Source: a virus (Duplodnaviria; Caudoviricetes). From it: a DNA stretch of 64,000 bases. Position 1 is the first letter of the stretch, and each line of letters starts with the position of its first letter. The notes under the pieces were generated by a model. It saw only the letters and a list, made by a program, of their open reading frames with translations, was not told where the DNA came from and did not search any database. The stretch lies in the IMG/VR virus record IMGVR_UViG_3300033068_001747; one strand, given 5' to 3'. Positions 1 to 64,000 of the stretch are shown piece after piece. The position numbers and the translations under genes are program-made.

Positions 1-218
1 TAGATATGTTTATCCAATGGTTTATACTCTGCATAAAACTCGGTAGGTTTTGTATACCACTTATGTTCTGGCTTATCAATTCTATAATAGGAAATATAAC
101 CTGGCTTATCAGGATTTAATATAAATATTTTCTGACCTTTATCATTGATCCATTTTGTACCAAATTCTGGTAACTCCTGTGTTGATTCAAATATCTTAAA
201 CTTTTTTAGAAACTGCAT
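1..218 (-). CDS. Partial hypothetical protein with N-terminal MKxLKxF-type motif (MQFLKKFKIFES)
   Basis: ATG at 218 on minus strand, open to the window edge; TAATATATA upstream (238-246). Confidence 0.6.
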   Translation of the reverse strand, partial: MQFLKKFKIFESTQELPEFGTKWINDKGQKIFILNPDKPGYISYYRIDKPEHKWYTKPTEFYAEYKPLDKHI

Positions 219-269
219 TATAAAAATTACTTTTTTGTATATATTAAAAATTAAATGTAACTTTGTAAA

Positions 270-551
270 ATGAGAAATAAATTTGACCTTAATAAACCTG
301 TTTATCATAAATCTTATGGTAAAATGACTATCGAACGATACTTAGAAGCCAATTTAGATGAACCAGATACAGAAAATCAATATGATTGTGAGTATGGTTA
401 TGAAAATATCTGGGTAGGTGATAGACCAAAATTTAAAAGAAATACATCACTTTTTAAAGAATCAGATTTAATGTCAGAAGAAGATTACAACGCTTGGTTA
501 CTATCAAATAAAAGAGAAGAAACATTGAAAAATATATTAAAAGATACCTAA
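270..551 (+). CDS. Hypothetical protein with C-terminal R-x-x-x-L tag (KREETLKNIL)
   Basis: ORF track; TAACTTTG promoter element just upstream. Confidence 0.7.
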   Translation: MRNKFDLNKPVYHKSYGKMTIERYLEANLDEPDTENQYDCEYGYENIWVGDRPKFKRNTSLFKESDLMSEEDYNAWLLSNKREETLKNILKDT

Positions 552-583
552 TTTTAATATATAATGAAAAATAAATTCCTACG

Positions 584-967
584 ATGAAAAAAACACTAAT
601 CAATTGCAAGATTACTTATCAACAAGAATCACTTAAAAACACTTTAACTGCAATTTTTTATGAACATTCGAGGAATAAATTTATTAAACTTCATGGTAAA
701 ATCTCAACAGAACTAACTCAAGATTTACATCACAGAAGTTCACACATTTCACAACTAGATTTTACCAACTTCAAAGAAGATGTAGAACCAACAGAAGAAG
801 AATTAGTAAAAATTTATCAAGAACTACTTTCAAAGAAAAATTCTGGTAACTCTTTAAGATATAAAGTATCTAAACTTGAAGACTTTGAAATAAAAGCATT
901 TGAACTTTTATCAGAAAAATTAACTTCATATTTTAGAAATGAAAAATTAAATTCTATTGGAGTTTAA
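584..967 (+). CDS. Hypothetical protein, C-terminal tag FRNEKLNSIGV
   Basis: ORF track. Confidence 0.7.
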   Translation: MKKTLINCKITYQQESLKNTLTAIFYEHSRNKFIKLHGKISTELTQDLHHRSSHISQLDFTNFKEDVEPTEEELVKIYQELLSKKNSGNSLRYKVSKLEDFEIKAFELLSEKLTSYFRNEKLNSIGV

Positions 968-993
968 ATTTTTTATTTCGTATATTTGTTATT

Positions 994-1371
994 ATGGAAG
1001 AAATAATAGGAAATATGGAACATACAGAAGTGAGTAGAACACTTATTGACCGAATACTTGGTCGAAAAAAAGACATTGATAAGATTGTTAAAGTTAGAAA
1101 ACAAATCATTACAATTAAAAAAAGTTTTAATGATGCTAAACTAACTAGACGTGTAGGTACATTTGATAATGTATATTATAAAATGTTTACCTTAATGAAC
1201 GAAAGTGTAATGGATGAAAAATTAGTTTATATGAACTTAGGCGGTGAAATACTATTAAAGAAACTAACTGATACAAGAGACGAACTTGTCGAACTTTTGA
1301 AGAGTGTCATCGATATATCAGATATACAGAAAGAGATTAGAGAAGATAAACTTAAATCAATTGGAATATAA
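994..1371 (+). CDS. Hypothetical protein, C-terminal tag IREDKLKSIGI
   Basis: ORF track; TATATTTG upstream. Confidence 0.7.
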   Translation: MEEIIGNMEHTEVSRTLIDRILGRKKDIDKIVKVRKQIITIKKSFNDAKLTRRVGTFDNVYYKMFTLMNESVMDEKLVYMNLGGEILLKKLTDTRDELVELLKSVIDISDIQKEIREDKLKSIGI

Positions 1372-1700
1372 TGGATAAAACAAGTGAAATAGTTTTCAAC
1401 GGAAAGTTTGAAAAAGGTATGATCTTTCAAGAAATGTTGACATTTTGGCTAGGTATATTAGATATAACCGATGATGGTGTAATAATTACATTACAAGGTA
1501 ATCGTATTAAGGAAATGAAACTAAAGAAATATACCAAAGATGAACTTATTACTTTTATGAAGTACGAAACAATTGATAATAAGTGTTGGTTAGATTATAG
1601 AAGTACTGAACCTGATAGAGTACGAGATTGGTTTATACAAAAAGTAGAACACGATTCAATAGAAAATCGAAGAGATATAAAAATTGATTTATTGACATAA
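1371..1700 (+). CDS. Hypothetical protein, C-terminal tag RRDIKIDLL
   Basis: ORF track; TAATG overlap with previous gene. Confidence 0.7.
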   Translation: MDKTSEIVFNGKFEKGMIFQEMLTFWLGILDITDDGVIITLQGNRIKEMKLKKYTKDELITFMKYETIDNKCWLDYRSTEPDRVRDWFIQKVEHDSIENRRDIKIDLLT

Positions 1701-1802
1701 AAAAATAAAATCCACTAAACAAAAGTGGATTTTTTTATATATATCAAGAACAAATTAAAAATATGGACTGAATTAGCTTTCGGTTCAAAAAAAAAATTCT
1801 TT

Positions 1803-2678
1803 ATGCAAAACACTTTAATGTACAATTCTCTAGTTCAAAAACTAAGAGAATTTTTTTTGGAAAAAAACTTCGTAGAAGTTCCAACACAACCTAGATTATC
1901 AATCTTAGCAGCTTGTGAAAACCCTCACTCTGTTGCTACCTATGAATGGAATGGCTTAGTATGGCCTTTACCACAAACAGGACAAATGCACTTAGAAGTA
2001 GAACTTCTTAAAAATCCACAATGGGACGGTGTATTCTGTATAACAACTTCTTACCGTGCTGAGAAAAATCCAATCCCTGGAAGACACGAAACAATTTTCC
2101 CAATGTTTGAATTTGAATCAAAAGGTGGAATCGAAGAATTGAAAAAACTTGAAGCTGAACTTTTAGTTTACTTAGGATTCGGAGAACCAGTTGAAAGAAA
2201 ATATGACGATTTATGTGAAGAGTACGGTGGTGTACAAATCTTAGAAGACGAACATGAATCAAGAATGTGGAAAGAATTAGGACATTGTGTTTCTTTACAA
2301 CAATTTCCACTAAGAACAAATCCTTTCTGGAATATGCTACCAGTTGGTGACGGTACATTCAACAAAATTGACATTATCTTATTCGGTCAAGAAACAATAG
2401 GATCTGCAGAAAGAAGTTGTGATGTTGCTAGAATGAGAGAACTTTTCCATACAATTGAAAATGGTGCTTATGCTGCTAAATTATTTGAATTATTTGGTCA
2501 AGAAAGAGTAGAGAAGGAATTAGAAGACTTCTTTAGTTTAGATTTCATACCAAGATATGGTGCAGGAATCGGTCTAACAAGATTAGCAAGAGCAATGGAA
2601 CTTCTAATCGAAGATAATCAAAAAGTAGCAGAAGAGTTAAATCTTCTAAATAAAAAAGTTACAGAAGTATATTCATAA
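1803..2678 (+). CDS. Class IIb (Asn/Asp) aminoacyl-tRNA synthetase-like protein, catalytic domain only
   Basis: Motif 1 (FVEVPT), motif 2 (SYRAE...RH...FPMFEFE), ETIGSAER, motif 3 (GAGIGLTRL); no N-terminal OB-fold; likely start ATG 1803. Confidence 0.8.
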   Translation: MQNTLMYNSLVQKLREFFLEKNFVEVPTQPRLSILAACENPHSVATYEWNGLVWPLPQTGQMHLEVELLKNPQWDGVFCITTSYRAEKNPIPGRHETIFPMFEFESKGGIEELKKLEAELLVYLGFGEPVERKYDDLCEEYGGVQILEDEHESRMWKELGHCVSLQQFPLRTNPFWNMLPVGDGTFNKIDIILFGQETIGSAERSCDVARMRELFHTIENGAYAAKLFELFGQERVEKELEDFFSLDFIPRYGAGIGLTRLARAMELLIEDNQKVAEELNLLNKKVTEVYS

Positions 2679-2708
2679 AAAAAAAGAGAGACGAAAGTCT
2701 CTCTTTTT
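2679..2708 (+). terminator. Intrinsic terminator
   Basis: agagagac-gaaa-gtctctct hairpin flanked by A and T tracts. Confidence 0.75.
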
Positions 2709-2753
2709 CATTTTTTAATAATAATATATAAGTTATAAAAAAAAAATGAAAAA

Positions 2754-3239
2754 ATGATTTATTTAAAAACTTTTGAAAAATATTCGGTTACTGAAGCAAA
2801 TTTTAAAGATAAGCTTTACAATGCAAGTACCATTATAACTGGAAAGCCAATGACTTGGGAAATAAACAAAGAAAAAAATGAAAGACTTACTAGAGAAGTT
2901 GCACAAATTCTTATAGATAGAGGATATAATCTAAATGAAGAAGGTGGAACTATGACAGATGGTTCAGAAATTTGGTCACTTCAAGATCAAGGAATGCAAC
3001 CAATTGTCTTTAAAGCCAAACCTGATTACTATGATAAAAGCATATTACAAATTGTAGTTAGTTTTTATTTCCCAAACAGAGAACATAGTGGTGAAAGTGA
3101 AATAATTGATATAGATGAAAATGACTTAGAAAGAACTGCAGATAAAGTATCAGAAGTTCTTGAAAGACTTAGAGCATTAGGTCATAGAGGTAATACATTT
3201 AGTAAACAAGGTAGTATTAAACTTCGACTTGAAGACTAA
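2754..3239 (+). CDS. Hypothetical protein with N-terminal motif MIYLKTFE
   Basis: ORF track; TAATATATA upstream. Confidence 0.7.
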   Translation: MIYLKTFEKYSVTEANFKDKLYNASTIITGKPMTWEINKEKNERLTREVAQILIDRGYNLNEEGGTMTDGSEIWSLQDQGMQPIVFKAKPDYYDKSILQIVVSFYFPNREHSGESEIIDIDENDLERTADKVSEVLERLRALGHRGNTFSKQGSIKLRLED

Positions 3240-3240
3240 T

Positions 3241-3268
3241 AAAAAGAGAGACGAAAGTCTCTTTTTTT
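3241..3268. terminator. Bidirectional terminator between convergent genes
   Basis: gagac-gaaa-gtctc hairpin with A and T tracts. Confidence 0.7.
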
Positions 3269-3689
3269 ATTTTTTATAACTAATCATTAAACCTAATCCC
3301 CATAGACTAGTATTCTCAACATTATCTTTAATAACTTGTTCTAATTTATAAAATTTGAAACCATTATGACTATCATCAGTATTAAAAAAAACTTCACCAA
3401 CTTGACCATTTCCCGAAAAATTATCCAACTCATATCTTCTTTCTAACATCTGTAAAAATGGAATATAATAATTCTTTACATCATTCCAATAAAATAGATC
3501 ATATTCTTCTTGCCTTGGTAAATTAAGATTTATCTTAAAAACTCTGATGTCTTTTCTCCAAGTATCTTCATAAACATCAATCTCATATCCCTCATCCAAA
3601 AGATAAGCTAAAGAGCTATTACAGAAATCTTTTAACTCTTCTACTTCATCAGGTTGTAAATCTTCATTAAATCTTTTTAAAAATCTCAT
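3267..3689 (-). CDS. Hypothetical protein, LAYLLD paralog family, N-terminal motif MRFLKRFNE
   Basis: Shares D[FY]C-x3-LAYLLD and W-x2-[VI]K-x-Y-x-IPF with 7730 and 18065 ORFs. Confidence 0.7.
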   Translation of the reverse strand: MRFLKRFNEDLQPDEVEELKDFCNSSLAYLLDEGYEIDVYEDTWRKDIRVFKINLNLPRQEEYDLFYWNDVKNYYIPFLQMLERRYELDNFSGNGQVGEVFFNTDDSHNGFKFYKLEQVIKDNVENTSLWGLGLMISYKK

Positions 3690-3707
3690 ATACTATATAT
3701 TAAGATT

Positions 3708-3890
3708 TTATTTTAATAACTTATCAATCTTTTGATCCCTAATATAAGCTAAACTATTTCTATAAATTTTTTCAATTGTATTTTGTGGATCATAACCATA
3801 CTTCTGTAAATCCATAATTTGTTCTCTTGTTAAAGGTAAAGTAATACCATTACAAACTACCATATGGTTATCATCAAACTCTATTTTCAC
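3708..3890 (-). CDS. Small hypothetical protein, C-terminal tag IRDQKIDKLL
   Basis: ORF track. Confidence 0.6.
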   Translation of the reverse strand: MKIEFDDNHMVVCNGITLPLTREQIMDLQKYGYDPQNTIEKIYRNSLAYIRDQKIDKLLK

Positions 3891-4690
3891 TATTTCTCTT
3901 TATTTTTATATATGGAATATGGATCCCATTTCTCATCATACCAAAAAGTTCTACCTGTATTATCTTTACAAGATAAACCTTTCTGATAAAAAACCCACTT
4001 CTTAAATTCTTCATAATCAGAATCAAATGGATTAGTCCAATCTGACAACTGACCACCATTTAAGGTATAAGCTTTAATCGGAATATCTCTACAAAAGTCT
4101 AATATATCTGGATTCTCCATAATAATAGTTCTAGCACATTCAAATGGGTTTACATTTATGTAATAAAGAATTGTAGAACGTAAATAATTACCAATTCCAT
4201 TGAAATACTTTTGATCTAAAAGAGCTTCACAAATTGGTTTATCAAATGCTTTTAGTTTTAAGTTTACTAAAACATTTCTTTTAAATTCATCAAATTGTTT
4301 AGTAGGATCTGGTCCACGTTTTACACCAGTAAAAGCACCTAATCGGTATTTTGGTCCCATATATGAACCATAAAGTAATAAAGAATTACCATCATCTGTA
4401 TCTAACCTCATTCTAACAAACTTGGTATCATTCCAATTTTCAGTGGGAACAAATTTCCAATTTCCAGACATACCCATAAATACAGAGAAGTCTAATGTTT
4501 TTGTATCATTTTTAGTTTTTAACTGTAGTTCTTTACCAAAAGAATTGGCGACTACTTCAAAATTTTCAATCAACTCTGAGTCGATTGGGTTATTACCTTT
4601 TTCAACGTGATATAATTTTGTAAACTTTCTTTCTTTTGAATGATGATTTATATAATCACTCATAATTCGTAACTCAGGTCCTTCAGGCAT
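3890..4690 (-). CDS. nei: Fpg/Nei family DNA glycosylase (endonuclease VIII, NEIL1-like)
   Basis: N-terminal PEGPE, GKEL, MGMSG, H2TH LLDQKYFNGIGNYL, zincless finger GRTFW. Confidence 0.9.
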   Translation of the reverse strand: MPEGPELRIMSDYINHHSKERKFTKLYHVEKGNNPIDSELIENFEVVANSFGKELQLKTKNDTKTLDFSVFMGMSGNWKFVPTENWNDTKFVRMRLDTDDGNSLLLYGSYMGPKYRLGAFTGVKRGPDPTKQFDEFKRNVLVNLKLKAFDKPICEALLDQKYFNGIGNYLRSTILYYINVNPFECARTIIMENPDILDFCRDIPIKAYTLNGGQLSDWTNPFDSDYEEFKKWVFYQKGLSCKDNTGRTFWYDEKWDPYSIYKNKEK

Positions 4691-4857
4691 ATTCTTTTTA
4701 TTTTTTCTCTTCGTTTATTTTTTCTCATATTTTTCTTAGCTAACTTCTTTAATCTATAAGCCATAACATGATAAGACGATAATGTTTCATCATCTAAATA
4801 TGTTTTATCACCTATCAGATCAAGATGATCAATTATTACTGGTTTATATTCTTTCAT
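4660..4857 (-). CDS. Small hypothetical protein
   Basis: ORF track; overlapping operon context. Confidence 0.5.
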   Translation of the reverse strand: MKEYKPVIIDHLDLIGDKTYLDDETLSSYHVMAYRLKKLAKKNMRKNKRREKIKRICLKDLSYEL

Positions 4858-5300
4858 TTGAATAAATCTTTTATTATAAAATCTCTTTTAATACTTAATG
4901 GTAATAAGTTTATAATTTGTTTTTTACTAACTATCTTAGCGGCTGTACCAAAACTACCATTAAAGTTATATAATTCGGTTAAATCATTTCTCAATGAGAA
5001 TCCATATGCAGTTTTCTTAGTTTTATTAAAATTATCTTGTAAATAAACCTTATCAACTACATTATTTCTAACCATAATCCAAATTATATATTGTTCATTA
5101 AATACCAATTTCCAATGTGAATCTTGTTTTGGATGTATTTTTTTTTCTTTTACCTGAACATACCTACCTGTTTTATTATCAATTACATGCTTAGTAGTAT
5201 GATCATCCAGTATCATAGCTTCTCCATCATTATATGGATTTGGCTTATGAAAAGGTATTTTAGTAAATCCTAACTCTCGTAACTTTTTAGTTGCATTCAT
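4854..5300 (-). CDS. Hypothetical protein, C-terminal tag KRDFIIKDLF
   Basis: ORF track. Confidence 0.65.
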   Translation of the reverse strand: MNATKKLRELGFTKIPFHKPNPYNDGEAMILDDHTTKHVIDNKTGRYVQVKEKKIHPKQDSHWKLVFNEQYIIWIMVRNNVVDKVYLQDNFNKTKKTAYGFSLRNDLTELYNFNGSFGTAAKIVSKKQIINLLPLSIKRDFIIKDLFK

Positions 5301-5319
5301 AAAACAAATATAGTAATAA

Positions 5320-5967
5320 TTATATAAAAATTAAATTATTTCGCTTAATATCTCTATTAATTTTACTACAAAGTGGACGTAAGTTTGTATAATGATTTAA
5401 TTTAATTATATCTTCCTCTGTTTTAGCAGAGGATATGGGTATAATGTGATCTATATCCCAACCATAATTAAACTCTCCATTATATAAACCTCTATTTTCC
5501 CAAGTCATCCAACACTCAAATTTACCTTCTATATAAATCATAAATTCTGTAACACTACAACCTAATATAAATTCAGTCTTTGAATTTTTTCTAATACCTT
5601 TTCTCTTAAAAGAATTACTTACTAAATTTCTAGCTAACTTATTAAATCTAAAAAAATCATCTTTAATTTTCTCTCTGTATTCAATTCTTCTTTTCTCTTT
5701 ATTCTCTTCCTTTTCTCTATATTTTTTAAGATAAAGTATTTTCTCCTCTCTATTAATGATACTATACTCCTTTACTTTACTTAATTTATATTCTCTATTA
5801 TTTCTATACTTCTCCTTCTCCTTCTCACTATCATAGTACTTTTCTTTATTATATAGATTATGACAGGTTTTACAATTTGGTCTAATACCATCTTTATACT
5901 TTTTACCAATCGGAAATAAATCAAAACTCTTTTCAATATTACATGTCTTACATACCTTTGTTAACAT
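5320..5967 (-). CDS. HNH-type endonuclease (putative free-standing homing endonuclease)
   Basis: N-terminal CxxC pairs; WDIDHIIP...NLRPL HNH-like motif. Confidence 0.7.
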   Translation of the reverse strand: MLTKVCKTCNIEKSFDLFPIGKKYKDGIRPNCKTCHNLYNKEKYYDSEKEKEKYRNNREYKLSKVKEYSIINREEKILYLKKYREKEENKEKRRIEYREKIKDDFFRFNKLARNLVSNSFKRKGIRKNSKTEFILGCSVTEFMIYIEGKFECWMTWENRGLYNGEFNYGWDIDHIIPISSAKTEEDIIKLNHYTNLRPLCSKINRDIKRNNLIFI

Positions 5968-6153
5968 TTTCTAATTTTATTTTTTCTCTTCTAATATATT
6001 TTTTCTCACAAGATTTACAATTTCTATTACAGAATTTTTTATTTGGTCTACCTATAATATTATTATAACAGTTTCTATACTCACACTTTCTATCCATATA
6101 CTATATATAAATAAACTTGTCCTACCTTTTTAATATAAATTAAAAAAAGATGT

Positions 6154-7083
6154 ATGGAAAAAGTTAAATGTATTATTATAGGATCAGGACCTGCAGGGTA
6201 TACCGCCGCAATTTATGCAGCAAGAGCAAATATGAAACCTGTTTTATATCAAGGGATGCAACCTGGTGGACAACTAACAACAACTAATGAAGTTGAAAAT
6301 TATCCTGGATTTCCAAATGGAATAACAGGACCAGAAATGATGCAACAATTTGAGGAACAAGCTAAACGATTTGGAACAGATATAAGAGATGGTTTTGTAA
6401 CTAAAGTAGATTTTAGTGGAGACATTAAAAAAGTCTTTGTAAACGAAAAAGAAATACATTGTGATACTGTTATCATATCTACAGGAGCCACTGCTAAGTA
6501 CTTAGGATTAGAATCAGAACAAAAATACCTTACTTTAGGTGGAGGTGTTAGTGCTTGTGCTATTTGTGATGGATTCTTTTACAAAGGTTTAGATGTAGTT
6601 GTAGTTGGAGCAGGGGATTCTGCTTGTGAAGAAGCTCACTACTTATCAAAAATCTGTAATAAAGTAACTATGTTAGTAAGAAGTGATTTTAGAGCTTCTA
6701 AGATTATGGTTGATAGAGTTAGAAATACTGAGAATATAGAAATACTTTTAAATACTGAAACTATAGAAGTTTGTGGTGACGGTCAAGTAGTAAATAAAAT
6801 CATTGTTAAGAATAGTAAAACTGAAGAAGTATCTGAAATACCTGCAGCTGGATTCTTTTTAGCGATTGGTCATAAACCAAACACAGATATATTTAAAGAT
6901 TATTTAAAATTAGATTCTGTTGGATATATTGTTACTGAACCAGGAAGTACAAAAACAAATGTAGCAGGAGTATTTGCGGCAGGTGATGTTGCGGATCATG
7001 TTTATAGACAAGCTATTACTGCTGCAGGAACAGGTTGTATGGCCGCTTTAGATGCAGAAAGATACTTAGCAAGTTTGGAATAG
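6154..7083 (+). CDS. trxB: Thioredoxin-disulfide reductase
   Basis: GSGPAGYTAAIY, GGQLTTT, CAIC redox motif, GAGDSA, FAAGDV. Confidence 0.97.
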   Translation: MEKVKCIIIGSGPAGYTAAIYAARANMKPVLYQGMQPGGQLTTTNEVENYPGFPNGITGPEMMQQFEEQAKRFGTDIRDGFVTKVDFSGDIKKVFVNEKEIHCDTVIISTGATAKYLGLESEQKYLTLGGGVSACAICDGFFYKGLDVVVVGAGDSACEEAHYLSKICNKVTMLVRSDFRASKIMVDRVRNTENIEILLNTETIEVCGDGQVVNKIIVKNSKTEEVSEIPAAGFFLAIGHKPNTDIFKDYLKLDSVGYIVTEPGSTKTNVAGVFAAGDVADHVYRQAITAAGTGCMAALDAERYLASLE

Positions 7084-7087
7084 TAAA

Positions 7088-7537
7088 ATATATTTTGTAA
7101 TTTTACATAAAGGCTCGTTCGCACCCATGCACATAGGCCACTTAAATATAATTGAAAAAGCTGAAAGAATTTTCGGTAAAGGAAATGTTATAGTTGCAAT
7201 TGGAGTAAATCCCGATAAAAACTATTTAGAAAGACAAGATCCAAAAGAACTTGAAAAGACTATAAATCGTCCTGTTATTACTTATGCTAAGTTTCTACAC
7301 GAACTTGTAGAAGATTATGAGAAAGAAGGTTTAAAAGTAGTTATAATCAGAGGATTAAGAAATGGTACTGATTTAGATTATGAAGTAAATCAATTTAGAT
7401 TTATAAACGACTTTAAGAAAGATATAAACGTAGTTTATATTACTTGTGACCAAGAATTTGAACATATTTCTTCTTCTGCAATTAGAAAGATTGAACAATT
7501 TGGTGGACCAGATATGGTAAAAAAATATCTTTTATAA
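7088..7537 (+). CDS. coaD: Phosphopantetheine adenylyltransferase-like protein (start uncertain)
   Basis: GSFAPMHIGH, IIRGLRNGTDLDYE, HISSSAIR; the GSF motif lies upstream of the first ATG (7127). Confidence 0.7.
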   Translation: MYFVILHKGSFAPMHIGHLNIIEKAERIFGKGNVIVAIGVNPDKNYLERQDPKELEKTINRPVITYAKFLHELVEDYEKEGLKVVIIRGLRNGTDLDYEVNQFRFINDFKKDINVVYITCDQEFEHISSSAIRKIEQFGGPDMVKKYLL

Positions 7538-7740
7538 TGGTAGATTATATCGGTTGGTGTGAAGAATGTGCGGAGTTTAAAACTATAGTGATAGATACTG
7601 AAAAAAATTATAAAACTTCATATCACGAAGCAACATTTATGTGTAGTGAATGTACACAAAAACAAATAATAGAGAAAAGAGATAAAAAATTAAACCAGTT
7701 ACTAAAACGTAGCTGGTTTGATAAATTATTTAGAAATTAG
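7537..7740 (+). CDS. Small zinc-binding protein with C-terminal tag KRDKKLNQLL
   Basis: Two CxxC pairs. Confidence 0.65.
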   Translation: MVDYIGWCEECAEFKTIVIDTEKNYKTSYHEATFMCSECTQKQIIEKRDKKLNQLLKRSWFDKLFRN

Positions 7741-8179
7741 CAAATCTTTTAATTCTTTTTAGAAGGGTATCAGGTGTTTTATCTGTAACAGTTATATCAA
7801 TAACCCTAATCATACCTGGTTTTATTTTATCCTTAACTATAGAATTAAGTGAGTGACCAATCCAGGCTTGTTGTGTAGAATATGAACCATATTTGACTCC
7901 TTTCGAGTATTCATAGAAATAAATTCTTGAAACATCATAGTCTTTATCAAGCCTTTTAAGAAAAGGAATAATATAATCCTTTACATTATCCCAATTAAAT
8001 AGTTTATCGTTAGTATGTAAAGGTAGATTTCTTTCATTAGGATTATTAGAAATAATAACTGAAAACGTATTCTTTTTATCTTCACCTGTCATAACTACCT
8101 CAACTTGAAAGTCTTCTTGATCTAATAAATAAGCTAGATTTGTCTCACAATAATCTATAAGTTCATCCCATTTTCTCAC
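7730..8179 (-). CDS. Hypothetical protein, LAYLLD paralog family
   Basis: DYCETNLAYLLD...WDNVKDYIIPF. Confidence 0.65.
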   Translation of the reverse strand: MRKWDELIDYCETNLAYLLDQEDFQVEVVMTGEDKKNTFSVIISNNPNERNLPLHTNDKLFNWDNVKDYIIPFLKRLDKDYDVSRIYFYEYSKGVKYGSYSTQQAWIGHSLNSIVKDKIKPGMIRVIDITVTDKTPDTLLKRIKRFANF

Positions 8180-8181
8180 AA

Positions 8182-9240
8182 TTAAACATTTCTTTTATTT
8201 GAAAGATAATCAGTATAATTTGCTACAATTGAATTTACTTTTTTGAAGTCACGTGGAGTTTTACCAGTAAAATCAACATCTAAGTAAAATAAAAATTCAA
8301 AGAAATCTAAATTATATTTATTTATATCTCTTACAAGATTTTTATTATTTAAAACCTGAATTATTTTTTCTTGTGTGATTTTATCATTCATATCTTTTAG
8401 ATAACCGTTCTTGATCATCCATTTTTTTAGACCGTGAAATCTAACATAAACCTCCGCAGGTGAAGTTAAATACTTAGTATCTTTTTTATCATCAAACATT
8501 CCAGAAAACTGATTTTTGAAATCATCTTCTGCCTCTTTAAATACCTTTTTACCTTCTTCATCATGAACATCCTCATATTTAACATCCACTGCTAATTCAA
8601 CTAATTTTCTAGAGTAAAAGTCAATTTTTTCTTGTAATCTTTTCTTACCTTCAGGAGTTCCTAATACAATGTCCTTATCTAAAATATCAACTATATTTGT
8701 AAGTTCACTATAATCTTGACTATCAAATTCATCACCTCCTAAAATATCATCAACTAAATGTCTAAGTTCATGAATAATGATATGAGGTGCAGCAAATGAA
8801 CTAAGTTTCTTCTCATCAATTATAATTGCAGTAACTAATTGCATTTTCTCATTAAAGTGTCTAAAGTAACAAGCCATAGTACCTTCATTCTCACCAATTA
8901 TCTCCATTGTCTTACTATCAACACAAACAAACTTTATATCTTTAACAATAGATATGACTTTTTGTTTTTTGATAGAGTCAATATTATTAGTTGTTTCAAT
9001 ATCTTTGATTAGTTCTGCTCTAATCTTTTCAATAAAAGCACTCTCACTTTTTGAAGGTTGATTATTTATATCGTTTATTGTAGCATCTATTTCCTTACCT
9101 GTCATATGAGGTAAAGTTTTCTTACCAAAATAATGATTTATCCCAATTGCAATAGCTAATCCAACAATAAGTTGTTTCCAGGTTACTTCAACCTCGTTTT
9201 TTTCATTGAGTAACTCCTCACTAGATTTAATATGCTTCAT
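8182..9240 (-). CDS. Putative zincin-like metallopeptidase with TM segment
   Basis: HELRH (HExxH) and a downstream Glu; likely start MKHIKSSEE at 9240 after TAATATATA. Confidence 0.55.
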   Translation of the reverse strand: MKHIKSSEELLNEKNEVEVTWKQLIVGLAIAIGINHYFGKKTLPHMTGKEIDATINDINNQPSKSESAFIEKIRAELIKDIETTNNIDSIKKQKVISIVKDIKFVCVDSKTMEIIGENEGTMACYFRHFNEKMQLVTAIIIDEKKLSSFAAPHIIIHELRHLVDDILGGDEFDSQDYSELTNIVDILDKDIVLGTPEGKKRLQEKIDFYSRKLVELAVDVKYEDVHDEEGKKVFKEAEDDFKNQFSGMFDDKKDTKYLTSPAEVYVRFHGLKKWMIKNGYLKDMNDKITQEKIIQVLNNKNLVRDINKYNLDFFEFLFYLDVDFTGKTPRDFKKVNSIVANYTDYLSNKRNV

Positions 9241-9303
9241 AGTGTATATATTAAAATTTATTATTATATTTGCAACTAAACTTGAATTAAAAATATAAAT
9301 AAA

Positions 9304-10560
9304 ATGAATGATAATTATAAATACGTAACTGTTATGTTTCCCTACCCTTCTGGTAGTGGATTGCATTGTGGACACTGGTACAATTATGCAATTATAGATA
9401 GTTACTGTAGATACTTGAGATATAAAGGTGAACAAGTTTTTCAACCATTTGGTTATGACTCATTTGGTTTACCTGCAGAAAACTACGCGAAAAAAGTGGG
9501 TAGAGACCCACGAGAAGTTACTTACGAAAATATAGAAAACTTTAGAGGACAGATGAAAAACATGGACACTCAATATGAGGAAATGTTGATTACTTCTGAT
9601 CCTAACTACATTGAATACACACAATGGTTGTTTAAACAATTGTATGATAAAGGATTGGCTTATAAAAAAGATGGTGAAGTTGACTTTTGTAATAGTTGTG
9701 AAACCGTATTGGCTAGAGAACAAGTAAAAGATGGTAAATGTGATAGATGTTCAAATGAAGTTGAAAAGAAAACATTGAACCAATGGTATTTTAAAATCAC
9801 TGATTATAAAGAAAGATTGATTGCAGGTTTGGACCATATAGATTTCCCTGAATCTACCAAGAAAGCTCAAAGAAATTGGTTGGAAAACCAACATGATTGG
9901 TGTGTATCAAGACAAAGAAGTTGGGGTTGTCCAATTCCAATTGAAGGAGAAACTGATACAATGGACACTTTTGTAGATAGTTCTATTTATACTATAATCT
10001 ATTGTATTATGAAAGGTATTAAACCTAAACCAGTTGACTTGTATGTTGGTGGTTCTGAACATGCTTGTATGCACTTGATCTATATTAGATTTATTACTAT
10101 GTTCTTGCATGACATTGGGTTTATTGACTTTGAAGAACCAATTACTAAATTGGTACATCAAGGTATGATTTTGAACCAAGGTGAGAAAATGTCTAAATCT
10201 AAAGATAATGTAGTTAGTTTGGATGGTTATGATTCTGATGAAATTAGATTTTATTTGATGTTTATTGGACATTACTTCGATGGTGGTTCTTGGTCAGATG
10301 AAAATATAATTGGTATTAGAAGATTTATAAATAGAATGAAAACTTGGTTGGATAAAACAGGTGAGGAAACTATTGATATAGAAGCTTTCAAAAAAACTAT
10401 ATTTGATTTTACAGATGCGTTTAAGTTTAACAAAGTAGTGAGTTCATTTATGATTTTGTTGAACCAAAATAAAAATAAAGCATTGACTCCAGAATGTAAA
10501 GAAGAATTGATTAAATTGATTGAGATCTATATGCCTGGTATTAGAGGAAAATTAAACTAA
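9304..10560 (+). CDS. leuS: Miniature leucyl-tRNA synthetase-like protein lacking the CP1 editing domain
   Basis: MFPYPSGSGLHCGH, GYDSFGLPAEN, zinc knuckle, QWYFKIT, DWCVSRQRSWGCPIP, DTMDTFVDSS, KMSKS; 418 aa. Confidence 0.85.
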   Translation: MNDNYKYVTVMFPYPSGSGLHCGHWYNYAIIDSYCRYLRYKGEQVFQPFGYDSFGLPAENYAKKVGRDPREVTYENIENFRGQMKNMDTQYEEMLITSDPNYIEYTQWLFKQLYDKGLAYKKDGEVDFCNSCETVLAREQVKDGKCDRCSNEVEKKTLNQWYFKITDYKERLIAGLDHIDFPESTKKAQRNWLENQHDWCVSRQRSWGCPIPIEGETDTMDTFVDSSIYTIIYCIMKGIKPKPVDLYVGGSEHACMHLIYIRFITMFLHDIGFIDFEEPITKLVHQGMILNQGEKMSKSKDNVVSLDGYDSDEIRFYLMFIGHYFDGGSWSDENIIGIRRFINRMKTWLDKTGEETIDIEAFKKTIFDFTDAFKFNKVVSSFMILLNQNKNKALTPECKEELIKLIEIYMPGIRGKLN

Positions 10561-10600
10561 TCTACTATTTTTCAATATAAGATATGAGAGGGAGGATGAA

Positions 10601-10939
10601 ATGGATAAACATAAAACAAATTTTACTAAAGATAAAGTAGTAAATAAGAGAATAAACGACTTTTTAGATAAATTTTATATGAGAGACAAAGGTAGATTTT
10701 TTTGGAAAGAAAGATGGTTTTCAATATGTAGTACACACCAAGAATATACAAAAGAATGCAAAACTTGTAATGTTGGATGTTGGGAGAACGTATGGAGAAC
10801 CAATATAGAGAAAGTAATATTTATAATCTCACCAAAATTATACAAATGGATCTTGAAATTTAAAAAAGTGCAGTTGATAAATATAATTGAAGAAAATGAA
10901 CCCAAGAAATATTACAGAAGAAATCAAAGAAAAAATTAA
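10601..10939 (+). CDS. Hypothetical protein
   Basis: ORF track. Confidence 0.55.
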   Translation: MDKHKTNFTKDKVVNKRINDFLDKFYMRDKGRFFWKERWFSICSTHQEYTKECKTCNVGCWENVWRTNIEKVIFIISPKLYKWILKFKKVQLINIIEENEPKKYYRRNQRKN

Positions 10940-11105
10940 AAACGCACATTACTATAAATTTGGTGCAGTATCACCAGATGGTTTTGTTTTGATCCCAAAA
11001 GAAACTTTTGAAAGATTAAAAGACTTTGATGTTTGGAAAGAATGGAAGAATAACCCAGAATCCTTAGAACAATTAGCAATTGAGGATTTAAGAAAACAAG
11101 AATAG
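10887..11105 (+). CDS. Hypothetical protein
   Basis: ORF track. Confidence 0.55.
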   Translation: MKKMNPRNITEEIKEKIKNAHYYKFGAVSPDGFVLIPKETFERLKDFDVWKEWKNNPESLEQLAIEDLRKQE

Positions 11106-11669
11106 ATGAAAAAATTATTACTACTATTATTAATTGGACTAATGTCATTTACAACAACTAATAAAAGAATACTATTTGTCGGAGACAGTTTAAGTTGTTT
11201 TAATGGTGGTTGGCAAACACAAGTTGCACAAGGACTAGGTAAGGATTATAAAAATGTTGCAAAGTTTGGTAAAACAACAGATTGGATGTTAAATAATCTA
11301 AAAGCTCACCTAGTAAATAATAATAGTAAATATGATACCATCTTTATTTATGGTGGTATCAATGATGCTTACTCAGGAAATAGTATAAATACTATTGAAA
11401 ATCTACAGAAGATGGTTGACTTATGTAATAAATACAATATAAAACCAATTATAATTGTGGGTTATAACCCATTAAAAGTTGCAAAAGGTAGAACAAAACA
11501 ACGAGATAAATATATAAGTTTACAAAGAAAAATGTTAGATCTTAAAGGTTGTAAGATTATACCAATTGATAATTCTATAGATAGACGAGATACAGAAGAT
11601 GGTATACATTTAAAAAGATCAGGACATAAAAAATTTAGTAAATTTGTATTACAAAATTTGGAGATATAA
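11106..11669 (+). CDS. SGNH/GDSL hydrolase with signal peptide
   Basis: FVGDSL, GGIND, DGIHL; hydrophobic N-terminus. Confidence 0.85.
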   Translation: MKKLLLLLLIGLMSFTTTNKRILFVGDSLSCFNGGWQTQVAQGLGKDYKNVAKFGKTTDWMLNNLKAHLVNNNSKYDTIFIYGGINDAYSGNSINTIENLQKMVDLCNKYNIKPIIIVGYNPLKVAKGRTKQRDKYISLQRKMLDLKGCKIIPIDNSIDRRDTEDGIHLKRSGHKKFSKFVLQNLEI

Positions 11670-11705
11670 AAATTAGTTGTATCTTTGTACAACAATAAAA
11701 GAAAA

Positions 11706-11784
11706 GGTCCTTCAACGTAATTGCCTTGGTGGCAAGCTGGCTTCTAAACCCAGCGTTAAACGGGTTCGAATCCTGGTGGGATCA
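11706..11784 (+). tRNA. Atypical tRNA, apparent anticodon CUA (amber suppressor-like)
   Basis: Acceptor GGTCCT/GGGATC + A; D hairpin TTGCC-TTGGT-GGCAA; GCTGG/CCAGC stem closing C-TTCTAAA-C; GGTTCGAATCC T arm; TATCTTTG promoter element upstream. Confidence 0.7.
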
Positions 11785-11796
11785 CAAAAAAGTATT

Positions 11797-12000
11797 ATGC
11801 AGTTAAATAAAAAAGATAAAGTAATTCTGAATTGTGACGAATCTGATTTTGAGAATCAAGAAAATAGAAGAAATTGTATAAATAGAATTGTTACAGTACG
11901 TGATATATTTTATAGAGGAAATAAAATTGATACATTTTTTGTAGAAGAAAATGATTATGAATGGGTTCCAGAAAATATAGTAGTTAAAGTAAAATGTTAA
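11797..12000 (+). CDS. Small hypothetical protein
   Basis: ATG downstream of the tRNA; the longer ORF call overlaps the tRNA. Confidence 0.55.
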   Translation: MQLNKKDKVILNCDESDFENQENRRNCINRIVTVRDIFYRGNKIDTFFVEENDYEWVPENIVVKVKC

Positions 12001-12182
12001 ATTGGATTAAAAAATTATTTACAAAACCTTCTAAAAAAAGACTTATTGACGATTATGAATTTAACTCAATTAGAAAAGAAAAAGAAGATGAATTAAATAG
12101 AATTTTAGATAAAATATCTGAAAAGGGTATTAAGAGTTTAACAAAAAAAGAAAAAGATTTTTTAAACAGTAACAAAAAATAA
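11994..12182 (+). CDS. DUF6576-like small protein
   Basis: ELNRILDKISEKGIKSLTKKEKDFL motif. Confidence 0.7.
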   Translation: MLNWIKKLFTKPSKKRLIDDYEFNSIRKEKEDELNRILDKISEKGIKSLTKKEKDFLNSNKK

Positions 12183-12205
12183 TATATAAATAAAAACAAG
12201 TAATT

Positions 12206-13126
12206 ATGAAAGCAACTTAGATTAACAAAGAAGAATCAAAATTAGTAGTTATCACAAGAAGTGATTTAACTCCTGGCTACCAAGCCCAACAATCTACACA
12301 CTCTGTAGCAGACTTTTCACACGAGTTTCCTCAACAATTTAAAGAATGGAAAACTACATCTAATTCTATCATCTGTTTACAAGTAAACAATGAAAAAGAA
12401 TTAAACGACTTATACATAAAGTTATCCAAACTTACCTCAGTCACAAAATTTTACGAACCAGATTTAAACGATGAACTTACATCTATTTGTTTATATGCAA
12501 ATAAAGATGTCAGAAAGAAAGTTTCATATCTTCCACTTTTAGGTAAAAAACCAAAACTTACTTATCAACAAGTTATCATTGATATGATAGCAACACCACA
12601 AACTGATACACAAAATGTATTAGAACACGGTATATCTGTTGCAAAACACTTTGATAAACTAATTAAAGGAGAAACCGATAACTGGAAATTACCAACTTGG
12701 CTTACAGAAAATAAAGATTTTATCTTTAGTAACCTTCACAAACTAGAAGATATTAAAGAATATCAAGTAATGCACGATTGTGGTAAACCATACTGCATGA
12801 CCATTGATGAACAAGGTAAAAGACACTTTCCAAATCACGCACAAGTTTCATTTGACACATTCTCTAAGATTTCTGACAACAAAGTAGTTGCAGATTTAAT
12901 CTTAAAAGATATGGTATTCCATACAATCAAAGCAAATGAAGTAGAAGATTTTGTTAAAAGTAATTCAATCGAAACCGTTTTAACATTATTAGTAACAGCA
13001 CTTTGCGAATTACACTCTAATACTTCTATGTTTGGTGGTATTGAAAGTACTTCTTTTAAAATCAAATTTAAACAATTAGATAAAAGAGGTAACCAAGTAT
13101 TAAAACTATTAAAAAATAAACAGTAA
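12206..13126 (+). CDS. Peptidyl-tRNA hydrolase 2 (PTH2)-like domain fused to HD domain; in-frame TAG at codon 5
   Basis: ATG AAA GCA ACT TAG, then an open frame LVVITRSDLTPGYQAQQSTHS...FYEPDLNDELTSICL continuous with the 12584 ORF (HDCGKP). Confidence 0.8.
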
Positions 13127-13128
13127 TT

Positions 13129-13491
13129 ATGACAACAAAAGAATTTATAAAAATGTTACAAGATGCAGATCCTACTGGAGAATCACACGTAAGAATGTAT
13201 GGTGGTGTACCAATAGGTGCCGCAAGAATACCTGGGTATTATGATGGAAATTATGCTTATATTGATGAAAATGATAATTATGTATCTACTATGAAAGGAG
13301 ATAAAGTAGATATTTATTGTAGAGATTCATTTGATATTATATCAGATAATTATGATGATGATAAAACAAAAGAAGAAAATTGGGAAATTATAAAAAGTAA
13401 ATTTATATTTGATTTAGGAGAAGGTGTAACCCATAAAGAAAAAATATTTATGGATAGAGTTTATAAAGAATTTGAAGAATATATAAAATAA
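13129..13491 (+). CDS. Hypothetical protein
   Basis: ORF track. Confidence 0.65.
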   Translation: MTTKEFIKMLQDADPTGESHVRMYGGVPIGAARIPGYYDGNYAYIDENDNYVSTMKGDKVDIYCRDSFDIISDNYDDDKTKEENWEIIKSKFIFDLGEGVTHKEKIFMDRVYKEFEEYIK

Positions 13492-13533
13492 AATTTGTAT
13501 ATTTGCAATATAATATATAAAAAGAAAAGAGTT

Positions 13534-14124
13534 ATGGCGAACGCACCTATTACACCGAAAGAAAAATTAGCTTGGGAATTTGCCCAAAGAGCACATAAAG
13601 ATCAAGTAAGAAAATTTACTGGTCTACCATATTTTGATAATCACGTACAAAAAGTAAATGGTACATTAAAACTTTACACTACTGATGAAGCAACTTTAAT
13701 TGCTGCTTTATTACACGATGTTATCGAAGATTGTTATGAAAATAAATGGGAAGCTTACAATGATATTAAAGAACTTTTTGGTCAAGAGGTTGCAGACTTA
13801 GTTATGGAGCTAACTTCTGATAATGAAGAAATGAAACATAAATGGGGTGGTAATAAAACAAACTACTTAATCAACAAAATGTTGAAAATGTCTGACAAAG
13901 CGTTTACTATTAAACTATCTGATAGATTCAATAACATTGCAGATGCATTCACTGCATCCGAAAGATTTAGAAATAACTATTACAGAGAAACTTGTGCAAT
14001 AGTCGATGCAATGGAAGAAGGTAGAACTTTTACAAGAGTTCAAAGACAATTACTTGATGATATTCAAGCAAAACTTGATAACATCAAAAGAATATTTAAA
14101 GTGAAAAAATTAAACGAAATGTAA
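13534..14124 (+). CDS. Small alarmone hydrolase, (p)ppGpp HD-domain (SpoT/Mesh1-like)
   Basis: AHKDQVRK...PY...H, AALLHDVIED, IKLSDRFNN. Confidence 0.85.
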   Translation: MANAPITPKEKLAWEFAQRAHKDQVRKFTGLPYFDNHVQKVNGTLKLYTTDEATLIAALLHDVIEDCYENKWEAYNDIKELFGQEVADLVMELTSDNEEMKHKWGGNKTNYLINKMLKMSDKAFTIKLSDRFNNIADAFTASERFRNNYYRETCAIVDAMEEGRTFTRVQRQLLDDIQAKLDNIKRIFKVKKLNEM

Positions 14125-14223
14125 TATGAAATAGATTGTAATTAGAGGTCCTACTTAATATTTTTTAACCTTAGTAAAAGAACACAAAAATAAATTAAAA
14201 ACTAAAAAATAAAAATATTAAAA

Positions 14224-14640
14224 ATGGAAACACAAGTAACAAGAACAACAGTAAAAGAATTAAACCAAGACTTAAAGAGTTTATTTCAAAAAATAACATC
14301 AGTATCAGCTGATAAAAAATATGTAATCAAAGTTGATAATGAAGAACAATCACATTTAGAGTTTGTTGAATTTCAATTAGATAATTTAACTCAAAGTGGT
14401 AGAAAGAAATTAGCAAGAAGAATTAGACATGCTAACAAAAAACAAGGATATAGAGCTTTCAGTTCTTTCTTGTCAATGTTAAAGTCAAGAAACATTGTTA
14501 AATACAATATCAAAATTGAACAAAGTCTTAAAGAAAAAACTATTCAACAATATAGAAAAGAATATGTTAAAGCAAGAACAGATGCAGAAACATTAAGACT
14601 TAAATACATGAATGAAAAAGGAGACTTTTACAAATCATAA
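14224..14640 (+). CDS. Hypothetical basic protein
   Basis: ORF track. Confidence 0.65.
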   Translation: METQVTRTTVKELNQDLKSLFQKITSVSADKKYVIKVDNEEQSHLEFVEFQLDNLTQSGRKKLARRIRHANKKQGYRAFSSFLSMLKSRNIVKYNIKIEQSLKEKTIQQYRKEYVKARTDAETLRLKYMNEKGDFYKS

Positions 14641-14646
14641 AAAAGA

Positions 14647-14672
14647 AAACCACTCATTTGAGTGGTTTTTTT
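14647..14672. terminator. Bidirectional terminator (ccactca-N-gagtgg family)
   Basis: Hairpin with A and T tracts; near-identical hairpins at ~19770 and ~38695. Confidence 0.75.
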
Positions 14673-14673
14673 A

Positions 14674-16722
14674 TTACTTTTTAAATTTAAAAAATTCATT
14701 TAATGGTTTAAGGTATCTAAATCCTTTTTTCTCAGTAACCGGTACTGCCTTACCATTTATTAAAATACTATTACTAGACTTATCATAATCCATTTTAACA
14801 GTTCCTTCTAACTCACCACCTAAGATTTCATCTGAAAGAGGATCTTCTAAGTAATGTTGAATTGCTCTTTTTAATGGACGAGCACCCATTTTTTCATCAT
14901 ATCCTTTATCAATCAATAAATCTTTGAAAGCAGTAGTTATCTCTAATGATAATTTTAAATCTTTTAACTTATTCTCAACTTTCTTAATCTCTATGTCAAT
15001 TATCTTATAAACATTTTCTTTAGATAAAGAAGCAAATATAACAATCTCATCAATTCTATTGATAAACTCAGGTTTTAACCTTTTACTTAATTCTGCTTTA
15101 ATTATTGATTTAGCATTTTCTTCTTTAACTGCTGGTTTATCTGAACCAAATCCAACTGGTGTTGCCATTTGATTTACTGCACTCGCACCAATATTAGAAG
15201 TCATAACAATAATAGTATTTCTAAAATCTACCTTTCTTCCTTCACCATCAGTTAAATGACCATCATCAAATATTTGTAACATGATATCCATTACACTAGG
15301 GTGTGCTTTCTCTAACTCATCAAATAATATGATACAATAAGGTTTTCTTCTTACCTTTTCAGTTAGTTGTCCACCTTCTCCGTATCCAACATAACCTGGA
15401 GGTGACCCAATCATTCTAGCAACATTATGTTTCTCAGCATATTCAGACATATCAACTCTAATCATTGCATCTTCTGAACCAAATATGTTTTTAGCTAATG
15501 TTTTTACTGTGTGAGTTTTACCAGTACCAGTACTTCCTAAGAAAAGGAATACACCAGCAGGTCTATTAGGATCTTTTAATCCTGCTCTATTTCTTCTAAT
15601 AGATTTTGCAATTTTTGTAACTGCTTCATCTTGTCCGATAATTTGCATCTTTAATTCATTCTCTAAACCTAAAAGACGTTTACCTTCATCACCAGTTACT
15701 TGTGTAGGAATACCAGTTTTTAAAGAAAGAATTCTTTCAACATCTTCTTTAGTAATAACGATTCTCGGCATTTCGGGAGTATCTTTCTTTAATTGAATTA
15801 TTCTATCAACCATTTCCTTCTCACGTGGTCTTAAATCACCTGCACCTTGATAATCTTGAGCCTTTAAAAGTTCATCTTTTCTATTTCTTAATGCCAATAA
15901 TTGTGTTTCTAATTCAGCAATTTCAGGTGGTGTATTTTTCTTAGCAGAGATTCTCATTTTAGCACCAACCTCATCCATTAAGTCAATTGCCTTATCAGGG
16001 AAGTATCTATCTGAAATGAATTTACCAGATAAATTAACACAAGCTTCAATGGCATCATCATTAAAAGTAACTTTGTGGAAATCTTCATAGTTCTTTTTAA
16101 TTCTCATTAAAATTTCAATAGTTTCCGTCACTGATGGCTCTTCAACATTTACTTTTTGGAAACGTCTTTCTAATGCACCATCTTTCTCTAAAGAGTTTCT
16201 AAACTCATTATTAGTTGTAGCACCAATTAAACGCATTTTACCTCTTGCTAATGCTGGTTTAATTTGATTTGCCATATCAATTGGCACAGTTTTATTTACC
16301 ATTAAGTGAATCTCATCAATAAATAATATAATATCTGGATTTGCCTCAAGTTCATCCATTATAGCCTTAACTTTAGCTTCTAATCCACCTTGACCAGCCA
16401 TAATAGTACCCATATCAAGTGCGATAATTCTTTTACCTTCTAATGATTCTGGACAATCTTCACTAACCATCATTCTAGCAATACCTTCGATAATTGCTGT
16501 TTTACCTACACCAGGTTCACCAATAATAACAGGGTTATTTTTATTTTTTCTGGCTAAAATCCAGATTACTTGTTCAATCTCTTTTTGTCTACCGATTACA
16601 GGATCAAGTTTATCTTCTTCGGCTAACTTAGTCATATCAACACCATACTTATCTAAAAATGGAGTTGGCGCACTTTGTTTCTCACCTTCTGTAAACTCTT
16701 CGTAAACTTTCAATTTTTTCAT
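14674..16722 (-). CDS. ClpC/ClpB-family AAA+ ATPase lacking the N-domain
   Basis: GEPGVGKT, LFIDEIH, ALERRFQ, GSTGTGKT, DMSEY, GSPPGYVG, GARPLKR. Confidence 0.92.
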   Translation of the reverse strand: MKKLKVYEEFTEGEKQSAPTPFLDKYGVDMTKLAEEDKLDPVIGRQKEIEQVIWILARKNKNNPVIIGEPGVGKTAIIEGIARMMVSEDCPESLEGKRIIALDMGTIMAGQGGLEAKVKAIMDELEANPDIILFIDEIHLMVNKTVPIDMANQIKPALARGKMRLIGATTNNEFRNSLEKDGALERRFQKVNVEEPSVTETIEILMRIKKNYEDFHKVTFNDDAIEACVNLSGKFISDRYFPDKAIDLMDEVGAKMRISAKKNTPPEIAELETQLLALRNRKDELLKAQDYQGAGDLRPREKEMVDRIIQLKKDTPEMPRIVITKEDVERILSLKTGIPTQVTGDEGKRLLGLENELKMQIIGQDEAVTKIAKSIRRNRAGLKDPNRPAGVFLFLGSTGTGKTHTVKTLAKNIFGSEDAMIRVDMSEYAEKHNVARMIGSPPGYVGYGEGGQLTEKVRRKPYCIILFDELEKAHPSVMDIMLQIFDDGHLTDGEGRKVDFRNTIIVMTSNIGASAVNQMATPVGFGSDKPAVKEENAKSIIKAELSKRLKPEFINRIDEIVIFASLSKENVYKIIDIEIKKVENKLKDLKLSLEITTAFKDLLIDKGYDEKMGARPLKRAIQHYLEDPLSDEILGGELEGTVKMDYDKSSNSILINGKAVPVTEKKGFRYLKPLNEFFKFKK

Positions 16723-16804
16723 AAAAATGAATTATTTTTCTAGTATATATTATTTTTTAAAAATTAAAATCTTAACTTTATAAATTATTTTAAATATAAA
16801 TTAT

Positions 16805-17116
16805 ATGACAGATGAAGATAAACAATTTTTCGAATCACTATTTGGTGGTTTAGAAAACATGGAAAAAGGTTTTGGTTATGATTATAATATGTTTTGTTGT
16901 GAACAAGGTATTTTAATTGCAGAACTAGGAACAAAAGAAGCTATTATTGATTTTAGTAAACAAGATTGGAGTAAACAAAAAGAAATGGTACACGGATTAT
17001 CTGACGATCATAGTGGAAATACATTTCAAATGTCTTGCAGACTAGCAATATCATATCTACCACAGGCTAAGTCAATTAAAAGAGACGAAAAAATTAACAA
17101 AATTTTAGATAAATAA
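16805..17116 (+). CDS. Hypothetical protein, C-terminal tag KRDEKINKIL
   Basis: ORF track. Confidence 0.65.
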   Translation: MTDEDKQFFESLFGGLENMEKGFGYDYNMFCCEQGILIAELGTKEAIIDFSKQDWSKQKEMVHGLSDDHSGNTFQMSCRLAISYLPQAKSIKRDEKINKILDK

Positions 17117-17189
17117 GTTTGGTGATTTAGTCAAAATAGTATATTTTTGTAAAAGAAATTAAATATATAAACAAAAGATAAATTATACT

Positions 17190-18032
17190 ATGGTAACAAG
17201 AGTAGCACCCTCTCCAACTGGTTTTTTCCACTTAGGAACTTTAAGAACTGCACTACTTGCTTGGCTTCAAGCAAGAGCTAATAACGGTACATTCATTTTA
17301 AGAATTGATGATACCGATCAAGAAAGAAATAAACCAGAGTGGATTGATTATATCTACGAGCAAATGTCTGAGTTTGGTTTAGATCACGACATTACTTTCA
17401 GACAATCTGAGAGATTAGACCGTTACAGAGAAGTAGCTGAGAAAATCGGTACTAAAACTGAGAATGGTTACGAGTTAGATATGGGAGAGTACTCAATGGT
17501 TATTCTTAGAAATAACGGGTTCCCTACATATAACTTCTGTTCAATTTTAGATGATTATGACTATGATGTAACTAATATCATTAGAGGTGTTGACCACATT
17601 GCAAATGAGGCAAAACAACGTATTATCTGGGATAAGATTTGTGAAGTAGAAGGAGATAAAACATTTCCAGTAATTACACATGCTGGATTACTTTTCGACG
17701 GTAATGCTAAATTATCTAAGAGAAAAGGTAATGGTACAACAGAAGATTACAAAGATTACAGTAGAGCTGCTATCTTAAACTGGTTGGTTAAATTTGGTTG
17801 GTCACACCCAGATCCATTGTTTGATAAGAAACACCCTACTTTAAGTATAGACGAAATGATTGCTCTTTTCAACGAAGGAAACATTTCAGATAGAAACTGT
17901 AAAATCGATAAAGCTAAATTAGAGTTCCTAAATAAAAAATGGAAAGCAATTGAGAAAAGAGGTGGTGCAGGTTCAACAAAAGAAATCGTAGTTGAGTCAA
18001 AACTTTTAAAGTTTGACGAGTTTCAAAAATAA
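17190..18032 (+). CDS. Glutamyl-tRNA synthetase-like protein, catalytic domain only (GluQ-sized)
   Basis: RVAPSPTGFFHLG, LRIDDTD, QSER, IRGVDH, KLSKR; 280 aa, no anticodon-binding domain. Confidence 0.88.
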   Translation: MVTRVAPSPTGFFHLGTLRTALLAWLQARANNGTFILRIDDTDQERNKPEWIDYIYEQMSEFGLDHDITFRQSERLDRYREVAEKIGTKTENGYELDMGEYSMVILRNNGFPTYNFCSILDDYDYDVTNIIRGVDHIANEAKQRIIWDKICEVEGDKTFPVITHAGLLFDGNAKLSKRKGNGTTEDYKDYSRAAILNWLVKFGWSHPDPLFDKKHPTLSIDEMIALFNEGNISDRNCKIDKAKLEFLNKKWKAIEKRGGAGSTKEIVVESKLLKFDEFQK

Positions 18033-18033
18033 T

Positions 18034-18066
18034 AAAAAAAGTCTTACATTTTTGTAAGACTTTTTT
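18034..18066. terminator. Bidirectional terminator
   Basis: gtcttaca-ttt-tgtaagac hairpin with A and T tracts. Confidence 0.7.
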
Positions 18067-18532
18067 ATTTTTTATATCTTTCTAAATCAAATTTTCCATA
18101 AACACGTTTTTCATCTAAATAAATCTTTATATCATAAATTAGTATTTTATTCATACTATATTCATATGGAAGATTTCTACCCAACCAGTCTTTAAACTTG
18201 TCATCATTCATATCATAATACTTAGATTCAACGTCACCATCATTATCAAGTGATCTTAAATCCAATAAACTATTCTTTAAATAATATGTCTGTTCTAAAT
18301 AATGATAGAAAGGAATAATATAATCTTTTATATTATTCCAATGTAATGGTTTTTTAAATGAGACTTTAACGTAAGTACCATAAACATGACTATTGTTGGT
18401 ACAAACTAATGAAACATTATCATCATCAAGTAAATAAGCTAAATGTTGTTCACAAAAATCTTGAAACTCTTCCTTAAATTGTTGTTTCATTTCTTGTTGA
18501 CTCTTAGCTTCAAACAATTTAATATACTTCAT
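18065..18532 (-). CDS. Hypothetical protein, LAYLLD family, N-terminal motif MKYIKLFE
   Basis: Paralog motifs; TAATATATA upstream. Confidence 0.7.
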   Translation of the reverse strand: MKYIKLFEAKSQQEMKQQFKEEFQDFCEQHLAYLLDDDNVSLVCTNNSHVYGTYVKVSFKKPLHWNNIKDYIIPFYHYLEQTYYLKNSLLDLRSLDNDGDVESKYYDMNDDKFKDWLGRNLPYEYSMNKILIYDIKIYLDEKRVYGKFDLERYKK

Positions 18533-18580
18533 AGTGTATATATTATTTATTTTATATATATTTGTAAAAATTTAGAAATC

Positions 18581-19225
18581 ATGAGTAAGTATAACAGAAC
18601 ATATCATTTACCTTGGTCACCTGGAACTACCAGTGATGATAGAATATCTAATAGTGTCGAATCACTATTGGGTACAGAGATTGTTATTACTGAAAAGTTG
18701 GATGGTGAAAATTGCGGAATGACAGATGAAGGAGTTTATGCCAGAAGTCATGCTACCTTTACAACGTCTCCTTGGTCAAGAGAAGTAAGACAACTTCATA
18801 AAGTTAAAGTAGAGAATATGTTAGGAGAAGGAGTTCTCTTATTTGGAGAAAATATGGAAGGTATTCACTCAATTGAATATAGTAATCTTGAGTCATACTT
18901 TTATATTTTCGGTGTTAGAGATAATGAAATTTGGATCCCGTGGGAACAAGTTGAAGAGTATTCTTACTTATTAGATATACCTACTGTACCAGTTTTATTT
19001 AAAGGTGTTGTAAACACAGTTAAAGAATTACAAGAAATTGTCGAAGATTTAGTAAGTAAACCTTCTGAATTAGGTGGACAAAGAGAAGGTATCGTAGTAA
19101 GAAATGCAGGAATGTTTCACAATGACGACTTTGCAGATAACGTAATGAAATGGGTAAGAAAGGGACACGTTCAAACAGATGAACATTGGACTAGAAATTG
19201 GAAGAAAGCCGAAATAAAAAGATAA
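18581..19225 (+). CDS. ATP-dependent RNA ligase family protein
   Basis: TEKLDGEN (motif I), FGEN, EGIVVR, KWVR; start MSKY at 18581. Confidence 0.85.
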   Translation: MSKYNRTYHLPWSPGTTSDDRISNSVESLLGTEIVITEKLDGENCGMTDEGVYARSHATFTTSPWSREVRQLHKVKVENMLGEGVLLFGENMEGIHSIEYSNLESYFYIFGVRDNEIWIPWEQVEEYSYLLDIPTVPVLFKGVVNTVKELQEIVEDLVSKPSELGGQREGIVVRNAGMFHNDDFADNVMKWVRKGHVQTDEHWTRNWKKAEIKR

Positions 19226-19268
19226 ACTTTGTTTATCTTTTTTTGTATAAATAAAAAAAAATAAAATT

Positions 19269-19478
19269 ATGGCACTTAGAAATCAAGGTATGATCCGTCA
19301 AGGAGAATATGAAGGTAAAACTATTGACGAAGCTACTCAATATGCACAAGATGGTGGATATACAGTAAGAATAACAGAGGAAGATGGTCAAGCAAAAATG
19401 CTAACCATGGACGTTAATCAAAATAGAATTAATTTCAGAGTTAAAAATGGTTATGTAATTGACGCATACGGTGGGTAA
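19269..19478 (+). CDS. Peptidase inhibitor I78/potato inhibitor I-like protein
   Basis: MLTMD...NRINF.V.NG.V...GG signature. Confidence 0.55.
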   Translation: MALRNQGMIRQGEYEGKTIDEATQYAQDGGYTVRITEEDGQAKMLTMDVNQNRINFRVKNGYVIDAYGG

Positions 19479-19543
19479 AATTTTCCAAAAAAAATTAGGT
19501 TGATAAACAATTTTGTTATACATTTGATAAAAATAATAATATT

Positions 19544-19765
19544 ATGTTTAAATCAGTCTTAGAAACACTTAGTGATACAGAAATTAATGCTATCACACAC
19601 CAATTGGCAAATCCTAATGTGCCTAATAGTTCAATTATTAAGCAATTAAAAGGTAAAGCAAACTATAATATGTCTGAAATCAGAATGGCGTCTGAACAAG
19701 ATATTCTAGTTCAATTACTTATCGAGGTAAGTTTAGAACTATCTGAACGAGTTTTAAAACAATAA
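19544..19765 (+). CDS. Hypothetical protein
   Basis: ORF track; TACATTTG upstream. Confidence 0.6.
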   Translation: MFKSVLETLSDTEINAITHQLANPNVPNSSIIKQLKGKANYNMSEIRMASEQDILVQLLIEVSLELSERVLKQ

Positions 19766-19796
19766 AAAAAATCCACTCAATTGAGTGGATTTTTAT

Positions 19797-20213
19797 TTAA
19801 AATTTAACACTAGGAAATTTCTTCTTTTTATTTAAAACTAACCTTCTATATAACTCTAATATTGTAATTACTATTAAAGATATCCAGGCAATAGTGGCAG
19901 CAGGTGGGAAAATAACTGCTAATAAAGCACCAACAAACCCAGCAGTTGTAGAAGTTAACATGTCTAAATTACTAGCTTTTACTTCTGACTCAGTTTTATT
20001 GGCACCAAAGAATGCACCTTGTACCCATTCAACTAAAAACGCAACTGCTGCTGATGAAAATGTACAAATAAATACATGAAAGAATGTACCAGTATCTCTT
20101 AAATTTAAAAAATCATAAGTAACCATTAGCCATACCCATAATATACAAGTAGGTAATGTTAAAGAGTGTAAATGCCATTTGTTTTTAACAAATAAATCTA
20201 AATATTTTTTCAT
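19797..20213 (-). CDS. Multi-pass membrane protein
   Basis: About 4 hydrophobic segments. Confidence 0.65.
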   Translation of the reverse strand: MKKYLDLFVKNKWHLHSLTLPTCILWVWLMVTYDFLNLRDTGTFFHVFICTFSSAAVAFLVEWVQGAFFGANKTESEVKASNLDMLTSTTAGFVGALLAVIFPPAATIAWISLIVITILELYRRLVLNKKKKFPSVKF

Positions 20214-20275
20214 AATATCAATTTTATTTTTATATATTAAATAAAAAATTAGTACATTTGTAAAAATTATAAATC

Positions 20276-21181
20276 ATGAAGACAAATCTAAAAATTAAAA
20301 TACTTATCGGAGTACCTGCTTCCGGCAAATCTACGTGGGCCAAAGATTTTGTAAAAGCAAATGATAATTGGACCAGAGTTAGTAGAGACGACTTTAGAGA
20401 AATGTTAAAAAACTCTGGAGTTGTGGAAAATAAAGTTGAAAATATAATCAATGAATTGGTTGATGCAACAATAGAACAATCATTACTTAAAAAAATGAAT
20501 GTTATTGTCGATAACACAAATTTAAAAGATAAATATATTCAAAACATTATTGAGAAGTTTAAGTATAGTGCCGATATAGACTATCAAGTCTTTGATATAT
20601 CAAAGGACAAAGCGATAGAAAGAGACAGACAAAGAGATAAGTCTGTAGGTCCAGTTGTTATCAATAAAATGTATAAAGAATATAAAATTCTTATGGATTC
20701 ATTTGACTTTCAACCTGTCAAAAAAATGACAAGACCTCACTTGACCCCAAATTTCAACTCACCTAAACAAGGTGCTGTTATATTTGACATCGATGGTACA
20801 CTTGCACTTATGGGTCGTAGAGGTCCATTTGATTGGATGCAAGTTTATAAAGACGATTTGAACGAAATTGTATCGGAACAGTTACAATTTCATAAAGATA
20901 AAGGTAGAAAAGTAATTATTGTAACTGGTCGTGACGAAGTTTGTCGAGAAGTTACCGAAGAATGGTTAGACTTTCACGGTATTCAGTTTGACGAAATGTA
21001 TATGAGACCAAAAGATGATTATAGAAAAGATACCTTAATTAAAAAAGAAATATACGAAAATCATATTAAGCCAAATTATAACTTACTTTGTGTTTATGAT
21101 GATAGATTAAGTGTAGTTAGAACTTGGAATGAATTAGGAGTATTTGTATTTAATGTAAATCAAGGAACACATCAATTTTAA
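20276..21181 (+). CDS. pseT: Polynucleotide 5'-kinase/3'-phosphatase (T4 PseT-like)
   Basis: GVPASGKST P-loop, RDDFR, HAD motif DIDGTL, VTGR, DDR. Confidence 0.92.
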   Translation: MKTNLKIKILIGVPASGKSTWAKDFVKANDNWTRVSRDDFREMLKNSGVVENKVENIINELVDATIEQSLLKKMNVIVDNTNLKDKYIQNIIEKFKYSADIDYQVFDISKDKAIERDRQRDKSVGPVVINKMYKEYKILMDSFDFQPVKKMTRPHLTPNFNSPKQGAVIFDIDGTLALMGRRGPFDWMQVYKDDLNEIVSEQLQFHKDKGRKVIIVTGRDEVCREVTEEWLDFHGIQFDEMYMRPKDDYRKDTLIKKEIYENHIKPNYNLLCVYDDRLSVVRTWNELGVFVFNVNQGTHQF

Positions 21182-21248
21182 AGTAAGCAGAGAACCTATC
21201 GCTGGAAACAGAGGAAGTTCGCGACTACAAAACCTCATTACATATATA
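21180..21248 (+). ncRNA. rnpB: RNase P RNA, 5' segment (5' strands of P1, P2, P4, P5, P6 plus P3)
   Basis: GAGGAAGTTCGCGA CR-I-like motif; CTG-GAAA-CAG P3; complementary to the 25030-25177 segment. Confidence 0.8.
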
Positions 21249-21296
21249 TTAAAACTTTTAAACATAAAATAAATATATATTTTAAATAATAAAACT

Positions 21297-21704
21297 ATGT
21301 TATTAACTAAAAGCGTTGAATATGCTATTAAATCACTCATACTAATCAATTATGATAGTAAAATAAATATCGAATATATTAGTTCTAAACTAGATATACC
21401 TAGAAGTTTCACATCAAAAATATTACAAGTACTTGTAAAAAAGGACTACATCTCTTCTAAAAGAGGCCCAGGTGGTGGTTTTGTAGTAAATGATTATTCA
21501 AAAACATTAAAAGATTTAATATGTGATATTGATCATAAATTTGATTATGATAAATGTGTTATGGGATTAAGTGGCTGCTCTGATGAGAATGCTTGTCCTT
21601 TACATGAAAATTTCAAAGAAATTAAAAATAAAATTTTAAACGAATTAATGATATTAAAAATATCAGATATTTGTAAAAATCCAAATAAAGTTTTAAAACT
21701 ATAA
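21297..21704 (+). CDS. Rrf2 family transcriptional regulator
   Basis: SVEYAI, SKRGPGGGF, C-terminal Cys cluster. Confidence 0.9.
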   Translation: MLLTKSVEYAIKSLILINYDSKINIEYISSKLDIPRSFTSKILQVLVKKDYISSKRGPGGGFVVNDYSKTLKDLICDIDHKFDYDKCVMGLSGCSDENACPLHENFKEIKNKILNELMILKISDICKNPNKVLKL

Positions 21705-21779
21705 GAATATTTTTTATATATATAATAATTGTAGATATGAATGTCTTTTTATCTACAATTAAAAAAATTATATAAAACT

Positions 21780-23558
21780 ATGTTTACAAAATTAGATGAA
21801 TTACAAAAAAAGGTTAAAAAGGATTTTATAAAGAATTATATAAACTCCAAGAATGCAGCAAGTGGATCATTATTTGATCCAAATTCAAATGTTACTTCTA
21901 AAAATATTGCAACTTTAGAAGCAGAATTAAACAAAGATATTAACATACAAGTTAATAGGTCTCTTATCTATTCTAAAATAGAAGAAAATTTTGGAACAGA
22001 AATGGCAGACTCATATATTAAAGACATTGAAGACCACTTAATATATGTTCATGATGAGACATCATTGAAGCCATATTGTGTGAGTATCTCAATGTATCCG
22101 TTGTTATTAAATGGTTTAAGTGGCTTAGGTGGTGAGTCGAAAGCACCTAAACACTTAGCAAGCTTTTGTGGTTCATTTATTAACCTTTTATTCTCAGTGT
22201 CATCACAGTTCGCTGGTGCAGTAGCTACTGTGGAATTCTTACTTTACTTTGACCACTTTGCAAGATTAGATTATGGAGATGACTACTTAACAACACATAA
22301 AAAAATAATAGAGAATGAGTTACAACATGTAGTTTATGCTATTAACCAACCTGCCGCGGCAAGAGGTTATCAATCAGTATTTTGGAATATATCTTTATAT
22401 GATATTGAATATTTTAATTCAATGTTTGGTGACTTTGTTTTTCCTGATATGGATAAACCAAACTATAGTAGCTTAGATAAACTACAGAAGTTTTTCATGA
22501 AATGGTTTAATAAAGAAAGGGAAAATGCGGTATTAACATTCCCTGTAATCACAGCAGCTATGTTGACTAAAGATAAAAAAGTATATGATGTTAACTTTGG
22601 TAACTTTTGTGCAGAAGAGTTAAGTGAAGGTAATTCATTCTTTATATATCAATCAGAAAGTGCAGATTCATTAGCATCTTGTTGCAGACTAAGAAATGAA
22701 ATATCTGATAATACTTTTAGCTACTCTCTTGGTGCTGGTGGTGTATCCACTGGTTCTATAAATGTGATAACTATTAATATGAATAGACTTATTCAAAAAG
22801 ATATTAGTCTAGATGATTTATTAGATAGAATATATAAATATCAAATGTCATACCGATATTTAATACAGGATTACTTAGATGCTAAGATGTTACCTGTTTA
22901 TGATTCTGGTTTTATATCAATTGATAAACAATTTCTAACAATAGGTATAAATGGTATGGTTGAATCCGCAGAATATCTTGGAATTGAAATATCAGATAAT
23001 GATAAATATAAAGACTATATCAATAGTAGATTGAAAACAATATATGATAAAAATAAATTAGCAAAGATTGAATATGGTTGCATGTTTAATACTGAATTCG
23101 TCCCTGCTGAAAATTTAGGAGTAAAAAATGCTAAGTGGGACAAAGAAGATGGTCTATTCGTAACAAGAGACTGTTATAACTCATACTTTTATATAGTTGA
23201 GGACGAGTCACAGAATGTAGTAGATAAATTCTTTTTACATGGAAATGATTATATAAAATATCTAGATGGTGGTAGTGCATATCATTGTAATTTAGAAGAT
23301 TATCCTACAAAAGAAGGATTCTTTAAGCTATTAAATGTATCAGCTTATACTGGTTGTAATTATTTTTGCTTTAATATAAAAGTAACAATATGTAATGATT
23401 GTGAACATATAAATAAAAAGACTGAATACCATTGTGTGAAATGTGACAGTAGAAATGTAGATCACGCTACAAGAATAATAGGATATCTTAAAAGAATAAC
23501 TAGCTTCAGTAAAGATAGACAAAAAGAAGCAGCAAAAAGATATTACAATCAAAAATGA
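21780..23558 (+). CDS. nrdD: Anaerobic ribonucleoside-triphosphate reductase (class III)
   Basis: IYVHD, SCCRL, PAENL, CxxC...CxxC, TRIIGYL glycyl-radical motif. Confidence 0.93.
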   Translation: MFTKLDELQKKVKKDFIKNYINSKNAASGSLFDPNSNVTSKNIATLEAELNKDINIQVNRSLIYSKIEENFGTEMADSYIKDIEDHLIYVHDETSLKPYCVSISMYPLLLNGLSGLGGESKAPKHLASFCGSFINLLFSVSSQFAGAVATVEFLLYFDHFARLDYGDDYLTTHKKIIENELQHVVYAINQPAAARGYQSVFWNISLYDIEYFNSMFGDFVFPDMDKPNYSSLDKLQKFFMKWFNKERENAVLTFPVITAAMLTKDKKVYDVNFGNFCAEELSEGNSFFIYQSESADSLASCCRLRNEISDNTFSYSLGAGGVSTGSINVITINMNRLIQKDISLDDLLDRIYKYQMSYRYLIQDYLDAKMLPVYDSGFISIDKQFLTIGINGMVESAEYLGIEISDNDKYKDYINSRLKTIYDKNKLAKIEYGCMFNTEFVPAENLGVKNAKWDKEDGLFVTRDCYNSYFYIVEDESQNVVDKFFLHGNDYIKYLDGGSAYHCNLEDYPTKEGFFKLLNVSAYTGCNYFCFNIKVTICNDCEHINKKTEYHCVKCDSRNVDHATRIIGYLKRITSFSKDRQKEAAKRYYNQK

Positions 23559-24007
23559 GATTTAAAGAATATAATATAGTATTCCAAGAGATACCTAATG
23601 AGGTATCTCTTTGTTTCTCTATAACAGGTTGTAACCTAAGGTGTGATGGTTGTCACTCACCATTTTTATGGAAAATTAATAGCGGTGATTTATTAACAAT
23701 AGATGTATTAAATACACTTTTAAAAAAATATGATAAGATTATATCTTGTGTTCTTTTTATGGGTGGAGAATGGCACACTAAAGAGTTTATTAAAACATTA
23801 TCTTATATTAGAAGCATGGGTATAAAAACCGCTTTATATACAGGGTTAGAACTTGATGATGTTAGTGTGGATATTAGAAATAATTTAGACTATTTAAAGT
23901 TTGGACCTTGGATAAAAGAATTAGGTGGACTTCAATCAAAGACAACAAATCAAAAATTATTAAATATAAATAATGATGAGTGTTTAAATCACTATTTTAT
24001 TAAATAA
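23555..24007 (+). CDS. nrdG: Anaerobic RNR activase (radical SAM)
   Basis: GCNLRCDGCHS; adjacent to nrdD. Confidence 0.92.
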   Translation: MRFKEYNIVFQEIPNEVSLCFSITGCNLRCDGCHSPFLWKINSGDLLTIDVLNTLLKKYDKIISCVLFMGGEWHTKEFIKTLSYIRSMGIKTALYTGLELDDVSVDIRNNLDYLKFGPWIKELGGLQSKTTNQKLLNINNDECLNHYFIK

Positions 24008-24258
24008 ACTTTTTCAATATTAGATTATTTAAAGATTAAAATATAAATTAAATTATGACTTTTATAAATATCAGAAATTATTAACCACACTTATAATATG
24101 ATTCAAAGGATTTTGAACGATTAATGATGTTAGGAATAATCCAAATGGATTAGGTGGACAAGCTATGACAAGAACATAAACAATATTTTAAACATGAATA
24201 TTCTTTTATTCTAAAAGAAAAAATAACAATAGAGAGAACAACAAATGAATAAGATTTT

Positions 24259-24480
24259 ATGAAAGTAGTTTGTATAAAAAAATACCTATCTACCAATTTA
24301 AGATATGAACTTACTTATGGTAAAATATATGAAACTCTACCTAAGTTTCCTAATGATTTAGAAGATGATTATAGAATAGAGTGTGATAGAGGTTTTATAG
24401 AATTTTATAGTAAAGATACATTTATAACTTTAGAAGATTGGAGAGAACAACAAATAAATAAAATTGTAAATGAATATTAG
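24259..24480 (+). CDS. Small protein, V-x-CIK...LT-x-GK-x-Y family, C-terminal tag WREQQINKIV
   Basis: Similar to 26805, 59258 and 60715 ORFs. Confidence 0.65.
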   Translation: MKVVCIKKYLSTNLRYELTYGKIYETLPKFPNDLEDDYRIECDRGFIEFYSKDTFITLEDWREQQINKIVNEY

Positions 24481-24751
24481 ATGTATATTTGGACATAAAT
24501 GGGAACTTTCTAAAATAGAAAGAGAGATTGAATATAACTTACCTAAGCTTGGTAAAAAAGGTGCTTGGAATGGTTCAGGTAGAAAGGTTATTATGACTAC
24601 TTCTGATGATATTAGAATATGTAAAAGATGTTATAAGAAACAAAAGGCAATGTATAGTCCATTTAGTCATGTTAGAATTGCAGATTGGAGGAATGATGAA
24701 CTCAGTAAAGATGAACTTAGAGATAAAAAATTAAAAGAATTAGGTATATGA
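24470..24751 (+). CDS. Small zinc-binding protein, C-terminal tag LRDKKLKELGI
   Basis: CIFGHKW...CKRC. Confidence 0.65.
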   Translation: MNIRCIFGHKWELSKIEREIEYNLPKLGKKGAWNGSGRKVIMTTSDDIRICKRCYKKQKAMYSPFSHVRIADWRNDELSKDELRDKKLKELGI

Positions 24752-25014
24752 GTCTTAAATTAATAGCCAAAAAAACACATATTGTACGTAAAAACATTCA
24801 AGGTAATGGTAAAACTAGCCATATTATTGAAAAAGGTCAAATATTTACCATCTTTGTCAAACATATTACAAAGTATGACAAAGATGGTGAATTGGTGACT
24901 GTTTGTATATACCATATAAAAGATGGTTGGATTATAAATTTTAAAAACTTTACAACAAAGGAGAAATATACTGCAATCAAAAGACAACATATATTAGATC
25001 AAATATTAGGTTAA
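24748..25014 (+). CDS. Hypothetical protein, C-terminal tag KRQHILDQIL
   Basis: ORF track. Confidence 0.6.
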   Translation: MSLKLIAKKTHIVRKNIQGNGKTSHIIEKGQIFTIFVKHITKYDKDGELVTVCIYHIKDGWIINFKNFTTKEKYTAIKRQHILDQILG

Positions 25015-25029
25015 TAAATAAATAAAAAT

Positions 25030-25177
25030 TATATTTGTAACTTAGGAGACTAACGTCGTTTGTACTAAGGAAGTAGCAAGTCAAACAGTTCGAGGGTGTC
25101 GGTTTCCCTATGAGAATGGGTTGATGCAAAGATAAATGATAGGATAGAACAAAATCGCGGCTAAGCTCACTTACTTT
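25030..25177 (+). ncRNA. rnpB: RNase P RNA, 3' segment (P9-like hairpin, P15-P17, CR-IV, CR-V; no P18)
   Basis: GTAGCAAG, AGATAAATGAT and ACAAAATCGCGGCTAA match bacterial rnpB conserved regions; pairs with the 21180 segment. Confidence 0.8.
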
Positions 25178-25231
25178 TTAAATTAAAATAAACTTTCATA
25201 TTTTAAAAACTATACTTAAAAAAAACAACTT

Positions 25232-26296
25232 ATGTTAACAACTTTGCTAATTTTAGCTTTACTTGCAGTTTGTATCTTTGAATTTGTAAATGGATTTCAC
25301 GATACTGCTAATGCCGTTGCGACGGTAATTTACACAAAATCTTTAAAACCTAAACAAGCAGTTGTTTGGTCAGGAATTATGAACTTTCTTGGACTTATGA
25401 CTGGTGGTGTAGGTGTCGCACTTAGTATTGTAACACTAATACCCAAAGAACTAATCACTGATACTAACATATACCACTCTATGGGAATGGTTATGTCAAT
25501 TCTTATTACTGCAATTTTTTGGAATTTAGCAACTTGGTACAAAGGAATTCCTGCTTCTTCTTCACATACTTTAATCGGCTCAATAATTGGAGTTTCTGTA
25601 GGTTACTCTATTTTAACTGGTGTAGATTACACTAATTGGGGTAAAATTATTGATATAGGAAAAGCGTTAGCTTTCTCACCTTTATTAGGTTTCACTATGG
25701 TTATACTTTTAATGTGGTTTCTAAACAAAGTTATCAAAAGAAAAGATGTATTTGAAGAGCCAAATGGTGATACTCCACCACCAACTTGGATTAGAGCGAC
25801 TTTAATTTCAACTTGTACATTAGTTTCATTTTTTCACGGAAGAAATGACGGTCAAAAAGGAATTGGTTTAGCAATGATTATACTTATGGCTTTCTTACCT
25901 ACTTACTTTACATTAGAAACTGTTGAAAATCCACCAATGTGGGTTATGTGGATGATTGCTACGTCATTAGGATTAGGAACAATGATTGGTTGGAAAAGAA
26001 TTGTAGTTACAATTGGAGAGAAAATTGGTAAACAACACTTAACTTATGCACAAGGTGCTTCTTCTGAATTAGTTGCTGCAATCACAATTGGATTATCAAC
26101 TGCATTTAAACTACCAGTATCAACAACACACATTCTAAGTTCTGGTATTGCAGGGTCAATGGTGGCATCAAAAGGAATAAATAATTTAAAAACTAAAACA
26201 ATTAAAACAATATTATCCGCTTGGATTCTTACGTTACCAGTAACAATTGTGGTATCATGTGGATTATTTCTATTATTTAGATATATTTCAGGATAA
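25232..26296 (+). CDS. pit: Inorganic phosphate transporter (PiT family)
   Basis: NGFHDTANAVAT, GIPASSSHTLIG, HGRNDGQK, PVSTTH. Confidence 0.93.
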   Translation: MLTTLLILALLAVCIFEFVNGFHDTANAVATVIYTKSLKPKQAVVWSGIMNFLGLMTGGVGVALSIVTLIPKELITDTNIYHSMGMVMSILITAIFWNLATWYKGIPASSSHTLIGSIIGVSVGYSILTGVDYTNWGKIIDIGKALAFSPLLGFTMVILLMWFLNKVIKRKDVFEEPNGDTPPPTWIRATLISTCTLVSFFHGRNDGQKGIGLAMIILMAFLPTYFTLETVENPPMWVMWMIATSLGLGTMIGWKRIVVTIGEKIGKQHLTYAQGASSELVAAITIGLSTAFKLPVSTTHILSSGIAGSMVASKGINNLKTKTIKTILSAWILTLPVTIVVSCGLFLLFRYISG

Positions 26297-26318
26297 TATA
26301 TAAAGAAAAACTAAAATT

Positions 26319-26789
26319 ATGAAAAAAATATTTACAATATTATTATTACTTTTATCTCTTACAAGTGGAGCACAAGAGGTTAAAAGTAGAACTGAAATTA
26401 TAACTGCTCCTGTACTTATCTGTTCTACACCTGAAAGAGATAAATGGTTTGCGATTGTTCCAAGTTTTGAGAAATTAGAAGGGTTTATTGTAAAAACCTA
26501 TTTAACTACATTAAAGTTGAATATAGGTACTTGTAGTAAAGATGATGCTCTTGTATTTATATTCACAGATGGTAGAAAAATTAAAATAAATGCCAATAAT
26601 GAAAAAAGATGTGATGGTATAGTTGAAGTAAAATTTACATTAAACGCAATTGACGTAGCTTTTCTAGAAACAAAAACACTACAATCCATAAGATACATAA
26701 ATGGTAATGATTCTGTATCATTTTTATATTCCTCAACTAAAGAAGATTGTAACTATTTCGTAAATACATTTGGTACATATAAAAGATAG
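26319..26789 (+). CDS. Secreted hypothetical protein
   Basis: Signal peptide. Confidence 0.65.
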   Translation: MKKIFTILLLLLSLTSGAQEVKSRTEIITAPVLICSTPERDKWFAIVPSFEKLEGFIVKTYLTTLKLNIGTCSKDDALVFIFTDGRKIKINANNEKRCDGIVEVKFTLNAIDVAFLETKTLQSIRYINGNDSVSFLYSSTKEDCNYFVNTFGTYKR

Positions 26790-26804
26790 TATTATCTTTG
26801 CCTT

Positions 26805-27059
26805 ATGAAATTAGAAAAAGGTACAAAAGTAAAATGTATTAGAAATACATTCAATGGTTCTTATCGTCATGGTGAGATTGCTTTCCCTTATTTAACAGTT
26901 GGTAAAACTTATACTGTTGTGATGGATTTTGGACCTACACTTGCTATGATAGCTGATAATGGACACGGTTTATCTCTTGGAAAAGATTTATTTATAACAT
27001 TAGAAGATTATAGAGAAAAACAAATTGAAAAAATTTTTAAAAAAGATTTGGTAGATTAA
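26805..27059 (+). CDS. Small protein, VKCI...LTVGKTY family, C-terminal tag YREKQIEKIF
   Basis: Paralog of 24259 ORF. Confidence 0.65.
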   Translation: MKLEKGTKVKCIRNTFNGSYRHGEIAFPYLTVGKTYTVVMDFGPTLAMIADNGHGLSLGKDLFITLEDYREKQIEKIFKKDLVD

Positions 27060-27097
27060 AAAAGTCACCGTATCTTTGTCAAAGAAATAAAATAAGG

Positions 27098-27180
27098 GCT
27101 TACAAGAGTAGTAGCTATTGGAAAAGTAAATCCTCTTATCATTGATAATGAAACTTTATGTTGGCGGTGGTATTGTAAGC
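27098..27180 (+). ncRNA. Candidate small RNA with terminal stem
   Basis: Directly after a promoter repeat; GCTTACAA/TTGTAAGC terminal complementarity; no ORF. Confidence 0.45.
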
Positions 27181-27268
27181 AATTAAATTTTCATAGAAAT
27201 TTTGAAAAATAATTGAAAAAAGATTTGGTAGATTAAAAAAGTCACCGTATCTTTGTCAAACAAAATAA

Positions 27269-27355
27269 GGGAAGATATACAAGTCTGGTCAAAGTAGGCT
27301 ACCGGTGAGGTAGTCGGTTTTATATCTTCGAGCGGTTCGAATCCCTCTCTTCCCA
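27269..27355 (+). tRNA. Atypical tRNA with long variable region and non-canonical anticodon loop
   Basis: GGGAAGA/TCTTCCC + A; GGCTACC-GGTGA-GGTAGTC arm; GGTTCGAATCC. Confidence 0.65.
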
Positions 27356-27535
27356 CAAAAAAAATTTTAAAAAAGATTTGGTAGATTAAAGAATACTCCT
27401 TATCTTTGTCAAACAAAATACGAGTTATGAGTTGTGGCTCGAAGATTAAACCAAAACTCAAAAAAAATTAAAAAAAGTTAAAAAAGATTTGGTAGATTAA
27501 AAAAGTCTTCTTATCTTTGTCAAACAAAATAAAAA

Positions 27536-27619
27536 TGTGTGTTACCGGAGTTATGAGTTAGAATACAACTTGTAAGTATAGACGGGCTGCTGATGAAGTT
27601 GGTCCGCTCCCTAACCACA
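27536..27619 (+). ncRNA. Candidate structured small RNA
   Basis: After a promoter repeat; TGTG..GTTA..GGAG / CTCC.TAAC.CACA closing helix with internal hairpins. Confidence 0.45.
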
Positions 27620-27627
27620 AAAAATCT

Positions 27628-27738
27628 GGTCTGTTCGTCTAGCGGATGTCACTTCGGTGATAGGACGACACTTCTACGCTTAAATGTGCCCTGGTATATG
27701 GAGAGGTGTAAACAAAGGTTCGAATCCTTTACAGACTA
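27628..27738 (+). tRNA. tRNA-Glu-like RNA copy 1 (D-loop hairpin, 26-nt anticodon-loop expansion)
   Basis: GGTCTGT/ACAGACT acceptor; TCAC-TTCG-GTGA in D-loop; ACACTTCT/AGAGGTGT stem. Confidence 0.75.
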
Positions 27739-27858
27739 CAAAAAAAAATGAAAAAAGATTTGGTAGATTAAAAAAGTCTTCGTATCTTTGTCAAACAAAA
27801 TAAGAGTAGGTGTCTTGTGAAATTCTTGACTTCTTGGTGTACGATAGCACAACTCTTC

Positions 27859-27945
27859 GGTCTGTTCGTCTAGCGGTGTCACTTCGGTGACTAGGACAAC
27901 TTCCCTTTCAGGAAGGAAACGCGGGTTCGAATCCCGTACAGACTA
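27859..27945 (+). tRNA. tRNA-Glu-like RNA copy 2 (UUC in a 6-nt loop)
   Basis: Same body; CTTCC-CTTTCA-GGAAG anticodon arm. Confidence 0.8.
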
Positions 27946-28007
27946 CTGCTTTAATGGAATTTTAAGCTTGAGTTTTGTGATGGAACTCTTTAAAGAACTA
28001 TCACATC

Positions 28008-28096
28008 GGTCTGTTCGTCTAGCGGTTCACTTCGGTGATAGGACAACTTTTCAGTGAGTGATGAAGTAAACGCGGGTTCGAATCCCGTACAGACTA
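28008..28096 (+). tRNA. tRNA-Glu-like RNA copy 3 (extended anticodon arm, loop GTGAG)
   Basis: Same body; ACTTTTCA-GTGAG-TGATGAAGT arm. Confidence 0.75.
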
Positions 28097-28161
28097 CAAA
28101 TAAAATATAGGTGGTTACACGCCAGTAATGGTGTGTGTATCAAAGAGGTAAGCCACTTATC

Positions 28162-28249
28162 GGTCTGTTCGTCTAGCGGATGTCACTTCGGTGACTAGGA
28201 CATCTTCTCTTCGGAGTTGGGAACGCAGGTTCGAATCCTGTACAGACTA
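28162..28249 (+). tRNA. tRNA-Glu-like RNA copy 4 (anticodon loop replaced by a cUUCGg tetraloop)
   Basis: Same body; CTC-TTCG-GAG. Confidence 0.75.
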
Positions 28250-28266
28250 CAACAAATAAAACATAT

Positions 28267-28339
28267 CGCGGGATAGAGCAGTAGGCAGCTCGCAAGGCTC
28301 ATAACCTTGAGGTCACAGGTTCGAGTCCTGTTCCCGCTA
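28267..28339 (+). tRNA. tRNA-fMet (CAU)
   Basis: C1:U72 mismatch, CAAGG-CTCATAA-CCTTG, canonical D and T arms. Confidence 0.9.
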
Positions 28340-28421
28340 CTAAGTGTAAATGTCATTCTGTAATGTTGACAAGTTGGTACTTTTAGTATCCATCTTTAGT
28401 GTAATTAAAACACGACACTTC

Positions 28422-28534
28422 GGTCTGTTCGTCTAGTGGACGTTTACTGAACACAAAGCTTCGGCATTAAAGTAAAGTAAACAGGACTTCTCCCTTAGAA
28501 GGAGACAACGCGGGTTCGAATCCCGTACAGACTA
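28422..28534 (+). tRNA. tRNA-Glu-like RNA copy 5 with UAG (Leu) anticodon and ~40-nt D-loop insertion
   Basis: Same acceptor and T arm; TCTCC-CTTAGAA-GGAGA; GTTTACT...AGTAAAC inserted helix. Confidence 0.75.
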
Positions 28535-28554
28535 CAATGCTTGGTCGCCAGGTA

Positions 28555-28631
28555 GTTACATAGTTTAACTAAAACACGAAGTATCGCCTTGTTTGCGGTG
28601 AAGGATGTGAGTGTAAAATCTCGCTGTAACA
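28555..28631 (+). ncRNA. Degenerate tRNA-like structure
   Basis: GTTACA/TGTAAC + A; GTGAG-TGTAAAAT-CTCGC T-like arm. Confidence 0.4.
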
Positions 28632-28649
28632 CAAAAAAGTAAAAATAAT

Positions 28650-28720
28650 TTTGGTAGTTTAAACAACTTTTATTATCTTTGCTCTATAATAAAGACAAAA
28701 AGATTACGTTCTTTGAAAAT
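28650..28720 (+). promoter_or_regulatory. Bacteroidota-type promoter plus boxA-like antitermination element
   Basis: TTTG...TATCTTTG followed by GTTCTTTGAAAA. Confidence 0.6.
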
Positions 28721-29560
28721 ATTGTATTATCCAACTAGTCACTTCGGTGGTTAGTAAAATGATAATCGGCGGTGTATCGTCGTTAAATAAACTACGAAAG
28801 TAGGATAAAGTGGAATCAACGTTAAATGGTTCTGCGGCTCGTAAGAGCTCGAGTACACAAGTGGGATATCCAACGTCCTGATTAACCGAGGGCTTACGCT
28901 GTAGGTGAAATGGAATTTGGACTTGGCAATGTGGATTGTCGAGTTGATGTGGGAACACCAATAAGAATAACCCATAGGAACTCTGTAAGAAAGGTAGCTC
29001 CAACTATCTGATTGCGGGTTCCAATATAAAAGGCAACTTAAAACCGAAAGGTAAGGTAGAGAACAGGTGGTGCTGCTACTATCCCTACTAAATGTCTACC
29101 AAGACGTTAGTTTGAAGTTTTCTTGAAGTATGGAGGCTGGGAGGCTTCACGAAGGAGTTTAGTATTTCGTTGTTCAAAAGATAACGAAGCTTACGACAGA
29201 CCACTTCTTCGACACATCCACGAACACAAAAGCAATTTACATTTGAAGTAAAATTTAAACATAAAAAGCGAAAGTGTCTGTCAGGTTTCAACGAAAGTTG
29301 ACTACATACTTAGGAGCTGTTCCTAGGACGTCAAGACCGCAAGTTAAGACGTATTCTTGCCAAAAACCTCTAAGGGGTCGAACCCTTAATCAGACCGCAA
29401 GTTTGAAGAGAGTTGAGTAATAAGAGAGTAGTTGAAACCTCAAGAAGTGATTAGTCTAACTAATCGTCAATGAGAATTACAATCCAAAAGATTGTGGATA
29501 CGAAGAGAAACAATAATTCTTCAAAAGATTCTTACAAGATGGCATAATCTCAGCCTATTA
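28720..29560 (+). ncRNA. Large (~850 nt) structured ncRNA, GOLLD-like candidate
   Basis: Raised GC; no credible ORF; many GNRA/UUCG-capped hairpins; follows a tRNA cluster and boxA; terminator after. Confidence 0.65.
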
Positions 29561-29587
29561 TTTCTAAACAACAAAACACGTGAAACA

Positions 29588-29622
29588 AAAACCCTTTACT
29601 ATTGACAGTAAGGGGCTTTTTT
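29588..29622 (+). terminator. Intrinsic terminator after the large ncRNA
   Basis: ccctttact-attgac-agtaagggg followed by a T tract. Confidence 0.65.
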
Positions 29623-29692
29623 ATTTATAAAAATTATTTTAAACTTTTTCTACTCTGAGACTATAAGTCATGAACTAAAAATAATTTAAAAT

Positions 29693-30557
29693 ATGAAAAA
29701 ACTTCTAACTTTGGTTGCCTTACTAATGACAACAATCTTGTTTAGTCAAAACATCACACAATGGAACTTTGACAATATAAACCCAGCAAATGCAATGTTA
29801 CCTACTACAGGTACAGGAACTTTTACCACAATTGGCGGTGTTGTAGACAACCTTACTACAAATTTAATGCCAGCCGGAAATCCTTCAAGTGGTAAAGCGT
29901 ATAGTATTAAAACTTTCCCAACAACAGGAACATTATCAGGAACTGCAGGATTCCAATTTAATGTTAGTACATTAGGATATAATGACCTAATAAATGTCAC
30001 TTTTGATCCAAGAGGATCAGACACATCATCAAGATTTCAACAATATGAATATAGTATTGATGGAGGTACAACCTGGACTATACTAAGTAATAATGGTGGT
30101 ACATTAACGAACTCATTTACTACAACTCCAATGGTAACTTTAACTATGCCCACTAATGCAAGTAATCAGTCAGGATTTGCATTTAGAATTGTATCAATTT
30201 TTAATCCAATTGGGACTGATTATCTAGCAGGTAGGACCAACATCTACATATAGTACAGGTGGTGCTTGGAGAATCGACAACTTCACCGTTTCAAATGGCT
30301 CTTTAGTACTATCTACTAATCAAAATACTAAAATGGGTTTAATCGTTTACCCTAACCCAGTAAACAATGGCTTACTAAACATTCAAACAACTGATAACTC
30401 AGTTAAGAATGTTGTAGTTTATGATCTATTAGGAAAACAAGTACTTAGTACTTCAACTTCTAATACTGTTAACGTTTCTTCTTTAAAACCTGGTGTTTAC
30501 ACTATGAAAATAACAGAAGAAGATAATACAGGTGTAATGAAAATAGTTATTAACTAA
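29693..30557 (+). pseudogene. T9SS type A sorting-domain secreted protein, split by a +1 frameshift near 30230
   Basis: Signal peptide; frame resumes as VGPTSTYSTGGAWRIDNF...YPNPV (T9SS CTD) if one G is removed from GCAGGTAGG. Confidence 0.75.
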
Positions 30558-30582
30558 CAAAAAACAAAAAAAACAAAAAACA

Positions 30583-33105
30583 ATGAGGAAATTATTATTA
30601 ATTCTAATCGGACTTTTTAGTATGACGGTATCAGCTCAAACTAAAGAGAAAGTAGAGGACCAAACTACTAAAAAAGACTCGGTCGAAAATGTTAAAGAAC
30701 TACAAGAAGTTGTAGTTGTAGGTAGAGGAGTTATTGACCTAGCAAAAGAAAGAAAAACTCCTATTGCGGTTTCAACAGTAAAAGCGGTTGAAATACAAGC
30801 AAAAGTTGGTACAGCAGACGTTACACAAGCTTTGGTAAACACACCATCTGTTTATGTTGCAGGACAAGCTGGAGGTTTTGGTGACTCAAGAATCTCAGTT
30901 CGTGGGTTCCAACAAGACAATACTGCTTTCCTATTAAATGGTCAACCAATCAATGGTATGGAAGATGGTAAGATGTACTGGTCTAACTGGTCGGGTATGT
31001 CAGATATTGCAAATGCAATACAAATTCAAAGAGGTTTAGGTTCTTCTAAACTAGCAATCTCATCAGTCGGTGGTACAGTAAACTTTATTACAAGAGCAAC
31101 TGATATGAGACAAGGTGGATTTTCATCAGCAGGTGTTGCTAATGATGATTATTTAAAAACAACAGTTGGATATAATACAGGTATTATGGAAAACGGTTTC
31201 GGTGCAAGTGTTATGTTATCACATTGGCAAGGTGATGGTTATTTTGATGGAACAAAAGGTCAAGGTCAAAACTACTTTATCTCATTCGGTTATAAACCAA
31301 ATGCAAAACATAACTTTAACTTCTTAATTACTGGTGCACCACAGCAACACGATCAAAACTTCACAAAAAAGATTTCTGATTACTTAGGTTTCGGCAGAAG
31401 ATATAATAACAATTACGGTTATTTGAATGGTCAATATATATCAGAAAGAGTGAATTTTTATCATAAACCAGTTGCAAACTTTAACTGGGATTATAAAATA
31501 AACGATAAGCTAGACTTATCAACAGTTCTTTATGCATCTTGGGGTAGAGGTGGAGGAACTGGTAACTACGGTAGTGGGAAGAAAAGTGTTTCTCAATTAA
31601 ATCCTTATACAGGTCAAATGCAAAACACTTATATTGATTTTAATCAGATTTATGCTAATAACTCAGCAGATGCTGATGGTATTGGATCTAGTTCAAATTA
31701 TGCAATTAGATCATCTATGAATAATCATGAGTGGTATGGTATTGTGTCAAACTTAAAAAATAAGTTGAATGATAATTTAACATTAAACTTAGGAGTTGAT
31801 TTAAGAACATATAATGGTGATCACTATAGACAAATTACTAATTTTATGGGGTTAAATGGATGGACTGAAAGTAGATTTTTAAGAGATAATAATCATGTTA
31901 TTCCTAACCCAAATACATTACCAAGTGCAACCATTACAGTTAATCAATCATTTAGTACTAACCCGTGGTCTGCATTCTTTAATAAAGCAGATGATAGTCA
32001 AAAAATTGACTATGACTACAGTGAAACAATTTCTTACGGTGGAGTCTTTGGACAATTAGAGTATTCTAAAGATAACTTCTCAACTTTCTTTCAAGGAGCA
32101 GTTTCTAATCAAACACACCAAAGATTTGACTACTATGACTATCAAAAAGAATTTCAAAATTCTGAAAAAGTTTCTAATGTAGGATATAATGTAAAAGGTG
32201 GTGCCGCATATAACTTCAATGAAAAACACGTTGTTTATGGAAATGCTGGATATTACTCAAGACAACCATATCATGATAACATTTACTTAAACTTTACTAA
32301 CCAAGTAAACCCATTAACACAAAACGAGAAAGTTTTAGGACTAGAAGCTGGTTATACATTCAAATCAAAAGTTTTTACTACTAGCATAAACGCTTATAGA
32401 ACAACTTGGGAAGATAGAGTCGTAACTACATCAAATGTTCAATCTACAAATGGAGTTATTGGAACTACACCAGTTTCTGTAGGTGATGTCATCTTCACAT
32501 CCAATCAAGGTGTTAGACAAATTCATTCTGGTGTTGAGTTAGACTTTATATTAAAACCTGTTGCTAAATTAGATATTAAAGGATTTGCATCAGTTGGAAA
32601 CTGGGAATATAGTGGAAGTGCTACTAGTAGAAAATTTGATGAAAACTTAAATTTACTAACTGAAGCTGAAACAAATTTAGATGGTGGAAAAGTAGGTGAT
32701 GCTGCTCAAACAACTTGGGGATTAGGTGCTAAATATGAATTGTTAACAAGATTCTCTATTGATGCTGATTGGAGAAACTATGATAATTTATATGCAAATG
32801 TAGTTGCTAAAGATAACTTACAGTTACCTTCTTATGACTTAGTAGATATGGGTATATCATATAAAATGTTAGTAGGTAAAGACAAACAAAATTCTGTAAA
32901 CTTTAGATTAAATGTAAATAACTTATTTGATGAAGTTTATTTATCTGAGTTAACTTCTAATATTAAAACTGATGCATTTATCAGTGGAAACTCAGGACCT
33001 ACATATCAATCTGCAGGTAGAGTTTACAAAGGAATCGCTGATGGAAACCAAGGTTTCTTTGGATTTGGAAGAACTTGGAACTTAACATTAAGATATAATT
33101 TCTAA
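30583..33105 (+). CDS. TonB-dependent receptor
   Basis: Signal peptide, plug (TPSVY, VRGFQQ, QRGLGSS...GGTVN), C-terminal YNF. Confidence 0.93.
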   Translation: MRKLLLILIGLFSMTVSAQTKEKVEDQTTKKDSVENVKELQEVVVVGRGVIDLAKERKTPIAVSTVKAVEIQAKVGTADVTQALVNTPSVYVAGQAGGFGDSRISVRGFQQDNTAFLLNGQPINGMEDGKMYWSNWSGMSDIANAIQIQRGLGSSKLAISSVGGTVNFITRATDMRQGGFSSAGVANDDYLKTTVGYNTGIMENGFGASVMLSHWQGDGYFDGTKGQGQNYFISFGYKPNAKHNFNFLITGAPQQHDQNFTKKISDYLGFGRRYNNNYGYLNGQYISERVNFYHKPVANFNWDYKINDKLDLSTVLYASWGRGGGTGNYGSGKKSVSQLNPYTGQMQNTYIDFNQIYANNSADADGIGSSSNYAIRSSMNNHEWYGIVSNLKNKLNDNLTLNLGVDLRTYNGDHYRQITNFMGLNGWTESRFLRDNNHVIPNPNTLPSATITVNQSFSTNPWSAFFNKADDSQKIDYDYSETISYGGVFGQLEYSKDNFSTFFQGAVSNQTHQRFDYYDYQKEFQNSEKVSNVGYNVKGGAAYNFNEKHVVYGNAGYYSRQPYHDNIYLNFTNQVNPLTQNEKVLGLEAGYTFKSKVFTTSINAYRTTWEDRVVTTSNVQSTNGVIGTTPVSVGDVIFTSNQGVRQIHSGVELDFILKPVAKLDIKGFASVGNWEYSGSATSRKFDENLNLLTEAETNLDGGKVGDAAQTTWGLGAKYELLTRFSIDADWRNYDNLYANVVAKDNLQLPSYDLVDMGISYKMLVGKDKQNSVNFRLNVNNLFDEVYLSELTSNIKTDAFISGNSGPTYQSAGRVYKGIADGNQGFFGFGRTWNLTLRYNF

Positions 33106-33124
33106 TTATTATCCAAAAAATTTT

Positions 33125-33155
33125 AAAAAAGTCGAAACTTAGTTTCGACTTTTTT
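33125..33155 (+). terminator. Intrinsic terminator
   Basis: agtcgaaact-t-agtttcgact hairpin plus T tract. Confidence 0.7.
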
Positions 33156-33166
33156 ATATTATACAT

Positions 33167-33412
33167 ATGAGAGAAGAACTTTTACTACAATACGTAAATG
33201 AAATTAAGGAAATTTACGATGATAGATTAGTTTACATAGACTTTTATACAGAAATCGGACCTATCTTAAACATAAAATTTATTAGTTGTGATTATGAACT
33301 AGAATTAAATAGTTTACACTATACAGATTGTGATGGTGATCCTATAATAGAAAAATGTAAACAAATATTTATCAAATATAAAAGACATGAAACCTTAAAA
33401 AAATTACTTTAA
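33167..33412 (+). CDS. Hypothetical protein, C-terminal tag KRHETLKKLL
   Basis: ORF track. Confidence 0.6.
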   Translation: MREELLLQYVNEIKEIYDDRLVYIDFYTEIGPILNIKFISCDYELELNSLHYTDCDGDPIIEKCKQIFIKYKRHETLKKLL

Positions 33413-33430
33413 AAATTAAAAAAACTTATT

Positions 33431-33814
33431 ATGAAAAAACTTTTATTTACATTACTATTATTATTCTCATTTGCATTAGTATCAGCACAAACTGAGTTTA
33501 CCAGAATCTATACAAAGATCTGTACAATTGAAAAAGGTAAGGAACCAAAATGGAATGACGCAGAAAACAAATTTATCTTTAATTATCAAAATGATGCAAC
33601 TATCAAAATGATATTAAATAACGGCACTGTCAAATTCTTTGATCAAGTTACTGATTTAGTTGAAAATAAAACTGAAGGTGGTATTTCTTATCAAGGTGCA
33701 GAATTTAAAGAACAAGGAACCTCTTTTAAGGTCTACCTACAAATATTTGATGACGCAGACTATGGTACAAGAATCATTTTCACTAACGGTACAATGGTTC
33801 AATTTACAAACTAA
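33431..33814 (+). CDS. Secreted hypothetical protein
   Basis: Signal peptide. Confidence 0.65.
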   Translation: MKKLLFTLLLLFSFALVSAQTEFTRIYTKICTIEKGKEPKWNDAENKFIFNYQNDATIKMILNNGTVKFFDQVTDLVENKTEGGISYQGAEFKEQGTSFKVYLQIFDDADYGTRIIFTNGTMVQFTN

Positions 33815-33854
33815 TCTACAAAAATCTTGAATATATTAAAAATAAAGTACAAAA

Positions 33855-34100
33855 ATGGAACAAAAAGAACTTAACTACGGAATTATGCCAGGAGAAACTT
33901 GGCGACACTACAAAGGTGGTAACTACAAAATTATCACTCTAGCAAATCATACTGAAACTAAAGAACCTTTAGTTATTTATCAATCTATATCATTTGGATC
34001 AATCTATGCAAGACCTTTATCAATCTGGTGTGATACCGTTGAAAATAGAAGAGGTGGTTTGGAACCAAGATTTGTAAAAGTTGAAAGTGAAAATGAGTAA
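33855..34100 (+). CDS. DUF1653 family protein
   Basis: WRHYKGGNY...A.HTET.E.LVIY...YARPL. Confidence 0.85.
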   Translation: MEQKELNYGIMPGETWRHYKGGNYKIITLANHTETKEPLVIYQSISFGSIYARPLSIWCDTVENRRGGLEPRFVKVESENE

Positions 34101-35373
34101 GATAGATTTATTACTAGGTCTTCAATGGGGAGACGAAGGAAAAGGAAAAATTGTAGATGTTATTACATCAAAATATGACATAGTTGCAAGATTTCAAGGT
34201 GGTCCAAATGCTGGACATACAATCTACTTTGATGGTAGAAAACATGTTTTAAGAACTATACCATCAGGTGTATTCAATAAAAATACAATAAATATAATTG
34301 GTAATGGTGTTGTACTTGATCCAGTTGTATTTAAACAAGAAGTTGAAGAACTACTTAAATTTGATAAAACTATTAAAGATAGATTACTTATCTCAAGAAA
34401 AGCTCATCTTATTTTTCCAACACACAAACTTTTAGATGCTACATCAGAAGCAGCCAAAGGTAAAGATAAAATTGGCTCTACTCTTAAAGGTATTGGACCT
34501 ACTTATATGGACAAAACTGGTAGAAATGGTATCAGAGTTGGCGATTTAGAATTACCAGACTTCCATAAAAGATTTGCTAAGTTAGAAAAGAAACATGATG
34601 AACTAATTGATTGGGGTGTTATTGAACAATTTAACACTAACTATGATGATATGCAAGATGAATTTTTAGATGCAATTACTTATCTAAAACAATTTACATT
34701 TATCGATAGTGAAGAATATCTATTTCAAGCTCAACAACAAGGAAAATCAATTCTTTGTGAAGGAGCTCAAGGTTCTTTATTAGATGTTGACTTTGGTACT
34801 TATCCATTTGTTACTTCTTCTAATACAACTGCCGCAGGAGCTTGTACTGGTTTAGGAATTGCCCCTAATAAAATACAAGATGTGTTTGGTATATTTAAAG
34901 CATACACAACAAGAGTTGGTAGTGGTCCATTTCCAACTGAATTGTTTGATGAAACAGGTGAGAAAATGGCTAAAATTGGTAATGAATTTGGATCTGTTAC
35001 TGGTAGAGCAAGAAGATGTGGTTGGTTAGATTTAGTTGCGTTAAAATACACTTGTCAAATTAATGGTGTAACTGAACTAATGATGATGAAAGCAGACGTA
35101 CTATCAGGATTTGACAATATAAAGGTTTGTATAGGTTATAAATATAAAGGTGAAGTAATTACTCACTTTCCTTATAACATTGAACCAGAGAACTTAGAAC
35201 CTATCTATTTAGGGTTTAGTGGTTGGTCAGAAGACTTAACTGGAATTACAGATTATAAGGATTTACCAGATGAACTAAAAGAATATATAGAGTTTATTGA
35301 AAAAGAAACAGGAATAAATATAACACTTGTTTCTGTGGGTCCAGATAGAAAACAAACAATAAGAAAAAATTAG
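34093..35373 (+). CDS. purA: Adenylosuccinate synthetase
   Basis: GLQWGDEGKGK, GGPNAGHT, EGAQG, TRVGSGPFPTE, RRCGWLD. Confidence 0.97.
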   Translation: MSKIDLLLGLQWGDEGKGKIVDVITSKYDIVARFQGGPNAGHTIYFDGRKHVLRTIPSGVFNKNTINIIGNGVVLDPVVFKQEVEELLKFDKTIKDRLLISRKAHLIFPTHKLLDATSEAAKGKDKIGSTLKGIGPTYMDKTGRNGIRVGDLELPDFHKRFAKLEKKHDELIDWGVIEQFNTNYDDMQDEFLDAITYLKQFTFIDSEEYLFQAQQQGKSILCEGAQGSLLDVDFGTYPFVTSSNTTAAGACTGLGIAPNKIQDVFGIFKAYTTRVGSGPFPTELFDETGEKMAKIGNEFGSVTGRARRCGWLDLVALKYTCQINGVTELMMMKADVLSGFDNIKVCIGYKYKGEVITHFPYNIEPENLEPIYLGFSGWSEDLTGITDYKDLPDELKEYIEFIEKETGINITLVSVGPDRKQTIRKN

Positions 35374-35405
35374 GAATATAAAAAAATAAGTTATACATTT
35401 GCATT

Positions 35406-35450
35406 ATGAAAAATAGATTTAATTTTAATGTCCATTGTAGCCATAGATAA
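35406..35450 (+). promoter_or_regulatory. Putative His-containing leader peptide upstream of the hisS-like gene
   Basis: MKNRFNFNVHCSHR*, stop overlapped by a TAGCC...GGCTA hairpin; TACATTTG promoter element. Confidence 0.4.
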
Positions 35451-35495
35451 TATCTGGGCTATAAAACTATGTACAAAAAATTAAAACTAAAAACA

Positions 35496-36131
35496 ATGGA
35501 AATTAAATTAAAAAATACCTATAAAGGAACAAGAATAATATTTGCTGAAACTGCAAAAAGAAAAAGAACTATTTTGAACCAAATGATTGAAATACTTGAA
35601 TCATATGGTTACCAAGAAATGATGATTCCTGTCATTCAATTATCTGATACATTTGCTAAAAAAGTTGGTGAAGAAAACAATAACATGATGTACACTTTTA
35701 CTGATAGAGGTAATAGAGACATCTGTTTAGCACCAGAATATACTGCTGTTGTGCAACAACTTGCAAATGAAACATTCAAAATGACTAAAGATGTAAAACT
35801 CTTTTACATTGGAGAATGTTTTAGAGGCGAAAGACCTCAGGCATCAAGATGGAGACAATTTACACAATTTGGTGTTGAAGTAATCAATCCAAGAAAAGAT
35901 TACACAGATGAATTGTTAGAAATAGCAAAGAAACTTATTGAAATAGTCACAGATAACTATGAAGTTAATTTAGATGCAACTAGAGGACTTGACTACTATA
36001 CTGGTGGTAAAGGATTTGAGATTTCTTGTCCACAATTAGGTGCAGCCAAACAAATTTGCGGAGGTGGCTCTTATCAAGGAGGAGTGGGACTGGCTATAGG
36101 TGTGGATAGATTACTGAATTGTAACCAATAA
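35496..36131 (+). CDS. Histidyl-tRNA synthetase-like protein, catalytic core only
   Basis: LAPEYTA, FRGERPQ..RWRQFTQFGVE, RGLDYYTG, GGGSY, G.AIGVDRL; ends right after motif 3. Confidence 0.85.
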   Translation: MEIKLKNTYKGTRIIFAETAKRKRTILNQMIEILESYGYQEMMIPVIQLSDTFAKKVGEENNNMMYTFTDRGNRDICLAPEYTAVVQQLANETFKMTKDVKLFYIGECFRGERPQASRWRQFTQFGVEVINPRKDYTDELLEIAKKLIEIVTDNYEVNLDATRGLDYYTGGKGFEISCPQLGAAKQICGGGSYQGGVGLAIGVDRLLNCNQ

Positions 36132-36955
36132 GTATTTTTAACCCTTTTTTGTAAACCTCTACAACATAAAGATATTTTATATGGATCTAGATTGGTGAGT
36201 TTAGCTGCTTCATAGTAACTATTAAACTCACCAATTTTAGTACCATCCAAATAGAAACCTACTACCTTTGACTTCATTGAGTCATGTGATTTTATATTTC
36301 TTGTATTAATCTCTTCTTTACTTAGATAGTCTCCATGATTCTTAAATATATGAGATTTCACTATATTAAACTCTCCACTTATACAAAGTCTAATTGATTT
36401 TGCTTTAGTATTAGTTTCTCTTTCCGCTTCTCTTATAGACTTGAAGGTTTTTAAGAATTTACCATTCTTGTCATAAAAATCTACCTTTATACATCTTTTA
36501 CTATTTTTAAGTTTAAGTATTGTCTCTTCTGACAGTTTATTTCCTAAATTTATAGTTCTTAGTTTTTTCCTTGTCTCTTCACTTACTTTTTTACCAGTAT
36601 TACTAAGTCTAATCTTTTCTATTGTTTCTCTTGAACATCTAATTTTACCATAAGGACTTGTTGGTTCTATATTAAATCCAAAATTTTTATCATGTGTATT
36701 TAAAATATTACACCACCAGTTTTCCATACTAGGTAAAGATTCAATTAAGTAATCATCTATTATATCAAATGAAAAATTACCATTATATTTGTTCCAAGAA
36801 TTTTGCATATGTATATTAGGATGCCTACACTCTCTTAGCTGTGATTTATGTTTAGAAAGCCTTTCTTTACAATTTACACTCCTGCCTATATAGTGCTTAT
36901 TACTTGATAAACAAGTTATTATATAGATACCAGAAATTTTATTTTTATATGCCAA
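36074..36955 (-). CDS. GIY-YIG homing endonuclease with NUMOD-type DNA-binding repeats
   Basis: SGIYII...HYIGRS; SEETRKKL repeats; FKSIREAERE. Confidence 0.85.
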   Translation of the reverse strand: MAYKNKISGIYIITCLSSNKHYIGRSVNCKERLSKHKSQLRECRHPNIHMQNSWNKYNGNFSFDIIDDYLIESLPSMENWWCNILNTHDKNFGFNIEPTSPYGKIRCSRETIEKIRLSNTGKKVSEETRKKLRTINLGNKLSEETILKLKNSKRCIKVDFYDKNGKFLKTFKSIREAERETNTKAKSIRLCISGEFNIVKSHIFKNHGDYLSKEEINTRNIKSHDSMKSKVVGFYLDGTKIGEFNSYYEAAKLTNLDPYKISLCCRGLQKRVKNTYWLQFSNLSTPIASPTPP

Positions 36956-37207
36956 TTTATAAACATTTTATTTGTTATATATATAAATAATTACTATATT
37001 TGTAAGTAAATAAAAATAAAATTATGTTAGAAAATGCAATTATAAAAGACTATGAGTTAACATTAAAAGTAGATTTTGAATGTCCCATTGTGGTCACTTA
37101 CAAACATTAGAAATGAATGTATCAGCATATAGTTCAGTTGCAGAAGATCCAACTGATGATATGTGTGAAAAATACGAAGAGTTTTACTATTAAACAAATA
37201 ATAATAT

Positions 37208-37501
37208 ATGGATAATCAACCAACTTATAAAATAAATGGATTAGAAAGACGTAAGGTAAAGAAACATTTAGTAGAATTAAAATCTTTCGTTAAAAACTTT
37301 TGGTACTATCATAATTTAGATAAAGATATGTATGCTTTCTACTCACCAAATGATAAATCTCAAATGTCTGATACAAATGCACAACTATTATATGATAAAA
37401 AGATTTTAGAAATTGAAGAAATTAGTTTAAAATTAGATGAACCTTATAAATCAATTTCTGATATAAGAAATGAAAAAATAGAAAGTATAGTTAATGAGTA
37501 A
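37208..37501 (+). CDS. Hypothetical protein, C-terminal tag IRNEKIESIV
   Basis: ORF track. Confidence 0.65.
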   Translation: MDNQPTYKINGLERRKVKKHLVELKSFVKNFWYYHNLDKDMYAFYSPNDKSQMSDTNAQLLYDKKILEIEEISLKLDEPYKSISDIRNEKIESIVNE

Positions 37502-37563
37502 TAAAAATACAAAATTGGAGTACTTACAACAAAATAATTTTTTATTATATAAAAAATAATAAT

Positions 37564-37633
37564 GGCGGAATGGCTGAGTGTTAGGCGAGGGACCGCAAGT
37601 TCCTACACAGAGGTTCGATTCCTTTTTCCGCCT
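37564..37633 (+). tRNA. tRNA-Cys (GCA)
   Basis: GGCGGAA/TTCCGCC + U73; AGGGA-CCGCAAG-TTCCT. Confidence 0.85.
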
Positions 37634-37738
37634 CAGTTTGGTAAACTACCTTAAAAATCCTAAAGAGATTCGTTTCTTTGGGATTTTTTTATTATCTTTG
37701 TAAATGAATTAGTTTTCCCAGAAAACTCAAAAATACAT

Positions 37739-37999
37739 ATGGAAGAAAGAACATTAGAACAAAAATTAAAAGACTTACTTATTTCAACTTATGAAAAGGT
37801 AGGAGATAAAATACAAAGTCCAGGTAGACAACTTTTAACTCCTCAACAAATAGTTGAAGAACTTAAAAATGACACAGAAATAGGTATACAATACTACAAA
37901 GGTATTATTGGACTAACTGTTGAACTTTTAATGAGAGATAAAATTCACTTGGATGAACGAAGAAATGAAAAGATAAATGAACTACTTAATAAACGATAA
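37739..37999 (+). CDS. Hypothetical protein, C-terminal tag RRNEKINELL
   Basis: ORF track. Confidence 0.65.
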   Translation: MEERTLEQKLKDLLISTYEKVGDKIQSPGRQLLTPQQIVEELKNDTEIGIQYYKGIIGLTVELLMRDKIHLDERRNEKINELLNKR

Positions 38000-38180
38000 C
38001 GGTGAAGTTGTTTGTATGTCTGCAAATAGAACCCCTAAAGTAAAGTGGGACACACTAACTTTAGCCCAAGTAAATGCAGAATACTTAAATAAAACATATC
38101 CAAAAAAAGATACTAAACTAGTTGCATATCAATGTGACCAGTGTGGTTATTATCATTTAACAACAAAATATGAAATATGA
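37977..38180 (+). CDS. Small zinc-finger protein
   Basis: AYQCDQCGYYHLTT. Confidence 0.65.
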   Translation: MNYLINDNGEVVCMSANRTPKVKWDTLTLAQVNAEYLNKTYPKKDTKLVAYQCDQCGYYHLTTKYEI

Positions 38181-38328
38181 GATATATAATTTTACTAATA
38201 TTAGTAACCGTAACCGCTTGTTCATCATCAAAACCAATAAAGGAAAAAGAATTAAAGAAAAAATATAACCCTACCCAAAAATACTTCAAACGAAAAATTG
38301 AAAATAAAAAAACACAACTTGCATAAAA

Positions 38329-38691
38329 ATGGAAAATAAAACAGACTTTGGAACTAATCCAATAAAACACAAGAAACATAAACTACATAAAAAAATATAC
38401 AAAGAGTATAAGAATGCAACCCCTAAAGAGATATGGGATGGTTTAAGAGATAATTTTATCTTTGGGTTCTTAGGAGCTACCTTAGTAGTTTTCATTGCAA
38501 CCAGAACAGATATTGCAGTTTTAATTGGTTATTTAGTTTACTACTTCTTCATGGGAAGAATTGTAAATAGACCAAAATATGTAACTGACCTAGGAAAACT
38601 AATTGTATTTCCAATTCCATCGGCACTTGGTGCCTTTACTGGATATAAATTATCCTTAATCTTAATAGAATTAGTTAAACAATATTTATAA
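38329..38691 (+). CDS. Membrane protein
   Basis: About 3 hydrophobic segments. Confidence 0.65.
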   Translation: MENKTDFGTNPIKHKKHKLHKKIYKEYKNATPKEIWDGLRDNFIFGFLGATLVVFIATRTDIAVLIGYLVYYFFMGRIVNRPKYVTDLGKLIVFPIPSALGAFTGYKLSLILIELVKQYL

Positions 38692-38716
38692 AAAAACCAC
38701 TCAATCGAGTGGTTTT

Positions 38717-39181
38717 TTAGTTTATTAAGATTAGAGTGTAATACTTTTTACCAGAGGGAGAAATTGTAATCGCAACTCCAATCCTACTTCTATTTGGTTC
38801 ATCTAAAATCTTTTTACAAGAAGCATCTGCAATAAATGATGCCATAACACTTTGATTTGTACTATAGTTATAACCAATCAATTCCGAAACATTTATAGTG
38901 TTCATTGTTAGTCTTAGATTATGTATTCTTTCTTCAAAGTTTTGGTGTCCAATAACTCCGGTTTGAATCATATTTTGATTATGTTCAGAACATAAATAAC
39001 CAATATGTTCAATAGATTGTAAAGGTAAAAGTCCATTTGCTACTCTATAATTATTTACTTGCTCTATTAAATTTACTTCACTAGTCGAATAGTTATAAGG
39101 CATAATAGGTGGAATAACTTCTGAGTCAGAAGAACATCCTAATAATAAAATGAACGATAATAAAGTAATTATAAATTTCAT
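38717..39181 (-). CDS. CAP/SCP-domain lipoprotein
   Basis: Lipobox LLGC; VNNYRVANGLLPL, H...M...GH. Confidence 0.75.
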   Translation of the reverse strand: MKFIITLLSFILLLGCSSDSEVIPPIMPYNYSTSEVNLIEQVNNYRVANGLLPLQSIEHIGYLCSEHNQNMIQTGVIGHQNFEERIHNLRLTMNTINVSELIGYNYSTNQSVMASFIADASCKKILDEPNRSRIGVAITISPSGKKYYTLILIN

Positions 39182-39231
39182 AGTAATGATTATATAAAAA
39201 AAACCCAGAAAGTTATTTCTGGGTTTTATTT

Positions 39232-39846
39232 TTATTTAAAATCGAACTTTACAGTTGGTGCTTTTTCTGCACCTGGGTCTGATTTAAAATAAAGTAATTC
39301 TTTAAAGTTAAATCCAAATGCACTATTAATCCAACTATTTGGAAAAGATAAAATATGTAAGTTGTAAGGATTTACACTATCATTATATCTATCTCTTGCA
39401 ATCTTAATTCTATTTTCAGTTCCTTCTAATTCTGTTTGTAATCTTAAAAAGTTTTCATTTGCTTTTAAGTCTGGATATTTCTCAACTGATACCATCAATC
39501 TTGAAAGAGCAGAACTAACTCCTGTTTGAGATTTTTGGAAAGCTTCTAATTGAGCAGGTGTAACTTTTGATGGATCAATTGTTACCGCAGTTGCTTTAGC
39601 TCTTGCTTCAATCACTGCAGTCAATGTAGACTTCTCAAAATTTGCAGCACCTTGAACGGTATTTACTAAATTACCGATTAAATCATTTCTACGTTGATAA
39701 GACGACTCTACGTTACCCCAAGCTGTTTTAGAGTCTTGTTGTAACCTAATAGCGGTGTTATTGAACCCAACCACTTTACTATAAAGTGAGAATAAAATTA
39801 CTACTAAGATACCACCACCAATTAACCATTTTACTGTACTATTCAT
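39232..39846 (-). CDS. lemA: LemA family protein
   Basis: YQRRNDLIGNLV, EKYPDLKANENF..LQ.ELEGTENRI. Confidence 0.93.
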   Translation of the reverse strand: MNSTVKWLIGGGILVVILFSLYSKVVGFNNTAIRLQQDSKTAWGNVESSYQRRNDLIGNLVNTVQGAANFEKSTLTAVIEARAKATAVTIDPSKVTPAQLEAFQKSQTGVSSALSRLMVSVEKYPDLKANENFLRLQTELEGTENRIKIARDRYNDSVNPYNLHILSFPNSWINSAFGFNFKELLYFKSDPGAEKAPTVKFDFK

Positions 39847-39882
39847 ATTTATTTGTATTTATTTAGTTATTTATTATTTTTA

Positions 39883-41556
39883 TTACCAACCTGAGCTTGC
39901 TCCACCACCAGAACTTCCACCACCACCAAATCCACCAAAGGACGAACCACTATCTGAACTTGAACTCCAACTTGATGAAGAACTTGAACTACTTGAGTAG
40001 TAACTATCTCTTCTTCTTCTATCTTCATCAGCTTTTCTTTGTCTTTCACGTCTTTCTTCTTCCTCTTCATCAGATTTTCTTCTACGTAAAGTAGAAACTA
40101 AAGAAGCAATACTCGCTAACAACGTTGCAAAGATAAGGGCTAATGCTAAATAATCGGAAGAACTAGATACTTTTTTTCTAAAACTTTCATATTCTCTTTC
40201 AACTTTCTCAAGTTCACCAGTTCTCAAGTAACCTTTGTATCTTGGAATGTCTGACATCGCAGATTGAATTGTCGTATCTGCTGCACTTAATTTAGACTTT
40301 GCATTCTCAATCTCAATCAAATAGTTTGAAACTTCTCTACTATCTCTAATAGAGTATGATAAGTTATCTTTGAAATCTTTTGATTGTTCAATCGCTTTAT
40401 CAACATCGACATCTAAAAGTGCTTTTATTGCAACAACATCATCTGATAAACTATCAAGATAATTAGAAATGTCTGTATAAGATTTAGAATAACCATAAGA
40501 TTTAATTTTCTCTAAATCTGATAACGCTCTTTTATTTGTAAATTTAGCATCACTTACTAAACCATCTAATCTTGAAATTGAAGAAACATTATCTTTATAC
40601 TCAGAGTTTAATCTATTAAAAGAACGAACTTCATCAGTAATAGAACTTCTCAATGATTTAAGTGAACTTAAATAAACATCATTATCATCGTTTTTTAATG
40701 TATCAATTGATTTAACTGACTTATCTAACTCATTTTTAACTGACTCATATCTAATTTTCAAAACTTTACTATTTGAAAAAGCAACACTGTCAATAGTAAT
40801 AGATTTTATTGCATCAATATTATCTAAAATATCTTTTTTAACTCTAGTCTTTCTTACTTCTTCTAGTCTAGCTCTTTCTTTTTCTTCTGCGATTTTTCTT
40901 CTTCTTTGTCTATCAATAAAGTAAATCAAAACAAAGATACCAACAATTGCTGCACCAATCAAAAAGTTTGTTAAACCATCCATAAATGCGGCTCTAGCTG
41001 CAGCGTCTTCTTTATCCTGCTTAGCTTTTCTTTGTCTTTCCCACTCTTTCTTTTGCTCTAACAACTTAACCTTAGTTGCAAAAGTAGAACTTCCTAATAT
41101 TTTTGTTATAAAATTGATACAGTTAGTAGTACCTTCAGCATAATTACCTGCTCTAAATGAAGGTTTTACAACTTCTAATGCGTCGTAAGCTTCGGCATCT
41201 GTGAAGAATGGTTCCATACCATTACCAGTTTCGATTCTACTTGCTCTGTCTTCCATAGAGAAAACAATAAGTAAACCGTTATCTGCACCTTTTTTACCAA
41301 TACCAATTCTATTAAATTGTTGATCGGCATATTCCTCGATTGAAGTATCACCGAGTGAAGTAGTAGTAATTACACCAATTTCGATTGATGTTTTCTTTTC
41401 GTAATCCGAAATAAGTTTGTTTAATTCTGCCTCCTGAGCTGGAGTGTAGAAGTTACCGTTATCAGTTACCCAATTTTGTGGTGTAAAAGATTTAGTATCT
41501 TGTGCACTAACAGTGAAAGATACGATTGCCAATAGTGATAGTAGTATTTTTTTCAT
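39883..41556 (-). CDS. TPM-domain membrane protein with coiled-coil insert and Gly/Ser-rich tail
   Basis: IGKKGADNGLL, RIETGNGME, FGGFGGGGSSGGGASSGW. Confidence 0.85.
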   Translation of the reverse strand: MKKILLSLLAIVSFTVSAQDTKSFTPQNWVTDNGNFYTPAQEAELNKLISDYEKKTSIEIGVITTTSLGDTSIEEYADQQFNRIGIGKKGADNGLLIVFSMEDRASRIETGNGMEPFFTDAEAYDALEVVKPSFRAGNYAEGTTNCINFITKILGSSTFATKVKLLEQKKEWERQRKAKQDKEDAAARAAFMDGLTNFLIGAAIVGIFVLIYFIDRQRRRKIAEEKERARLEEVRKTRVKKDILDNIDAIKSITIDSVAFSNSKVLKIRYESVKNELDKSVKSIDTLKNDDNDVYLSSLKSLRSSITDEVRSFNRLNSEYKDNVSSISRLDGLVSDAKFTNKRALSDLEKIKSYGYSKSYTDISNYLDSLSDDVVAIKALLDVDVDKAIEQSKDFKDNLSYSIRDSREVSNYLIEIENAKSKLSAADTTIQSAMSDIPRYKGYLRTGELEKVEREYESFRKKVSSSSDYLALALIFATLLASIASLVSTLRRRKSDEEEEERRERQRKADEDRRRRDSYYSSSSSSSSSWSSSSDSGSSFGGFGGGGSSGGGASSGW

Positions 41557-41613
41557 ACGACAAAGATACATGAAAAATTATTACCTACAATATTTTTTGT
41601 ATATTTTTTTAGA

Positions 41614-42216
41614 TTAGTTTTCTATTGAATTGATTATACCATCTAAAAACTTTTTGGCTTCTTCCGGTGTTAAATCATTAAGATCTTTACCACTATCAAC
41701 CGAGAAAGCATAATCACCAAGTTTGATTAGTTTTTCACCTGCTTTATCATTATCATAAATAACAACTTTAGTTTGTGGTAAAGTTTTAAGCCAGTAATTT
41801 AATTGTGGATTTGGATCATTACAAAGTACCGCAATTCCTGGATAACCCACTTCATGAGCTCTAGCTATATCAAAAATTCCTTCTGTAATAAATAAGTATT
41901 TGTCGGTCATTTTTAGTGATTCTAATCCCCAAACTGCAATTTTCTTTACTTTATATTCATCACCAACCCAGTTGTAGTATTTAGTTTTTCTTGGGTCACT
42001 AAGTGATTTGCTGTTTTGACCTTTCTTTGCATATTTTGGATTGTACTTTTGATAACCTACCATTTGTCCTGATAAGTTGTATAAAAAGAAAAATGTATCT
42101 CCAGATTCTTCATCTAAGATATATCTGGTTTTGGAAGGGTCGATACCTCTTTGTTTTAAATGTGATGTCATATCATCACCAGGATTAAAATCTTCAAATA
42201 AAAATAAATACTTCAT
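41614..42216 (-). CDS. TOPRIM-domain (primase-like) protein
   Basis: ITEGIFD, YDNDKAG, KDLND; N-terminal motif MKYLFLFE. Confidence 0.75.
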   Translation of the reverse strand: MKYLFLFEDFNPGDDMTSHLKQRGIDPSKTRYILDEESGDTFFFLYNLSGQMVGYQKYNPKYAKKGQNSKSLSDPRKTKYYNWVGDEYKVKKIAVWGLESLKMTDKYLFITEGIFDIARAHEVGYPGIAVLCNDPNPQLNYWLKTLPQTKVVIYDNDKAGEKLIKLGDYAFSVDSGKDLNDLTPEEAKKFLDGIINSIEN

Positions 42217-42237
42217 TAAGTATATATTATTTTATTT

Positions 42238-43068
42238 TTATAGTTCTACTTCAATTTTAAAAGAAGGATAAGAATTTGAGTAATAATCAGAAATAACTTT
42301 AAATTTTAAATTCTTAAATCCAATTAAGTGAAAATAACGATAGTAAGTATCTTCTTCTAAGAATTTTGTAATCTCACTTTGTATAGTATATCTTTCTTTT
42401 CTAATACGTGTCATATCATCATCATTGAATGTACCATCGTACAACCTCTCCCAAGCTCTTCGATCATCTAAATCTCCCCAATCCATTTTAAGAGTTAGTT
42501 TAAATACCGGTTTGATTGTTAAATTTTTATAAGGATTTTGTTTTTTGAATTTTGTCATATTACCCCAATCTCTACCTTTTCTATACCTCCAATCTTTACT
42601 CTCAGCTCTATCCGCAATAGTTTTTTTAACTATTTCTTCTCTAGTAACATTAGTCATTTTGATAATTTCAAATAAAGTTTCAATTGGTGTTTCTTTAATA
42701 TCCATTTCAAAAGTTTTCCCACTCCAAGATAAGGAATTTCTACCAGTGTCAACTTTTAATTTAGGTGGTGCACTAGGTAATCCTCTTTGTTCATTGAAAT
42801 CTTCTCTTTCTACACTAAAGCCTTTTCTTTCTAATAAATCATTTAAGTCCAATAATAACATATCTAATAAATAAGTGTTATCAGCTTTGATCATTTTAGT
42901 ACACTCAATAACTCTTTTCTCTAAAGATTTGAATTGATCAACTTCAATTCCCAAATCTTTCAATTTTTTAATTGTTGATACAGATAAATACTCAGACTTG
43001 CCATACTTGTCGGTAAGTGGCTTCAGTTTTTCCTCACGGAACTTACTAAAAGATTCTAAATGTATCAT
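42238..43068 (-). CDS. Hypothetical protein with N-terminal motif MIHLESFSKF
   Basis: ORF track; TAATATATA upstream. Confidence 0.65.
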   Translation of the reverse strand: MIHLESFSKFREEKLKPLTDKYGKSEYLSVSTIKKLKDLGIEVDQFKSLEKRVIECTKMIKADNTYLLDMLLLDLNDLLERKGFSVEREDFNEQRGLPSAPPKLKVDTGRNSLSWSGKTFEMDIKETPIETLFEIIKMTNVTREEIVKKTIADRAESKDWRYRKGRDWGNMTKFKKQNPYKNLTIKPVFKLTLKMDWGDLDDRRAWERLYDGTFNDDDMTRIRKERYTIQSEITKFLEEDTYYRYFHLIGFKNLKFKVISDYYSNSYPSFKIEVEL

Positions 43069-43122
43069 TGTTTATATATTATCCGACAAATATATAAAAA
43101 AAAGAGGATATAACACCCTCTT

Positions 43123-43722
43123 TTATAATTTTTCTTTAATACTTTCAACAATACTAATTATATCATTCTCATTATCAGGATGATATGTTCTAGCACCAAT
43201 AGTTAAGGAATCTGACATATTATAATCTTGATACCATTTACTATATTTATCATTTAAACATTCCCAATAAGTACTAGGTGTAGATAATTCCATTTCTCTA
43301 TTCCTACCATTTATTCTTTCAATTGCAGTATCTAAATCACAATCAATATAAACTACTAATTTTGGCGGTTCAACTTGTTTTAACATAGTATCTAATATAC
43401 TTAAATAAGTATGGTATTCTAAATCATTCATATAACCATCCTCATAAAGCATTTCCGCAAAAATTTTATCACCAAATAAGGATCTATCTAAAATACCTTG
43501 ACCTAGATCTTGAACTTGTTTAACCATTTTAAAACGTTCATTTAAAAAATGAACCTGTAATGTAAATGCCCACCTTTTTTTATCTTTATAAAATTCTTCT
43601 AAAAGATCAATTGTTTCCTGACTTTGTAGTTCATAGAAAATAGGAATATTTAAACTAGAACTTATCTTTTCACAAAGTGTTGTTTTACCTGAACCTACAA
43701 CACCTTCGATATATATTATCAT
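43123..43722 (-). CDS. Deoxynucleoside kinase
   Basis: IEGVVGSGKTT, LQVHFL, DRSLFGD, RINGRNREME. Confidence 0.9.
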   Translation of the reverse strand: MIIYIEGVVGSGKTTLCEKISSSLNIPIFYELQSQETIDLLEEFYKDKKRWAFTLQVHFLNERFKMVKQVQDLGQGILDRSLFGDKIFAEMLYEDGYMNDLEYHTYLSILDTMLKQVEPPKLVVYIDCDLDTAIERINGRNREMELSTPSTYWECLNDKYSKWYQDYNMSDSLTIGARTYHPDNENDIISIVESIKEKL

Positions 43723-43800
43723 AATATAAAATTATTTTTTATTTTTATGAATAACTTACAATAAGTTTAAATAAAAAAGAGGACATATTGTCCTCTTTTT

Positions 43801-44439
43801 TTATAATAAATTTCGATTTCCATTGACTTCTTCTAAAAGAGCAATTTCTCCTAATTTATTTCTAACTCGTTCTAACCACTCTTTAGATTTAATTTTAACC
43901 ATCCAAACTTGTTCTGAACCTTTTGTTTTAAAAGTTCCTTTACAAACTACTCCTTCTCTTAATTTCCAAATGTTATTTCTAACATCTTCTATCAATTGTG
44001 AATTATACTCTCCTTGATAAATTATTTCTGGAATATGTAAATGACCAAACTGTCTGATAAAATCTCGTGGGCCTATAAATCCTTTTTTATAAGCGTTTAC
44101 ATCAAATAGTATAACGTCTTTTGGTTCTTCTATATGATAACCCGCAAATGAGTTTTCTCCTAAATACTCACAAAACACTACAAAACTTTCTACATTTGGG
44201 TAATGTCTTTTGAATACTTTTGGTAATTCATCACCATATTTATTTAAAAATAAAGTAACTGCATCACCGAAATACTCACTTCTTTCGTCAATCATAATGT
44301 TTCGAGTACCAAATTTATACCAACCTCTTTTTCGACTCCATTCACAACGAATGTTACTACCATCTAACTTATCAAAAGCATAGATATAACTTCCGTGAAT
44401 TCCTTTGTCAAAATAATCCATTCTTGGGTACTGTTTCAT
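43801..44439 (-). CDS. Second ATP-dependent RNA ligase-like nucleotidyltransferase
   Basis: KLDGSN, FCEY, LFDV, EGVVCK, MVKIKS. Confidence 0.7.
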   Translation of the reverse strand: MKQYPRMDYFDKGIHGSYIYAFDKLDGSNIRCEWSRKRGWYKFGTRNIMIDERSEYFGDAVTLFLNKYGDELPKVFKRHYPNVESFVVFCEYLGENSFAGYHIEEPKDVILFDVNAYKKGFIGPRDFIRQFGHLHIPEIIYQGEYNSQLIEDVRNNIWKLREGVVCKGTFKTKGSEQVWMVKIKSKEWLERVRNKLGEIALLEEVNGNRNLL

Positions 44440-44454
44440 CTTATTTCAATTTTA

Positions 44455-45189
44455 TTAACTAATAAATCTATTTTGCTTTGAAAAGTTTTCCTCTTTTTTA
44501 ACTGGTTTTAAATTACAAAGTGAGTTGATAATAGAAATATCTGTTCCTTGTTTAAATAAAGATATTGGTTTTCTATGATCAATATTCCAGTAGGTTCCAT
44601 AATTACCCCAGTTCATATTTTCAGTAAATTGATATTCTAATCTTTGTTTTAGTTTTTCAGTACTATATCCTAAAATTTCTAATGTTCTTTTACCATTTTT
44701 AGAATAGAAACATCTATTTAAAAAAGACCTACATGTAATTTTTAATCTATAGTTAATATCAGTTTTATATTTATATGAGGAATAATTTTTTCTATACTCT
44801 CTTAACTTATCCTTATTACTATCCCTCCATTTTCTCATAACTTCTTTAGAAGTAGGATATTTTTTTGACACTCCACTTTCTATTCTATTTTTCCTATCAA
44901 TATTTATACAATCATAACAGATATTTTTATTAAACCTATCTAGATCCTTTTCAATATTACATTTATTACACTTTCTTTTATTTCTTAATAGTTCATCTTC
45001 AGCTTTAAAAAAACAAAAGTCACATATTTTATTATCTTTTGTAAAGAAGTCTGTCATTACCTTATCCTTACATTTATTGCATGTTTTAATAAGTTTTAGT
45101 TCTTTTCTATAACAAGTATTGCACATAATATCACTTTTTATGTAATGCTTACCTTCTTTTTCTAAATTACATTTTATACACTTTTTCAT
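44455..45189 (-). CDS. HNH-type endonuclease with CxxC repeats
   Basis: WNIDHRKP...NLKP...N; related to 5320 ORF. Confidence 0.7.
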   Translation of the reverse strand: MKKCIKCNLEKEGKHYIKSDIMCNTCYRKELKLIKTCNKCKDKVMTDFFTKDNKICDFCFFKAEDELLRNKRKCNKCNIEKDLDRFNKNICYDCINIDRKNRIESGVSKKYPTSKEVMRKWRDSNKDKLREYRKNYSSYKYKTDINYRLKITCRSFLNRCFYSKNGKRTLEILGYSTEKLKQRLEYQFTENMNWGNYGTYWNIDHRKPISLFKQGTDISIINSLCNLKPVKKEENFSKQNRFIS

Positions 45190-45222
45190 AATTTATATAT
45201 TAAAATGTACAGCTTACCTCCA

Positions 45223-45414
45223 TTACTCAATCTCGTTTTTAATCCATTCTCGTAAGAAATTTTTCTCGGATCTTTTTACACCACGATACTCGCGTTTTAA
45301 ATCACGTTTTGATTTCTTTACAAGTTCTGGGTCTTGTAATAATTTTAATCTTCTTTTTCTTCGTTTTATATCTTGGATCTTTTCATCGACCCAATTGACA
45401 TCTTTAGTTTTCAT
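45223..45414 (-). CDS. Small basic protein
   Basis: ORF track. Confidence 0.5.
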   Translation of the reverse strand: MKTKDVNWVDEKIQDIKRRKRRLKLLQDPELVKKSKRDLKREYRGVKRSEKNFLREWIKNEIE

Positions 45415-45731
45415 AATTGTTTTGATTTTTGTATAGCCAAGTCTTTACTTGACTTAATTATTCTATAAAGGTCTTCCGGGTGTAACCCTTCAACCCATTG
45501 TTTACCATCAGAGATATGATATTGTTCCGCTTTAATATGACAACCATTTTCTTTATCACATAAAGTTATACCATTTTCTTTGACGTAACCACCATTTGGC
45601 ATCTCTGATCTATCAGTAATGTGGTGTGCATCTAGTTTAGATGTAGAGTCTCCACAAATTTTACATTTGTGATTATCTCTTTTAAAAACATCATTTCTAA
45701 ATTTATCTCGTATTATTTGTTTTAATTTCAT
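45411..45731 (-). CDS. HNH endonuclease
   Basis: RDNHKCKIC...AHHI...NGITLC...CH. Confidence 0.8.
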   Translation of the reverse strand: MKLKQIIRDKFRNDVFKRDNHKCKICGDSTSKLDAHHITDRSEMPNGGYVKENGITLCDKENGCHIKAEQYHISDGKQWVEGLHPEDLYRIIKSSKDLAIQKSKQL

Positions 45732-45755
45732 TGTTTATCGTTAATTTTTTGACAT

Positions 45756-45874
45756 AAAAAAACCCTGTCAATTAGATTGACAGGGTTAGTAGTTTTCGTA
45801 TAGGTACAAAAATATCACTACTGACTCATAAAGTCAATCAAATCGTAATTTGTTGTGTATTTTGTAACTTTCAT
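45756..45874 (-). promoter_or_regulatory. Leader ORF plus terminator (attenuator-like)
   Basis: MKVTKYTTNYDLIDFMSQ* (45874-45818) followed by a CCCTGTCAAT-CTA-ATTGACAGGG-T7 terminator. Confidence 0.45.
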
Positions 45875-45908
45875 ATTCTTATATATTATTTAATTATTAT
45901 TTGTTTTT

Positions 45909-46400
45909 TTATTTTTTTAGTAAATCTTCTAATTTTTCGTCTCGTTTTAAACTTTTATCTACTAGTTTAATCAGTTCATTATTTATTTTTCGATAATCTT
46001 CTTCTTCTTTTGCAAATCTTTTTTCCTCAATTCTTTTAAATAAGAAATCAAACATCTTTTTTAATGACACAGTTTCTTTAAAATAATCCGAACTAATATA
46101 ATTACTACTGTATTGAGTTGCTTGTCGAGTAGAAACAGTTAAATAGTATTCACTTTTATCAGAACCAAACCAACCTAACTTTTTAACTTTATATAGAGCT
46201 ATATCAAAGAAATAATTAGTTTCACTTCCAGATAATTTATATTTAAACTTAAATATATCTCCGGTTATAGTCTTTTCCTCAAATACAAAACTAGTAATCT
46301 TTTCATCATAAACAGAATGTTGTAATGAAATACTCATAGTTGAGTCTACCAGATTTTTTAAAAATGTTTGTTTTTGTGTCATTCCCAATAATTTTGACAA
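45909..46400 (-). CDS. Hypothetical protein, C-terminal tag KRDEKLEDLL
   Basis: ORF track. Confidence 0.65.
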   Translation of the reverse strand: MSKLLGMTQKQTFLKNLVDSTMSISLQHSVYDEKITSFVFEEKTITGDIFKFKYKLSGSETNYFFDIALYKVKKLGWFGSDKSEYYLTVSTRQATQYSSNYISSDYFKETVSLKKMFDFLFKRIEEKRFAKEEEDYRKINNELIKLVDKSLKRDEKLEDLLKK

Positions 46401-46416
46401 AGATATAAAAAATTAT

Positions 46417-46692
46417 TTAAAGTGAAAATATTTTTGTTATTTTCTTTTTTCTAAAATGATGTTTGTTTAGATGGTGTGGATAAAATAAATTATAAAATGA
46501 AGCACCAGTTCCAGTCGTAGAATCAATCACCTCAATTTTATACTGTTTCTTTTTACCTGCATTATTTAATTCTCTATCATTGACTAACATATTAGTTGGT
46601 ATTGATCCACGATACTTCCTATCAAGAATTTCTTGATAAGTTTCTCCGAAAAAATACTTTCTTATTTCTTTAATTATTTTCATGTTTATCAA
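46417..46692 (-). CDS. Hypothetical protein
   Basis: ORF track; tag-like C-terminus. Confidence 0.55.
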   Translation of the reverse strand: MINMKIIKEIRKYFFGETYQEILDRKYRGSIPTNMLVNDRELNNAGKKKQYKIEVIDSTTGTGASFYNLFYPHHLNKHHFRKKKITKIFSL

Positions 46693-46900
46693 AGTATTCT
46701 ACAATAACAATTGCAAGGTTTGAAATTATTGAAAGTAAAATAGTTACTACAAAGATATAAGGTAGTTCATCTGCGAAAAAACTTCCAGAATAACCATCCA
46801 TATACTTTTCAGTATATAAACCCAATAAAACTTCAAGTATTGCTAAACCTGCAAAAATGATTGTTAAGTTTGTAAAAAATTTAACTAATTTATCTATCAT
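46670..46900 (-). CDS. Small two-TM membrane protein
   Basis: Two hydrophobic helices. Confidence 0.6.
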   Translation of the reverse strand: MIDKLVKFFTNLTIIFAGLAILEVLLGLYTEKYMDGYSGSFFADELPYIFVVTILLSIISNLAIVIVEYFDKHENN

Positions 46901-46976
46901 ACACCTTATATATTATAATTATTTTTAGTTTTAATAAATTTTTTGTATCTTTGTACTATAATTTGATATAATAGGT

Positions 46977-48434
46977 ATGACAAATATAACACTTATCGGA
47001 GCAGGAATAATGTCTGCTACCTTAGGAACAATTCTTAAACAATTAAACCCAGATCTAAAAATTCAAATTTTTGAAAGATTAGACTCTGCCGCAGCTGAAA
47101 GTTCAGATGCTTGGAATAATGCAGGTACTGGTCACTCTGCGTTTTGTGAGTTAAACTATACTCCACTAAAACCAGATGGCACAATAAATCCTTATAAAGC
47201 AATTCAAATTGCTGAACAATTTGAACAATCAAAACAATTTTGGTCTTACTTAGTTAAGAATAAACTAATCGTAGAACCTGAGTATTTTATTCGTCAAACT
47301 CCACATATTAGTTTTGTATGGGATAAAGACAATATAAACTATCTTAAAACAAGATACAACACTTTAAAATCAAACAACTTATTTAAAGACATGAAGTATT
47401 CCGAAGATTTTGATACAATCAAATCTTGGATACCACTTGTTATGAATAATCGTAAAGAAACGCAAAAAGTAGCCGCAACTTATATGGATATAGGTACTGA
47501 CGTAAACTTTGGTAACTTAACGAGAAGTATGTTTGATCACCTTAAATCACAAGAAGGTGTTGAATTACATTTTAACCATGAAGTAAAAAAATTAAAAAAT
47601 AAAGAAGGTAAGTGGGTTATTAAAGTTAAAGACTTATCTACTAATGAAAAACGAAAAATAACTACTGACTTTGTATTTATAGGTGCCGGCGGTGGTTCAC
47701 TTCCTTTATTAGAAAAATCTGGTATTCCAGAAATTGAAGGTTATGGTGGTTTCCCAGTTAGTGGTCAATGGTTACGTTGTACTAATAGAGAGGTTATTGA
47801 AAAACACCACGCTAAAGTTTATGGTAAAGCTGCAGTAGGTGCACCACCAATGTCTGTTCCTCACGTAGATAGTCGTATGATAAACGGTAAAAAAGAATTA
47901 TTATTCGGACCTTATGCTGGATTTTCAACAAAGTTCCTTAAAAATGGTTCTTATTGGGATTTATTTACTTCAATTAGATTAAATAACATCATTCCAATGA
48001 TTACTGCTGGTCTAAAAAACATTCCACTAACAAAGTATCTAATTGAACAAGTTCGTCAATCTGGAGACGAAAAAATGAATACGTTGAGAGAATATGTACC
48101 AGATGCTGATCCAAAAGATTGGGTATTAGAAACTGCAGGTCAACGAGTTCAAGTAATTAAAAAAGATGCAGAAGGTCACGGTGTATTAGAATTTGGTACA
48201 GAAGTTATTACATCTGCAGACGGTACAATTGCTGGTTTATTAGGTGCATCACCTGGTGCATCAACAGCAACTTCAATTATGTTAGACTTAATTGAGAAAT
48301 GTTTTAAGAATGAAAATTGGGCAGAAAAGTTAAAAGAAATTATTCCTTCTTATAAACAATCTTTAAATGATAATGAAGATTTGTGTAATCAAATTAGAGA
48401 AAACACGTCAATAATTTTGAATTTAAAAAAATAA
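46977..48434 (+). CDS. mqo: Malate:quinone oxidoreductase
   Basis: IGAGIMSATLG, WNNAGTGHSAFCELNYT, GAPPMSVPH, AGQRVQ, LLGASPGAST. Confidence 0.96.
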   Translation: MTNITLIGAGIMSATLGTILKQLNPDLKIQIFERLDSAAAESSDAWNNAGTGHSAFCELNYTPLKPDGTINPYKAIQIAEQFEQSKQFWSYLVKNKLIVEPEYFIRQTPHISFVWDKDNINYLKTRYNTLKSNNLFKDMKYSEDFDTIKSWIPLVMNNRKETQKVAATYMDIGTDVNFGNLTRSMFDHLKSQEGVELHFNHEVKKLKNKEGKWVIKVKDLSTNEKRKITTDFVFIGAGGGSLPLLEKSGIPEIEGYGGFPVSGQWLRCTNREVIEKHHAKVYGKAAVGAPPMSVPHVDSRMINGKKELLFGPYAGFSTKFLKNGSYWDLFTSIRLNNIIPMITAGLKNIPLTKYLIEQVRQSGDEKMNTLREYVPDADPKDWVLETAGQRVQVIKKDAEGHGVLEFGTEVITSADGTIAGLLGASPGASTATSIMLDLIEKCFKNENWAEKLKEIIPSYKQSLNDNEDLCNQIRENTSIILNLKK

Positions 48435-48463
48435 TAGTATCTTTGTAAAAAATAAATAAAAAT

Positions 48464-48748
48464 ATGAAAGTATATCAAGCATCAAAACTTGCATCGGGTG
48501 TAAGTAAAATCTTCCCTCACAAACTAACGATTAGTGAATCTGCGGTAACAATTACACAACCTGGACTATTTAGTGCCAAAGAGAAAACAATTCCTTTTTC
48601 TAAAATCTCATCAGTAAATATTGATTGTCCTATGATCGGATTTTCAACAATTACTATTGAAACTACTGGTGAAGGAAATATTACAACTAACGGATTTACC
48701 AAAGAAGAAGTTAGAGAAATGAAAGAATTTATCTTATCTAAAATTTAA
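48464..48748 (+). CDS. Bacterial PH-domain protein
   Basis: GLFS...TIPFSKISSV...G...ITIET pattern. Confidence 0.6.
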   Translation: MKVYQASKLASGVSKIFPHKLTISESAVTITQPGLFSAKEKTIPFSKISSVNIDCPMIGFSTITIETTGEGNITTNGFTKEEVREMKEFILSKI

Positions 48749-48750
48749 TA

Positions 48751-49122
48751 ATGTTAAATAAAAATCAAAAAAGAGAACTTGAAAAAATTACTTCATTAAA
48801 CTCAAAGTTTAATAGAGGTGAAATTTCTTTTGATGAAACTAAACAAATCTTAGATAATTCGTCAGATGAAAGAATTTCACATTTGTTAAAAATGGCAGAT
48901 GCTGAATTGAGATACGAATTAGTTATCACAATCTTAACCTTTTTTGATAGAAAACGAATTAAGAAATTATTATTACCTTATAACGAATTTGTTAGATTTA
49001 TCAACGAATTAAGTAATAATCAACCTTTAGAAGTTATCGAAGAATTATACTTCTTAGCTTGTGAACAAATTAAAACTGGTTATATACCAGCATCACCTTT
49101 AACTATCAACTTATTTAGATAA
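48751..49122 (+). CDS. Hypothetical protein
   Basis: ORF track. Confidence 0.6.
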   Translation: MLNKNQKRELEKITSLNSKFNRGEISFDETKQILDNSSDERISHLLKMADAELRYELVITILTFFDRKRIKKLLLPYNEFVRFINELSNNQPLEVIEELYFLACEQIKTGYIPASPLTINLFR

Positions 49123-49835
49123 TGTATATTTTTGGTTCAACACTTATTAAAAAGTTATTTCCTGATTTTAGAGAACCCAACGACACAGACTGGGTTACTA
49201 ATGATCAGTCAAAACTAAAACCTTCCACTAGAGAAGTAGAGTATTATTATATTCCTAATACACCTGACCGTGAAATGACTGCTGATGAAATTTACACAGT
49301 TAAGGTAAGTCACGCCATATATGATATACACTGGCAAAAAACAATGGCAGATATAAGATTTTTACAAACAAAGGGTTGTAAACTTCTACCAGATTTTTTA
49401 ATACAACTAAGACAATTCTGGGAAACAGTACACGGAGTACAAAAAAGAACAGACTTTGAAGTTCAACCTGGTAAGTTTTTTGAAGACCGTGTTAAACGAA
49501 AAATTGCACATGATGATTTACATCAAATGTTGAATCCAAATCCAACATATAAAAAGATGATTATAAATGATGTAAATCCTATTGAAGAAAAGTTCTTCAA
49601 TGATTTAACAGATTTGGAAAGAAAAGAAGTTCTTTTTGAAGAATCATTTGTTATAGCAATCGAAAGATTTAGTAATCTTCCAGATAGAGCCGCTTATAAC
49701 AAAGCACAAAATAATCTTGTTACAAGATTACATCCAGTTTGGTTATCTGATTTCATTATACAAAATTGGAATAACTATTATTGGAACCCAACAAATTCAA
49801 ATTTTTACAAACAATATAAAACAATTAAAAACTAA
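49122..49835 (+). CDS. Phage protein with nucleotidyltransferase-like N-terminal motif
   Basis: FGS...R.P.DTDW, then K.SH and HDDLH. Confidence 0.5.
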   Translation: MYIFGSTLIKKLFPDFREPNDTDWVTNDQSKLKPSTREVEYYYIPNTPDREMTADEIYTVKVSHAIYDIHWQKTMADIRFLQTKGCKLLPDFLIQLRQFWETVHGVQKRTDFEVQPGKFFEDRVKRKIAHDDLHQMLNPNPTYKKMIINDVNPIEEKFFNDLTDLERKEVLFEESFVIAIERFSNLPDRAAYNKAQNNLVTRLHPVWLSDFIIQNWNNYYWNPTNSNFYKQYKTIKN

Positions 49836-49838
49836 ATT

Positions 49839-50201
49839 ATGGCACTTATTACAAGAGAAACAATTATTGAAAAAGTTAAAGCTAAAGATACCAACTTTTT
49901 CTATGGACTTTACAATGGAGAATTTGAAGGTAACTACTCTAAAGATTTAAGAAAAGAAGTTAAAACTGTTTATGATCAACATTATGGTGATGGTAACGAA
50001 TGGTATATCGCATTAGAGTTTACTGAATATGGTATGTTTGTTCTTTTAGAAGGTTACTACTCTTCTTGGGACTCACCTGAATGGGATAGTGTATCACACG
50101 CACAACCATACCAATACACAGAAACAAGATATAAAGAAGCTACACTTGATTATATCAGAGATAAAAAAATTGAAGAAGTTTTAAAAACAGAAGAAAACTA
50201 A
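49839..50201 (+). CDS. Hypothetical phage protein, C-terminal tag IRDKKIEEVL
   Basis: ORF track. Confidence 0.65.
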   Translation: MALITRETIIEKVKAKDTNFFYGLYNGEFEGNYSKDLRKEVKTVYDQHYGDGNEWYIALEFTEYGMFVLLEGYYSSWDSPEWDSVSHAQPYQYTETRYKEATLDYIRDKKIEEVLKTEEN

Positions 50202-50202
50202 T

Positions 50203-50607
50203 ATGAAACCAACATCAGGAATTTGTGTAGACGGGTCTAGTAGGGGAAATCCAGGACCAGCCGGATATAAAGCAATAGACTTAGCAACAGGTAAAGAACT
50301 TTTCAATGTCAACATTGGAGATTCTACCAATAACATTGCCGAGTTTATTGGGTTGGTTCATGCAATCGATTATGCTATTAAAAATGGATATACTCATGTT
50401 TATTCAGATAGTCAAACAGCAATTGCCTGGGTTAGAAATAAGAAAGCTAAATCTACATTAAAACCAAATGTTAGAACAGAACGATCAATAAATCTAATGA
50501 ATAGAGCTGAAGCACATCTATCTAAATTACCTGGCTACTTTAAGTTAGTACACAAATGGGAAACTGATAAGTGGGGTGAAAATGAAGCAGACTTTGGTTA
50601 TAAATAA
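50203..50607 (+). CDS. rnhA: Ribonuclease HI
   Basis: VDGSSRGNPG, TNNIAEF, YSDS, KWETDKWGENEADFG. Confidence 0.9.
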   Translation: MKPTSGICVDGSSRGNPGPAGYKAIDLATGKELFNVNIGDSTNNIAEFIGLVHAIDYAIKNGYTHVYSDSQTAIAWVRNKKAKSTLKPNVRTERSINLMNRAEAHLSKLPGYFKLVHKWETDKWGENEADFGYK

Positions 50608-50656
50608 AAAAAAAGAGACTGAAAAGTCTCTTTTTTATTTTTAATTTAATCTTTAA

Positions 50657-51250
50657 TTAGATACTGTATGTGCCTAAAATACCATTAGTAAAACTGAATG
50701 TTCCAGATTGTGTAACACCACCAACTAATAATAAGAAGTTAAAATCTCCATTTATATTACTAAATGCGTTTTGTAAATCAATAACTGATGCAGTTAAACC
50801 TGCAACATCAGAAGTTAAAGTACCAATCGATGCTGTTGCTGACGCTAAGTTTGTTTCTAAAGTACCAATCGATGCTGTTGCTGATGCTAAGTTTGTTTCT
50901 AAAGTACCAATCGATGCTGTTGCTGACGCTAAGTTTGTCTCTAAAGTACCAATTGATGCAGTAGCTGATGCTAAGTTTGTTTGTAAAACACCAATCGATG
51001 CTGTTGCTGATGCTAAGTTTGCATCCAATTCAATTACTGATGCAGTTAAACCTGCAATAACAGTTGCATCTTGAAGAGCTTCTGATGCAGTTATTCCAGC
51101 AATAATAGTAATAATACCATCAATTGATTGTTCTAAATTAGCAACAGATGCAGTTAAAGAACTTATTTGTTCTTCTGTATAAAGAAAGTTATTATCCATT
51201 TCTTCTATAGATAATCTTCCTTCATGTCCTTGTCTGTAAGTAAATCCCAT
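50657..51250 (-). CDS. Repeat-containing coiled-coil protein, possibly structural
   Basis: 14-aa repeats NLASATASIGTLET; TAATATATA upstream. Confidence 0.65.
   Translation of the reverse strand: MGFTYRQGHEGRLSIEEMDNNFLYTEEQISSLTASVANLEQSIDGIITIIAGITASEALQDATVIAGLTASVIELDANLASATASIGVLQTNLASATASIGTLETNLASATASIGTLETNLASATASIGTLETNLASATASIGTLTSDVAGLTASVIDLQNAFSNINGDFNFLLLVGGVTQSGTFSFTNGILGTYSI
50820..51020. repeat. 42-bp tandem repeat, ~4.8 copies (coding)
   Basis: gtaccaatcgatgctgttgctgacgctaagtttgtttctaaa unit. Confidence 0.9.
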
Positions 51251-51358
51251 TTTTAAATAATTTTTTTTGTATAGTCTATATATTAAATAAAAAAATATGA
51301 TTTATATCATTTTCTGATTTTTTTCCGTATCTTTGTACCCAAATTAAAATCTAATAAA

Positions 51359-53416
51359 ATGATAAAAAGACTTTTAATGGTACTTGTAACAATGTTTACA
51401 ACGACTATTTACGCACAAAATGACACAATTAAAGTTTTAGATGAAGTTACTATAACTGCATCTAGGTTTAAATTAGAAGCAGCTTCTGCAAAAACTATAC
51501 GGATGGATTCTGTAAAAAATTACTTCTCACAAGAAACACCTTATTTCTTCTCGAAAACTCCCTCAATCGTAGCTCAAAGTGATAATGGAACTCCTTTTGG
51601 ATATTCTTATTTTACTTTAAGAGGTATGGGTCAAAATCGTATCAACTATACACTAAATGGTGTACCATTAAATGATGGTGAAGATTTAGCAGTCTATACT
51701 TCTAACTATACTGACTTACTTAATAGTTTACGTTCTGTTCAAATTACTAGAGGCGCAGGAGTATCTGCCAATGGATCAAGTTCATATGTAGGACTAGTAA
51801 ATATGGATCTAACAAGTCCTTTTGATAATAAATCTGGTGAGTTTGTATCTATGTTAGGTAGTTTTAACTCAAGAAAAACATCTTTTAAATATAACACTGG
51901 TGTTACTAAAAGAGGTTTTGGTGCAACTTTCAGGTTATCAGAAACCTATACAGATGGATTTAGAGACTTTTCATCAGGTAAAAGTCAATCTTTCTCAACA
52001 TCATTAGGATATAAAACTGATGTAACATCAATTAGATTTAATGCAATATTAGGTAAAACTAAAAATGGTCAATCTTGGTTACCTGTTCCAGAAAATAGTA
52101 CTCCTACATATAATATATTGGCAGATAATTCTATTTTTGGAATTAGTAGACCACAATATGATAACTTTACAAGTGGAATTTACCAGTTACAAGTTGCAGG
52201 TAAGTTCTCAGAACAAACCATTTTTAATTTAAGTACTTACTTTACACATGTTGATGGTAATTATGATATGCCAAATTTTAATTTATATGGTTCTATAAAT
52301 AACCTAAAACTTAATTCTAAAAATTGGGGAGCTTACTATAATGTTAAATATGAAAACAATGGATTTACAATTCAACCAGGATTCACTCTAAACTCATATG
52401 AGAGAAAACATATTGGATCAACTGATGGTTTATTTGTTTATCAAAATTTAGGAGAAAAATTCGATGTAACTGCATTTACAAAAACATCCTATAAGTTAGG
52501 ACTAGATTGGATTCTTGAAGGAGATTACCAATTTAGAAGTACTACATTCAAATATAAAAATGAACTTGAAAATTTTGGTACAAAACTATTTGAACATAAT
52601 TTTCATAACTTCTCATTTGGATTATCATACAGAGGTAATGAAACATTTAAACCTTATATCAGCTTTGGTAAATCTTCAAGAGAGCCAAGTAGAACTAATA
52701 TGTTATTTAAACCAGATGATACCGCAGATAATTATGTAATTGACGGAACATTAGTATCAACCGATAATATATCAAACCAATCACAAGTATCAAATACAAA
52801 ATTTGAAACAGTAAGAGATATTGAATTAGGTACTAAAATTATATCTAAAAAATTAAATGGTTCATTTAATGCCTACTATATGTATTTCAATGATGAAATT
52901 ATATCTATTGGACAACTAAATTCTATGGGTATTGCACTAGGAACTAATGCAGATAGAAGTTATAGACTAGGTTTAGAAGGAGATTTAACAGTAAAACTAA
53001 AAGACTTAGAAGTTGGTTCTTCTTTTAATTTATCTAGAAATAAAGTTTGGTTAGACAGTACTAAATCTGATCCAGTTTTGACACCGAACTTTACCTCTAA
53101 CTTATTTACAAATTATAAATTAAATAAATTAGAGTTTGGTGTAAACTATAAATATGTAGCACAATCATTCTTAGATACCATGAACAACTTTACTTGTCCA
53201 GAGTATCATTTAGTCGATACTAATATTTCTTATAACTTTACAAATAACACTTCGGTTAAATTATTTGTAAATAATATTCTAAATAAAAATTGGACAACCG
53301 GTGGTAGTGTAGGATATCCTACAAATGCGGATGGTACCAGTGCAGGAGATCCTTATAGACAGTTCTACTACACCGCAGGTACAAACTTCTATATGACATT
53401 TAACTATAAATTCTAA
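51359..53416 (+). CDS. TonB-dependent receptor (vitamin/nucleoside uptake context)
   Basis: Plug TPSIVAQSDNG...LRG..Q.RIN.TLNGVPLND.ED; C-terminal YKF. Confidence 0.9.
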   Translation: MIKRLLMVLVTMFTTTIYAQNDTIKVLDEVTITASRFKLEAASAKTIRMDSVKNYFSQETPYFFSKTPSIVAQSDNGTPFGYSYFTLRGMGQNRINYTLNGVPLNDGEDLAVYTSNYTDLLNSLRSVQITRGAGVSANGSSSYVGLVNMDLTSPFDNKSGEFVSMLGSFNSRKTSFKYNTGVTKRGFGATFRLSETYTDGFRDFSSGKSQSFSTSLGYKTDVTSIRFNAILGKTKNGQSWLPVPENSTPTYNILADNSIFGISRPQYDNFTSGIYQLQVAGKFSEQTIFNLSTYFTHVDGNYDMPNFNLYGSINNLKLNSKNWGAYYNVKYENNGFTIQPGFTLNSYERKHIGSTDGLFVYQNLGEKFDVTAFTKTSYKLGLDWILEGDYQFRSTTFKYKNELENFGTKLFEHNFHNFSFGLSYRGNETFKPYISFGKSSREPSRTNMLFKPDDTADNYVIDGTLVSTDNISNQSQVSNTKFETVRDIELGTKIISKKLNGSFNAYYMYFNDEIISIGQLNSMGIALGTNADRSYRLGLEGDLTVKLKDLEVGSSFNLSRNKVWLDSTKSDPVLTPNFTSNLFTNYKLNKLEFGVNYKYVAQSFLDTMNNFTCPEYHLVDTNISYNFTNNTSVKLFVNNILNKNWTTGGSVGYPTNADGTSAGDPYRQFYYTAGTNFYMTFNYKF

Positions 53417-53820
53417 TGAATATTATAGACATAATAAATGATTTTGATGTATTTGATGAGAAAGGAAACCTCGTCAAATACAAACATATCATAGAGTATA
53501 AAGTAAATGACGGTTATCAAGATGTATCTTATACTACCGGAATTTTTCCTTATTGGAGTCATAAAACCAAAAGAGTAAAAACAAAATCAGATGCATCAAA
53601 GTATTTAATAAACCAAACAAAAGATTATATACTAGAATTTGATAATGAAATTGCAGTCTTTAAACTAACAATCAAAGTAAATGAATGTCAAGAATGGGTT
53701 AAGATTACACAATCACTATCAAAAGATAAAATAAATTTAACAAAATTCGTAACTATATTAGTTACTAAATTAAAAACAAAGTCTGATGAACTTAGTAGAG
53801 ATAATAGCTGTTCTTTTTAG
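53416..53820 (+). CDS. Hypothetical protein
   Basis: ORF track. Confidence 0.55.
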   Translation: MNIIDIINDFDVFDEKGNLVKYKHIIEYKVNDGYQDVSYTTGIFPYWSHKTKRVKTKSDASKYLINQTKDYILEFDNEIAVFKLTIKVNECQEWVKITQSLSKDKINLTKFVTILVTKLKTKSDELSRDNSCSF

Positions 53821-54334
53821 TTTACTATCTGTGGTATTCGCAGTTAAAAAAAATGTACTTACATGGCCTTTAGGTATTGTCGGTTTAACATTCTATGGTA
53901 TATTCTTTTATCAAAGTCATATTTGGGGAAATATGGTTTTACAAATTCCTTTTTTAATACAATCAATTTATGGTTGGTTAAAGTGGGAAGATAAAGTTGA
54001 AGCACCTAAAGTACAATGGTTAGACAAACATGACAAAAATATAATTGCATTATCTACATTCTTACTTACTACATTTATAACTTTTATACTTTTAATGACT
54101 GGTGGTAAATCACCTTACTTTGATGGTGTAACAACCTCTTTGAGTTTAATTGCAATGGCTCTTTTAACTACAAAGAAAATAAACACTTGGTTATATTGGA
54201 TTATTACAGATATTATATTTGTAGTTTTCTTTTTCAGTGAGGGTAATTATCTATCATCAGTCACTTATTTTGTGTTTTTAATTTTAGCAATAACTGGTTT
54301 AAAACAATGGAATATGTCCGTTAAGGAGAGGTAA
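53786..54334 (+). CDS. pnuC: Nicotinamide riboside transporter PnuC
   Basis: WP.GIV, SIYGW..W, D..TT.LS..A..L...K....WLYWI..D. Confidence 0.9.
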   Translation: MNLVEIIAVLFSLLSVVFAVKKNVLTWPLGIVGLTFYGIFFYQSHIWGNMVLQIPFLIQSIYGWLKWEDKVEAPKVQWLDKHDKNIIALSTFLLTTFITFILLMTGGKSPYFDGVTTSLSLIAMALLTTKKINTWLYWIITDIIFVVFFFSEGNYLSSVTYFVFLILAITGLKQWNMSVKER

Positions 54335-54368
54335 GAATTGTAATATATACATAAAAGAAAATAATAAA

Positions 54369-55214
54369 ATGTATATAAAAGAAAGTGAAATTATTAAAAT
54401 TACTATATCAGACAAAAGTAAAACAAAGTGGGAAAAAAAGATAGGTAATAAAATTGAAGGGAATGATATAGAAGTTCATTGGTCTCTCCTAAAAGGAACA
54501 ACATTCAGAACAATATCAATAGACTTAATATGTAATGATTGTAATATCATTTATAAAAGACGTATAAGAGATTTAGATCCTGATAATAAAATACACTATT
54601 GTAAAAAATGTTTTAATAAAGGAGAGAGAAATGTGAACTTTGGTAGACCTTGTCACGAAAATACTAAAGAAGGGACAAGAAAATACATGGAGCTAAATGG
54701 TAATCCATTTACCTGGGAAAGTACTAAAATAAAAATAAGAGAAGCAAAACCTTGGGAAAAAGCACGTAAAGCTAACACAGGAAGTAAGAGAAGTGATGAA
54801 GTTAAAAGTAAAATGAGTGAATCTGCGATTTTGGCATTTAAAGAAGGTAGAAGAAGTCCTGGAAGTGGGTGGGCAAAAATTCACACAAAACAATATAAAG
54901 GATTAGATTATCAAAGTAAGTATGAGTTAAATTTTTTAAAATATTTAGAATCTAAAGGTAAACTGGATATTATTGAAAAAGGACCAACAATTCCCTATTT
55001 TGATATAAATGGTAAAGAACATATGTATTTTAGTGATTTTAAAATAAAAAATACAAATATAATATTTGAGATAAAATCTTGGTATTATTGGGAAAAGAAT
55101 AGAGAAGTAAATATCATAAAAAAAGAAACTGCTTCAAAAATATATGATTTTTATTTAATAATGGATAATAATTTTACAGAAATTGATAATTTGATCAAAT
55201 ATGAAAAAATATAA
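54369..55214 (+). CDS. Putative homing endonuclease (NUMOD3 plus PD-(D/E)xK-like domain)
   Basis: SDEVKSKMSES; YQSKYE...YFSDF...EIKS. Confidence 0.65.
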   Translation: MYIKESEIIKITISDKSKTKWEKKIGNKIEGNDIEVHWSLLKGTTFRTISIDLICNDCNIIYKRRIRDLDPDNKIHYCKKCFNKGERNVNFGRPCHENTKEGTRKYMELNGNPFTWESTKIKIREAKPWEKARKANTGSKRSDEVKSKMSESAILAFKEGRRSPGSGWAKIHTKQYKGLDYQSKYELNFLKYLESKGKLDIIEKGPTIPYFDINGKEHMYFSDFKIKNTNIIFEIKSWYYWEKNREVNIIKKETASKIYDFYLIMDNNFTEIDNLIKYEKI

Positions 55215-56214
55215 AAATGGATTGGTTTTAGGCAAGTTTGCACCTTTCCACTTGGGACATAAGTATCTTATCGATACCGCAATTGATAATTGTGAACACG
55301 TACACGTCATTATCTCGCATAATAACAAACAAAATATACCAGGCGAAGTTAGATACCAAGGACTAAAGAAAACGTACCAAAACAACCCTAATGTAACCGT
55401 ACATCAATTTGATGATACTGGACTACCTCAACATGATTATGAATGTGGTTCACTAGAAGAATTTTATTCTTACTGGATTCCACAAATTTATAATTTAGTT
55501 GATAATTTAGATGTTGTATTTACATCAGAAGATTATGGAGAAAGTTTTGCAGAATACTTAGGTGTAGAACATTTCCTAGTAGATAAAGAAAGAACTAAAT
55601 ATCCAGTATCAGGAACTGAGGTTAGAAACAATCCTTTTGAAAAGTGGGACTTTATTTCTGATGAACTAAAACCATTCTTTGTTAAAAGAATTGCAATAAT
55701 GGGTCCGGAATCTGTTGGTAAATCAACACTAACAAAAGAATTAGCAAATTGGTATCAAACCAATTTTGTTGATGAATATGGTAGAATAGTTTATGAAGGA
55801 AATGGTAACAAAGTTGAAGTCAAAGACTTTATTCCAATTTCAGAAGGAAGACAATCTTTAGAAGACTGGACTATTAAAAAATCAAATAAATTATTATTCT
55901 GTGATACAGAAGACATTACAACTTATTTATTTTTAGATATGTATTGTCCTGATGAAGAACATCAAAAAGAAACTAATTGGTTTTTAAATAAACTTTCAGA
56001 AAAGAAAAAATATGATTTATACATTCTTTTGAAACCAGATTGTGATGCAGTACAAGATGGGACAAGAAACTTTTTAGAAGAAAGACAATCACACTATGAA
56101 GTTATTAAAAATGAATTAGTAAATAGAGGTTGTCACTTTGTAGAAGTTGGTGGAACTTGGAGAGAAAGATTTGATAATTGTGTTGAAATTATAAAAAAAG
56201 ATTTTAATATATAA
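55201..56214 (+). CDS. nadR: NadR-like NMN adenylyltransferase / ribosylnicotinamide kinase
   Basis: GKFAPFHLGH, SGTEVR, GPESVGKSTL, EYGR, LFCDT, QDGTR. Confidence 0.92.
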   Translation: MKKYKNGLVLGKFAPFHLGHKYLIDTAIDNCEHVHVIISHNNKQNIPGEVRYQGLKKTYQNNPNVTVHQFDDTGLPQHDYECGSLEEFYSYWIPQIYNLVDNLDVVFTSEDYGESFAEYLGVEHFLVDKERTKYPVSGTEVRNNPFEKWDFISDELKPFFVKRIAIMGPESVGKSTLTKELANWYQTNFVDEYGRIVYEGNGNKVEVKDFIPISEGRQSLEDWTIKKSNKLLFCDTEDITTYLFLDMYCPDEEHQKETNWFLNKLSEKKKYDLYILLKPDCDAVQDGTRNFLEERQSHYEVIKNELVNRGCHFVEVGGTWRERFDNCVEIIKKDFNI

Positions 56215-56217
56215 GTT

Positions 56218-56493
56218 ATGAAAAAATTTACTGATAAAATAAACGAGTCTGTAGAAGACAAAATACCAAGTGCTGAGGAATTTTGGATGGATAAAACCGG
56301 AAATACTCCAAATCAAGAAGAGTTTACCGCAATGATCGAATTTGCTAAACTTCATGTAGAAGCCGCTTTAAAAGAAGCTAGTGAAAAAGCTAGTTTAACA
56401 GATTTTGCATGGGAGTTCTTACAAGAAGGTGCATATGATGCAATAGATAAAGATACTATCTTAAATGCTTATCCATTGGATAACATTAAATAA
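56218..56493 (+). CDS. Hypothetical protein, N-terminal motif MKKF...INES
   Basis: TAATATATA upstream. Confidence 0.65.
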   Translation: MKKFTDKINESVEDKIPSAEEFWMDKTGNTPNQEEFTAMIEFAKLHVEAALKEASEKASLTDFAWEFLQEGAYDAIDKDTILNAYPLDNIK

Positions 56494-56508
56494 AAATAAT
56501 TAAAAATA

Positions 56509-56787
56509 ATGTCACAACAATTAGACTTATTACAAAAACTTTATTCTTTTTATAGTAGAAGATATAACGGTTCTACACTTGAAGAAAAATTTAATGCTGC
56601 AGTTTACGACTTAGTTAAAACTCATGATATAGAAAAATCGACTTATATGGAATTCTGTGTTGATAATAATATAGAACCTTATGTTGAACCAGCGGCTCCC
56701 GTTAGACCAGCACCTGTAGCACCACAACCTCAAGCAAGATACTATGAAGATCCTTGTAGTAGAGGATATACAAGAAGTGGTTGTTAA
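56509..56787 (+). CDS. Hypothetical protein with Pro-rich tail and DPC...GC end
   Basis: ORF track. Confidence 0.6.
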   Translation: MSQQLDLLQKLYSFYSRRYNGSTLEEKFNAAVYDLVKTHDIEKSTYMEFCVDNNIEPYVEPAAPVRPAPVAPQPQARYYEDPCSRGYTRSGC

Positions 56788-56805
56788 AATAATAAACAAT
56801 AGAAT

Positions 56806-57063
56806 ATGAAAATTAAAAAGTTTAACGAAAGTACAGAGTCAAAAATTAGACAAGTTTTGTATATAGATCTTTATGATTTAAGACAAGCTTCTAATGAAGA
56901 AGTTGAAGATTGGATTGATCATCATCCACATAATAGTGGATATGCTTTTTGGTGGGAAGTTTTAGACCCAAATGATGATGCAGCTTATCCTAAAATAGAA
57001 CAATACTTTTTGGACAATGGTTTAAAAGTAGGTGATAAAGTTTTAGTACATTCTGAATGGTAA
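56806..57063 (+). CDS. Hypothetical protein, N-terminal motif MKIKKFNES
   Basis: ORF track. Confidence 0.65.
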   Translation: MKIKKFNESTESKIRQVLYIDLYDLRQASNEEVEDWIDHHPHNSGYAFWWEVLDPNDDAAYPKIEQYFLDNGLKVGDKVLVHSEW

Positions 57064-57080
57064 AAAATAACAATAACAAT

Positions 57081-57257
57081 ATGGAAATCAAAAGATTTAA
57101 TGAAGGTAAAAAATATAAAAGAAAAATAAAGCTAACCATTGAACTAACTGGTGGATGGGAACAATATGCACATCTTGATGCGGAAGAAGTTATTGATGAA
57201 ATGTTAAAAATGAATGATCAGTTTAAAATTAAAATCATTAGTGATACAGGAGAATAA
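57081..57257 (+). CDS. Small protein, N-terminal motif MEIKRFNE
   Basis: Second ATG of the ORF. Confidence 0.55.
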   Translation: MEIKRFNEGKKYKRKIKLTIELTGGWEQYAHLDAEEVIDEMLKMNDQFKIKIISDTGE

Positions 57258-57281
57258 AAAAAGAGACGTTAAGTCTCTTTT

Positions 57282-58181
57282 TTAGTATATTATCTCTCCG
57301 TCAAATCCTAATCTCACATTCTGTCCATCAAATACAATTGTCTCTTTGATGTCTGACGGTGCGAAAGTATTCTTATGATAAACTTTCATAGGTCTTCTAA
57401 ATGTTTCATCCTGTGGCATATAAACATAATTAAAACACTCACATCCTCCACCATATCTTTTCCATTCTTTTGTTAAAAAGAAATTATCACCTATCAATTC
57501 TTTAATATGAAAGTAAATATAATTCTCCTTTGAGTAATCATTGATTGGCATTAAAGAAACTAAACCAACATCATTGATATGGACCGAATTGGACCATTCT
57601 AAGAACTTAAAAACTTCCTCTTTAGTATCTATATAATTTTTAATTAAATTACATCTAAATTGTATTTGATGTGGATGTGTCTGAAGTCCAGCAGCCCATT
57701 TAATTTCATCAAATGTTGGAGTTTTACATTTAAAGATTTCATCATTTATAGCATCATCGTAATGGTGACGAGATAATTGAATATAATCAAACTCTTTATA
57801 GATTGGGTCCTCAAATAATTGTTTCCAACGAAAGCCATCGGTATTCATACTTAACTCTGCATCAGGTGCGTACTTTTTAGATAGTTCTACTATATTTACA
57901 AAATTATCCCAATATAAAGTAGGTTCACCACCTGATATGGCAACTTTTCTTATTTTAATTTTAGGGGAGATTTCTTCAAATACTTCTTGTAGTTTCTTAG
58001 CAGAGTATTTATTCGCATCATCGGCATAAGTACAAAAAGCACATTTCGCATTACAGAACTTTGTTCTTATATAAAAGTTTATATAAGGTTCTTCAATGAC
58101 TTGTGCTTCTTGATCGAATAGATGACAGCTGTGTGTCTTTAACTCTATTTCTTTTCCAAAAATTTCTATTTTATCAATCAT
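57282..58181 (-). CDS. Radical SAM protein
   Basis: CNAKCAFC, ISGGEPTL, NTDG. Confidence 0.88.
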   Translation of the reverse strand: MIDKIEIFGKEIELKTHSCHLFDQEAQVIEEPYINFYIRTKFCNAKCAFCTYADDANKYSAKKLQEVFEEISPKIKIRKVAISGGEPTLYWDNFVNIVELSKKYAPDAELSMNTDGFRWKQLFEDPIYKEFDYIQLSRHHYDDAINDEIFKCKTPTFDEIKWAAGLQTHPHQIQFRCNLIKNYIDTKEEVFKFLEWSNSVHINDVGLVSLMPINDYSKENYIYFHIKELIGDNFFLTKEWKRYGGGCECFNYVYMPQDETFRRPMKVYHKNTFAPSDIKETIVFDGQNVRLGFDGEIIY

Positions 58182-58527
58182 TATTCCAAATTATTAAACG
58201 AACATACAATTCATGTATTTGAACGTTATGTCTTATATTTGGTAGGTCTATCTTTGTTTTCTTTATACAAGAATTTAATTCTTCTAGTAAATCGTTTACC
58301 TTAACTAAAAGCTTTTCTACAGAAAGTGAACTTTGATCGAATGGAATGTCAAGTGTCCATGCCATCATCACAGCACGACCTGACGAAATATGTGAAACCT
58401 TTGCACCTTTCTTACCAGGAACCATTGGTTCAATGAAGTCTGTGAAGATCATTCTTAAATGTTCATCAGCACCAGAAGTATCATACATAGTCCATTCTAA
58501 CTTCTCATTCAATCTTTTAATTCTCAT
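58174..58527 (-). CDS. Hypothetical protein, N-terminal motif MRIKRLNE
   Basis: ORF track. Confidence 0.6.
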   Translation of the reverse strand: MRIKRLNEKLEWTMYDTSGADEHLRMIFTDFIEPMVPGKKGAKVSHISSGRAVMMAWTLDIPFDQSSLSVEKLLVKVNDLLEELNSCIKKTKIDLPNIRHNVQIHELYVRLIIWNND

Positions 58528-58535
58528 AGTAGTAA

Positions 58536-58886
58536 TTATTTAGTATAAGGAACTACAGTAACGATTTCACATTTAGTTGAATCTTTAACCATTACAATTG
58601 AATCACTATCATGTTTAGCCGCTTCTTTTTCAGTACCTTCTGCGTCAATGTTTGATGCATCAGTAGTAACAGTAATTAAAAATAAATCTTGACCTGGCTT
58701 ATCTAATAAACTTGGATCAACTGCTTCTGGTGAATTTACATAAAATTCTCCAGGGTCGTTTAAATCAACAACTGAGTGAGAAGTTAGTCTATATAAAGTT
58801 ACTTCACCAGTAGGTGTATCAACCACTGTATCTTGTGGTCCTTCTAAATTTTCATTTAAGAAATTGTTAAACTTTTTAAGTTTCAT
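58536..58886 (-). CDS. Hypothetical protein, N-terminal motif MKLKKFNNFLNE
   Basis: TAATATATA upstream. Confidence 0.65.
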   Translation of the reverse strand: MKLKKFNNFLNENLEGPQDTVVDTPTGEVTLYRLTSHSVVDLNDPGEFYVNSPEAVDPSLLDKPGQDLFLITVTTDASNIDAEGTEKEAAKHDSDSIVMVKDSTKCEIVTVVPYTK

Positions 58887-58950
58887 TTTATAATTTTATT
58901 TTTTCTTAAATGTATATATTAAAAAAAATAGGACAAAAAGTCCTATTATA

Positions 58951-59277
58951 CTAAATCTCATAAAATGATTTTACTTTCTTAACATAACCTTGTTTCCAAA
59001 CTGGAATTGCATCATCATCAAACGACTCATAAACAGGGACTGCCGGGTTATTACACTTTAGAAAGTGACTTAATGTTCTATGAGAACCATGACCCATTCT
59101 AATATGTGCAGGGTGTCCATCTATAAAAGCACCATCTAATCTATTCCAATAAACACAAGATTGATATGGACTAGCCTCACAAGGCATCCAAACCTCAACT
59201 GTATCACCTAAGTAAATCATTTTACCAAAATCATCTTTACAGATAAAGTACTTCTTTTTATATTGTCGTATTGTCAT
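58951..59277 (-). CDS. Hypothetical protein (YopX-like motif)
   Basis: KDDFGKMIYLGDTV. Confidence 0.55.
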   Translation of the reverse strand: MTIRQYKKKYFICKDDFGKMIYLGDTVEVWMPCEASPYQSCVYWNRLDGAFIDGHPAHIRMGHGSHRTLSHFLKCNNPAVPVYESFDDDAIPVWKQGYVKKVKSFYEI

Positions 59278-59533
59278 TTAATATTTGATTTATTTTATCC
59301 TCTCTTATTTGTCTTTCTGTTTTAAAAAACTTATCCGTTGCATATCTTGATATAAACCCCATATCAGTTTTAATATCAATAACTCTAACTGGATAATCAT
59401 CTACATAACCATCTGGTTTATAACAAGCCAATACAATATAAGGTTTATTAGCAGTAATTGCTTTCCAAGTAACCTTATGTGTATAAACTTCATCACCAAC
59501 ATTAAATTCTTTATATACCTTATCTCTTACCAT
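59258..59533 (-). CDS. Small protein, C-terminal tag IREDKINQIL
   Basis: ORF track. Confidence 0.6.
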   Translation of the reverse strand: MVRDKVYKEFNVGDEVYTHKVTWKAITANKPYIVLACYKPDGYVDDYPVRVIDIKTDMGFISRYATDKFFKTERQIREDKINQILNDNTTI

Positions 59534-59868
59534 TCTTTTAATAATGTGTTTTTAGTTGCATATGGGAAAAATTTCTTATGAATTGTGTATAGTTTAGTTA
59601 TATCATCACCATCATAATCTTTAATCAAATAACGTGTTTCATTATATACGGAATATCCTCGATAATTTGGATTTATAGAATTTACTTTTGTCCAAACATT
59701 TTGGACAAGAACTAGATAAATCTGTTCCTTTCTATCATAATAAGCATCATAATTTGGATAAAATTCATAACGAAGTTGACATCCATTTTTAGGATTTATA
59801 TCTAATTTAACTTCTTGTGAATAAACTTGTGTGAATACTAATAAAAATAAGATTATATATTTTTTCAT
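59527..59868 (-). CDS. Secreted hypothetical protein
   Basis: Signal peptide; TATCTTTG upstream. Confidence 0.6.
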   Translation of the reverse strand: MKKYIILFLLVFTQVYSQEVKLDINPKNGCQLRYEFYPNYDAYYDRKEQIYLVLVQNVWTKVNSINPNYRGYSVYNETRYLIKDYDGDDITKLYTIHKKFFPYATKNTLLKEW

Positions 59869-59887
59869 AGTACAAAGATAATTAAAA

Positions 59888-60697
59888 CTAATCTTTATAT
59901 AAAATATTTAAAGATAATAATTTTGCAGAGTTTTGTAATTTTACAATATCTTCTTCTGGGTTAATTAAAGAAATACCATCATCTGTAAGACAATTTTGGT
60001 TTTCTAGTGCTGACTTTATATGATCTTTTAAAGTTGGGTATTTAACCCAACCATTAGTTACACCAAAATCATTTTGACCTAGCATTGCACCAACAAATAA
60101 TTTCTTAAACTTTAGAGCATCTGCTCTTGTTAAAAAGTGGAAGTCAGAATTTTGATCTCTATCATAAAAACTAAAATGTTTTGGATCTACAATATATTCC
60201 TTACTATTATTATCATATCTAATATAACCCATTTCTAACCTATTAGAAAAAATCATTCCATCATTTAATTCAACTCCGCTATCTATAACTTTTTGAGTAG
60301 TTTCTTCATCAGCAGCCATTACATCAAAGTCTATAGGAAGAGCCACACTATATTGAAATCCTTCTGATATAAATGATTCATATACCATATCTTTAAACCA
60401 ATCATCATCAAACCAAATACTTACAAAAAAGTTACCTTCTATGAATTCTTCAGATGTTATTTTCCAACTCTTATCACGATGTATAACCTTTAATCTACCT
60501 TGAAAAGATCCAAACTTAGAAAATCTTTCTCTGTTATTCTCAATTCTTTTCAATTCTTGTTTTTTATAAATATCATCTGCATAATCTTCTAGTTTATCTG
60601 CTCTTTTATGATGCCCATAAGTAGATCTTAATTGACTTGCTGCTCTTTTATAAATGTGAGGACTTAACTCTTCGTTGAATGATTTAATATATTTCAT
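59888..60697 (-). CDS. Hypothetical protein, N-terminal motif MKYIKSFNEE
   Basis: TAATATATA upstream. Confidence 0.7.
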   Translation of the reverse strand: MKYIKSFNEELSPHIYKRAASQLRSTYGHHKRADKLEDYADDIYKKQELKRIENNRERFSKFGSFQGRLKVIHRDKSWKITSEEFIEGNFFVSIWFDDDWFKDMVYESFISEGFQYSVALPIDFDVMAADEETTQKVIDSGVELNDGMIFSNRLEMGYIRYDNNSKEYIVDPKHFSFYDRDQNSDFHFLTRADALKFKKLFVGAMLGQNDFGVTNGWVKYPTLKDHIKSALENQNCLTDDGISLINPEEDIVKLQNSAKLLSLNILYKD

Positions 60698-60714
60698 TCC
60701 TTATATATTAAAAA

Positions 60715-60936
60715 TTATACCGTAAAAAACGTTTTACTTCTTAACATAGCACGTAATTTATCGTGCATAATTTCTTTTGAGTCTTTATCTTTAAAGTCAA
60801 AGTAGGATTTAGGGTAAGCAACTAATTGAAATTGGTTATTAACAACAACAATATGCTCTTTACCAGTCTCCCACTTAAACTCATAAAGTCTATTTTTTGT
60901 TATACCACCGGCATCTCTTTTACATCTTAATAACAT
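60715..60936 (-). CDS. Small hypothetical protein
   Basis: ORF track. Confidence 0.55.
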   Translation of the reverse strand: MLLRCKRDAGGITKNRLYEFKWETGKEHIVVVNNQFQLVAYPKSYFDFKDKDSKEIMHDKLRAMLRSKTFFTV

Positions 60937-60993
60937 ATAATATAATTTAGTTCATTTGTTTATATGAAAAAACCAGTAAAAGTTTACTGGTTT

Positions 60994-61194
60994 TTAGTTT
61001 TCGTATGCAGGTCCAAATTCTTTTCTTGGTAGTCTAAGTTCTTTATCTGTCTTCAAATCTAAAACTGTTATATGAGTATCATCGATTGATAAAATTCGAC
61101 CAACATGATTGTTATTTGTATCGGGTACGTGAAACTCAATTAAAGTACCTGCTTTTAAAGTTGCGTGTCCCTCAAATGTTTTTAAGTATTTCAT
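60994..61194 (-). CDS. Small protein, N-terminal motif MKYLKTFE
   Basis: TAATATATA upstream. Confidence 0.6.
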   Translation of the reverse strand: MKYLKTFEGHATLKAGTLIEFHVPDTNNNHVGRILSIDDTHITVLDLKTDKELRLPRKEFGPAYEN

Positions 61195-61269
61195 CACAAA
61201 ATTTCTTTCTTTTATATATTAAACTTTAAATTCAAAAATAAATATAATTAAAAAACAAATTGATTAAAT

Positions 61270-61500
61270 ATGGACAGACATAGTTTATTACAAGAATTTC
61301 CAGAGTATCAGGATAAAATTCACCAAATGAAAACAGAAAATAACCACTTTAGAAAATTATTTGATGGTTACCACGAGTTAGAGCACAATATACATAGAAT
61401 CAAATCTGGTGCAGAAGTTACAACAGATGAAGAATTAAATAAATTAAAAATTCAATTACTTCAACACAAAGATGAATTATTTGAGATGTTAAAATCTTAA
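61270..61500 (+). CDS. YdcH/DUF465 family protein
   Basis: EFPEY..KIH..K..N.HF.KLFD.YHEL...LK...L..KDEL. Confidence 0.8.
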   Translation: MDRHSLLQEFPEYQDKIHQMKTENNHFRKLFDGYHELEHNIHRIKSGAEVTTDEELNKLKIQLLQHKDELFEMLKS

Positions 61501-61562
61501 AAACAAATAGTAAGTTTCAGCGCAAATGAAGCAATAAAAACACAGCGTGAATAGTGTTCTTA

Positions 61563-61994
61563 TTATTTTTTTGAAAAGAATGTCATTGTAAGATTTGTAA
61601 TATCATCATACTCACTTGAACTATAAATACTGAATCTAAGAGAATCCCAAAATTCTTGTACACTTTTATCTCTAAAATCTGCTTTAAAATTAGTATTCGA
61701 TTCAAAATCCCTTACACTAAAGCTAGATGTCTTTGTATAAAAAAGTGCTTCAAGTAATTGTATATCCCTTCTACTTAAAATATCTAGTAACTCTCTAATC
61801 TGATTCTCATAAGTCTCGATTCTAAATATTAGACCTGATGTAGAAACTCTTTTTGTTATTATAAGATCAAGTACATTATCTTCATTATATAACTTCTTTC
61901 TAATGTTAAATCCCTCATCCATCATTTCTGCGAAAATTGTTTCAAGATGATTATCTAAATCCTCTTCTACATATTTACTTAATTGTGTACTCAT
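61563..61994 (-). CDS. Hypothetical protein
   Basis: ORF track. Confidence 0.6.
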   Translation of the reverse strand: MSTQLSKYVEEDLDNHLETIFAEMMDEGFNIRKKLYNEDNVLDLIITKRVSTSGLIFRIETYENQIRELLDILSRRDIQLLEALFYTKTSSFSVRDFESNTNFKADFRDKSVQEFWDSLRFSIYSSSEYDDITNLTMTFFSKK

Positions 61995-61995
61995 A

Positions 61996-62808
61996 TTATT
62001 TATATTTTTTTAACCATTCTTCCCTTAATGCGTTAAGTAATAACTCTCTCATTTCTTCAGTTATATGTTGTAATTCTAACGCATTTTTAGATCCACTATA
62101 ATCAGAATGATCCCCATCTGGACTAAACCTTCTTGTTACTACAATTCTCAATTTACCATTACGTTTAGCCGATTCTAAACACTCACCAACTAAATCTAAG
62201 TAATTTTTCCTAACAAGTGTATGGAATAATGGAGTGAAATCTCCCATTGAAGTTCTACCAAAGAAGTAACCTTTTTCTATAGCTTTCTTAGTCAATTTCT
62301 TAAATTTAGCATATTCTTTTTTCTCATATGAAGACTTTCTCTCTATACTCATTTTATCATGTTCTTGAGAATGTTTAGCAGCGATTACATAAAACTCGGT
62401 TGAATCATCAGTTCTTAACCTTTGTCCGTGAACTCTATCACCTTCTTGTATTACATCTTTAGATATGTAAATTGGAGTTTTACCGTCATGAGACAATCTA
62501 CCATTTCTGTAGATGTACCACTCACTAAATAATCCAGACAACTTTAAAGATCTTTTTATTTTCTCATCCTTTATATCATCTAGTTTTATTTCTTCAAATG
62601 AACCAGTCAATGGTGTGCCAGCACCACTATTAAAACTAGTACCAGTGTCAATTTTAGCAGCCATACTTTTATATAAAAAGTTTAATCTAGGTACATAATT
62701 TAATAATTTACCTAATAACATATCTACCGCAAGTGCAGGAACTGTAAGATAAGCTTTGGCTTTTCTCCAACTTTCGTTGTGAGCTTCATAAGGTTTAATA
62801 TATTTCAT
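61996..62808 (-). CDS. Hypothetical protein, N-terminal motif MKYIKPYEAHNES
   Basis: TATATATA upstream. Confidence 0.65.
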   Translation of the reverse strand: MKYIKPYEAHNESWRKAKAYLTVPALAVDMLLGKLLNYVPRLNFLYKSMAAKIDTGTSFNSGAGTPLTGSFEEIKLDDIKDEKIKRSLKLSGLFSEWYIYRNGRLSHDGKTPIYISKDVIQEGDRVHGQRLRTDDSTEFYVIAAKHSQEHDKMSIERKSSYEKKEYAKFKKLTKKAIEKGYFFGRTSMGDFTPLFHTLVRKNYLDLVGECLESAKRNGKLRIVVTRRFSPDGDHSDYSGSKNALELQHITEEMRELLLNALREEWLKKYK

Positions 62809-62846
62809 AATAGTATATATAAAAAAAATCGCATTAAAAATACGGT

Positions 62847-63356
62847 TTAAAATAACTTACTAAAAAATCCTTTTTTCTTTTCTGGTTCTGACTCTTTTTC
62901 TTTTTCTCTTGAAGAAACAATACCTTCTAAGAGTTTCTCTAATTTCTTATCACGAGTATATTGTGTTCCCATACCACTTAATATATCATCAAAAACAGTA
63001 TTTGGTCTTGTATTAGGAAGAAGATTTATAACAAAATTATTAAAAATCAACTTTTCTAAAACTAAAATATCTCTATTCTCATTTAATCCAACTACTTGGA
63101 AACCACCACTGAATCCACTATTATGAATGGTCATACAACCATGTTCGGTATAAACTAATTTATTATTAGTATCATATTCTAATTTAATTGGTGATTCAAA
63201 TCTAGTTTTACCATCTTCAGAAAATGATTGCATATAATAACAAGTATCACTATTAAATGTATGTCTACCTCGTTCCCAAACTCTGGAACCATCTTTGGTA
63301 GTTTCAATTAAGTAATCAAGTATTTGTTGAAGCTGTTTTCTCTCAATATTATTCAT
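62847..63356 (-). CDS. Hypothetical protein, tag TRDKKLEKLL near the C-terminus
   Basis: ORF track. Confidence 0.65.
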   Translation of the reverse strand: MNNIERKQLQQILDYLIETTKDGSRVWERGRHTFNSDTCYYMQSFSEDGKTRFESPIKLEYDTNNKLVYTEHGCMTIHNSGFSGGFQVVGLNENRDILVLEKLIFNNFVINLLPNTRPNTVFDDILSGMGTQYTRDKKLEKLLEGIVSSREKEKESEPEKKKGFFSKLF

Positions 63357-63404
63357 GCTATATAATTTATATAAATATATAACAAATTTATAAAAAAAGT
63401 TTAA

Positions 63405-63548
63405 TTAAATAAAAAAATTATCCTTTTTACTAGAAAATTTACATTCATCACAATACCATTTAGTATTATCATTTTTATCACTGTGAACTGCGTGGAACCA
63501 CTCACAGTACCACTCTGCACCAAACCACTTAATAAGTAAATTTTTCAT
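63405..63548 (-). CDS. Small Cys/His-containing protein
   Basis: ATG at 63548; WYCEWFH...WYCDEC. Confidence 0.45.
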   Translation of the reverse strand: MKNLLIKWFGAEWYCEWFHAVHSDKNDNTKWYCDECKFSSKKDNFFI

Positions 63549-63661
63549 TAGGATTTTCTTCTTTTTTAAACTATATATCTTTAATTTTTTACTGAAATCA
63601 CTGTTTTTTTGAAAAACTTTCATTATATTTGTAAATAAAATATAAATTAAATTTTAATGAT

Positions 63662-64000
63662 ATGGGGAAAGTAATAATTAAGGCACTTGCAGGAGAAGCG
63701 TATGTTGGGGATAAATACTTGGAAGATAAATCAACACTAGATGGAATTGACTGTCAAGACGAGTTTGTTGAGTATATGTTTGAAGACTTTAAACACAAGT
63801 TAGGCTCAGGTTATATGGACTTTAGATTTGAAGATGGTAAACTATGGACTTATACTGTTTACTCTACAACAGAAGACTTAACAGATGAAGAACTTAAAGA
63901 ATTAGGAGAATACACTCAAGGGCAATGGTCTGATGGAATTGGAGAAGGATTTGAACAATTTCCTTGTAGATATGAATCAGATGGTGCTGAAGTTTATTTA
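63662..64000 (+). CDS. Partial hypothetical protein
   Basis: Open frame MGKVIIK...GQWSDGIGEGFEQ to the window end. Confidence 0.65.
   Translation, partial: MGKVIIKALAGEAYVGDKYLEDKSTLDGIDCQDEFVEYMFEDFKHKLGSGYMDFRFEDGKLWTYTVYSTTEDLTDEELKELGEYTQGQWSDGIGEGFEQFPCRYESDGAEVYL

Follow-up and report, generated by a model that had tools for sequence, protein, structure and literature searches.

Four synthetase-like proteins of a huge phage, reduced almost to their catalytic cores, are candidate minimal aminoacyl-tRNA synthetases

Do strongly shortened aminoacyl-tRNA synthetase genes of a phage encode working enzymes, paralogues with another task, or remnants? This question is raised by a window of 64,000 nucleotides (the whole stretch of DNA that was analysed), which is part of a huge phage with 28% GC and kin to the published 634-kb genome LR745206.1. 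A first-pass annotation had described four synthetases in this window as stripped to their catalytic cores with all catalytic motifs kept, and ORF analysis, profiles and alignments confirmed this description for the following features:

1803-2678, plus strand: mini class IIb synthetase core of Asn/Asp type, 291 aa (Pfam PF00152, PHROG 29758)
9304-10560, plus strand: mini-LeuRS, 418 aa (TIGR00396, match to 3ziu)
17190-18032, plus strand: mini-GluRS, 280 aa (TIGR00464, alignment with GluRS)
35496-36131, plus strand: mini-HisRS, 211 aa, reading frame open from 35469 (TIGR00442, HisRS alignments)

All four ORFs lie where that annotation had placed them, are open under table 11 and are intact, and with E-values from 1e-10 down to 1e-110 the matches are not due to chance. 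They score below the cut-offs of their NCBIfam families and are among the smallest natural versions of synthetases seen. Within each of the four families the length is fixed, and members were found on hundreds of phage contigs, many of them from huge phages. The window and LR745206.1 have 31 of 100 ORFs in common, and the mini-synthetases, with 69-85% identity, belong to the best conserved of these. For mini-LeuRS, mini-GluRS and mini-HisRS, dN/dS values between 0.09 and 0.23 were obtained at saturated dS. Sequencing runs containing the window sequence were wastewater, freshwater and groundwater metagenomes and one metatranscriptome (a small share), which provide no basis for claims on transcription or habitat.

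Alignment of the mini-HisRS to the HisRS of E. coli and S. aureus revealed motifs 1-3, HisA (RGLDYY), HisB (GGGSY) and, as motif 3, GLAIGVDRL, just past which the protein ends. Its motif 2 keeps all of E. coli R113, E115, R116, Q118, R121, R123 and Q127; of these, R116, Q118 and R123 recognise G-1:C73 according to published work on the E. coli enzyme. Counterparts of E. coli residues about 145-241 (the insertion domain) and of the whole anticodon domain are absent, and in the enzymes studied these domains strongly aid tRNA binding. The protein scored 156.7 bits with TIGR00442 (cut-off 286.75) and 103.1 bits with the HisZ model TIGR00443 (cut-off 271.65), and its catalytic residues are retained. 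At E≤1e-5 a search returned 1882 homologues; those among the matches listed (120) are 208-236 aa long and occur on contigs of up to 656 kb. Some homologues carry inteins, elements that mostly insert at sites essential for function, in the active-site loop LAPEY-T. For this gene dN/dS was 0.09-0.12.

Modelling predicted a homodimer of the mini-HisRS with a score of 0.87 compared to 0.00 for the best control, contacts agreeing to at least 98% and pLDDT values of at least 85. Of proteins with solved structures, 20 of 30 same-chain pairs and one of 23 single chains attain this mark; the predicted dimer may nevertheless echo a resemblance to known structures, because HisRS dimers have already been solved. 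Two explanations for peculiarities of this gene were rejected. A homing endonuclease could have split a longer HisRS gene, as a GIY-YIG gene is located at 36074-36955, yet family members end alike with or without GIY-YIG. Avoidance of the own amino acid would fit the mini-HisRS, with no histidine in 118 of 120 close relatives (among the matches listed); it fits this protein only, since no avoidance of Leu, Glu, Asn or Asp is seen in the respective mini-synthetases, and full-length relatives are nearly free of histidine in the homologous part, too.

HisRS-type cores lacking an anticodon domain are familiar from HisZ and from engineered catalytic-domain or urzyme constructs of HisRS. The mini-HisRS differs from HisZ by the retained arginines of motifs 2 and 3, by HisA and HisB, and by its higher score with hisS; from the engineered constructs it differs in being natural, widespread, under selection and additionally devoid of the insertion domain. 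Natural urzyme-like proteins of GlyRS have been described (PMC11602164).

The mini-LeuRS has a class Ia Rossmann core with the HIGH motif as HCGH and an intact KMSKS motif, and this core aligned with LeuRS structures at E=7e-78. The four-cysteine ZN1 module is retained, the CP1 editing domain is cleanly absent, as are the leucine-specific domain and the C-terminal tRNA-binding domain, and the helical domain is shortened. The C-terminal domain strongly aids tRNA binding in the LeuRS enzymes studied. TIGR00396 gave 369 bits in three stretches (cut-off 548). The best match among solved structures was 3ziu, the LeuRS of Mycoplasma mobile (265 bits; residues 7-226 and 242-351), an enzyme that is naturally devoid of the CP1 editing domain (PMC3643597). 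Both proteins lack CP1 at the same point and have a short linker in place of the leucine-specific domain; 3ziu, however, comprises 637 aa as compared to 418 aa in the phage protein, and the alignment ends at its residue 470, so that the mini-LeuRS is left with only a minor part of the helical anticodon-binding domain and with none of the C-terminal tRNA-binding domain. The 120 homologues among the matches listed are 382-450 aa long (mostly 417-419), share 75-97% identity and lie on contigs of up to 648 kb; dN/dS was 0.23 in comparison with LR745206.1. A functional link to lipases was discarded, as the GDSL lipase near the mini-LeuRS gene is dissimilar to the lipase beside the P-SSM2 homologue of the Asx-type gene.

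For the Asx-type core, the frame is open from a GTG at 1725 and homologues begin at the ATG at 1803, the same start being found in a family of 635 representative clusters of mostly 270-300 aa. The protein begins directly at the catalytic domain and has no OB fold. It matched Pfam tRNA-synt_2 (PF00152) with 38.8 bits, the alignment spanning positions 18-291 of the 308-position profile, and PHROG 29758 with 322 bits. The AlphaFold2 model (pLDDT 96.6) showed the catalytic fold of class IIb, motifs 2 and 3 included, and the best Foldseek matches were catalytic domains of AspRS and AsnRS (TM about 0.7, E about 1e-17). Scores with the NCBIfam models of AsnRS and AspRS were 18-21 bits (cut-offs 342-414), and the asparagine synthetase A model NF005055 gave 18.1 bits (cut-off 389). 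Archaeal asparagine synthetase A (3reu/3p8t) and EpmA/GenX are likewise stand-alone class IIb proteins that lack an OB fold and measure about 290-325 aa, and the former reached a Foldseek TM of 0.67 (3reu, 3rl6). Unlike these, the family profile favours AsnRS (61 bits) over archaeal AsnA (3p8t, 34 bits) and EpmA-type proteins (27 bits), and the family shows the AsnRS pattern Q..Q..LE, where AspRS has Q..Q..KQ. In P-SSM2 and P-SSM7, two cyanophages, a long-arm tRNA(GUU) comes within about 10 nt after the gene; in P-SSM2 it is the sole tRNA. No tRNA adjoins the gene in the window or in two other huge phages.

The mini-GluRS consists of a Rossmann core, a stem-contact fold and a disordered variable tail. 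Residues 3-89 and 102-252 pair with GluRS residues 13-100 and 177-319; GluRS residues 100-177, the acceptor-binding insertion of roughly 75 residues, and everything past about residue 320 have no counterpart. The loss of this insertion in addition to the anticodon domain had not been noted in the first-pass annotation. RxAPSPTG, the HIGH-type motif HLGT and KLSKR are kept and vary little or not at all among 15 orthologues, two of which have Q for the HIGH histidine. The protein scored 213.9 bits with TIGR00464 (cut-off 289.95) and 122.3 bits with the GluQRS model TIGR03838 (cut-off 276.7), and superposition of the AlphaFold2 model (pLDDT 86.8) by Foldseek was better on GluRS (TM 0.75-0.80; E=7.5e-22 at TM 0.77) than on GluQRS (1nzj, 4a91; TM 0.57-0.63). 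At 25 IMG/VR loci with a mini-GluRS, 24 orthologues were full length (256-282 aa), and dN/dS was 0.115. In a motif-picked and thus biased sample, identity to the nearest cellular GluRS did not exceed 35% in whole-length matches, and these GluRS were full length unless cut by the end of the locus.

GluQRS (YadB), a shortened paralogue of GluRS, attaches glutamate to queuosine in tRNA-Asp. This enzyme resembles the mini-GluRS in its size of about 280-300 aa, in the missing anticodon-binding domain and in its HIGH-type and KLSK motifs, but it keeps a zinc-bearing insertion domain which the mini-GluRS lacks. Bacterial GluRS requires tRNA even for the activation of glutamate. Charging by recognition of the acceptor stem, as had been suggested initially, is less likely for this protein: the absence of the acceptor-binding insertion, together with the full-length GluRS which coexists with it in LR745206.1 alongside a GlnRS, argues against simple acceptor-stem charging, and tRNA charging by the mini-GluRS is doubtful. 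The suggested tie to odd tRNA-like repeats and tRNA repair is weak as well. An RNA ligase and a kinase-phosphatase lie next to the mini-GluRS gene in close relatives only, and other genes take their place in distant phages.

Could the missing domains be encoded elsewhere? In the window, Pfam and PHROG searches of a set of neighbouring ORFs retrieved no synthetase or tRNA-binding domain, which also speaks against split genes. A whole-genome check was made on the related complete genome LR745206.1 as a stand-in for the window's own phage: no match to the HGTP_anticodon domain and no other HisRS were found there, and Anticodon_1, Anticodon_2 and OB folds occurred only inside longer synthetase genes, never as orphans. 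An alternative code (TGA=W) was dismissed as the cause of the short lengths, as translation with table 4 leaves all four ORFs the same.

LR745206.1 carries 59 tRNAs, with every one of the 20 amino acids represented, and 11 synthetase-like genes, of which six are shortened. The claim that four such genes in 35 kb are unusual accordingly holds with respect to cells and fails for this phage clade. Many of the synthetase genes are located within tRNA arrays or next to them; GlnRS, for instance, comes after three tRNA-Gln genes, and a 246-aa GlyRS-like core sits amid tRNA-Gly genes. For His, Leu, Val and Gly the mini form is the only one, despite the presence of tRNAs for each. Both tRNA-His genes encode G-1, and three of the five tRNA-Leu lack the long variable arm.

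Genes of this kind have been seen before. In a description of huge phages with up to 15 synthetases per genome, according to the portions of the work available to us (Al-Shayeb et al. 2020, PMC7162821), they are counted as synthetases, and those portions do not describe the stripped architecture. Among its supplementary GenBank files, the available one for LR745206.1 annotates the mini-GluRS orthologue as gltX and another contains a 211-aa 'Histidyl-tRNA synthetase-related protein'. In the literature searched we found no description of the shortened forms.

We consider the chances about even that the four genes encode working minimal synthetases of a phage translation toolkit, with tRNA charging as the most likely role for His, Leu and the Asn type and a doubtful one for Glu. 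In this scheme, four phage-specific families would serve a clade of huge phages carrying about 60 tRNA genes. Each protein would retain the chemistry for forming the aminoacyl-adenylate and has lost modules for proofreading (CP1) or for the grip on the acceptor helix, the elbow or the anticodon. The mini-HisRS, mini-LeuRS and Asx-type core would load tRNAs via the acceptor end and the discriminator base only and without editing; such anticodon-independent, proofreading-free charging is their most likely candidate activity. The phage's own tRNAs would be the likeliest substrates, and phage translation could be kept supplied when host synthetases or tRNAs become limiting or are under attack. The mini-GluRS, as the least likely ordinary synthetase, probably hands activated glutamate to another acceptor or to a special RNA. 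Only tentatively do we suggest that the 211-aa HisRS, the 418-aa LeuRS and the AsnRS-type protein of about 290 aa are the smallest natural tRNA-charging synthetases known, acting without anticodon domain or proofreading on a set of tRNAs private to the phage, among them tRNA-Leu lacking the long arm and a long-arm tRNA(GUU).

Alternatively, the four proteins may be paralogues that activate amino acids and deliver them elsewhere than to the 3' end of tRNA, for instance to a modified tRNA base like GluQRS, a protein like EpmA, ammonia like AsnA, a small molecule, or ATP to yield dinucleoside polyphosphates. To our knowledge, every characterised truncated synthetase paralogue uses such an acceptor, and the architectures are similar, as illustrated by the TM of 0.67 between the Asx-type core and 3reu or 3rl6; for the mini-GluRS, the lost insertion and the coexisting full-length enzyme point in the same direction. 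The four proteins nevertheless stand apart from GluQRS, HisZ, AsnA and EpmA by HMM scores and folds, on which placement was judged and which set them nearer to canonical enzymes: gltX outscores GluQRS (214 against 122 bits), hisS outscores HisZ (157 against 103), AsnRS leads AsnA and EpmA-type proteins in the Asx-type profile (61 against 34 and 27), and Foldseek sets the mini-GluRS nearer to GluRS than to GluQRS. In addition, the mini-HisRS retains the HisRS residues that read the tRNA acceptor, LR745206.1 possesses tRNAs for His, Leu, Val and Gly but only mini forms of the enzymes, and in cyanophages a tRNA is closely attached to the Asx-type gene. We regard an acceptor other than the tRNA 3' end for all four families as less likely than charging.

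It is very improbable that the proteins are regulators or decoys which poison host class II dimers, soak up toxins or sense amino acids like HisZ. Phages often carry decoys, and in the homodimer prediction the class II interface of the mini-HisRS is preserved, so that pairing with a host subunit is possible in principle. A mere binder, however, would not need the catalytic residues, which are invariant or nearly so across the families; a histidine-biosynthesis context as for HisZ is absent among the annotated genes of the window, and dimer poisoning is inapplicable to the class I members because class I enzymes are monomers. Decay of captured host genes, or artefacts of a wrong code or split genes, would account for the short lengths and sub-threshold family scores. 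This explanation, to which we assign practically no weight, is already refuted by the conservation data: lengths are fixed among many divergent phages at low dN/dS (0.09-0.23), the ORFs are the same under table 4, the missing domains were found neither in the neighbouring ORFs tested nor in LR745206.1, and the cellular GluRS relatives of the biased sample are distant and full length.

If the four proteins indeed act as minimal charging enzymes, evolution, beyond engineering, would have left synthetases of both class I and class II with little besides the catalytic core. The mini-synthetases would then be natural counterparts of engineered 'urzymes' and bear directly on the debate about ancestral ones. 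A large virus could translate with relaxed fidelity and anticodon-independent recognition, and genetic-code engineering would gain very compact parts and ready-made orthogonal enzyme-tRNA pairs. If other acceptors are used instead, the genes would represent several new and very abundant families of phage amino-acid ligases. Either way, 'synthetase' counts of huge phages exceed the number of full-length conventional enzymes.

The four miniature synthetases of the window are encoded by intact open reading frames which keep their catalytic motifs and, according to alignments, lack entire domains. This confirmed the first-pass annotation, which had described four synthetases stripped to their catalytic cores:

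1803 (ATG), + strand: Asx-type protein, a class IIb Asn/Asp-type core of 291 aa (model pLDDT 96.6)
9304-10560, + strand: mini-LeuRS, 418 aa, carrying a ZN1 module of four cysteines along with HCGH and KMSKS
17190-18032, + strand: mini-GluRS, 280 aa, two blocks matching GluRS residues 13-100 and 177-319
35496 (ATG), + strand: mini-HisRS, 211 aa, with motifs 1 and 2, RGLDYY, GGGSY and motif 3

The best alignment of mini-LeuRS, obtained with the naturally CP1-less LeuRS of Mycoplasma mobile (637 aa), placed its residues 7-226 and 242-351 on residues 39-275 and 356-470, and thus revealed the loss of the CP1 editing domain, the leucine-specific domain, the C-terminal domain and most of the helical domain. 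The two-block alignment of mini-GluRS to GluRS showed that the acceptor-binding insertion of ~75 residues and the anticodon domain are absent. Mini-HisRS ends ten residues past motif 3 and lacks by alignment both the insertion domain (E. coli residues ~145-241) and the anticodon domain. An alternative genetic code is not the cause of this shortness, because all four reading frames remained unchanged with TGA read as Trp.

The missing domains were also sought elsewhere, namely in neighbouring ORFs and in the related huge phage LR745206.1 (634,780 bp, ‘uncultured phage’, Al-Shayeb et al. 2020), the complete reference on which whole-genome questions were answered. No synthetase or tRNA-binding domains were found in the neighbouring window ORFs tested, and none occur as orphans in LR745206.1: HGTP_anticodon gave zero matches, Anticodon_1 was found only within IleRS plus a weak match in mini-ValRS, Anticodon_2 only in full-length GluRS, and the OB fold only in AspRS and AsnRS.

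Orthologues of mini-LeuRS, mini-GluRS and mini-HisRS in LR745206.1 are 69-85% identical; a further one of mini-HisRS was found in LR756502.1, while LR756501.1 and LR756508.1 contain orthologues of the Asx-type gene. Since no more than 31 of 100 window ORFs are represented by a homologue in LR745206.1 and gene order differs, the mini synthetases are among the most conserved shared genes. Their dN/dS values against this genome were 0.09-0.23 for the Leu, Glu and His genes, at saturated synonymous sites. Metagenomic contigs carrying the mini-LeuRS and mini-HisRS families are numerous and in some cases 600-656 kb long; the 120 homologues listed for each measure 382-450 aa (mostly 417-419) and 208-236 aa, respectively. 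The Asx-type family comprises 635 representative clusters, mostly of 270-300 aa, and corresponds to PHROG 29758, where no function is assigned. The four mini synthetases are real, selected gene families.

Comparison with known truncated paralogues favoured the synthetases. The NCBIfam models, all scoring below their family cut-offs, gave 214 bits for gltX versus 122 for GluQRS with mini-GluRS, and 157 for hisS versus 103 for hisZ with mini-HisRS. The Asx-type family profile reached 61 bits against AsnRS and 57 bits against archaeal AspRS; against archaeal asparagine synthetase A (AsnA) and EpmA-type proteins it reached 34 and 27 bits, respectively. By these scores, the mini synthetases fall outside the known truncated paralogue families.

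Among the four, the strongest case for tRNA charging would be mini-HisRS. Its motif 2 retains every counterpart of E. coli R113, E115, R116, Q118, R121, R123 and Q127, of which R116, Q118 and R123 reportedly recognise G-1:C73 according to published mutagenesis. Acceptor minihelices are substrates of HisRS. Both tRNA-His genes of LR745206.1 encode G-1 and are located 2.7 kb upstream of mini-HisRS. A close full-length HisRS relative was not found; the best full-length matches showed 36-46% identity along a portion of the query. Prediction of a mini-HisRS homodimer yielded a score of 0.87 (best control 0.00) with contact agreement of at least 98% and pLDDT of at least 85. The score mark was attained by 20 of 30 proteins known structurally as pairs of one chain and by 1 of 23 known as single chains; this modelled dimer may stem from likeness to solved HisRS dimers. 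Some metagenomic homologues (P0391-P0394) reach 564-583 aa because of an intein with a LAGLIDADG endonuclease in the LAPEY|T active-site loop. Essential sites are the characteristic targets of inteins. The final 58 bases of mini-HisRS are shared with a convergent gene for a GIY-YIG/NUMOD homing endonuclease (36074-36955, - strand). Histidine is absent from mini-HisRS and from 118 of the 120 closely related members listed; no such avoidance of the cognate amino acid is seen in mini-LeuRS, mini-GluRS or the Asx-type protein.

The top structural matches of the Asx-type model were the catalytic domains of AspRS and AsnRS, followed by archaeal AsnA. Alignments showed that the family carries Q..Q..LE as in AsnRS, whereas AspRS has Q..Q..KQ, the lysine of which is known to bind the aspartate side chain. 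Since this lysine is replaced, we infer an asparagine-like pocket for the family. In the Prochlorococcus phages P-SSM7 and P-SSM2, a 55% identical homologue annotated as ‘tRNA ligase’ is followed within ~10 nt by a tRNA of 85-88 nt whose anticodon is GUU and whose variable arm is long; in P-SSM2 this is the only tRNA of the phage. One of three tRNA-Asn(GUU) genes in LR745206.1 (388398-388484) is, like the cyanophage tRNA, 87 nt long with a long variable arm. No tRNA was found beside the Asx-type gene in the window or in two other huge phages. The cyanophage linkage argues for a tRNA-linked role of the enzyme.

Bacterial LeuRS recognises its tRNA independently of the anticodon. Three of the five tRNA-Leu genes of LR745206.1 (388229-390005) are 74-76 nt long with A73 and without a long variable arm, and these short-arm genes fit a LeuRS without its C-terminal domain. 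In the enzymes studied, however, this domain is important (PMC3561953). A 136-aa cytidylyltransferase-like protein of the HIGH superfamily is encoded ~1.7 kb upstream of mini-LeuRS (7127-7537, + strand); its 64% identical counterpart in LR745206.1 has the same placement.

Mini-GluRS is the odd one out: its insertion is gone, HIGH is changed in two orthologues, a full-length GluRS coexists and its neighbours vary. Its AlphaFold2 model (pLDDT 86.8, last 22 residues disordered) superimposed on bacterial GluRS with TM 0.75-0.80, and more poorly on GluQRS (0.57-0.63). Orthologues occur at 25 IMG/VR loci; the 24 uncut by a contig end measure 256-282 aa and are 58-94% identical, with an active site invariant apart from the His to Gln exchange in HIGH. 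Among cellular GluRS genes, the nearest ones share no more than 35% identity across whole-length matches, and each one that does not run into a locus end is full-length. As LR745206.1 has a full-length GluRS in addition to mini-GluRS, the mini form is an extra copy. An RNA ligase and the kinase-phosphatase adjoin it only in close relatives. Further features of the window are:

18443-19225 (+), 20276-21181 (+) and 43801-44439 (-): two RNA ligase genes and a polynucleotide kinase-phosphatase
25232-26296: PHO4 phosphate transporter
27628-28536, + strand: five tRNA-Glu-like repeats
29150-29556, + strand: full-length GOLLD RNA (Rfam RF02032, 324 bits, gathering score 150)
30583-33105 and 51359-53416, + strand: two TonB-dependent receptor-like genes (Plug and beta-barrel domain matches)
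34081-35373: adenylosuccinate synthetase
46977-48434: malate:quinone oxidoreductase

The five tRNA-Glu-like repeats are real. All five have GGUCUGU/ACAGACU as acceptor stem and a normal T arm; a UUCG hairpin is inserted into every D-loop, and the anticodon arm differs between copies. ARAGORN called none of them and Rfam gave a weak tRNA match for one. The first-pass annotation had matched the mini synthetases to the odd tRNAs of the window; this tie is weak. The repeats are a conceivable substrate of mini-GluRS, to which they are linked only by lying 10 kb apart.

The window has a GC content of 28%, densely packed small ORFs and large-phage cargo (anaerobic ribonucleotide reductase, ClpB-like ATPase, adenylosuccinate synthetase, PHO4 transporter); the transporter, the oxidoreductase and adenylosuccinate synthetase lie near the TonB-dependent receptor-like genes. 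The two RNA ligases and the kinase-phosphatase form an RNA-repair set; the second of these ligases lies 1.2 kb from mini-HisRS in LR745206.1. The GOLLD RNA follows shortly after tRNA-Met and the tRNA-like repeats. The ORF at 12584-13126 (+, 180 aa) has a homologue of 294 aa in a related phage (L046 140-1024) and may thus possess a longer N-terminal part.

Al-Shayeb et al. deposited these genes and counted them as synthetases (PMC7162821); their paper assigns the hosts of these phages to Bacteroidetes. The orthologue in LR745206.1 is named gltX, and a ‘Histidyl-tRNA synthetase-related protein’ of 211 aa is annotated in another genome. No account of the minimal architecture was found in the accessible parts of that paper, its supplements or the searched literature. 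Natural urzyme-like GlyRS fragments have received recent attention (PMC11602164).

LR745206.1 carries 59 tRNAs covering all 20 amino acids and 11 synthetase-like genes:

Full-length or nearly so: IleRS (735 aa), non-discriminating AspRS (433), AsnRS (392), GlnRS (532), GluRS (492)
Shortened: ValRS (443 aa, no CP1), MetRS-like (457), GlyRS-like (246), GluRS (~285), HisRS (211), LeuRS (422)

Many of these genes lie in or beside tRNA arrays; three tRNA-Gln genes directly precede GlnRS, and the GlyRS-like core lies amid tRNA-Gly genes. The mini form is the sole phage copy for His, Leu, Val and Gly. As every catalytic motif is kept, all four mini synthetases of the window would be likely to form the aminoacyl-adenylate.

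Follow-up and report, generated by a model that had tools for sequence, protein, structure and literature searches.

An in-frame TAG lies just behind the start codon of a giant-phage gene encoding a PTH2-like domain fused to an HD-superfamily domain, and the same early stop is conserved across distinct homologous loci. Because about 100 distant phages keep this layout of stop and tRNA, the enzyme is probably made only when a tRNA overrides the stop, and suppressor-dependent translation is, on comparative evidence, the likely and best reading of the gene. The window (the whole stretch of 64,000 nucleotides analysed) uses the standard genetic code.

The gated gene spans positions 12206-13126 and ends with a TAA at 13124-13126. 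Its beginning reads ATG AAA GCA ACT TAG at 12206-12220, as reported in the first-pass annotation. Direct reading gives a leader of ATG and three sense codons, Met-Lys-Ala-Thr (12206..12217, plus strand), and then the gate, an in-frame TAG (12218..12220, plus strand) located 12 bases past the start, with A as the next base and ATT at 12221 as the next codon. In the ORF listing the first ATG, GTG or TTG of the frame after the TAG is the ATG at 12584, and the frame therefore runs through 121 sense codons without a canonical start before it joins the ORF called there, in agreement with the earlier description. Translation likewise returned the previously given length of 306 amino acids with the TAG read, and 301 amino acids when counted from ATT 12221. 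The PTH2-like domain (residues 1-108 of the 301-residue model) occupies 12221..12544 on the plus strand and was recognized by Pfam, PDB profile, Foldseek, VIA and PHROG comparisons. The HD-superfamily domain, a type also seen in class II tRNA nucleotidyltransferases (in their C-terminal half), occupies 12554..13126 on the plus strand, through the TAA stop, and was recognized by VIA, motifs and PHROG.

Immediately 5' of the gated gene is a DUF6576 small protein of 62 amino acids (11994..12182, plus strand; Pfam PF20216 at 47.2 bits), present at the same place only in the closest relatives, L004 and L008. A 67-amino-acid ORF of no family (11797..12000, plus strand), located between the tRNA-like gene and the gated gene, is absent in these two relatives and is probably outside the gating mechanism. 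A promoter-like motif ending in TAnnTTTG, the Bacteroidota -7 box, lies 17 bases 5' of the tRNA-like gene (11673..11689, plus strand). Allowing up to three mismatches, this 17-mer has five matches in the window against 1.2 expected, including copies just upstream of the gene starts at 251, 46939 and 48431, and L004 and L008 retain it ahead of their own tRNA-like elements; it may act as a promoter. The TAATATATA string noted earlier ahead of the ATG is present at 12181-12189, where it overlaps the stop of the preceding gene, and its candidacy as a promoter or other signal was dropped, with no support found.

TAG is still an ordinary stop in this window, which is dense in coding under table 11. 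The 67 long ORFs comprise 54 with a TAA stop, 8 with TAG and 5 with TGA, bearing out the earlier view that recoding is not genome-wide. Reassignment of TAG across the genome or in blocks (code 15), known from Lak and crAss-like phages, would make this gene one of many recoded ones; related huge phages do carry suppressor tRNAs, and recoded phages are known (bioRxiv 10.1101/2021.08.26.457843; PMC9523058). It is nevertheless highly improbable here, considering the eight TAG-terminated ORFs and the fact that a single gene in 64 kb needs TAG read-through. A second amber gate was considered for a cytidylyltransferase-like frame that follows a TAG at 7067, has no canonical start before its HxGH motif and has an in-frame ATG five codons upstream. 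This candidate was rejected: its homologues, that of the close relative L078 among them, begin at a plain ATG, and none of them has an early stop. The copy at 7067 may be damaged, or its translation may begin at ATT or ATA.

The check on homologues proposed in the first-pass annotation gave a clear answer. At 95 of 103 distinct homologous loci a start codon is followed by 0-8 sense codons (most often one) and a stop right before the PTH2-like core. This stop is TAG at 93 loci and TAA at two, and 84 of the 95 have no ATG, GTG or TTG ahead of the core. Three further loci (L048, L140 and L142) are gated too and are not counted among the 95, having fallen outside the filter of the script. The gate was also found in the cultured phages pT24, RsoM2USA, XacN1, Myrna, ScoobyDoobyDoo and HyRo, with cultured hosts comprising Tenacibaculum, Ralstonia, Xanthomonas and Mycobacterium smegmatis; XacN1 ORF364, for example, starts ATG AAG TAG, and an unannotated RsoM2USA frame starts ATG TTG TAG. 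An error of sequencing or assembly, or a nonsense mutation newly arisen in a single genome, would explain the bare presence of a stop and nothing more. With the same stop conserved across distinct loci from independent samples as well as in six cultured phages, and with the closest relatives varying the leader codons (AAA AAC ACT in L004, AAG AAC ACT in L008) yet keeping the TAG, such an origin is hardly credible.

Gene callers give exactly the ORF that starts at 12584, and stand-alone HD proteins of the same family exist. It might thus be supposed that the HD domain alone is made from ATG 12584 and that the PTH2-like part is a remnant decaying after a nonsense mutation. We regard this as very unlikely, since the 121-codon region is stop-free and keeps 33-93% identity over some 100 loci, in which columns of R, D, G, Q, Q, H, W and P are invariant; the structure model is confident over the full length; and the TAG is always at the extreme 5' end of the homologous loci, never within the domain. 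Where the two domains are encoded separately, the HD genes (those of L002, L005, L007, L010 and L034) each carry an early TAG of their own, and the stretch from that TAG to the first ATG codes for a conserved helix. When all loci were scanned blind for early stops, 44 cases were TAG, 17 were TAA and 6 were TGA; almost all of the 44 belonged to the PTH2-like or HD family, to which the gate appears to be specific.

The gate is accompanied by an unusual tRNA. In the window, a non-canonical tRNA-like element at 11706..11785 (plus strand) ends about 420 bases (421) 5' of ATG 12206 and presents the anticodon CUA (CTA at 11744-11746), as the first-pass annotation had proposed from its best fold. It has a 7-8 bp acceptor stem followed by an 8-9 nt linker, a D-like hairpin with a 5-7 bp stem and 3-5 nt loop, a 5-bp anticodon stem with a 9-nt loop, CUUCUAAAC (or a 7-nt loop closed by a C-C mismatch), a 4-bp T stem with the canonical T loop GTTCGAAT, and discriminator A; CCA is not encoded. 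The anticodon loop reads ..UU CUA AA.., with U33 and a purine at position 37. Neither a standard D arm (2-nt link, 3-4 bp stem, 8-11 nt loop) nor a standard 7-nt anticodon loop is found in this element. ARAGORN called no tRNA at 11706-11785, and Rfam gave nothing at gathering score, its best match being tRNA-Sec at 18.2 bits (threshold 47; E 0.24), so the assignment rests on our own covariance model and on covariation. The model, R1, was built from 22 phage suppressor tRNAs and scored the element at 29.7 bits (E 6e-7). Six homologues support its fold through covariation. Among seven homologues, 96.4% of cells were paired, with both-sided changes in 10 of 16 pairs; none of 500 shuffles was as good, and no slid register came close. 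The D-like hairpin was assessed by folding each sequence rather than by pair counts, because MAFFT found no common register, and it folds in all seven homologues although their sequences differ. The element is a member of a conserved class of non-canonical tRNAs. Given its long linker, 9-nt anticodon loop and unencoded CCA, such a tRNA may escape charging or acceptance by the ribosome, which is a counterpoint to suppression. Most relatives serve the same gate with ordinary-looking suppressor tRNAs.

When the suppressor tRNAs were compared pairwise with 110 further phage tRNAs to judge their amino-acid identity, no isoacceptor was consistently the nearest; several of the suppressors were closest to short CAA or UAA tRNAs. 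A mini leucyl-tRNA-synthetase-like gene (9304-10560) was considered as the charger of the odd tRNA and dropped because the two are not co-distributed: the gene is present in close relatives and in LR745206, and is missing from LR756502 and from the complete 430-kb genome of L013, both of which have the odd tRNA.

Across phages, the stop and the neighbouring anticodon match. Among 52 well-flanked TAG-gate loci, 34 have a CUA tRNA within 3 kb, always on the same strand. The one locus with a TAA gate and a matched tRNA (L038) has a UUA tRNA, and one locus with an in-frame TGA (L046) has a UCA tRNA, with GTG and ATG directly after the TGA. No suppressor tRNA accompanies the normal-start homologues L015, L023, L030 and L120; for the first three, this holds in a pattern scan of the whole records. 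No suppressor tRNA was found within 3 kb at 18 of 53 well-flanked gate loci, and LR745206 and LR756502, which have no CUA tRNA near the gate, each have an odd CUA tRNA elsewhere in the genome. This pattern supports the earlier notion of a genetic link between the TAG and a CUA-anticodon tRNA. The base after the gate points the same way: it is A in 77 and G in 18 of the 95 loci and never C or T, compared with T 18, G 8, C 6 and A 5 after 37 ordinary TAG stops of the same loci, and T after seven of the eight ordinary TAG stops in the window. A purine at this position appears to be a suppression-friendly context.

The principal competing explanation is initiation just past the stop, an outcome that the first-pass annotation itself had named as refuting its idea, in which a four-codon mini-ORF terminates at the UAG and the ribosome restarts at ATT 12221, or starts directly there, giving the 301-residue protein independently of any suppressor; the link to the tRNA would then be indirect, for instance because the gene merely sits among tRNA genes. 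The codon after the gate is ATT, ATA, ATC or GTG at roughly 80% of loci, so that (re)initiation could give a nearly identical protein without the tRNA, and the very short leader would suit it. In three mycobacteriophages, Shine-Dalgarno spacing fits the GTG after the TAG, the annotated start, and not the start codon before the TAG, whereas the upstream ATG is the better placed in RsoM2USA, XacN1, L033, L034 and L037. Reinitiation does not explain why 93 of 95 gates are TAG when AT-rich genomes usually stop with TAA, why the type of stop follows the neighbouring anticodon (CUA, UUA or UCA), or why suppressor tRNAs are absent beside normal-start homologues. About one fifth of the gates, moreover, are followed by GTA, GTT, ACA, ACT, AGC, AAA, AAC or GGT, counted here as non-start codons, and in some of these (ACA, ACT, AGC, AAA, AAC, GGT) there is no start-like codon before the first beta strand. 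We consider this explanation unlikely, and suppression remains the preferred one.

The identity of the N-terminal domain was examined by profile and by structure. The HMM search that the first-pass annotation had called for matched Pfam PTH2 (PF01981) at 24.6 bits, just above the cut-off of 23, and spanned only profile positions 2-75 of 115; the NCBIfam arch_pth2 score was 21.5 bits, well short of the cut-off of 82. Solved Pth2 chains were matched at E 1e-6 by a profile made from the domain, and the PHROG match of the domain was phrog_1866, which carries no functional annotation. The AlphaFold model of the gated protein was confident throughout (pLDDT 96.9). With the N-terminal domain of this model, Foldseek returned MJ0051, PH1539, Bit1, AF2095 and Sulfolobus Pth2 at TM 0.68-0.78, and VIA aligned it with 1wn2 at Z 14.4 (rmsd 2.1 over 105 residues), so the domain is predicted to have the Pth2 alpha/beta fold. 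The PTH2-like designation is therefore upheld, and at the sequence level the domain appears to be a borderline, divergent PTH2 subfamily. The Q..H and EPD..T motifs are retained in this subfamily. In Sulfolobus Pth2, the GK motif that precedes the Q..H helix has a catalytic Lys. HMMER alignments to 24bt, 2zv3 and 1wn2 place the Tyr of PGYQ at this position, and Tyr is the majority residue there in an alignment of 25 homologues. Phages with the gated gene also encode a separate, normally started canonical PTH2 (111-115 bits). The substitution and the second enzyme both argue against the earlier assumption of a bulk peptidyl-tRNA hydrolase.

The C-terminal part of the model was matched by VIA to residues 249-447 of 3wfo_A, a class II tRNA nucleotidyltransferase (Z 14.8, 160 residues aligned), to the HD region of GlyRS beta (Z 10.7), and, among many HD hydrolases, to PhnZ, PPX/GppA, PgpH and YhaM (Z 8-10), values that were weighed no more than the HD motif because helical domains can score high by arrangement alone. 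The motifs HG, HDCGKP, HFPxH and DMxxH form the majority consensus of 66 sequences and are also found in the window translation, and the window protein contains the H...HD...D metal-binding motif. This HD family has 464 cluster representatives and corresponds to phrog_14850, which carries no functional annotation. Pfam HD (PF01966) did not match the window protein, and the homologues P0002 and P0063 reached 17-18 bits against a cut-off of 22. Of the HD assignment made earlier, the fold and the motif (HDCGKP) are thus borne out and a Pfam match above threshold is not; the model indicates an HD-superfamily fold. Both domains plausibly act on tRNA 3' ends.

Under the suppression model, the tRNA and the gated gene would probably be transcribed from the same promoter. 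Ribosomes would initiate at ATG 12206 and meet the UAG after four codons, where elongation would proceed only if the phage CUA tRNA (11706-11785) inserted an amino acid. Read-through would yield the 306-residue fusion of a Pth2-like ester hydrolase with an HD phosphohydrolase of the CCA-adding-enzyme type, and only a tetrapeptide would be made if release factor 1 won at the UAG. From this contest between read-through and release factor 1 comes the proposed picture of the stop codon as a lock and the tRNA of the same module as its key, with enzyme output tracking suppressor activity relative to termination. The early stop, the lack of other canonical starts, the match of stop and anticodon across phages, the context of the gate and the two folds are what the analysis shows; that the tRNA is made, CCA-tailed and charged and decodes UAG is inferred, as would be any inserted residue, enzyme substrate or purpose of the gate. 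The gate might serve as feedback on the suppressor or might couple the enzyme to the tRNA supply of the phage. The translational switch of the first-pass annotation is retained in this form; its suggested trigger, limiting RF1 and accumulating peptidyl-tRNA, found no support.

Because eight of the 67 long ORFs in the window end in TAG, an efficient suppressor would carry a cost. One conceivable, though doubtful, extension of the model is a homeostat, in which the suppressor tRNA is itself, at its 3' end, the substrate of the enzyme, so that the enzyme feeds back on suppression. The enzyme would deacylate the suppressor tRNA, release its peptide, or trim or heal its end, and its synthesis would itself need that tRNA, so that read-through would be held at a set level despite the TAG stops. 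Lock and key would be interchangeable among amber, ochre and opal, and in L028 the lock may even be a four-base codon, CGGA, with an adjacent tRNA whose loop has the complementary UCCG. If it is true, the homeostat would represent a general class of natural tRNA-operated gene switches.

No purpose had been known for the suppressor tRNAs of normal-code jumbo phages. A conserved client can now be named, namely one or two genes for tRNA-end enzymes whose early stop matches the anticodon of the phage suppressor. If suppression is true, the module would parallel, in nature, the amber gates of synthetic biology and would be a new way for a virus to link gene output to its own tRNA supply or termination state, and a source of unusually shaped tRNAs, perhaps orthogonal to host enzymes. 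For annotation, gated genes are truncated or missed by gene callers and odd tRNAs are missed by tRNA finders: the pT24 gene is truncated, the RsoM2USA frame and the HyRo CUA tRNA are unannotated, and the Myrna CUA tRNA is labelled tRNA-Ser. Since the layout occurs in cultured phages, laboratory tests are already feasible.

In the full-text literature searched, which lies mostly outside subscription journals, no account of Pth2-like phage genes with an early stop was found, and several known systems are comparable in part. The release factor 2 gene, prfB, has an early in-frame UGA that is passed by a +1 frameshift, an autoregulation that senses its own product. The likeness is that a translation-apparatus gene has an in-frame stop near its start, with output hinging on competition with termination; here, in contrast, the stop would be passed in frame, the partner is a separately encoded tRNA, and feedback is only conjectured. 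In selenocysteine and pyrrolysine decoding, and with tRNA-Sec and allo-tRNA, a dedicated, odd-shaped tRNA reads a stop in particular genes. The window tRNA resembles tRNA-Sec, its best Rfam match, in its long D-type stem with a loop of 4-5 nt and its 4-bp T stem, and differs in having no long variable arm and in its anticodon, CUA rather than UCA; unlike in the Sec and Pyl systems, most relatives of the window phage do the same job with ordinary-looking tRNAs. The bar minigenes of phage lambda are free-standing and harm Pth-deficient hosts, and two- to four-codon ORFs have a functional link to peptidyl-tRNA hydrolase, since peptidyl-tRNA is shed from them. The gated gene shares with them a very short, stop-ended ORF connected with peptidyl-tRNA hydrolase, but its mini-ORF abuts the Pth2-like gene, in frame.

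An engineered amber gate has been described in the form of a suppressor-tRNA feed-forward loop in E. coli (PMC7969014). There too a target with an amber codon is expressed only with a suppressor tRNA; that circuit is man-made, whereas the present module would be natural and widely conserved. CUA tRNAs have been reported in the normal-code jumbo phages XacN1 (PMC5852040) and RsoM2USA (PMC8504454). The authors of the XacN1 study tried read-through of 18 amber stops without finding a target (PMC5852040), and those of RsoM2USA offered only a guess of 'several potential genes' (PMC8504454). These orphan suppressors are the same tRNAs as those considered here, for which candidate targets are now named (XacN1 ORF364 and the RsoM2USA frame). 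In code-15 phages (Lak, crAss-like and others), TAG is recoded as Gln with phage suppressor tRNAs, which has been proposed as a means of timing gene expression (bioRxiv 10.1101/2021.08.26.457843, PMC9523058, PMC13037316). Those phages likewise pair a phage CUA tRNA with in-frame TAG in phage genes. The present window differs from them in using the standard code with TAG still an ordinary stop, in confining the in-frame TAG to the first few codons of one gene (two where the domains are separate), always of the same two families, and in that the type of stop shifts with the neighbouring anticodon.

On the + strand of the window, the sequence from position 12206 reads ATG AAA GCA ACT TAG ATT, and beyond this early stop, or gate (12218-12220), the frame remains open until the TAA at 13124-13126. 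The first in-frame ATG, GTG or TTG occurs at 12584, 121 codons past the TAG; all of the elements observed in the first-pass annotation (ATG...TAG at 12206-12220, open frame, first usual start at 12584) are present. At 29% G+C the window is AT-rich; its DNA is phage-like and densely coding under the standard code. Among public sequences it is closest to the uncultured huge phages LR745206 (635 kb) and LR756502 (642 kb), with Tenacibaculum phage pT24 more distant. The 67 long ORFs terminate with TAA (54), TAG (8) or TGA (5), and among the window ORFs and the hits of an early-stop scan only the gated gene requires TAG to be read, in agreement with the earlier statement that the genome is not recoded as a whole. 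A second gate candidate, a cytidylyltransferase-like gene at 7070-7537 (+) without ATG, GTG or TTG ahead of its HxGH motif, was rejected because its homologues open with a plain ATG; in the window copy, the start may be ATA or ATT, or the 5' end may be damaged.

Homologous loci were drawn from phage GenBank records, IMG/VR and JGI/ENA metagenomes, and the upstream DNA was read for each. A start codon, zero to eight sense codons and a stop were observed directly ahead of the Pth2-like core in 95 of 103 distinct loci; L048 (phage RsoM2USA), L140 and L142 also carry the gate yet fell outside the script filter, and so lie beyond the 95. The stop was TAG in all but two of these 95, which have TAA, and no ATG, GTG or TTG separates stop from core in 84 of the 95. 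Leaders of one sense codon were commonest (45 loci), followed by two (24 loci). In pT24 the leader is ATG AAA TAG ATA, and the annotated gene BPT24_235 begins 42 codons too late. In RsoM2USA it is ATG TTG TAG ATT, with the Pth2-like frame (L048 542-908) wholly unannotated, and in XacN1 ORF364 it is ATG AAG TAG ACC, with the annotated start four codons past ATG AAG TAG. The mycobacteriophages Myrna, ScoobyDoobyDoo and HyRo have GTG or ATG, then TAG, then GTG. The loci closest to the window, L004 and L008, differ in leader codons and keep the TAG. Conservation on this scale, with cultured phages included, rules out sequencing error or recent mutation as the source of the stop.

In most loci the Pth2-like and HD domains either sit side by side or form one fusion, in which either may come first; in the window a single gate serves both domains. 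Separate HD genes (L002, L005, L007, L010 and L034) have their own start, one to seven codons and a TAG, and a conserved helix belonging to the domain is encoded by the nine codons from that TAG to the first ATG. When all loci were scanned blind for an ATG, up to eight codons, a stop and a long frame lacking an early start, 44 TAG, 17 TAA and 6 TGA cases emerged, and those with TAG belonged nearly all to the Pth2-like or HD family. The gate appears to be a property of the Pth2-like/HD module. Public annotations of pT24, Myrna, HyRo, RsoM2USA and XacN1 overlook this module.

The structure of the frame read from the ATT (301 residues) was predicted using an alignment of 66 homologues, with a mean pLDDT of 96.9 and a pTM of 0.83. 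Residues 1-108 form a Pth2 fold, matched by Foldseek to MJ0051, PH1539, human Bit1, AF2095 and Sulfolobus Pth2 (TM 0.68-0.78) and aligned by VIA-align with 1wn2 over 105 residues (Z 14.4, rmsd 2.1). The gated protein is a borderline match to Pfam PTH2 (24.6 bits, cut-off 23), and a profile of the Pth2-like domain matched solved Pth2 chains at E 1e-6. Alignments to these chains place a Tyr (PGYQ) where the Pth2 'GK' motif has Lys, and the score against the NCBI equivalog model was far short of its cut-off (21.5 bits against 82); on these two grounds the domain is assigned, from sequence, to a distinct Pth2-like subfamily. XacN1 and RsoM2USA encode an additional canonical PTH2 with a normal start (111-115 bits). 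The model and motifs identify residues 112-301 as an HD-superfamily domain, most similar in structure to the C-terminal half of a class II tRNA nucleotidyltransferase (3wfo_A 249-447; Z 14.8, 160 residues aligned), with lower scores for bacterial GlyRS beta, in its HD region (Z 10.7), and for numerous HD hydrolases (Z 8-10). The motifs HG, HDCGKP, HFPxH and DMxxH are kept across this family of 464 cluster representatives, labelled 'unknown function' in PHROGs; Pfam HD gave nothing at threshold for the window protein or its homologues. Given the Pth2-fold and HD-domain evidence, the proposed label 'PTH2-HD fusion' is a fair one. Both halves resemble enzymes that act on tRNA 3' ends, and by analogy we infer that the same action may apply here.

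The CUA-anticodon element at 11706-11785 (+) was not called as a tRNA by ARAGORN and scored only 18.2 bits against Rfam tRNA-Sec. A covariance model trained on 22 phage suppressor tRNAs gave 29.7 bits (E 6e-7). The same odd shape was found at L010, L013, L019, L043/L044, LR745206, LR756502 and several metagenome loci. Among seven homologues, 96.4% of cells in the acceptor, anticodon and T stems are paired and 10 of 16 pairs show two-sided changes; none of 500 shuffled controls was as good, nor was any slid register close, and a D-like hairpin of 5-7 bp occurs in all seven despite differing sequences. The anticodon loop is CUUCUAAAC, with CUA at the anticodon position, preceded by U and followed by A; CCA is not encoded. 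A motif ending TAnnTTTG lies 17 bases 5' of the tRNA and also precedes other window genes (5 matches, 1.2 expected), which suggests that the tRNA may head a transcript running into the gated gene. At the corresponding place, L004 and L008 have a different CUA tRNA-like element without a D arm.

Outside the window's clade, most loci, pT24 and all three mycobacteriophages among them, have an ARAGORN-called CUA tRNA within 3 kb, invariably on the same strand as the gene. Of the 53 gate loci flanked on each side by 1.5 kb or more, taken together, 35 had a cognate tRNA in the fetched DNA. The pairing extends to other stops: L038 (2992; 4794-4868) has an early TAA with a UUA tRNA, and L046 (377-452; 824) a UCA tRNA and an in-frame TGA ahead of a reversed HD/Pth2-like fusion. 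A TAG gate with a UUA tRNA, at L138, also fits, since ochre suppressors read amber through wobble. In the fetched DNA of homologues with ordinary starts (L015, L023, L030, L120), no suppressor tRNA was found, and a pattern scan of the whole records of the first three was likewise negative. LR745206 and LR756502 have no CUA tRNA near the gated gene and one elsewhere in each genome. The CUA tRNA of Myrna (gene 86) is annotated 'tRNA-Ser', and that of HyRo (L041 3602-3675) is absent from the annotation. CUA suppressor tRNAs were previously reported in XacN1 (PMC5852040) and RsoM2USA (PMC8504454), with no target identified.

These sequence patterns make suppressor read-through of the early TAG the likely route into the frame. 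Reinitiation, the main rival, in which translation of the short ORF ends at the stop and resumes at the codon after it, would suit the ATT, ATA, ATC or GTG that follows the stop in about 80% of loci, and the mycobacteriophage Shine-Dalgarno site spaced for the GTG past the TAG. We consider it unlikely, because the remaining fifth or so of gates precede codons unable to start translation, and in RsoM2USA, XacN1, L033, L034 and L037 it is the upstream ATG that has Shine-Dalgarno spacing. Reinitiation also leaves unexplained why 93 of 95 gates are TAG though the usual stop of the same genomes is TAA, why the stop type follows the neighbouring anticodon, and why normal-start homologues are without suppressor tRNAs. 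Immediately 3' of the gate stop, A stands in 77 loci and G in 18, never C or T; at ordinary TAG stops the following base is T in 18 of 37 cases across the loci and 7 of 8 in the window. In E. coli, a purine after UAG favours suppression. A gate read by suppression might feed back on the suppressor itself, or it might couple enzyme supply to phage tRNA expression. Of the first-pass interpretation, the PTH2-HD fusion, the conserved TAG tied to a CUA tRNA and the standard code stand; its link of the gate to peptidyl-tRNA build-up found no support here.

Several other features of the window were also observed. A leucyl-tRNA-synthetase-like protein of 418 aa (9304-10560, +) matched NCBIfam leuS_bact in three pieces (369 bits, cut-off 548); its length is roughly half the 843 positions of the LeuRS model, and it is conserved at 70-92% identity in relatives. 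This gene was rejected as a partner of the odd CUA tRNA, as the two are not co-distributed. Two genes downstream of the gated gene is a small RelA/SpoT-type HD hydrolase (13534-14124, +; Pfam HD_4, 63 bits) that probably acts on (p)ppGpp or an alarmone, and the intervening 120-aa ORF (13129-13491) is conserved beside the module in L004, L013, L014, L016 and L025. A full-length GOLLD RNA (29150-29556, +; Rfam RF02032, 324 bits, E 5e-92) adjoins the 3' side of a tRNA gene cluster that also includes tRNA-like genes. Six tRNA-like elements at 27269-28535 (+), missed by ARAGORN and Rfam, scored 13.7-37.8 bits with our own tRNA model and adjoin a tRNA-Met at 28267. Those at 27859-27946, 28008-28097, 28162-28250 and 28463-28535 are nearly identical in the T arm and the 3' acceptor strand; the first three have the 5' acceptor strand in common as well, with insertions of 13-26 nt in either the D or the anticodon region. 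These elements could be intron-bearing or degenerate tRNA copies.

Unusual elements were also noted in other loci. The L028 Pth2-like gene (2885-3010 region) has no in-frame start; the sole nearby ATG, shifted by one base relative to the Pth2-like frame, opens ATG AAG CGG ATC TAA. In the loop UUUCCGA of the adjacent tRNA (2885-2962), UCCG is complementary to CGGA, and taking CGGA as one four-base codon gives exact entry into the Pth2-like frame, a single possible case of a quadruplet-codon gate. ARAGORN gives one tRNA of L025 (4186-4259) a four-base anticodon, and the short frame ATG AAA AAT ATG TAG ATC (4270-4310) comes shortly downstream of it. Two 80-nt 'tRNA-Undet' genes of pT24 (L001 408-487 and 775-854) have an extended anticodon arm; ARAGORN assigns them to tRNA-Ile (UAU) and places the anticodon at position 37. 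In the two huge phages (L002 2868-2950 and L003 2880-2965) a conserved hairpin with arms CCTCCTTAA and TTAAGGAGG, which could be a terminator or structured leader, has a class II aminoacyl-tRNA-synthetase-like gene on one side and the gated Pth2-like gene on the other.

A literature search returned no description of an early stop with a linked tRNA in this layout, and a comparative jumbo-phage study noted PTH2 genes with the stop unmentioned (PMC7824862). The feature appears to be a form of stop-codon recoding by a phage suppressor tRNA, but one that is specific to a gene, lies at its 5' end and matches the linked tRNA.

Follow-up and report, generated by a model that had tools for sequence, protein, structure and literature searches.

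Our results indicate that the gene for a miniature RNase P-type RNA, encoded by a large phage, has almost certainly been cut in half by a 3.8-kb cassette of protein-coding genes. In the window (the whole 64-kb stretch of DNA analysed here), a single RNA gene of 195 nt is divided between positions 21180-21235 and 25039-25177. RNase P RNA, which trims new tRNAs, is one of the two ribozymes present in all domains of life; the family of phage RNAs to which this one belongs is apparently undescribed. Judged from the alignments, the insertion is base-precise and very recent, and its likeliest outcome, to which we give a probability of about 0.55, is a disrupted or crippled gene, the ribozyme having been disabled or badly weakened. 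The features on which the argument rests are these:

18581-19225: RNA ligase gene (PF09414), about 2 kb upstream of the RNA; it corresponds to 3285-3929 of contig L124.
20276-21181, + strand: PNKP, polynucleotide kinase/phosphatase (Pfam PF25109, 2.9e-42; PF13671).
21180-21235, + strand: 5' piece of the mini RNase P-like RNA, 56 nt, with the 5' strands of P1 and P2, the P3 hairpin, CR-I and the 5' strands of P4, P5 and P6.
21236-25038, + strand: inserted cassette, 3,803 bp, with Rrf2, NrdD, NrdG and three small ORFs.
21297-21704, + strand: Rrf2-family regulator (Pfam PF02082, 1.1e-18).
21741-23558, + strand: NrdD, anaerobic ribonucleotide reductase (Pfam PF13597, 2.2e-103).
23555-24007, + strand: NrdG-like radical-SAM activase (Pfam PF13353; phrog_626, anaerobic RNR small subunit).
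24259-24480, 24470-24751 and 24748-25014, + strand: three small ORFs, no family assigned with Pfam or PHROGs.
25039-25177, + strand: 3' piece of the RNA, 139 nt, with the S-domain stub (25041-25069), the P5 3' strand and J5/15; then P15-P16-P17 with the P6 3' strand inside the loop and L15 GGGU (25118-25121); then CR-IV (25130-25138), the P2 3' strand, CR-V with the P4 3' strand (25146-25162) and the P1 3' strand.
25232-26296, + strand: PitA/PHO4 phosphate transporter (Pfam PF01384, 1.9e-78).

An earlier, sequence-only reading of this DNA had proposed that the two segments rebuild the catalytic core of RNase P RNA, and this was borne out. We built a covariance model of the phage mini RNase P family (R1) and scored the halves separately: the 3' piece gave 116.7 bits (E 4e-31) and the 5' piece 19 bits (E 1e-3). 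A full-length, one-piece R1 match is missing in the window, which has two matches 3.8 kb apart. When joined, the pieces give a gapless 195-nt alignment with one-piece relatives (scripted alignment), being 96-98% identical to them with only 4-8 of the 195 positions differing, and the 5' piece is identical to those of L071 and L078 at 55 of 55 positions. The window RNA has no private substitutions, each of its bases also occurring in unsplit relatives. No second copy of the RNA was found in the 64-kb window, where a 12.7-bit R1 match at 61497 does not carry the conserved motifs. Note that at the Rfam gathering thresholds (100 bits for RF00010, 84 bits for RF00373) no RNase P match is obtained in the window; RNaseP_arch gives 14.9 bits on the 3' piece alone. 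Similarly, RF00010 has no match in the relatives' records, and the best Rfam match of the one-piece L071 is to RNaseP_arch (RF00373), with 17.9 bits and E 0.0019 against a gathering threshold of 84. About 150 model positions, in the specificity-domain region, are skipped by the Rfam alignment.

The anatomy agrees helix by helix with what had been proposed: P1 (21180-87/25170-77), P2 (21195-200/25138-43), P3 (21202-11), P4 (21217-24/25155-61), P5 (21225-28/25073-76) and the P6 pseudoknot (21230-34/25101-05) are all in place, and so are P15 (25080-84/25121-25) and P17 (25093-96/25106-09). The mini RNA retains the catalytic domain (P1-P6, P15-P17 and CR-I/IV/V), including the bulged U in the P4 5' strand; CR-I aligns to E. 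coli rnpB positions 61-82, and CR-IV and CR-V also align to that gene. P18 is absent, as it is from the subgroup of relatives to which the window belongs. The specificity domain (P7-P14, CR-II/III) is absent too, with a 29-nt, two-stem stub (25041-69) in its place. A TTAG-GAGA-CTAA GNRA hairpin had been drawn here, but it is not the conserved fold; covariation favours two other stems, an outer one (25041-45/25065-69) and an inner one (25048-50/25055-57).

Contiguous versions of the gene exist in related phages, as about 50 contigs carry it unsplit. In 28 one-piece homologs the helices, including P4 and the P6 pseudoknot, are 92.7% paired, a figure that falls to 47% or less once the partners are slid against each other, and compensatory change is seen at 41 of the 55 pairs; the matches are therefore not due to chance. 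P4 (helix 4) is 99.6% paired, with three compensatory pairs, and its bulge is an unpaired U whose alignment column lies between paired columns 60 and 62. The P6 pseudoknot (J5/7 to the P17 loop; helices 6 and 7) is 89-93% paired, with compensatory change at four of its five pairs. In the family alignment (A1) the columns of CR-IV (AGAURAAUG) and of J5/15 GCAA are invariant or nearly so. The L15 GGU (G142 G143 T144), the motif for the tRNA 3'-CCA, is invariant, and P15 covaries; binding is putative.

The RNA is 96-100% identical among relatives whose flanks are 83-92% identical, a comparison indicating that it is under strong purifying selection there, and four near-complete huge-phage genomes each hold a single copy. 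The order PNKP-RNA-PitA is that of the closest subgroup of relatives and is shared by the window. L068, L071, L160 and L165 also have PNKP upstream of their one-piece RNA, and PitA is the downstream neighbour in unsplit relatives too; in the window, P1 shares its first two bases with the TAA stop of PNKP (21179-21181). The two RNA flanks of the insertion are collinear and directly adjacent at one base in L068, L071, L078, L148, L160 and L165.

The insertion lies in the 3-nt linker that joins the 5' strand of P6 to the stub, and not one RNA base was lost. The cassette ends are uncertain by 1-2 nt, owing to microhomology (CT on the left, TA on the right) with the unsplit gene, which reads AAAACCTAACTTAGG at this site. 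As had been noted, the sequence between the halves is a + strand Rrf2-NrdD-NrdG cassette; it is nearly all coding, with 61 nt and 24 nt of non-coding DNA at its ends, and its base composition is not distinct from that of the flanks. A transposon, an IS or a homing endonuclease was considered as the agent and rejected, since no transposase or endonuclease gene is present in the insert (Pfam, PHROGs), terminal inverted repeats are at chance level, and a target-site duplication is absent beyond the 1-2 nt of microhomology.

Other phage contigs (L123, L125, L127-L139, L141 and L142) carry this cassette in an unrelated gene neighbourhood (context B), at 99-100% identity and with its ends unchanged; L128 is 100% identical over 3,051 nt. 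Homology with these contigs begins at 21234 and stops at 25039, and in some of them the small-ORF block (24232-25039) forms a separate sub-cassette. Such identity in an unrelated context shows that the insertion is very recent and, together with the 1-2 nt of microhomology, that the split is the product of an illegitimate-recombination or break-repair event between co-occurring phages rather than an evolved bipartite design. It also means that the halves have not had time to decay, whatever their state, so their conservation cannot be used as evidence for function.

Several arguments of the sequence-only reading lose their force on this ground. The compensatory changes in P4 and P5 had been taken to argue against decay; they were inherited from one-piece relatives, predate the split and are therefore uninformative on decay since then. 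The 10/11-bp helix said to close the insert does exist, but it is at chance level for ends so rich in A and T (P about 0.09-0.16), so that its closure is not meaningful, and both of its arms are part of the cassette in its other genome context. The promoter placed at 25030 found no support either, promoter-like sites being no commoner than in shuffled sequence. With the changes inherited, the insertion recent and the helix at chance level, the proposal that the gene works in its split form, or evolved towards it, is unsupported. A recent insertional disruption had not been considered in that reading.

The window RNA is not the only interrupted member of the family. In two others, L079/L182 and L100/L115/L168/L169, GIY-YIG ORFs lie inside the RNA gene; group I and group II intron models gave no match in L079 or L100. 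The phage ribozyme gene is thus a recurrent landing site for foreign DNA, namely the cassette and, in two phages, GIY-YIG genes. The GIY-YIG-interrupted members occur only as identical copies, and a search for diverged phages retaining such a gene found none. This absence of interruptions from diverged lineages suggests that interrupted alleles are short-lived.

If the ribozyme was disabled, the strain would rely on host RNase P, the anaerobic dNTP synthesis gained may offset the loss, and the halves would look intact solely for want of time to decay. Against such a disruption, the insertion fell in a single-stranded hinge and removed no RNA base, as expected if only insertions that spare function survive; the RNA is under strong purifying selection in relatives and single-copy in the near-complete genomes, so its loss should carry a cost; and the split strain nonetheless recurs, outside the window's own record, in at least two runs that are independent of each other. 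A less likely alternative is that the ribozyme remains active despite the split. Both halves, 3.8 kb apart, would lie on a transcript reading through from PNKP to PitA, and P1, P2, P4, P5 and P6 (about 30 bp) would pair either inside this single RNA, the operon forming a giant peripheral loop, or between two pieces, with the mRNA part cut away. The genes from PNKP through PitA all share the + strand, and no terminator-like site lies between them, the earlier reading having likewise seen no terminator, so one transcript could span both halves; note that promoter and terminator scans gave counts within the range of shuffled sequence. The hinge location without loss of an RNA base, the strong selection on the RNA in relatives, its single copy in complete genomes and the persistence of the strain across runs also favour this alternative. 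So do the complete 436-kb genome G004, whose only copy is likewise interrupted, by a GIY-YIG ORF, the L100 ORF, which occupies the variable P18 site and leaves every RNA element in place, and the precedent of RNase P reconstituted from fragments (PMC3790967, PMC6783828). However, no adaptation to the split is seen: the closing helix is cassette-borne, the cassette ends are as in context B, and no diverged lineage has kept an interruption. Moreover, the RNA between the halves is translated mRNA, likely short-lived. In RNAcofold, the stabilisation from pairing of the halves (ddG -6.5 kcal/mol) did not exceed that obtained after shuffling the 5' piece, but this method is nested-only and ignores pseudoknots, so the comparison is uninformative. 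Taken together, we favour disruption of the gene by the insertion.

The insert could also be removed at the RNA level, restoring a contiguous 195-nt RNA, either through splicing as an unrecognised intron or through cleavage by an endonuclease, after which the adjacent PNKP and an RNA ligase would heal and seal the ends. We consider this improbable, as it is pure inference from the base-precise insertion, the PNKP gene directly upstream and the RNA ligase gene about 2 kb upstream. The PNKP adjacency, however, is found in unsplit relatives too, the cassette also resides in a non-RNA context in other phages, the insert ends offer only 61 and 24 nt of non-coding DNA, and the group I and II intron models (Intron_gpI, Intron_gpII) gave no match in 21100-25300 at E up to 10. 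An assembly chimera is the least probable explanation of all. A repeat common to several genomes, such as the cassette, can mislead assemblers, and an artefact at the junctions had been named as a way in which the split might prove false. Yet, besides the window's record, the separate Logan assemblies of two sequencing runs, SRR32380204 (L124 and L140) and ERR7338886 (L126 and L144), contain both junctions at 100% identity, and the microhomology is only 1-2 nt. In the viral contig collection neither the split junction nor the window-type unsplit junction is present, nor was a close relative of the Rrf2 gene found there; NrdD was not found in the relatives' records, which are fragmentary.

Whichever way the ribozyme has gone, an Rrf2-NrdDG metabolic cassette has been caught, at base-level resolution, moving between phages. 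If the split RNA is dead, the window would hold a dated, very recent loss of a phage's own RNase P, which bears on its dispensability. If instead it works, a natural RNase P-type ribozyme would function despite a 3.8-kb translated operon within its gene, as a ribozyme-mRNA chimera with a giant hinge loop or as a self-assembling two-piece enzyme, and the strain would be a natural test of the backbone continuity that RNase P requires in vivo. Since the one-piece relatives differ at so few positions, they and the window RNA form a clean matched pair for measuring in vivo how far the catalytic core tolerates a break or a huge insertion at the hinge between the C- and S-domains.

Finally, in the literature that we searched we found neither a paper on RNase P RNA genes that are split or carried by phages nor a natural RNase P RNA gene split by coding DNA; the nearest known systems differ as follows. 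Coding DNA in or beside structured RNA genes is also known from free-standing, Seg-like homing endonuclease genes of the GIY-YIG type and from ORFs in the loops of group I and II intron ribozymes; unlike them, the window insert is a metabolic cassette without endonuclease or intron core. With E. coli M1 RNA (rnpB; type A, RF00010) the phage RNA has in common CR-I, CR-IV, CR-V, the P4 with its bulged U, the P1-P3 order, the P6 pseudoknot into the P17 loop and P15 with its L15 GGU. Type A rnpB, however, measures 377 nt against 195 nt; in the phage RNA P7-P14 are replaced by the 29-nt stub, and P18 is absent in the subgroup; and, unlike type A rnpB, the mini RNA is phage-encoded and here split by 3.8 kb. 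The type T RNase P RNA of Thermoproteaceae has also lost nearly the whole S-domain and measures about 200 nt (PMC3579882), but it belongs to archaeal cells, acts together with archaeal proteins and has a contiguous gene. Among natural RNAs, the closest analogue of an RNase P RNA in two pieces is that of yeast mitochondria (RPM1), of which two end fragments of about 70 nt support activity in vitro (reviewed in PMC3790967); those fragments arise by RNA breakage from a contiguous gene, with no coding DNA between them, and need a large protein partner. In engineered bimolecular bacterial RNase P ribozymes the pieces assemble non-covalently and are active (PMC6783828), but these were designed in the laboratory and cut between the S- and C-domains, whereas the split in the phage divides the C-domain itself.

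A mini RNase P gene in the window was, with a probability of about 97%, split by the recent and base-precise insertion of a cassette (21236-25038, 3,803 bp). The locus is laid out as follows:

20276-21181, + strand: PNKP gene (Pfam PF25109), whose stop codon contains the start of the 5' RNA segment
21180-21235: 5' RNA segment
21297-21704, + strand: Rrf2 gene, between the RNA segments
21741-23558, + strand: NrdD gene, between the RNA segments
23555-24007, + strand: NrdG-like activase gene, between the RNA segments
Between the NrdG-like activase gene and the 3' RNA segment, + strand: three small ORFs without family
25039-25177: 3' RNA segment
25232-26296, + strand: PitA/PHO4 gene, starting 54 nt past the end of the 3' RNA segment

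When the window sequence was re-read, all the helices listed in the sequence-only reading were found where it had placed them. In six collinear relatives (contigs L068, L071, L078, L148, L160 and L165), which match the window at 83-92% identity in the flanks, positions 21235 and 25038/39 adjoin each other. The joined pieces (195 nt) align to all six without gaps at 96-98% identity, and zero RNA bases were lost at the insertion. At this site the unsplit gene reads AAAACCTAACTTAGG, and in the window AAAACCT is followed by 3,803 bp and then by AACTTAGG; on otherwise identical flanks, the words that distinguish the alleles are AAAACCTAACTTAGG (unsplit) and TTTGTAACTTAGG (split). The insertion point is a 3-nt single-stranded linker leading from the P6 5' strand to the stub, a two-stem remnant in place of the specificity domain. 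With the covariance model of the phage family, the 3' piece scored 116.7 bits and the 5' piece 19 bits, and no second RNA copy was found with this model in the 64-kb window.

An assembly artefact at either junction, which the sequence-only reading had named as grounds for rejecting the split, is very unlikely, because each junction reappears, 100% identical, in Logan assemblies made separately from two runs (contigs L124 and L140 from SRR32380204; L126 and L144 from ERR7338886). Contig L145 (ERR14173710) begins exactly at 25038, the earliest base common to the split and unsplit forms, which hints that both alleles may coexist in one sample.

What is the split gene? At gathering thresholds Rfam gave no RNase P match anywhere in the window, and at relaxed thresholds the sole one was the 3' segment alone (RNaseP_arch, 14.9 bits, E 0.3). 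A blastn search with this segment matched huge-phage records, and these loci carry contiguous RNAs of ~220 nt that hold both segments, bearing out the proposal that the two are halves of one RNase P-type gene. Scanning IMG/VR for the common CR-I/P4 word yielded ~30 true homologs, the majority on 100-490 kb contigs, and a metagenome scan added 20. In an alignment of 28 one-piece members, the helices (P1, P2, P3, P5, the two-stem stub, P15, P16, P17, and the P4 and P6 pseudoknots) were 92.7% paired, compared to 29-47% with partners slid, and 41 of the 55 pairs showed compensatory change, so the covariation anticipated for homologs supports the fold. For a one-piece member, too, Rfam gave RNaseP_arch as the best match, end-to-end with the specificity domain skipped (17.9 bits, E 0.0019), a score far under gathering; RF00010 did not match the one-piece relatives. 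By score, the family is outside every Rfam family. CR-I, CR-IV and CR-V are shared with E. coli rnpB and line up with the real sequence (L143) by alignment. Taken together, the pairing and compensatory changes, the RNaseP_arch match and the rnpB alignment identify the family as the catalytic domain of RNase P, with only a vestige of the specificity domain. Our literature search for a description of phage mini RNase P RNAs found no paper.

In some members (L031 3178-3545, L015, L147, L149, L150, L159 and L166) the stub hairpin is enlarged by 20-130 nt, between GGAGA and CGUU within the hairpin, which is a second permissive site for RNA growth. An RnpA-like ORF (C1:440379-440669, - strand; PF00825, 49 bits) is present in G007, a 476-kb record with a mini RNase P RNA; this gene may be host DNA, because the record is marked as a provirus in IMG/VR. 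No RnpA-like ORF was found in three other huge-phage genomes.

The surroundings of the locus were also surveyed. Upstream of PNKP (17190-19225), gene calls on the 100% identical contig L124 give a GluRS-like gene that is truncated (PF00749, 280 aa) and one for an RNA ligase (PF09414); these two and the ribozyme gene make up a neighbourhood for repairing and processing tRNA. Downstream of the split gene, at a distance of about 4 kb, is a full-length GOLLD RNA (29150-29556, + strand; Rfam RF02032, 324 bits, E 5e-92), preceded by a tRNA-Met gene (28267-28340) and a tRNA-like repeat array. Tandem repeats of 60-130 nt occupy 27200-28540 and recur in L078 and L160 at 80-98% identity. Across the whole window, ARAGORN called only tRNA-Met and tRNA-Cys.

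Many other contigs also encode the identical Rrf2 protein and the identical product of an 88-aa ORF, in different surroundings made of small ORFs, without PNKP, PitA or an RNA half. Homology of these contigs to the window begins exactly at 21234 and stops exactly at 25039, at 99-100% identity; L128 carries 3,051 nt of the cassette at 100% identity, and L127 and L134 (one run) contain the entire block. Given these exact shared ends and this identity, the cassette is a self-contained module that phages exchange, and it reached the RNA gene very recently. Target and cassette junctions have only CT (left) and TA (right) in common. Neither an intron core nor a transposase or endonuclease gene was found in the cassette, and its base composition is indistinct from the flanks. 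Note that short elements of 45-115 nt, which precede the small ORFs, are found repeatedly where modules meet in the other-context contigs (window 24189-24480; L123 5881-5953; L130-L133), and the sub-cassette 24232-25039 is present there both alongside Rrf2-NrdDG and in its absence. The pattern resembles a shuffling of modules at intergenic elements that are repeated.

Interruptions, each by a GIY-YIG endonuclease ORF, also occur in two other family members. The mini RNase P gene on contig L079 (2600-3530, - strand), the sole copy in the 435,856-bp genome G004, which has direct terminal repeats, contains a 199-aa SegE-like GIY-YIG ORF immediately after the P4 5' strand, and 11 nt present in the unsplit relative G006 (the P5 and P6 5' strands) appear replaced. 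This gene is located in a tRNA array, adjoining a weak tmRNA-like match (22 bits, under the gathering score of 47). On L100 (12850-13800, - strand; identical in L115, L168 and L169) a 206-aa LEM-3-like GIY-YIG ORF occupies the P18 site; its stop codon overlaps CR-IV and the core RNA elements are all kept.

As for the consequence of the split, we lean towards a ribozyme that is disrupted or severely weakened. Two earlier arguments for function lost their force. The compensatory P4 and P5 changes, read as evidence against decay, are family history, since the bases of the window RNA are all known from unsplit relatives, save one base private to the window, which falls within the stop codon of PNKP. 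The helix of 10/11 bp that joins the two ends of the insert does exist, but not as an adaptation, since among comparable pairs of AT-rich ends 9-16% show such a helix by chance; both its arms belong to the cassette in the other context. Nested-only cofolding of the halves, a method blind to pseudoknots, was no better than shuffled controls. Consensus promoter and terminator counts fell inside the shuffled-sequence range, and the only terminator-like hairpin within the insert sits inside nrdG.

RNA-level excision and rejoining is quite improbable, even with PNKP and an RNA ligase gene just upstream. Function may also be retained, either within one long transcript or by two pieces together; we rate this less likely than disruption or weakening. 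The RNA is strongly constrained in relatives (96-100% identity versus 83-92% in flanks), exactly one copy occurs in each of four near-complete huge-phage genomes, the insertion took a hinge position that spared all RNA bases, and the split strain was found again in several data sets. PNKP, cassette and PitA share one orientation (+), so the two halves could lie on one and the same transcript. The GIY-YIG interruptions point the same way, one being in the sole copy of a complete 436-kb genome and the other at a variable site with all RNA elements kept. However, these are known only as identical copies, 11 nt of core were apparently replaced in the former, a search for diverged phages found no interruption kept in any diverged lineage, and the window's split is common to 0 of ~50 other family members. 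Despite this preference for a disrupted or weakened ribozyme, two-piece RNase P activity has precedents that favour retained function: in yeast mitochondrial RNase P two end fragments of the RNA suffice in vitro (PMC3790967), and bacterial RNase P ribozymes engineered as two pieces are active (PMC6783828).
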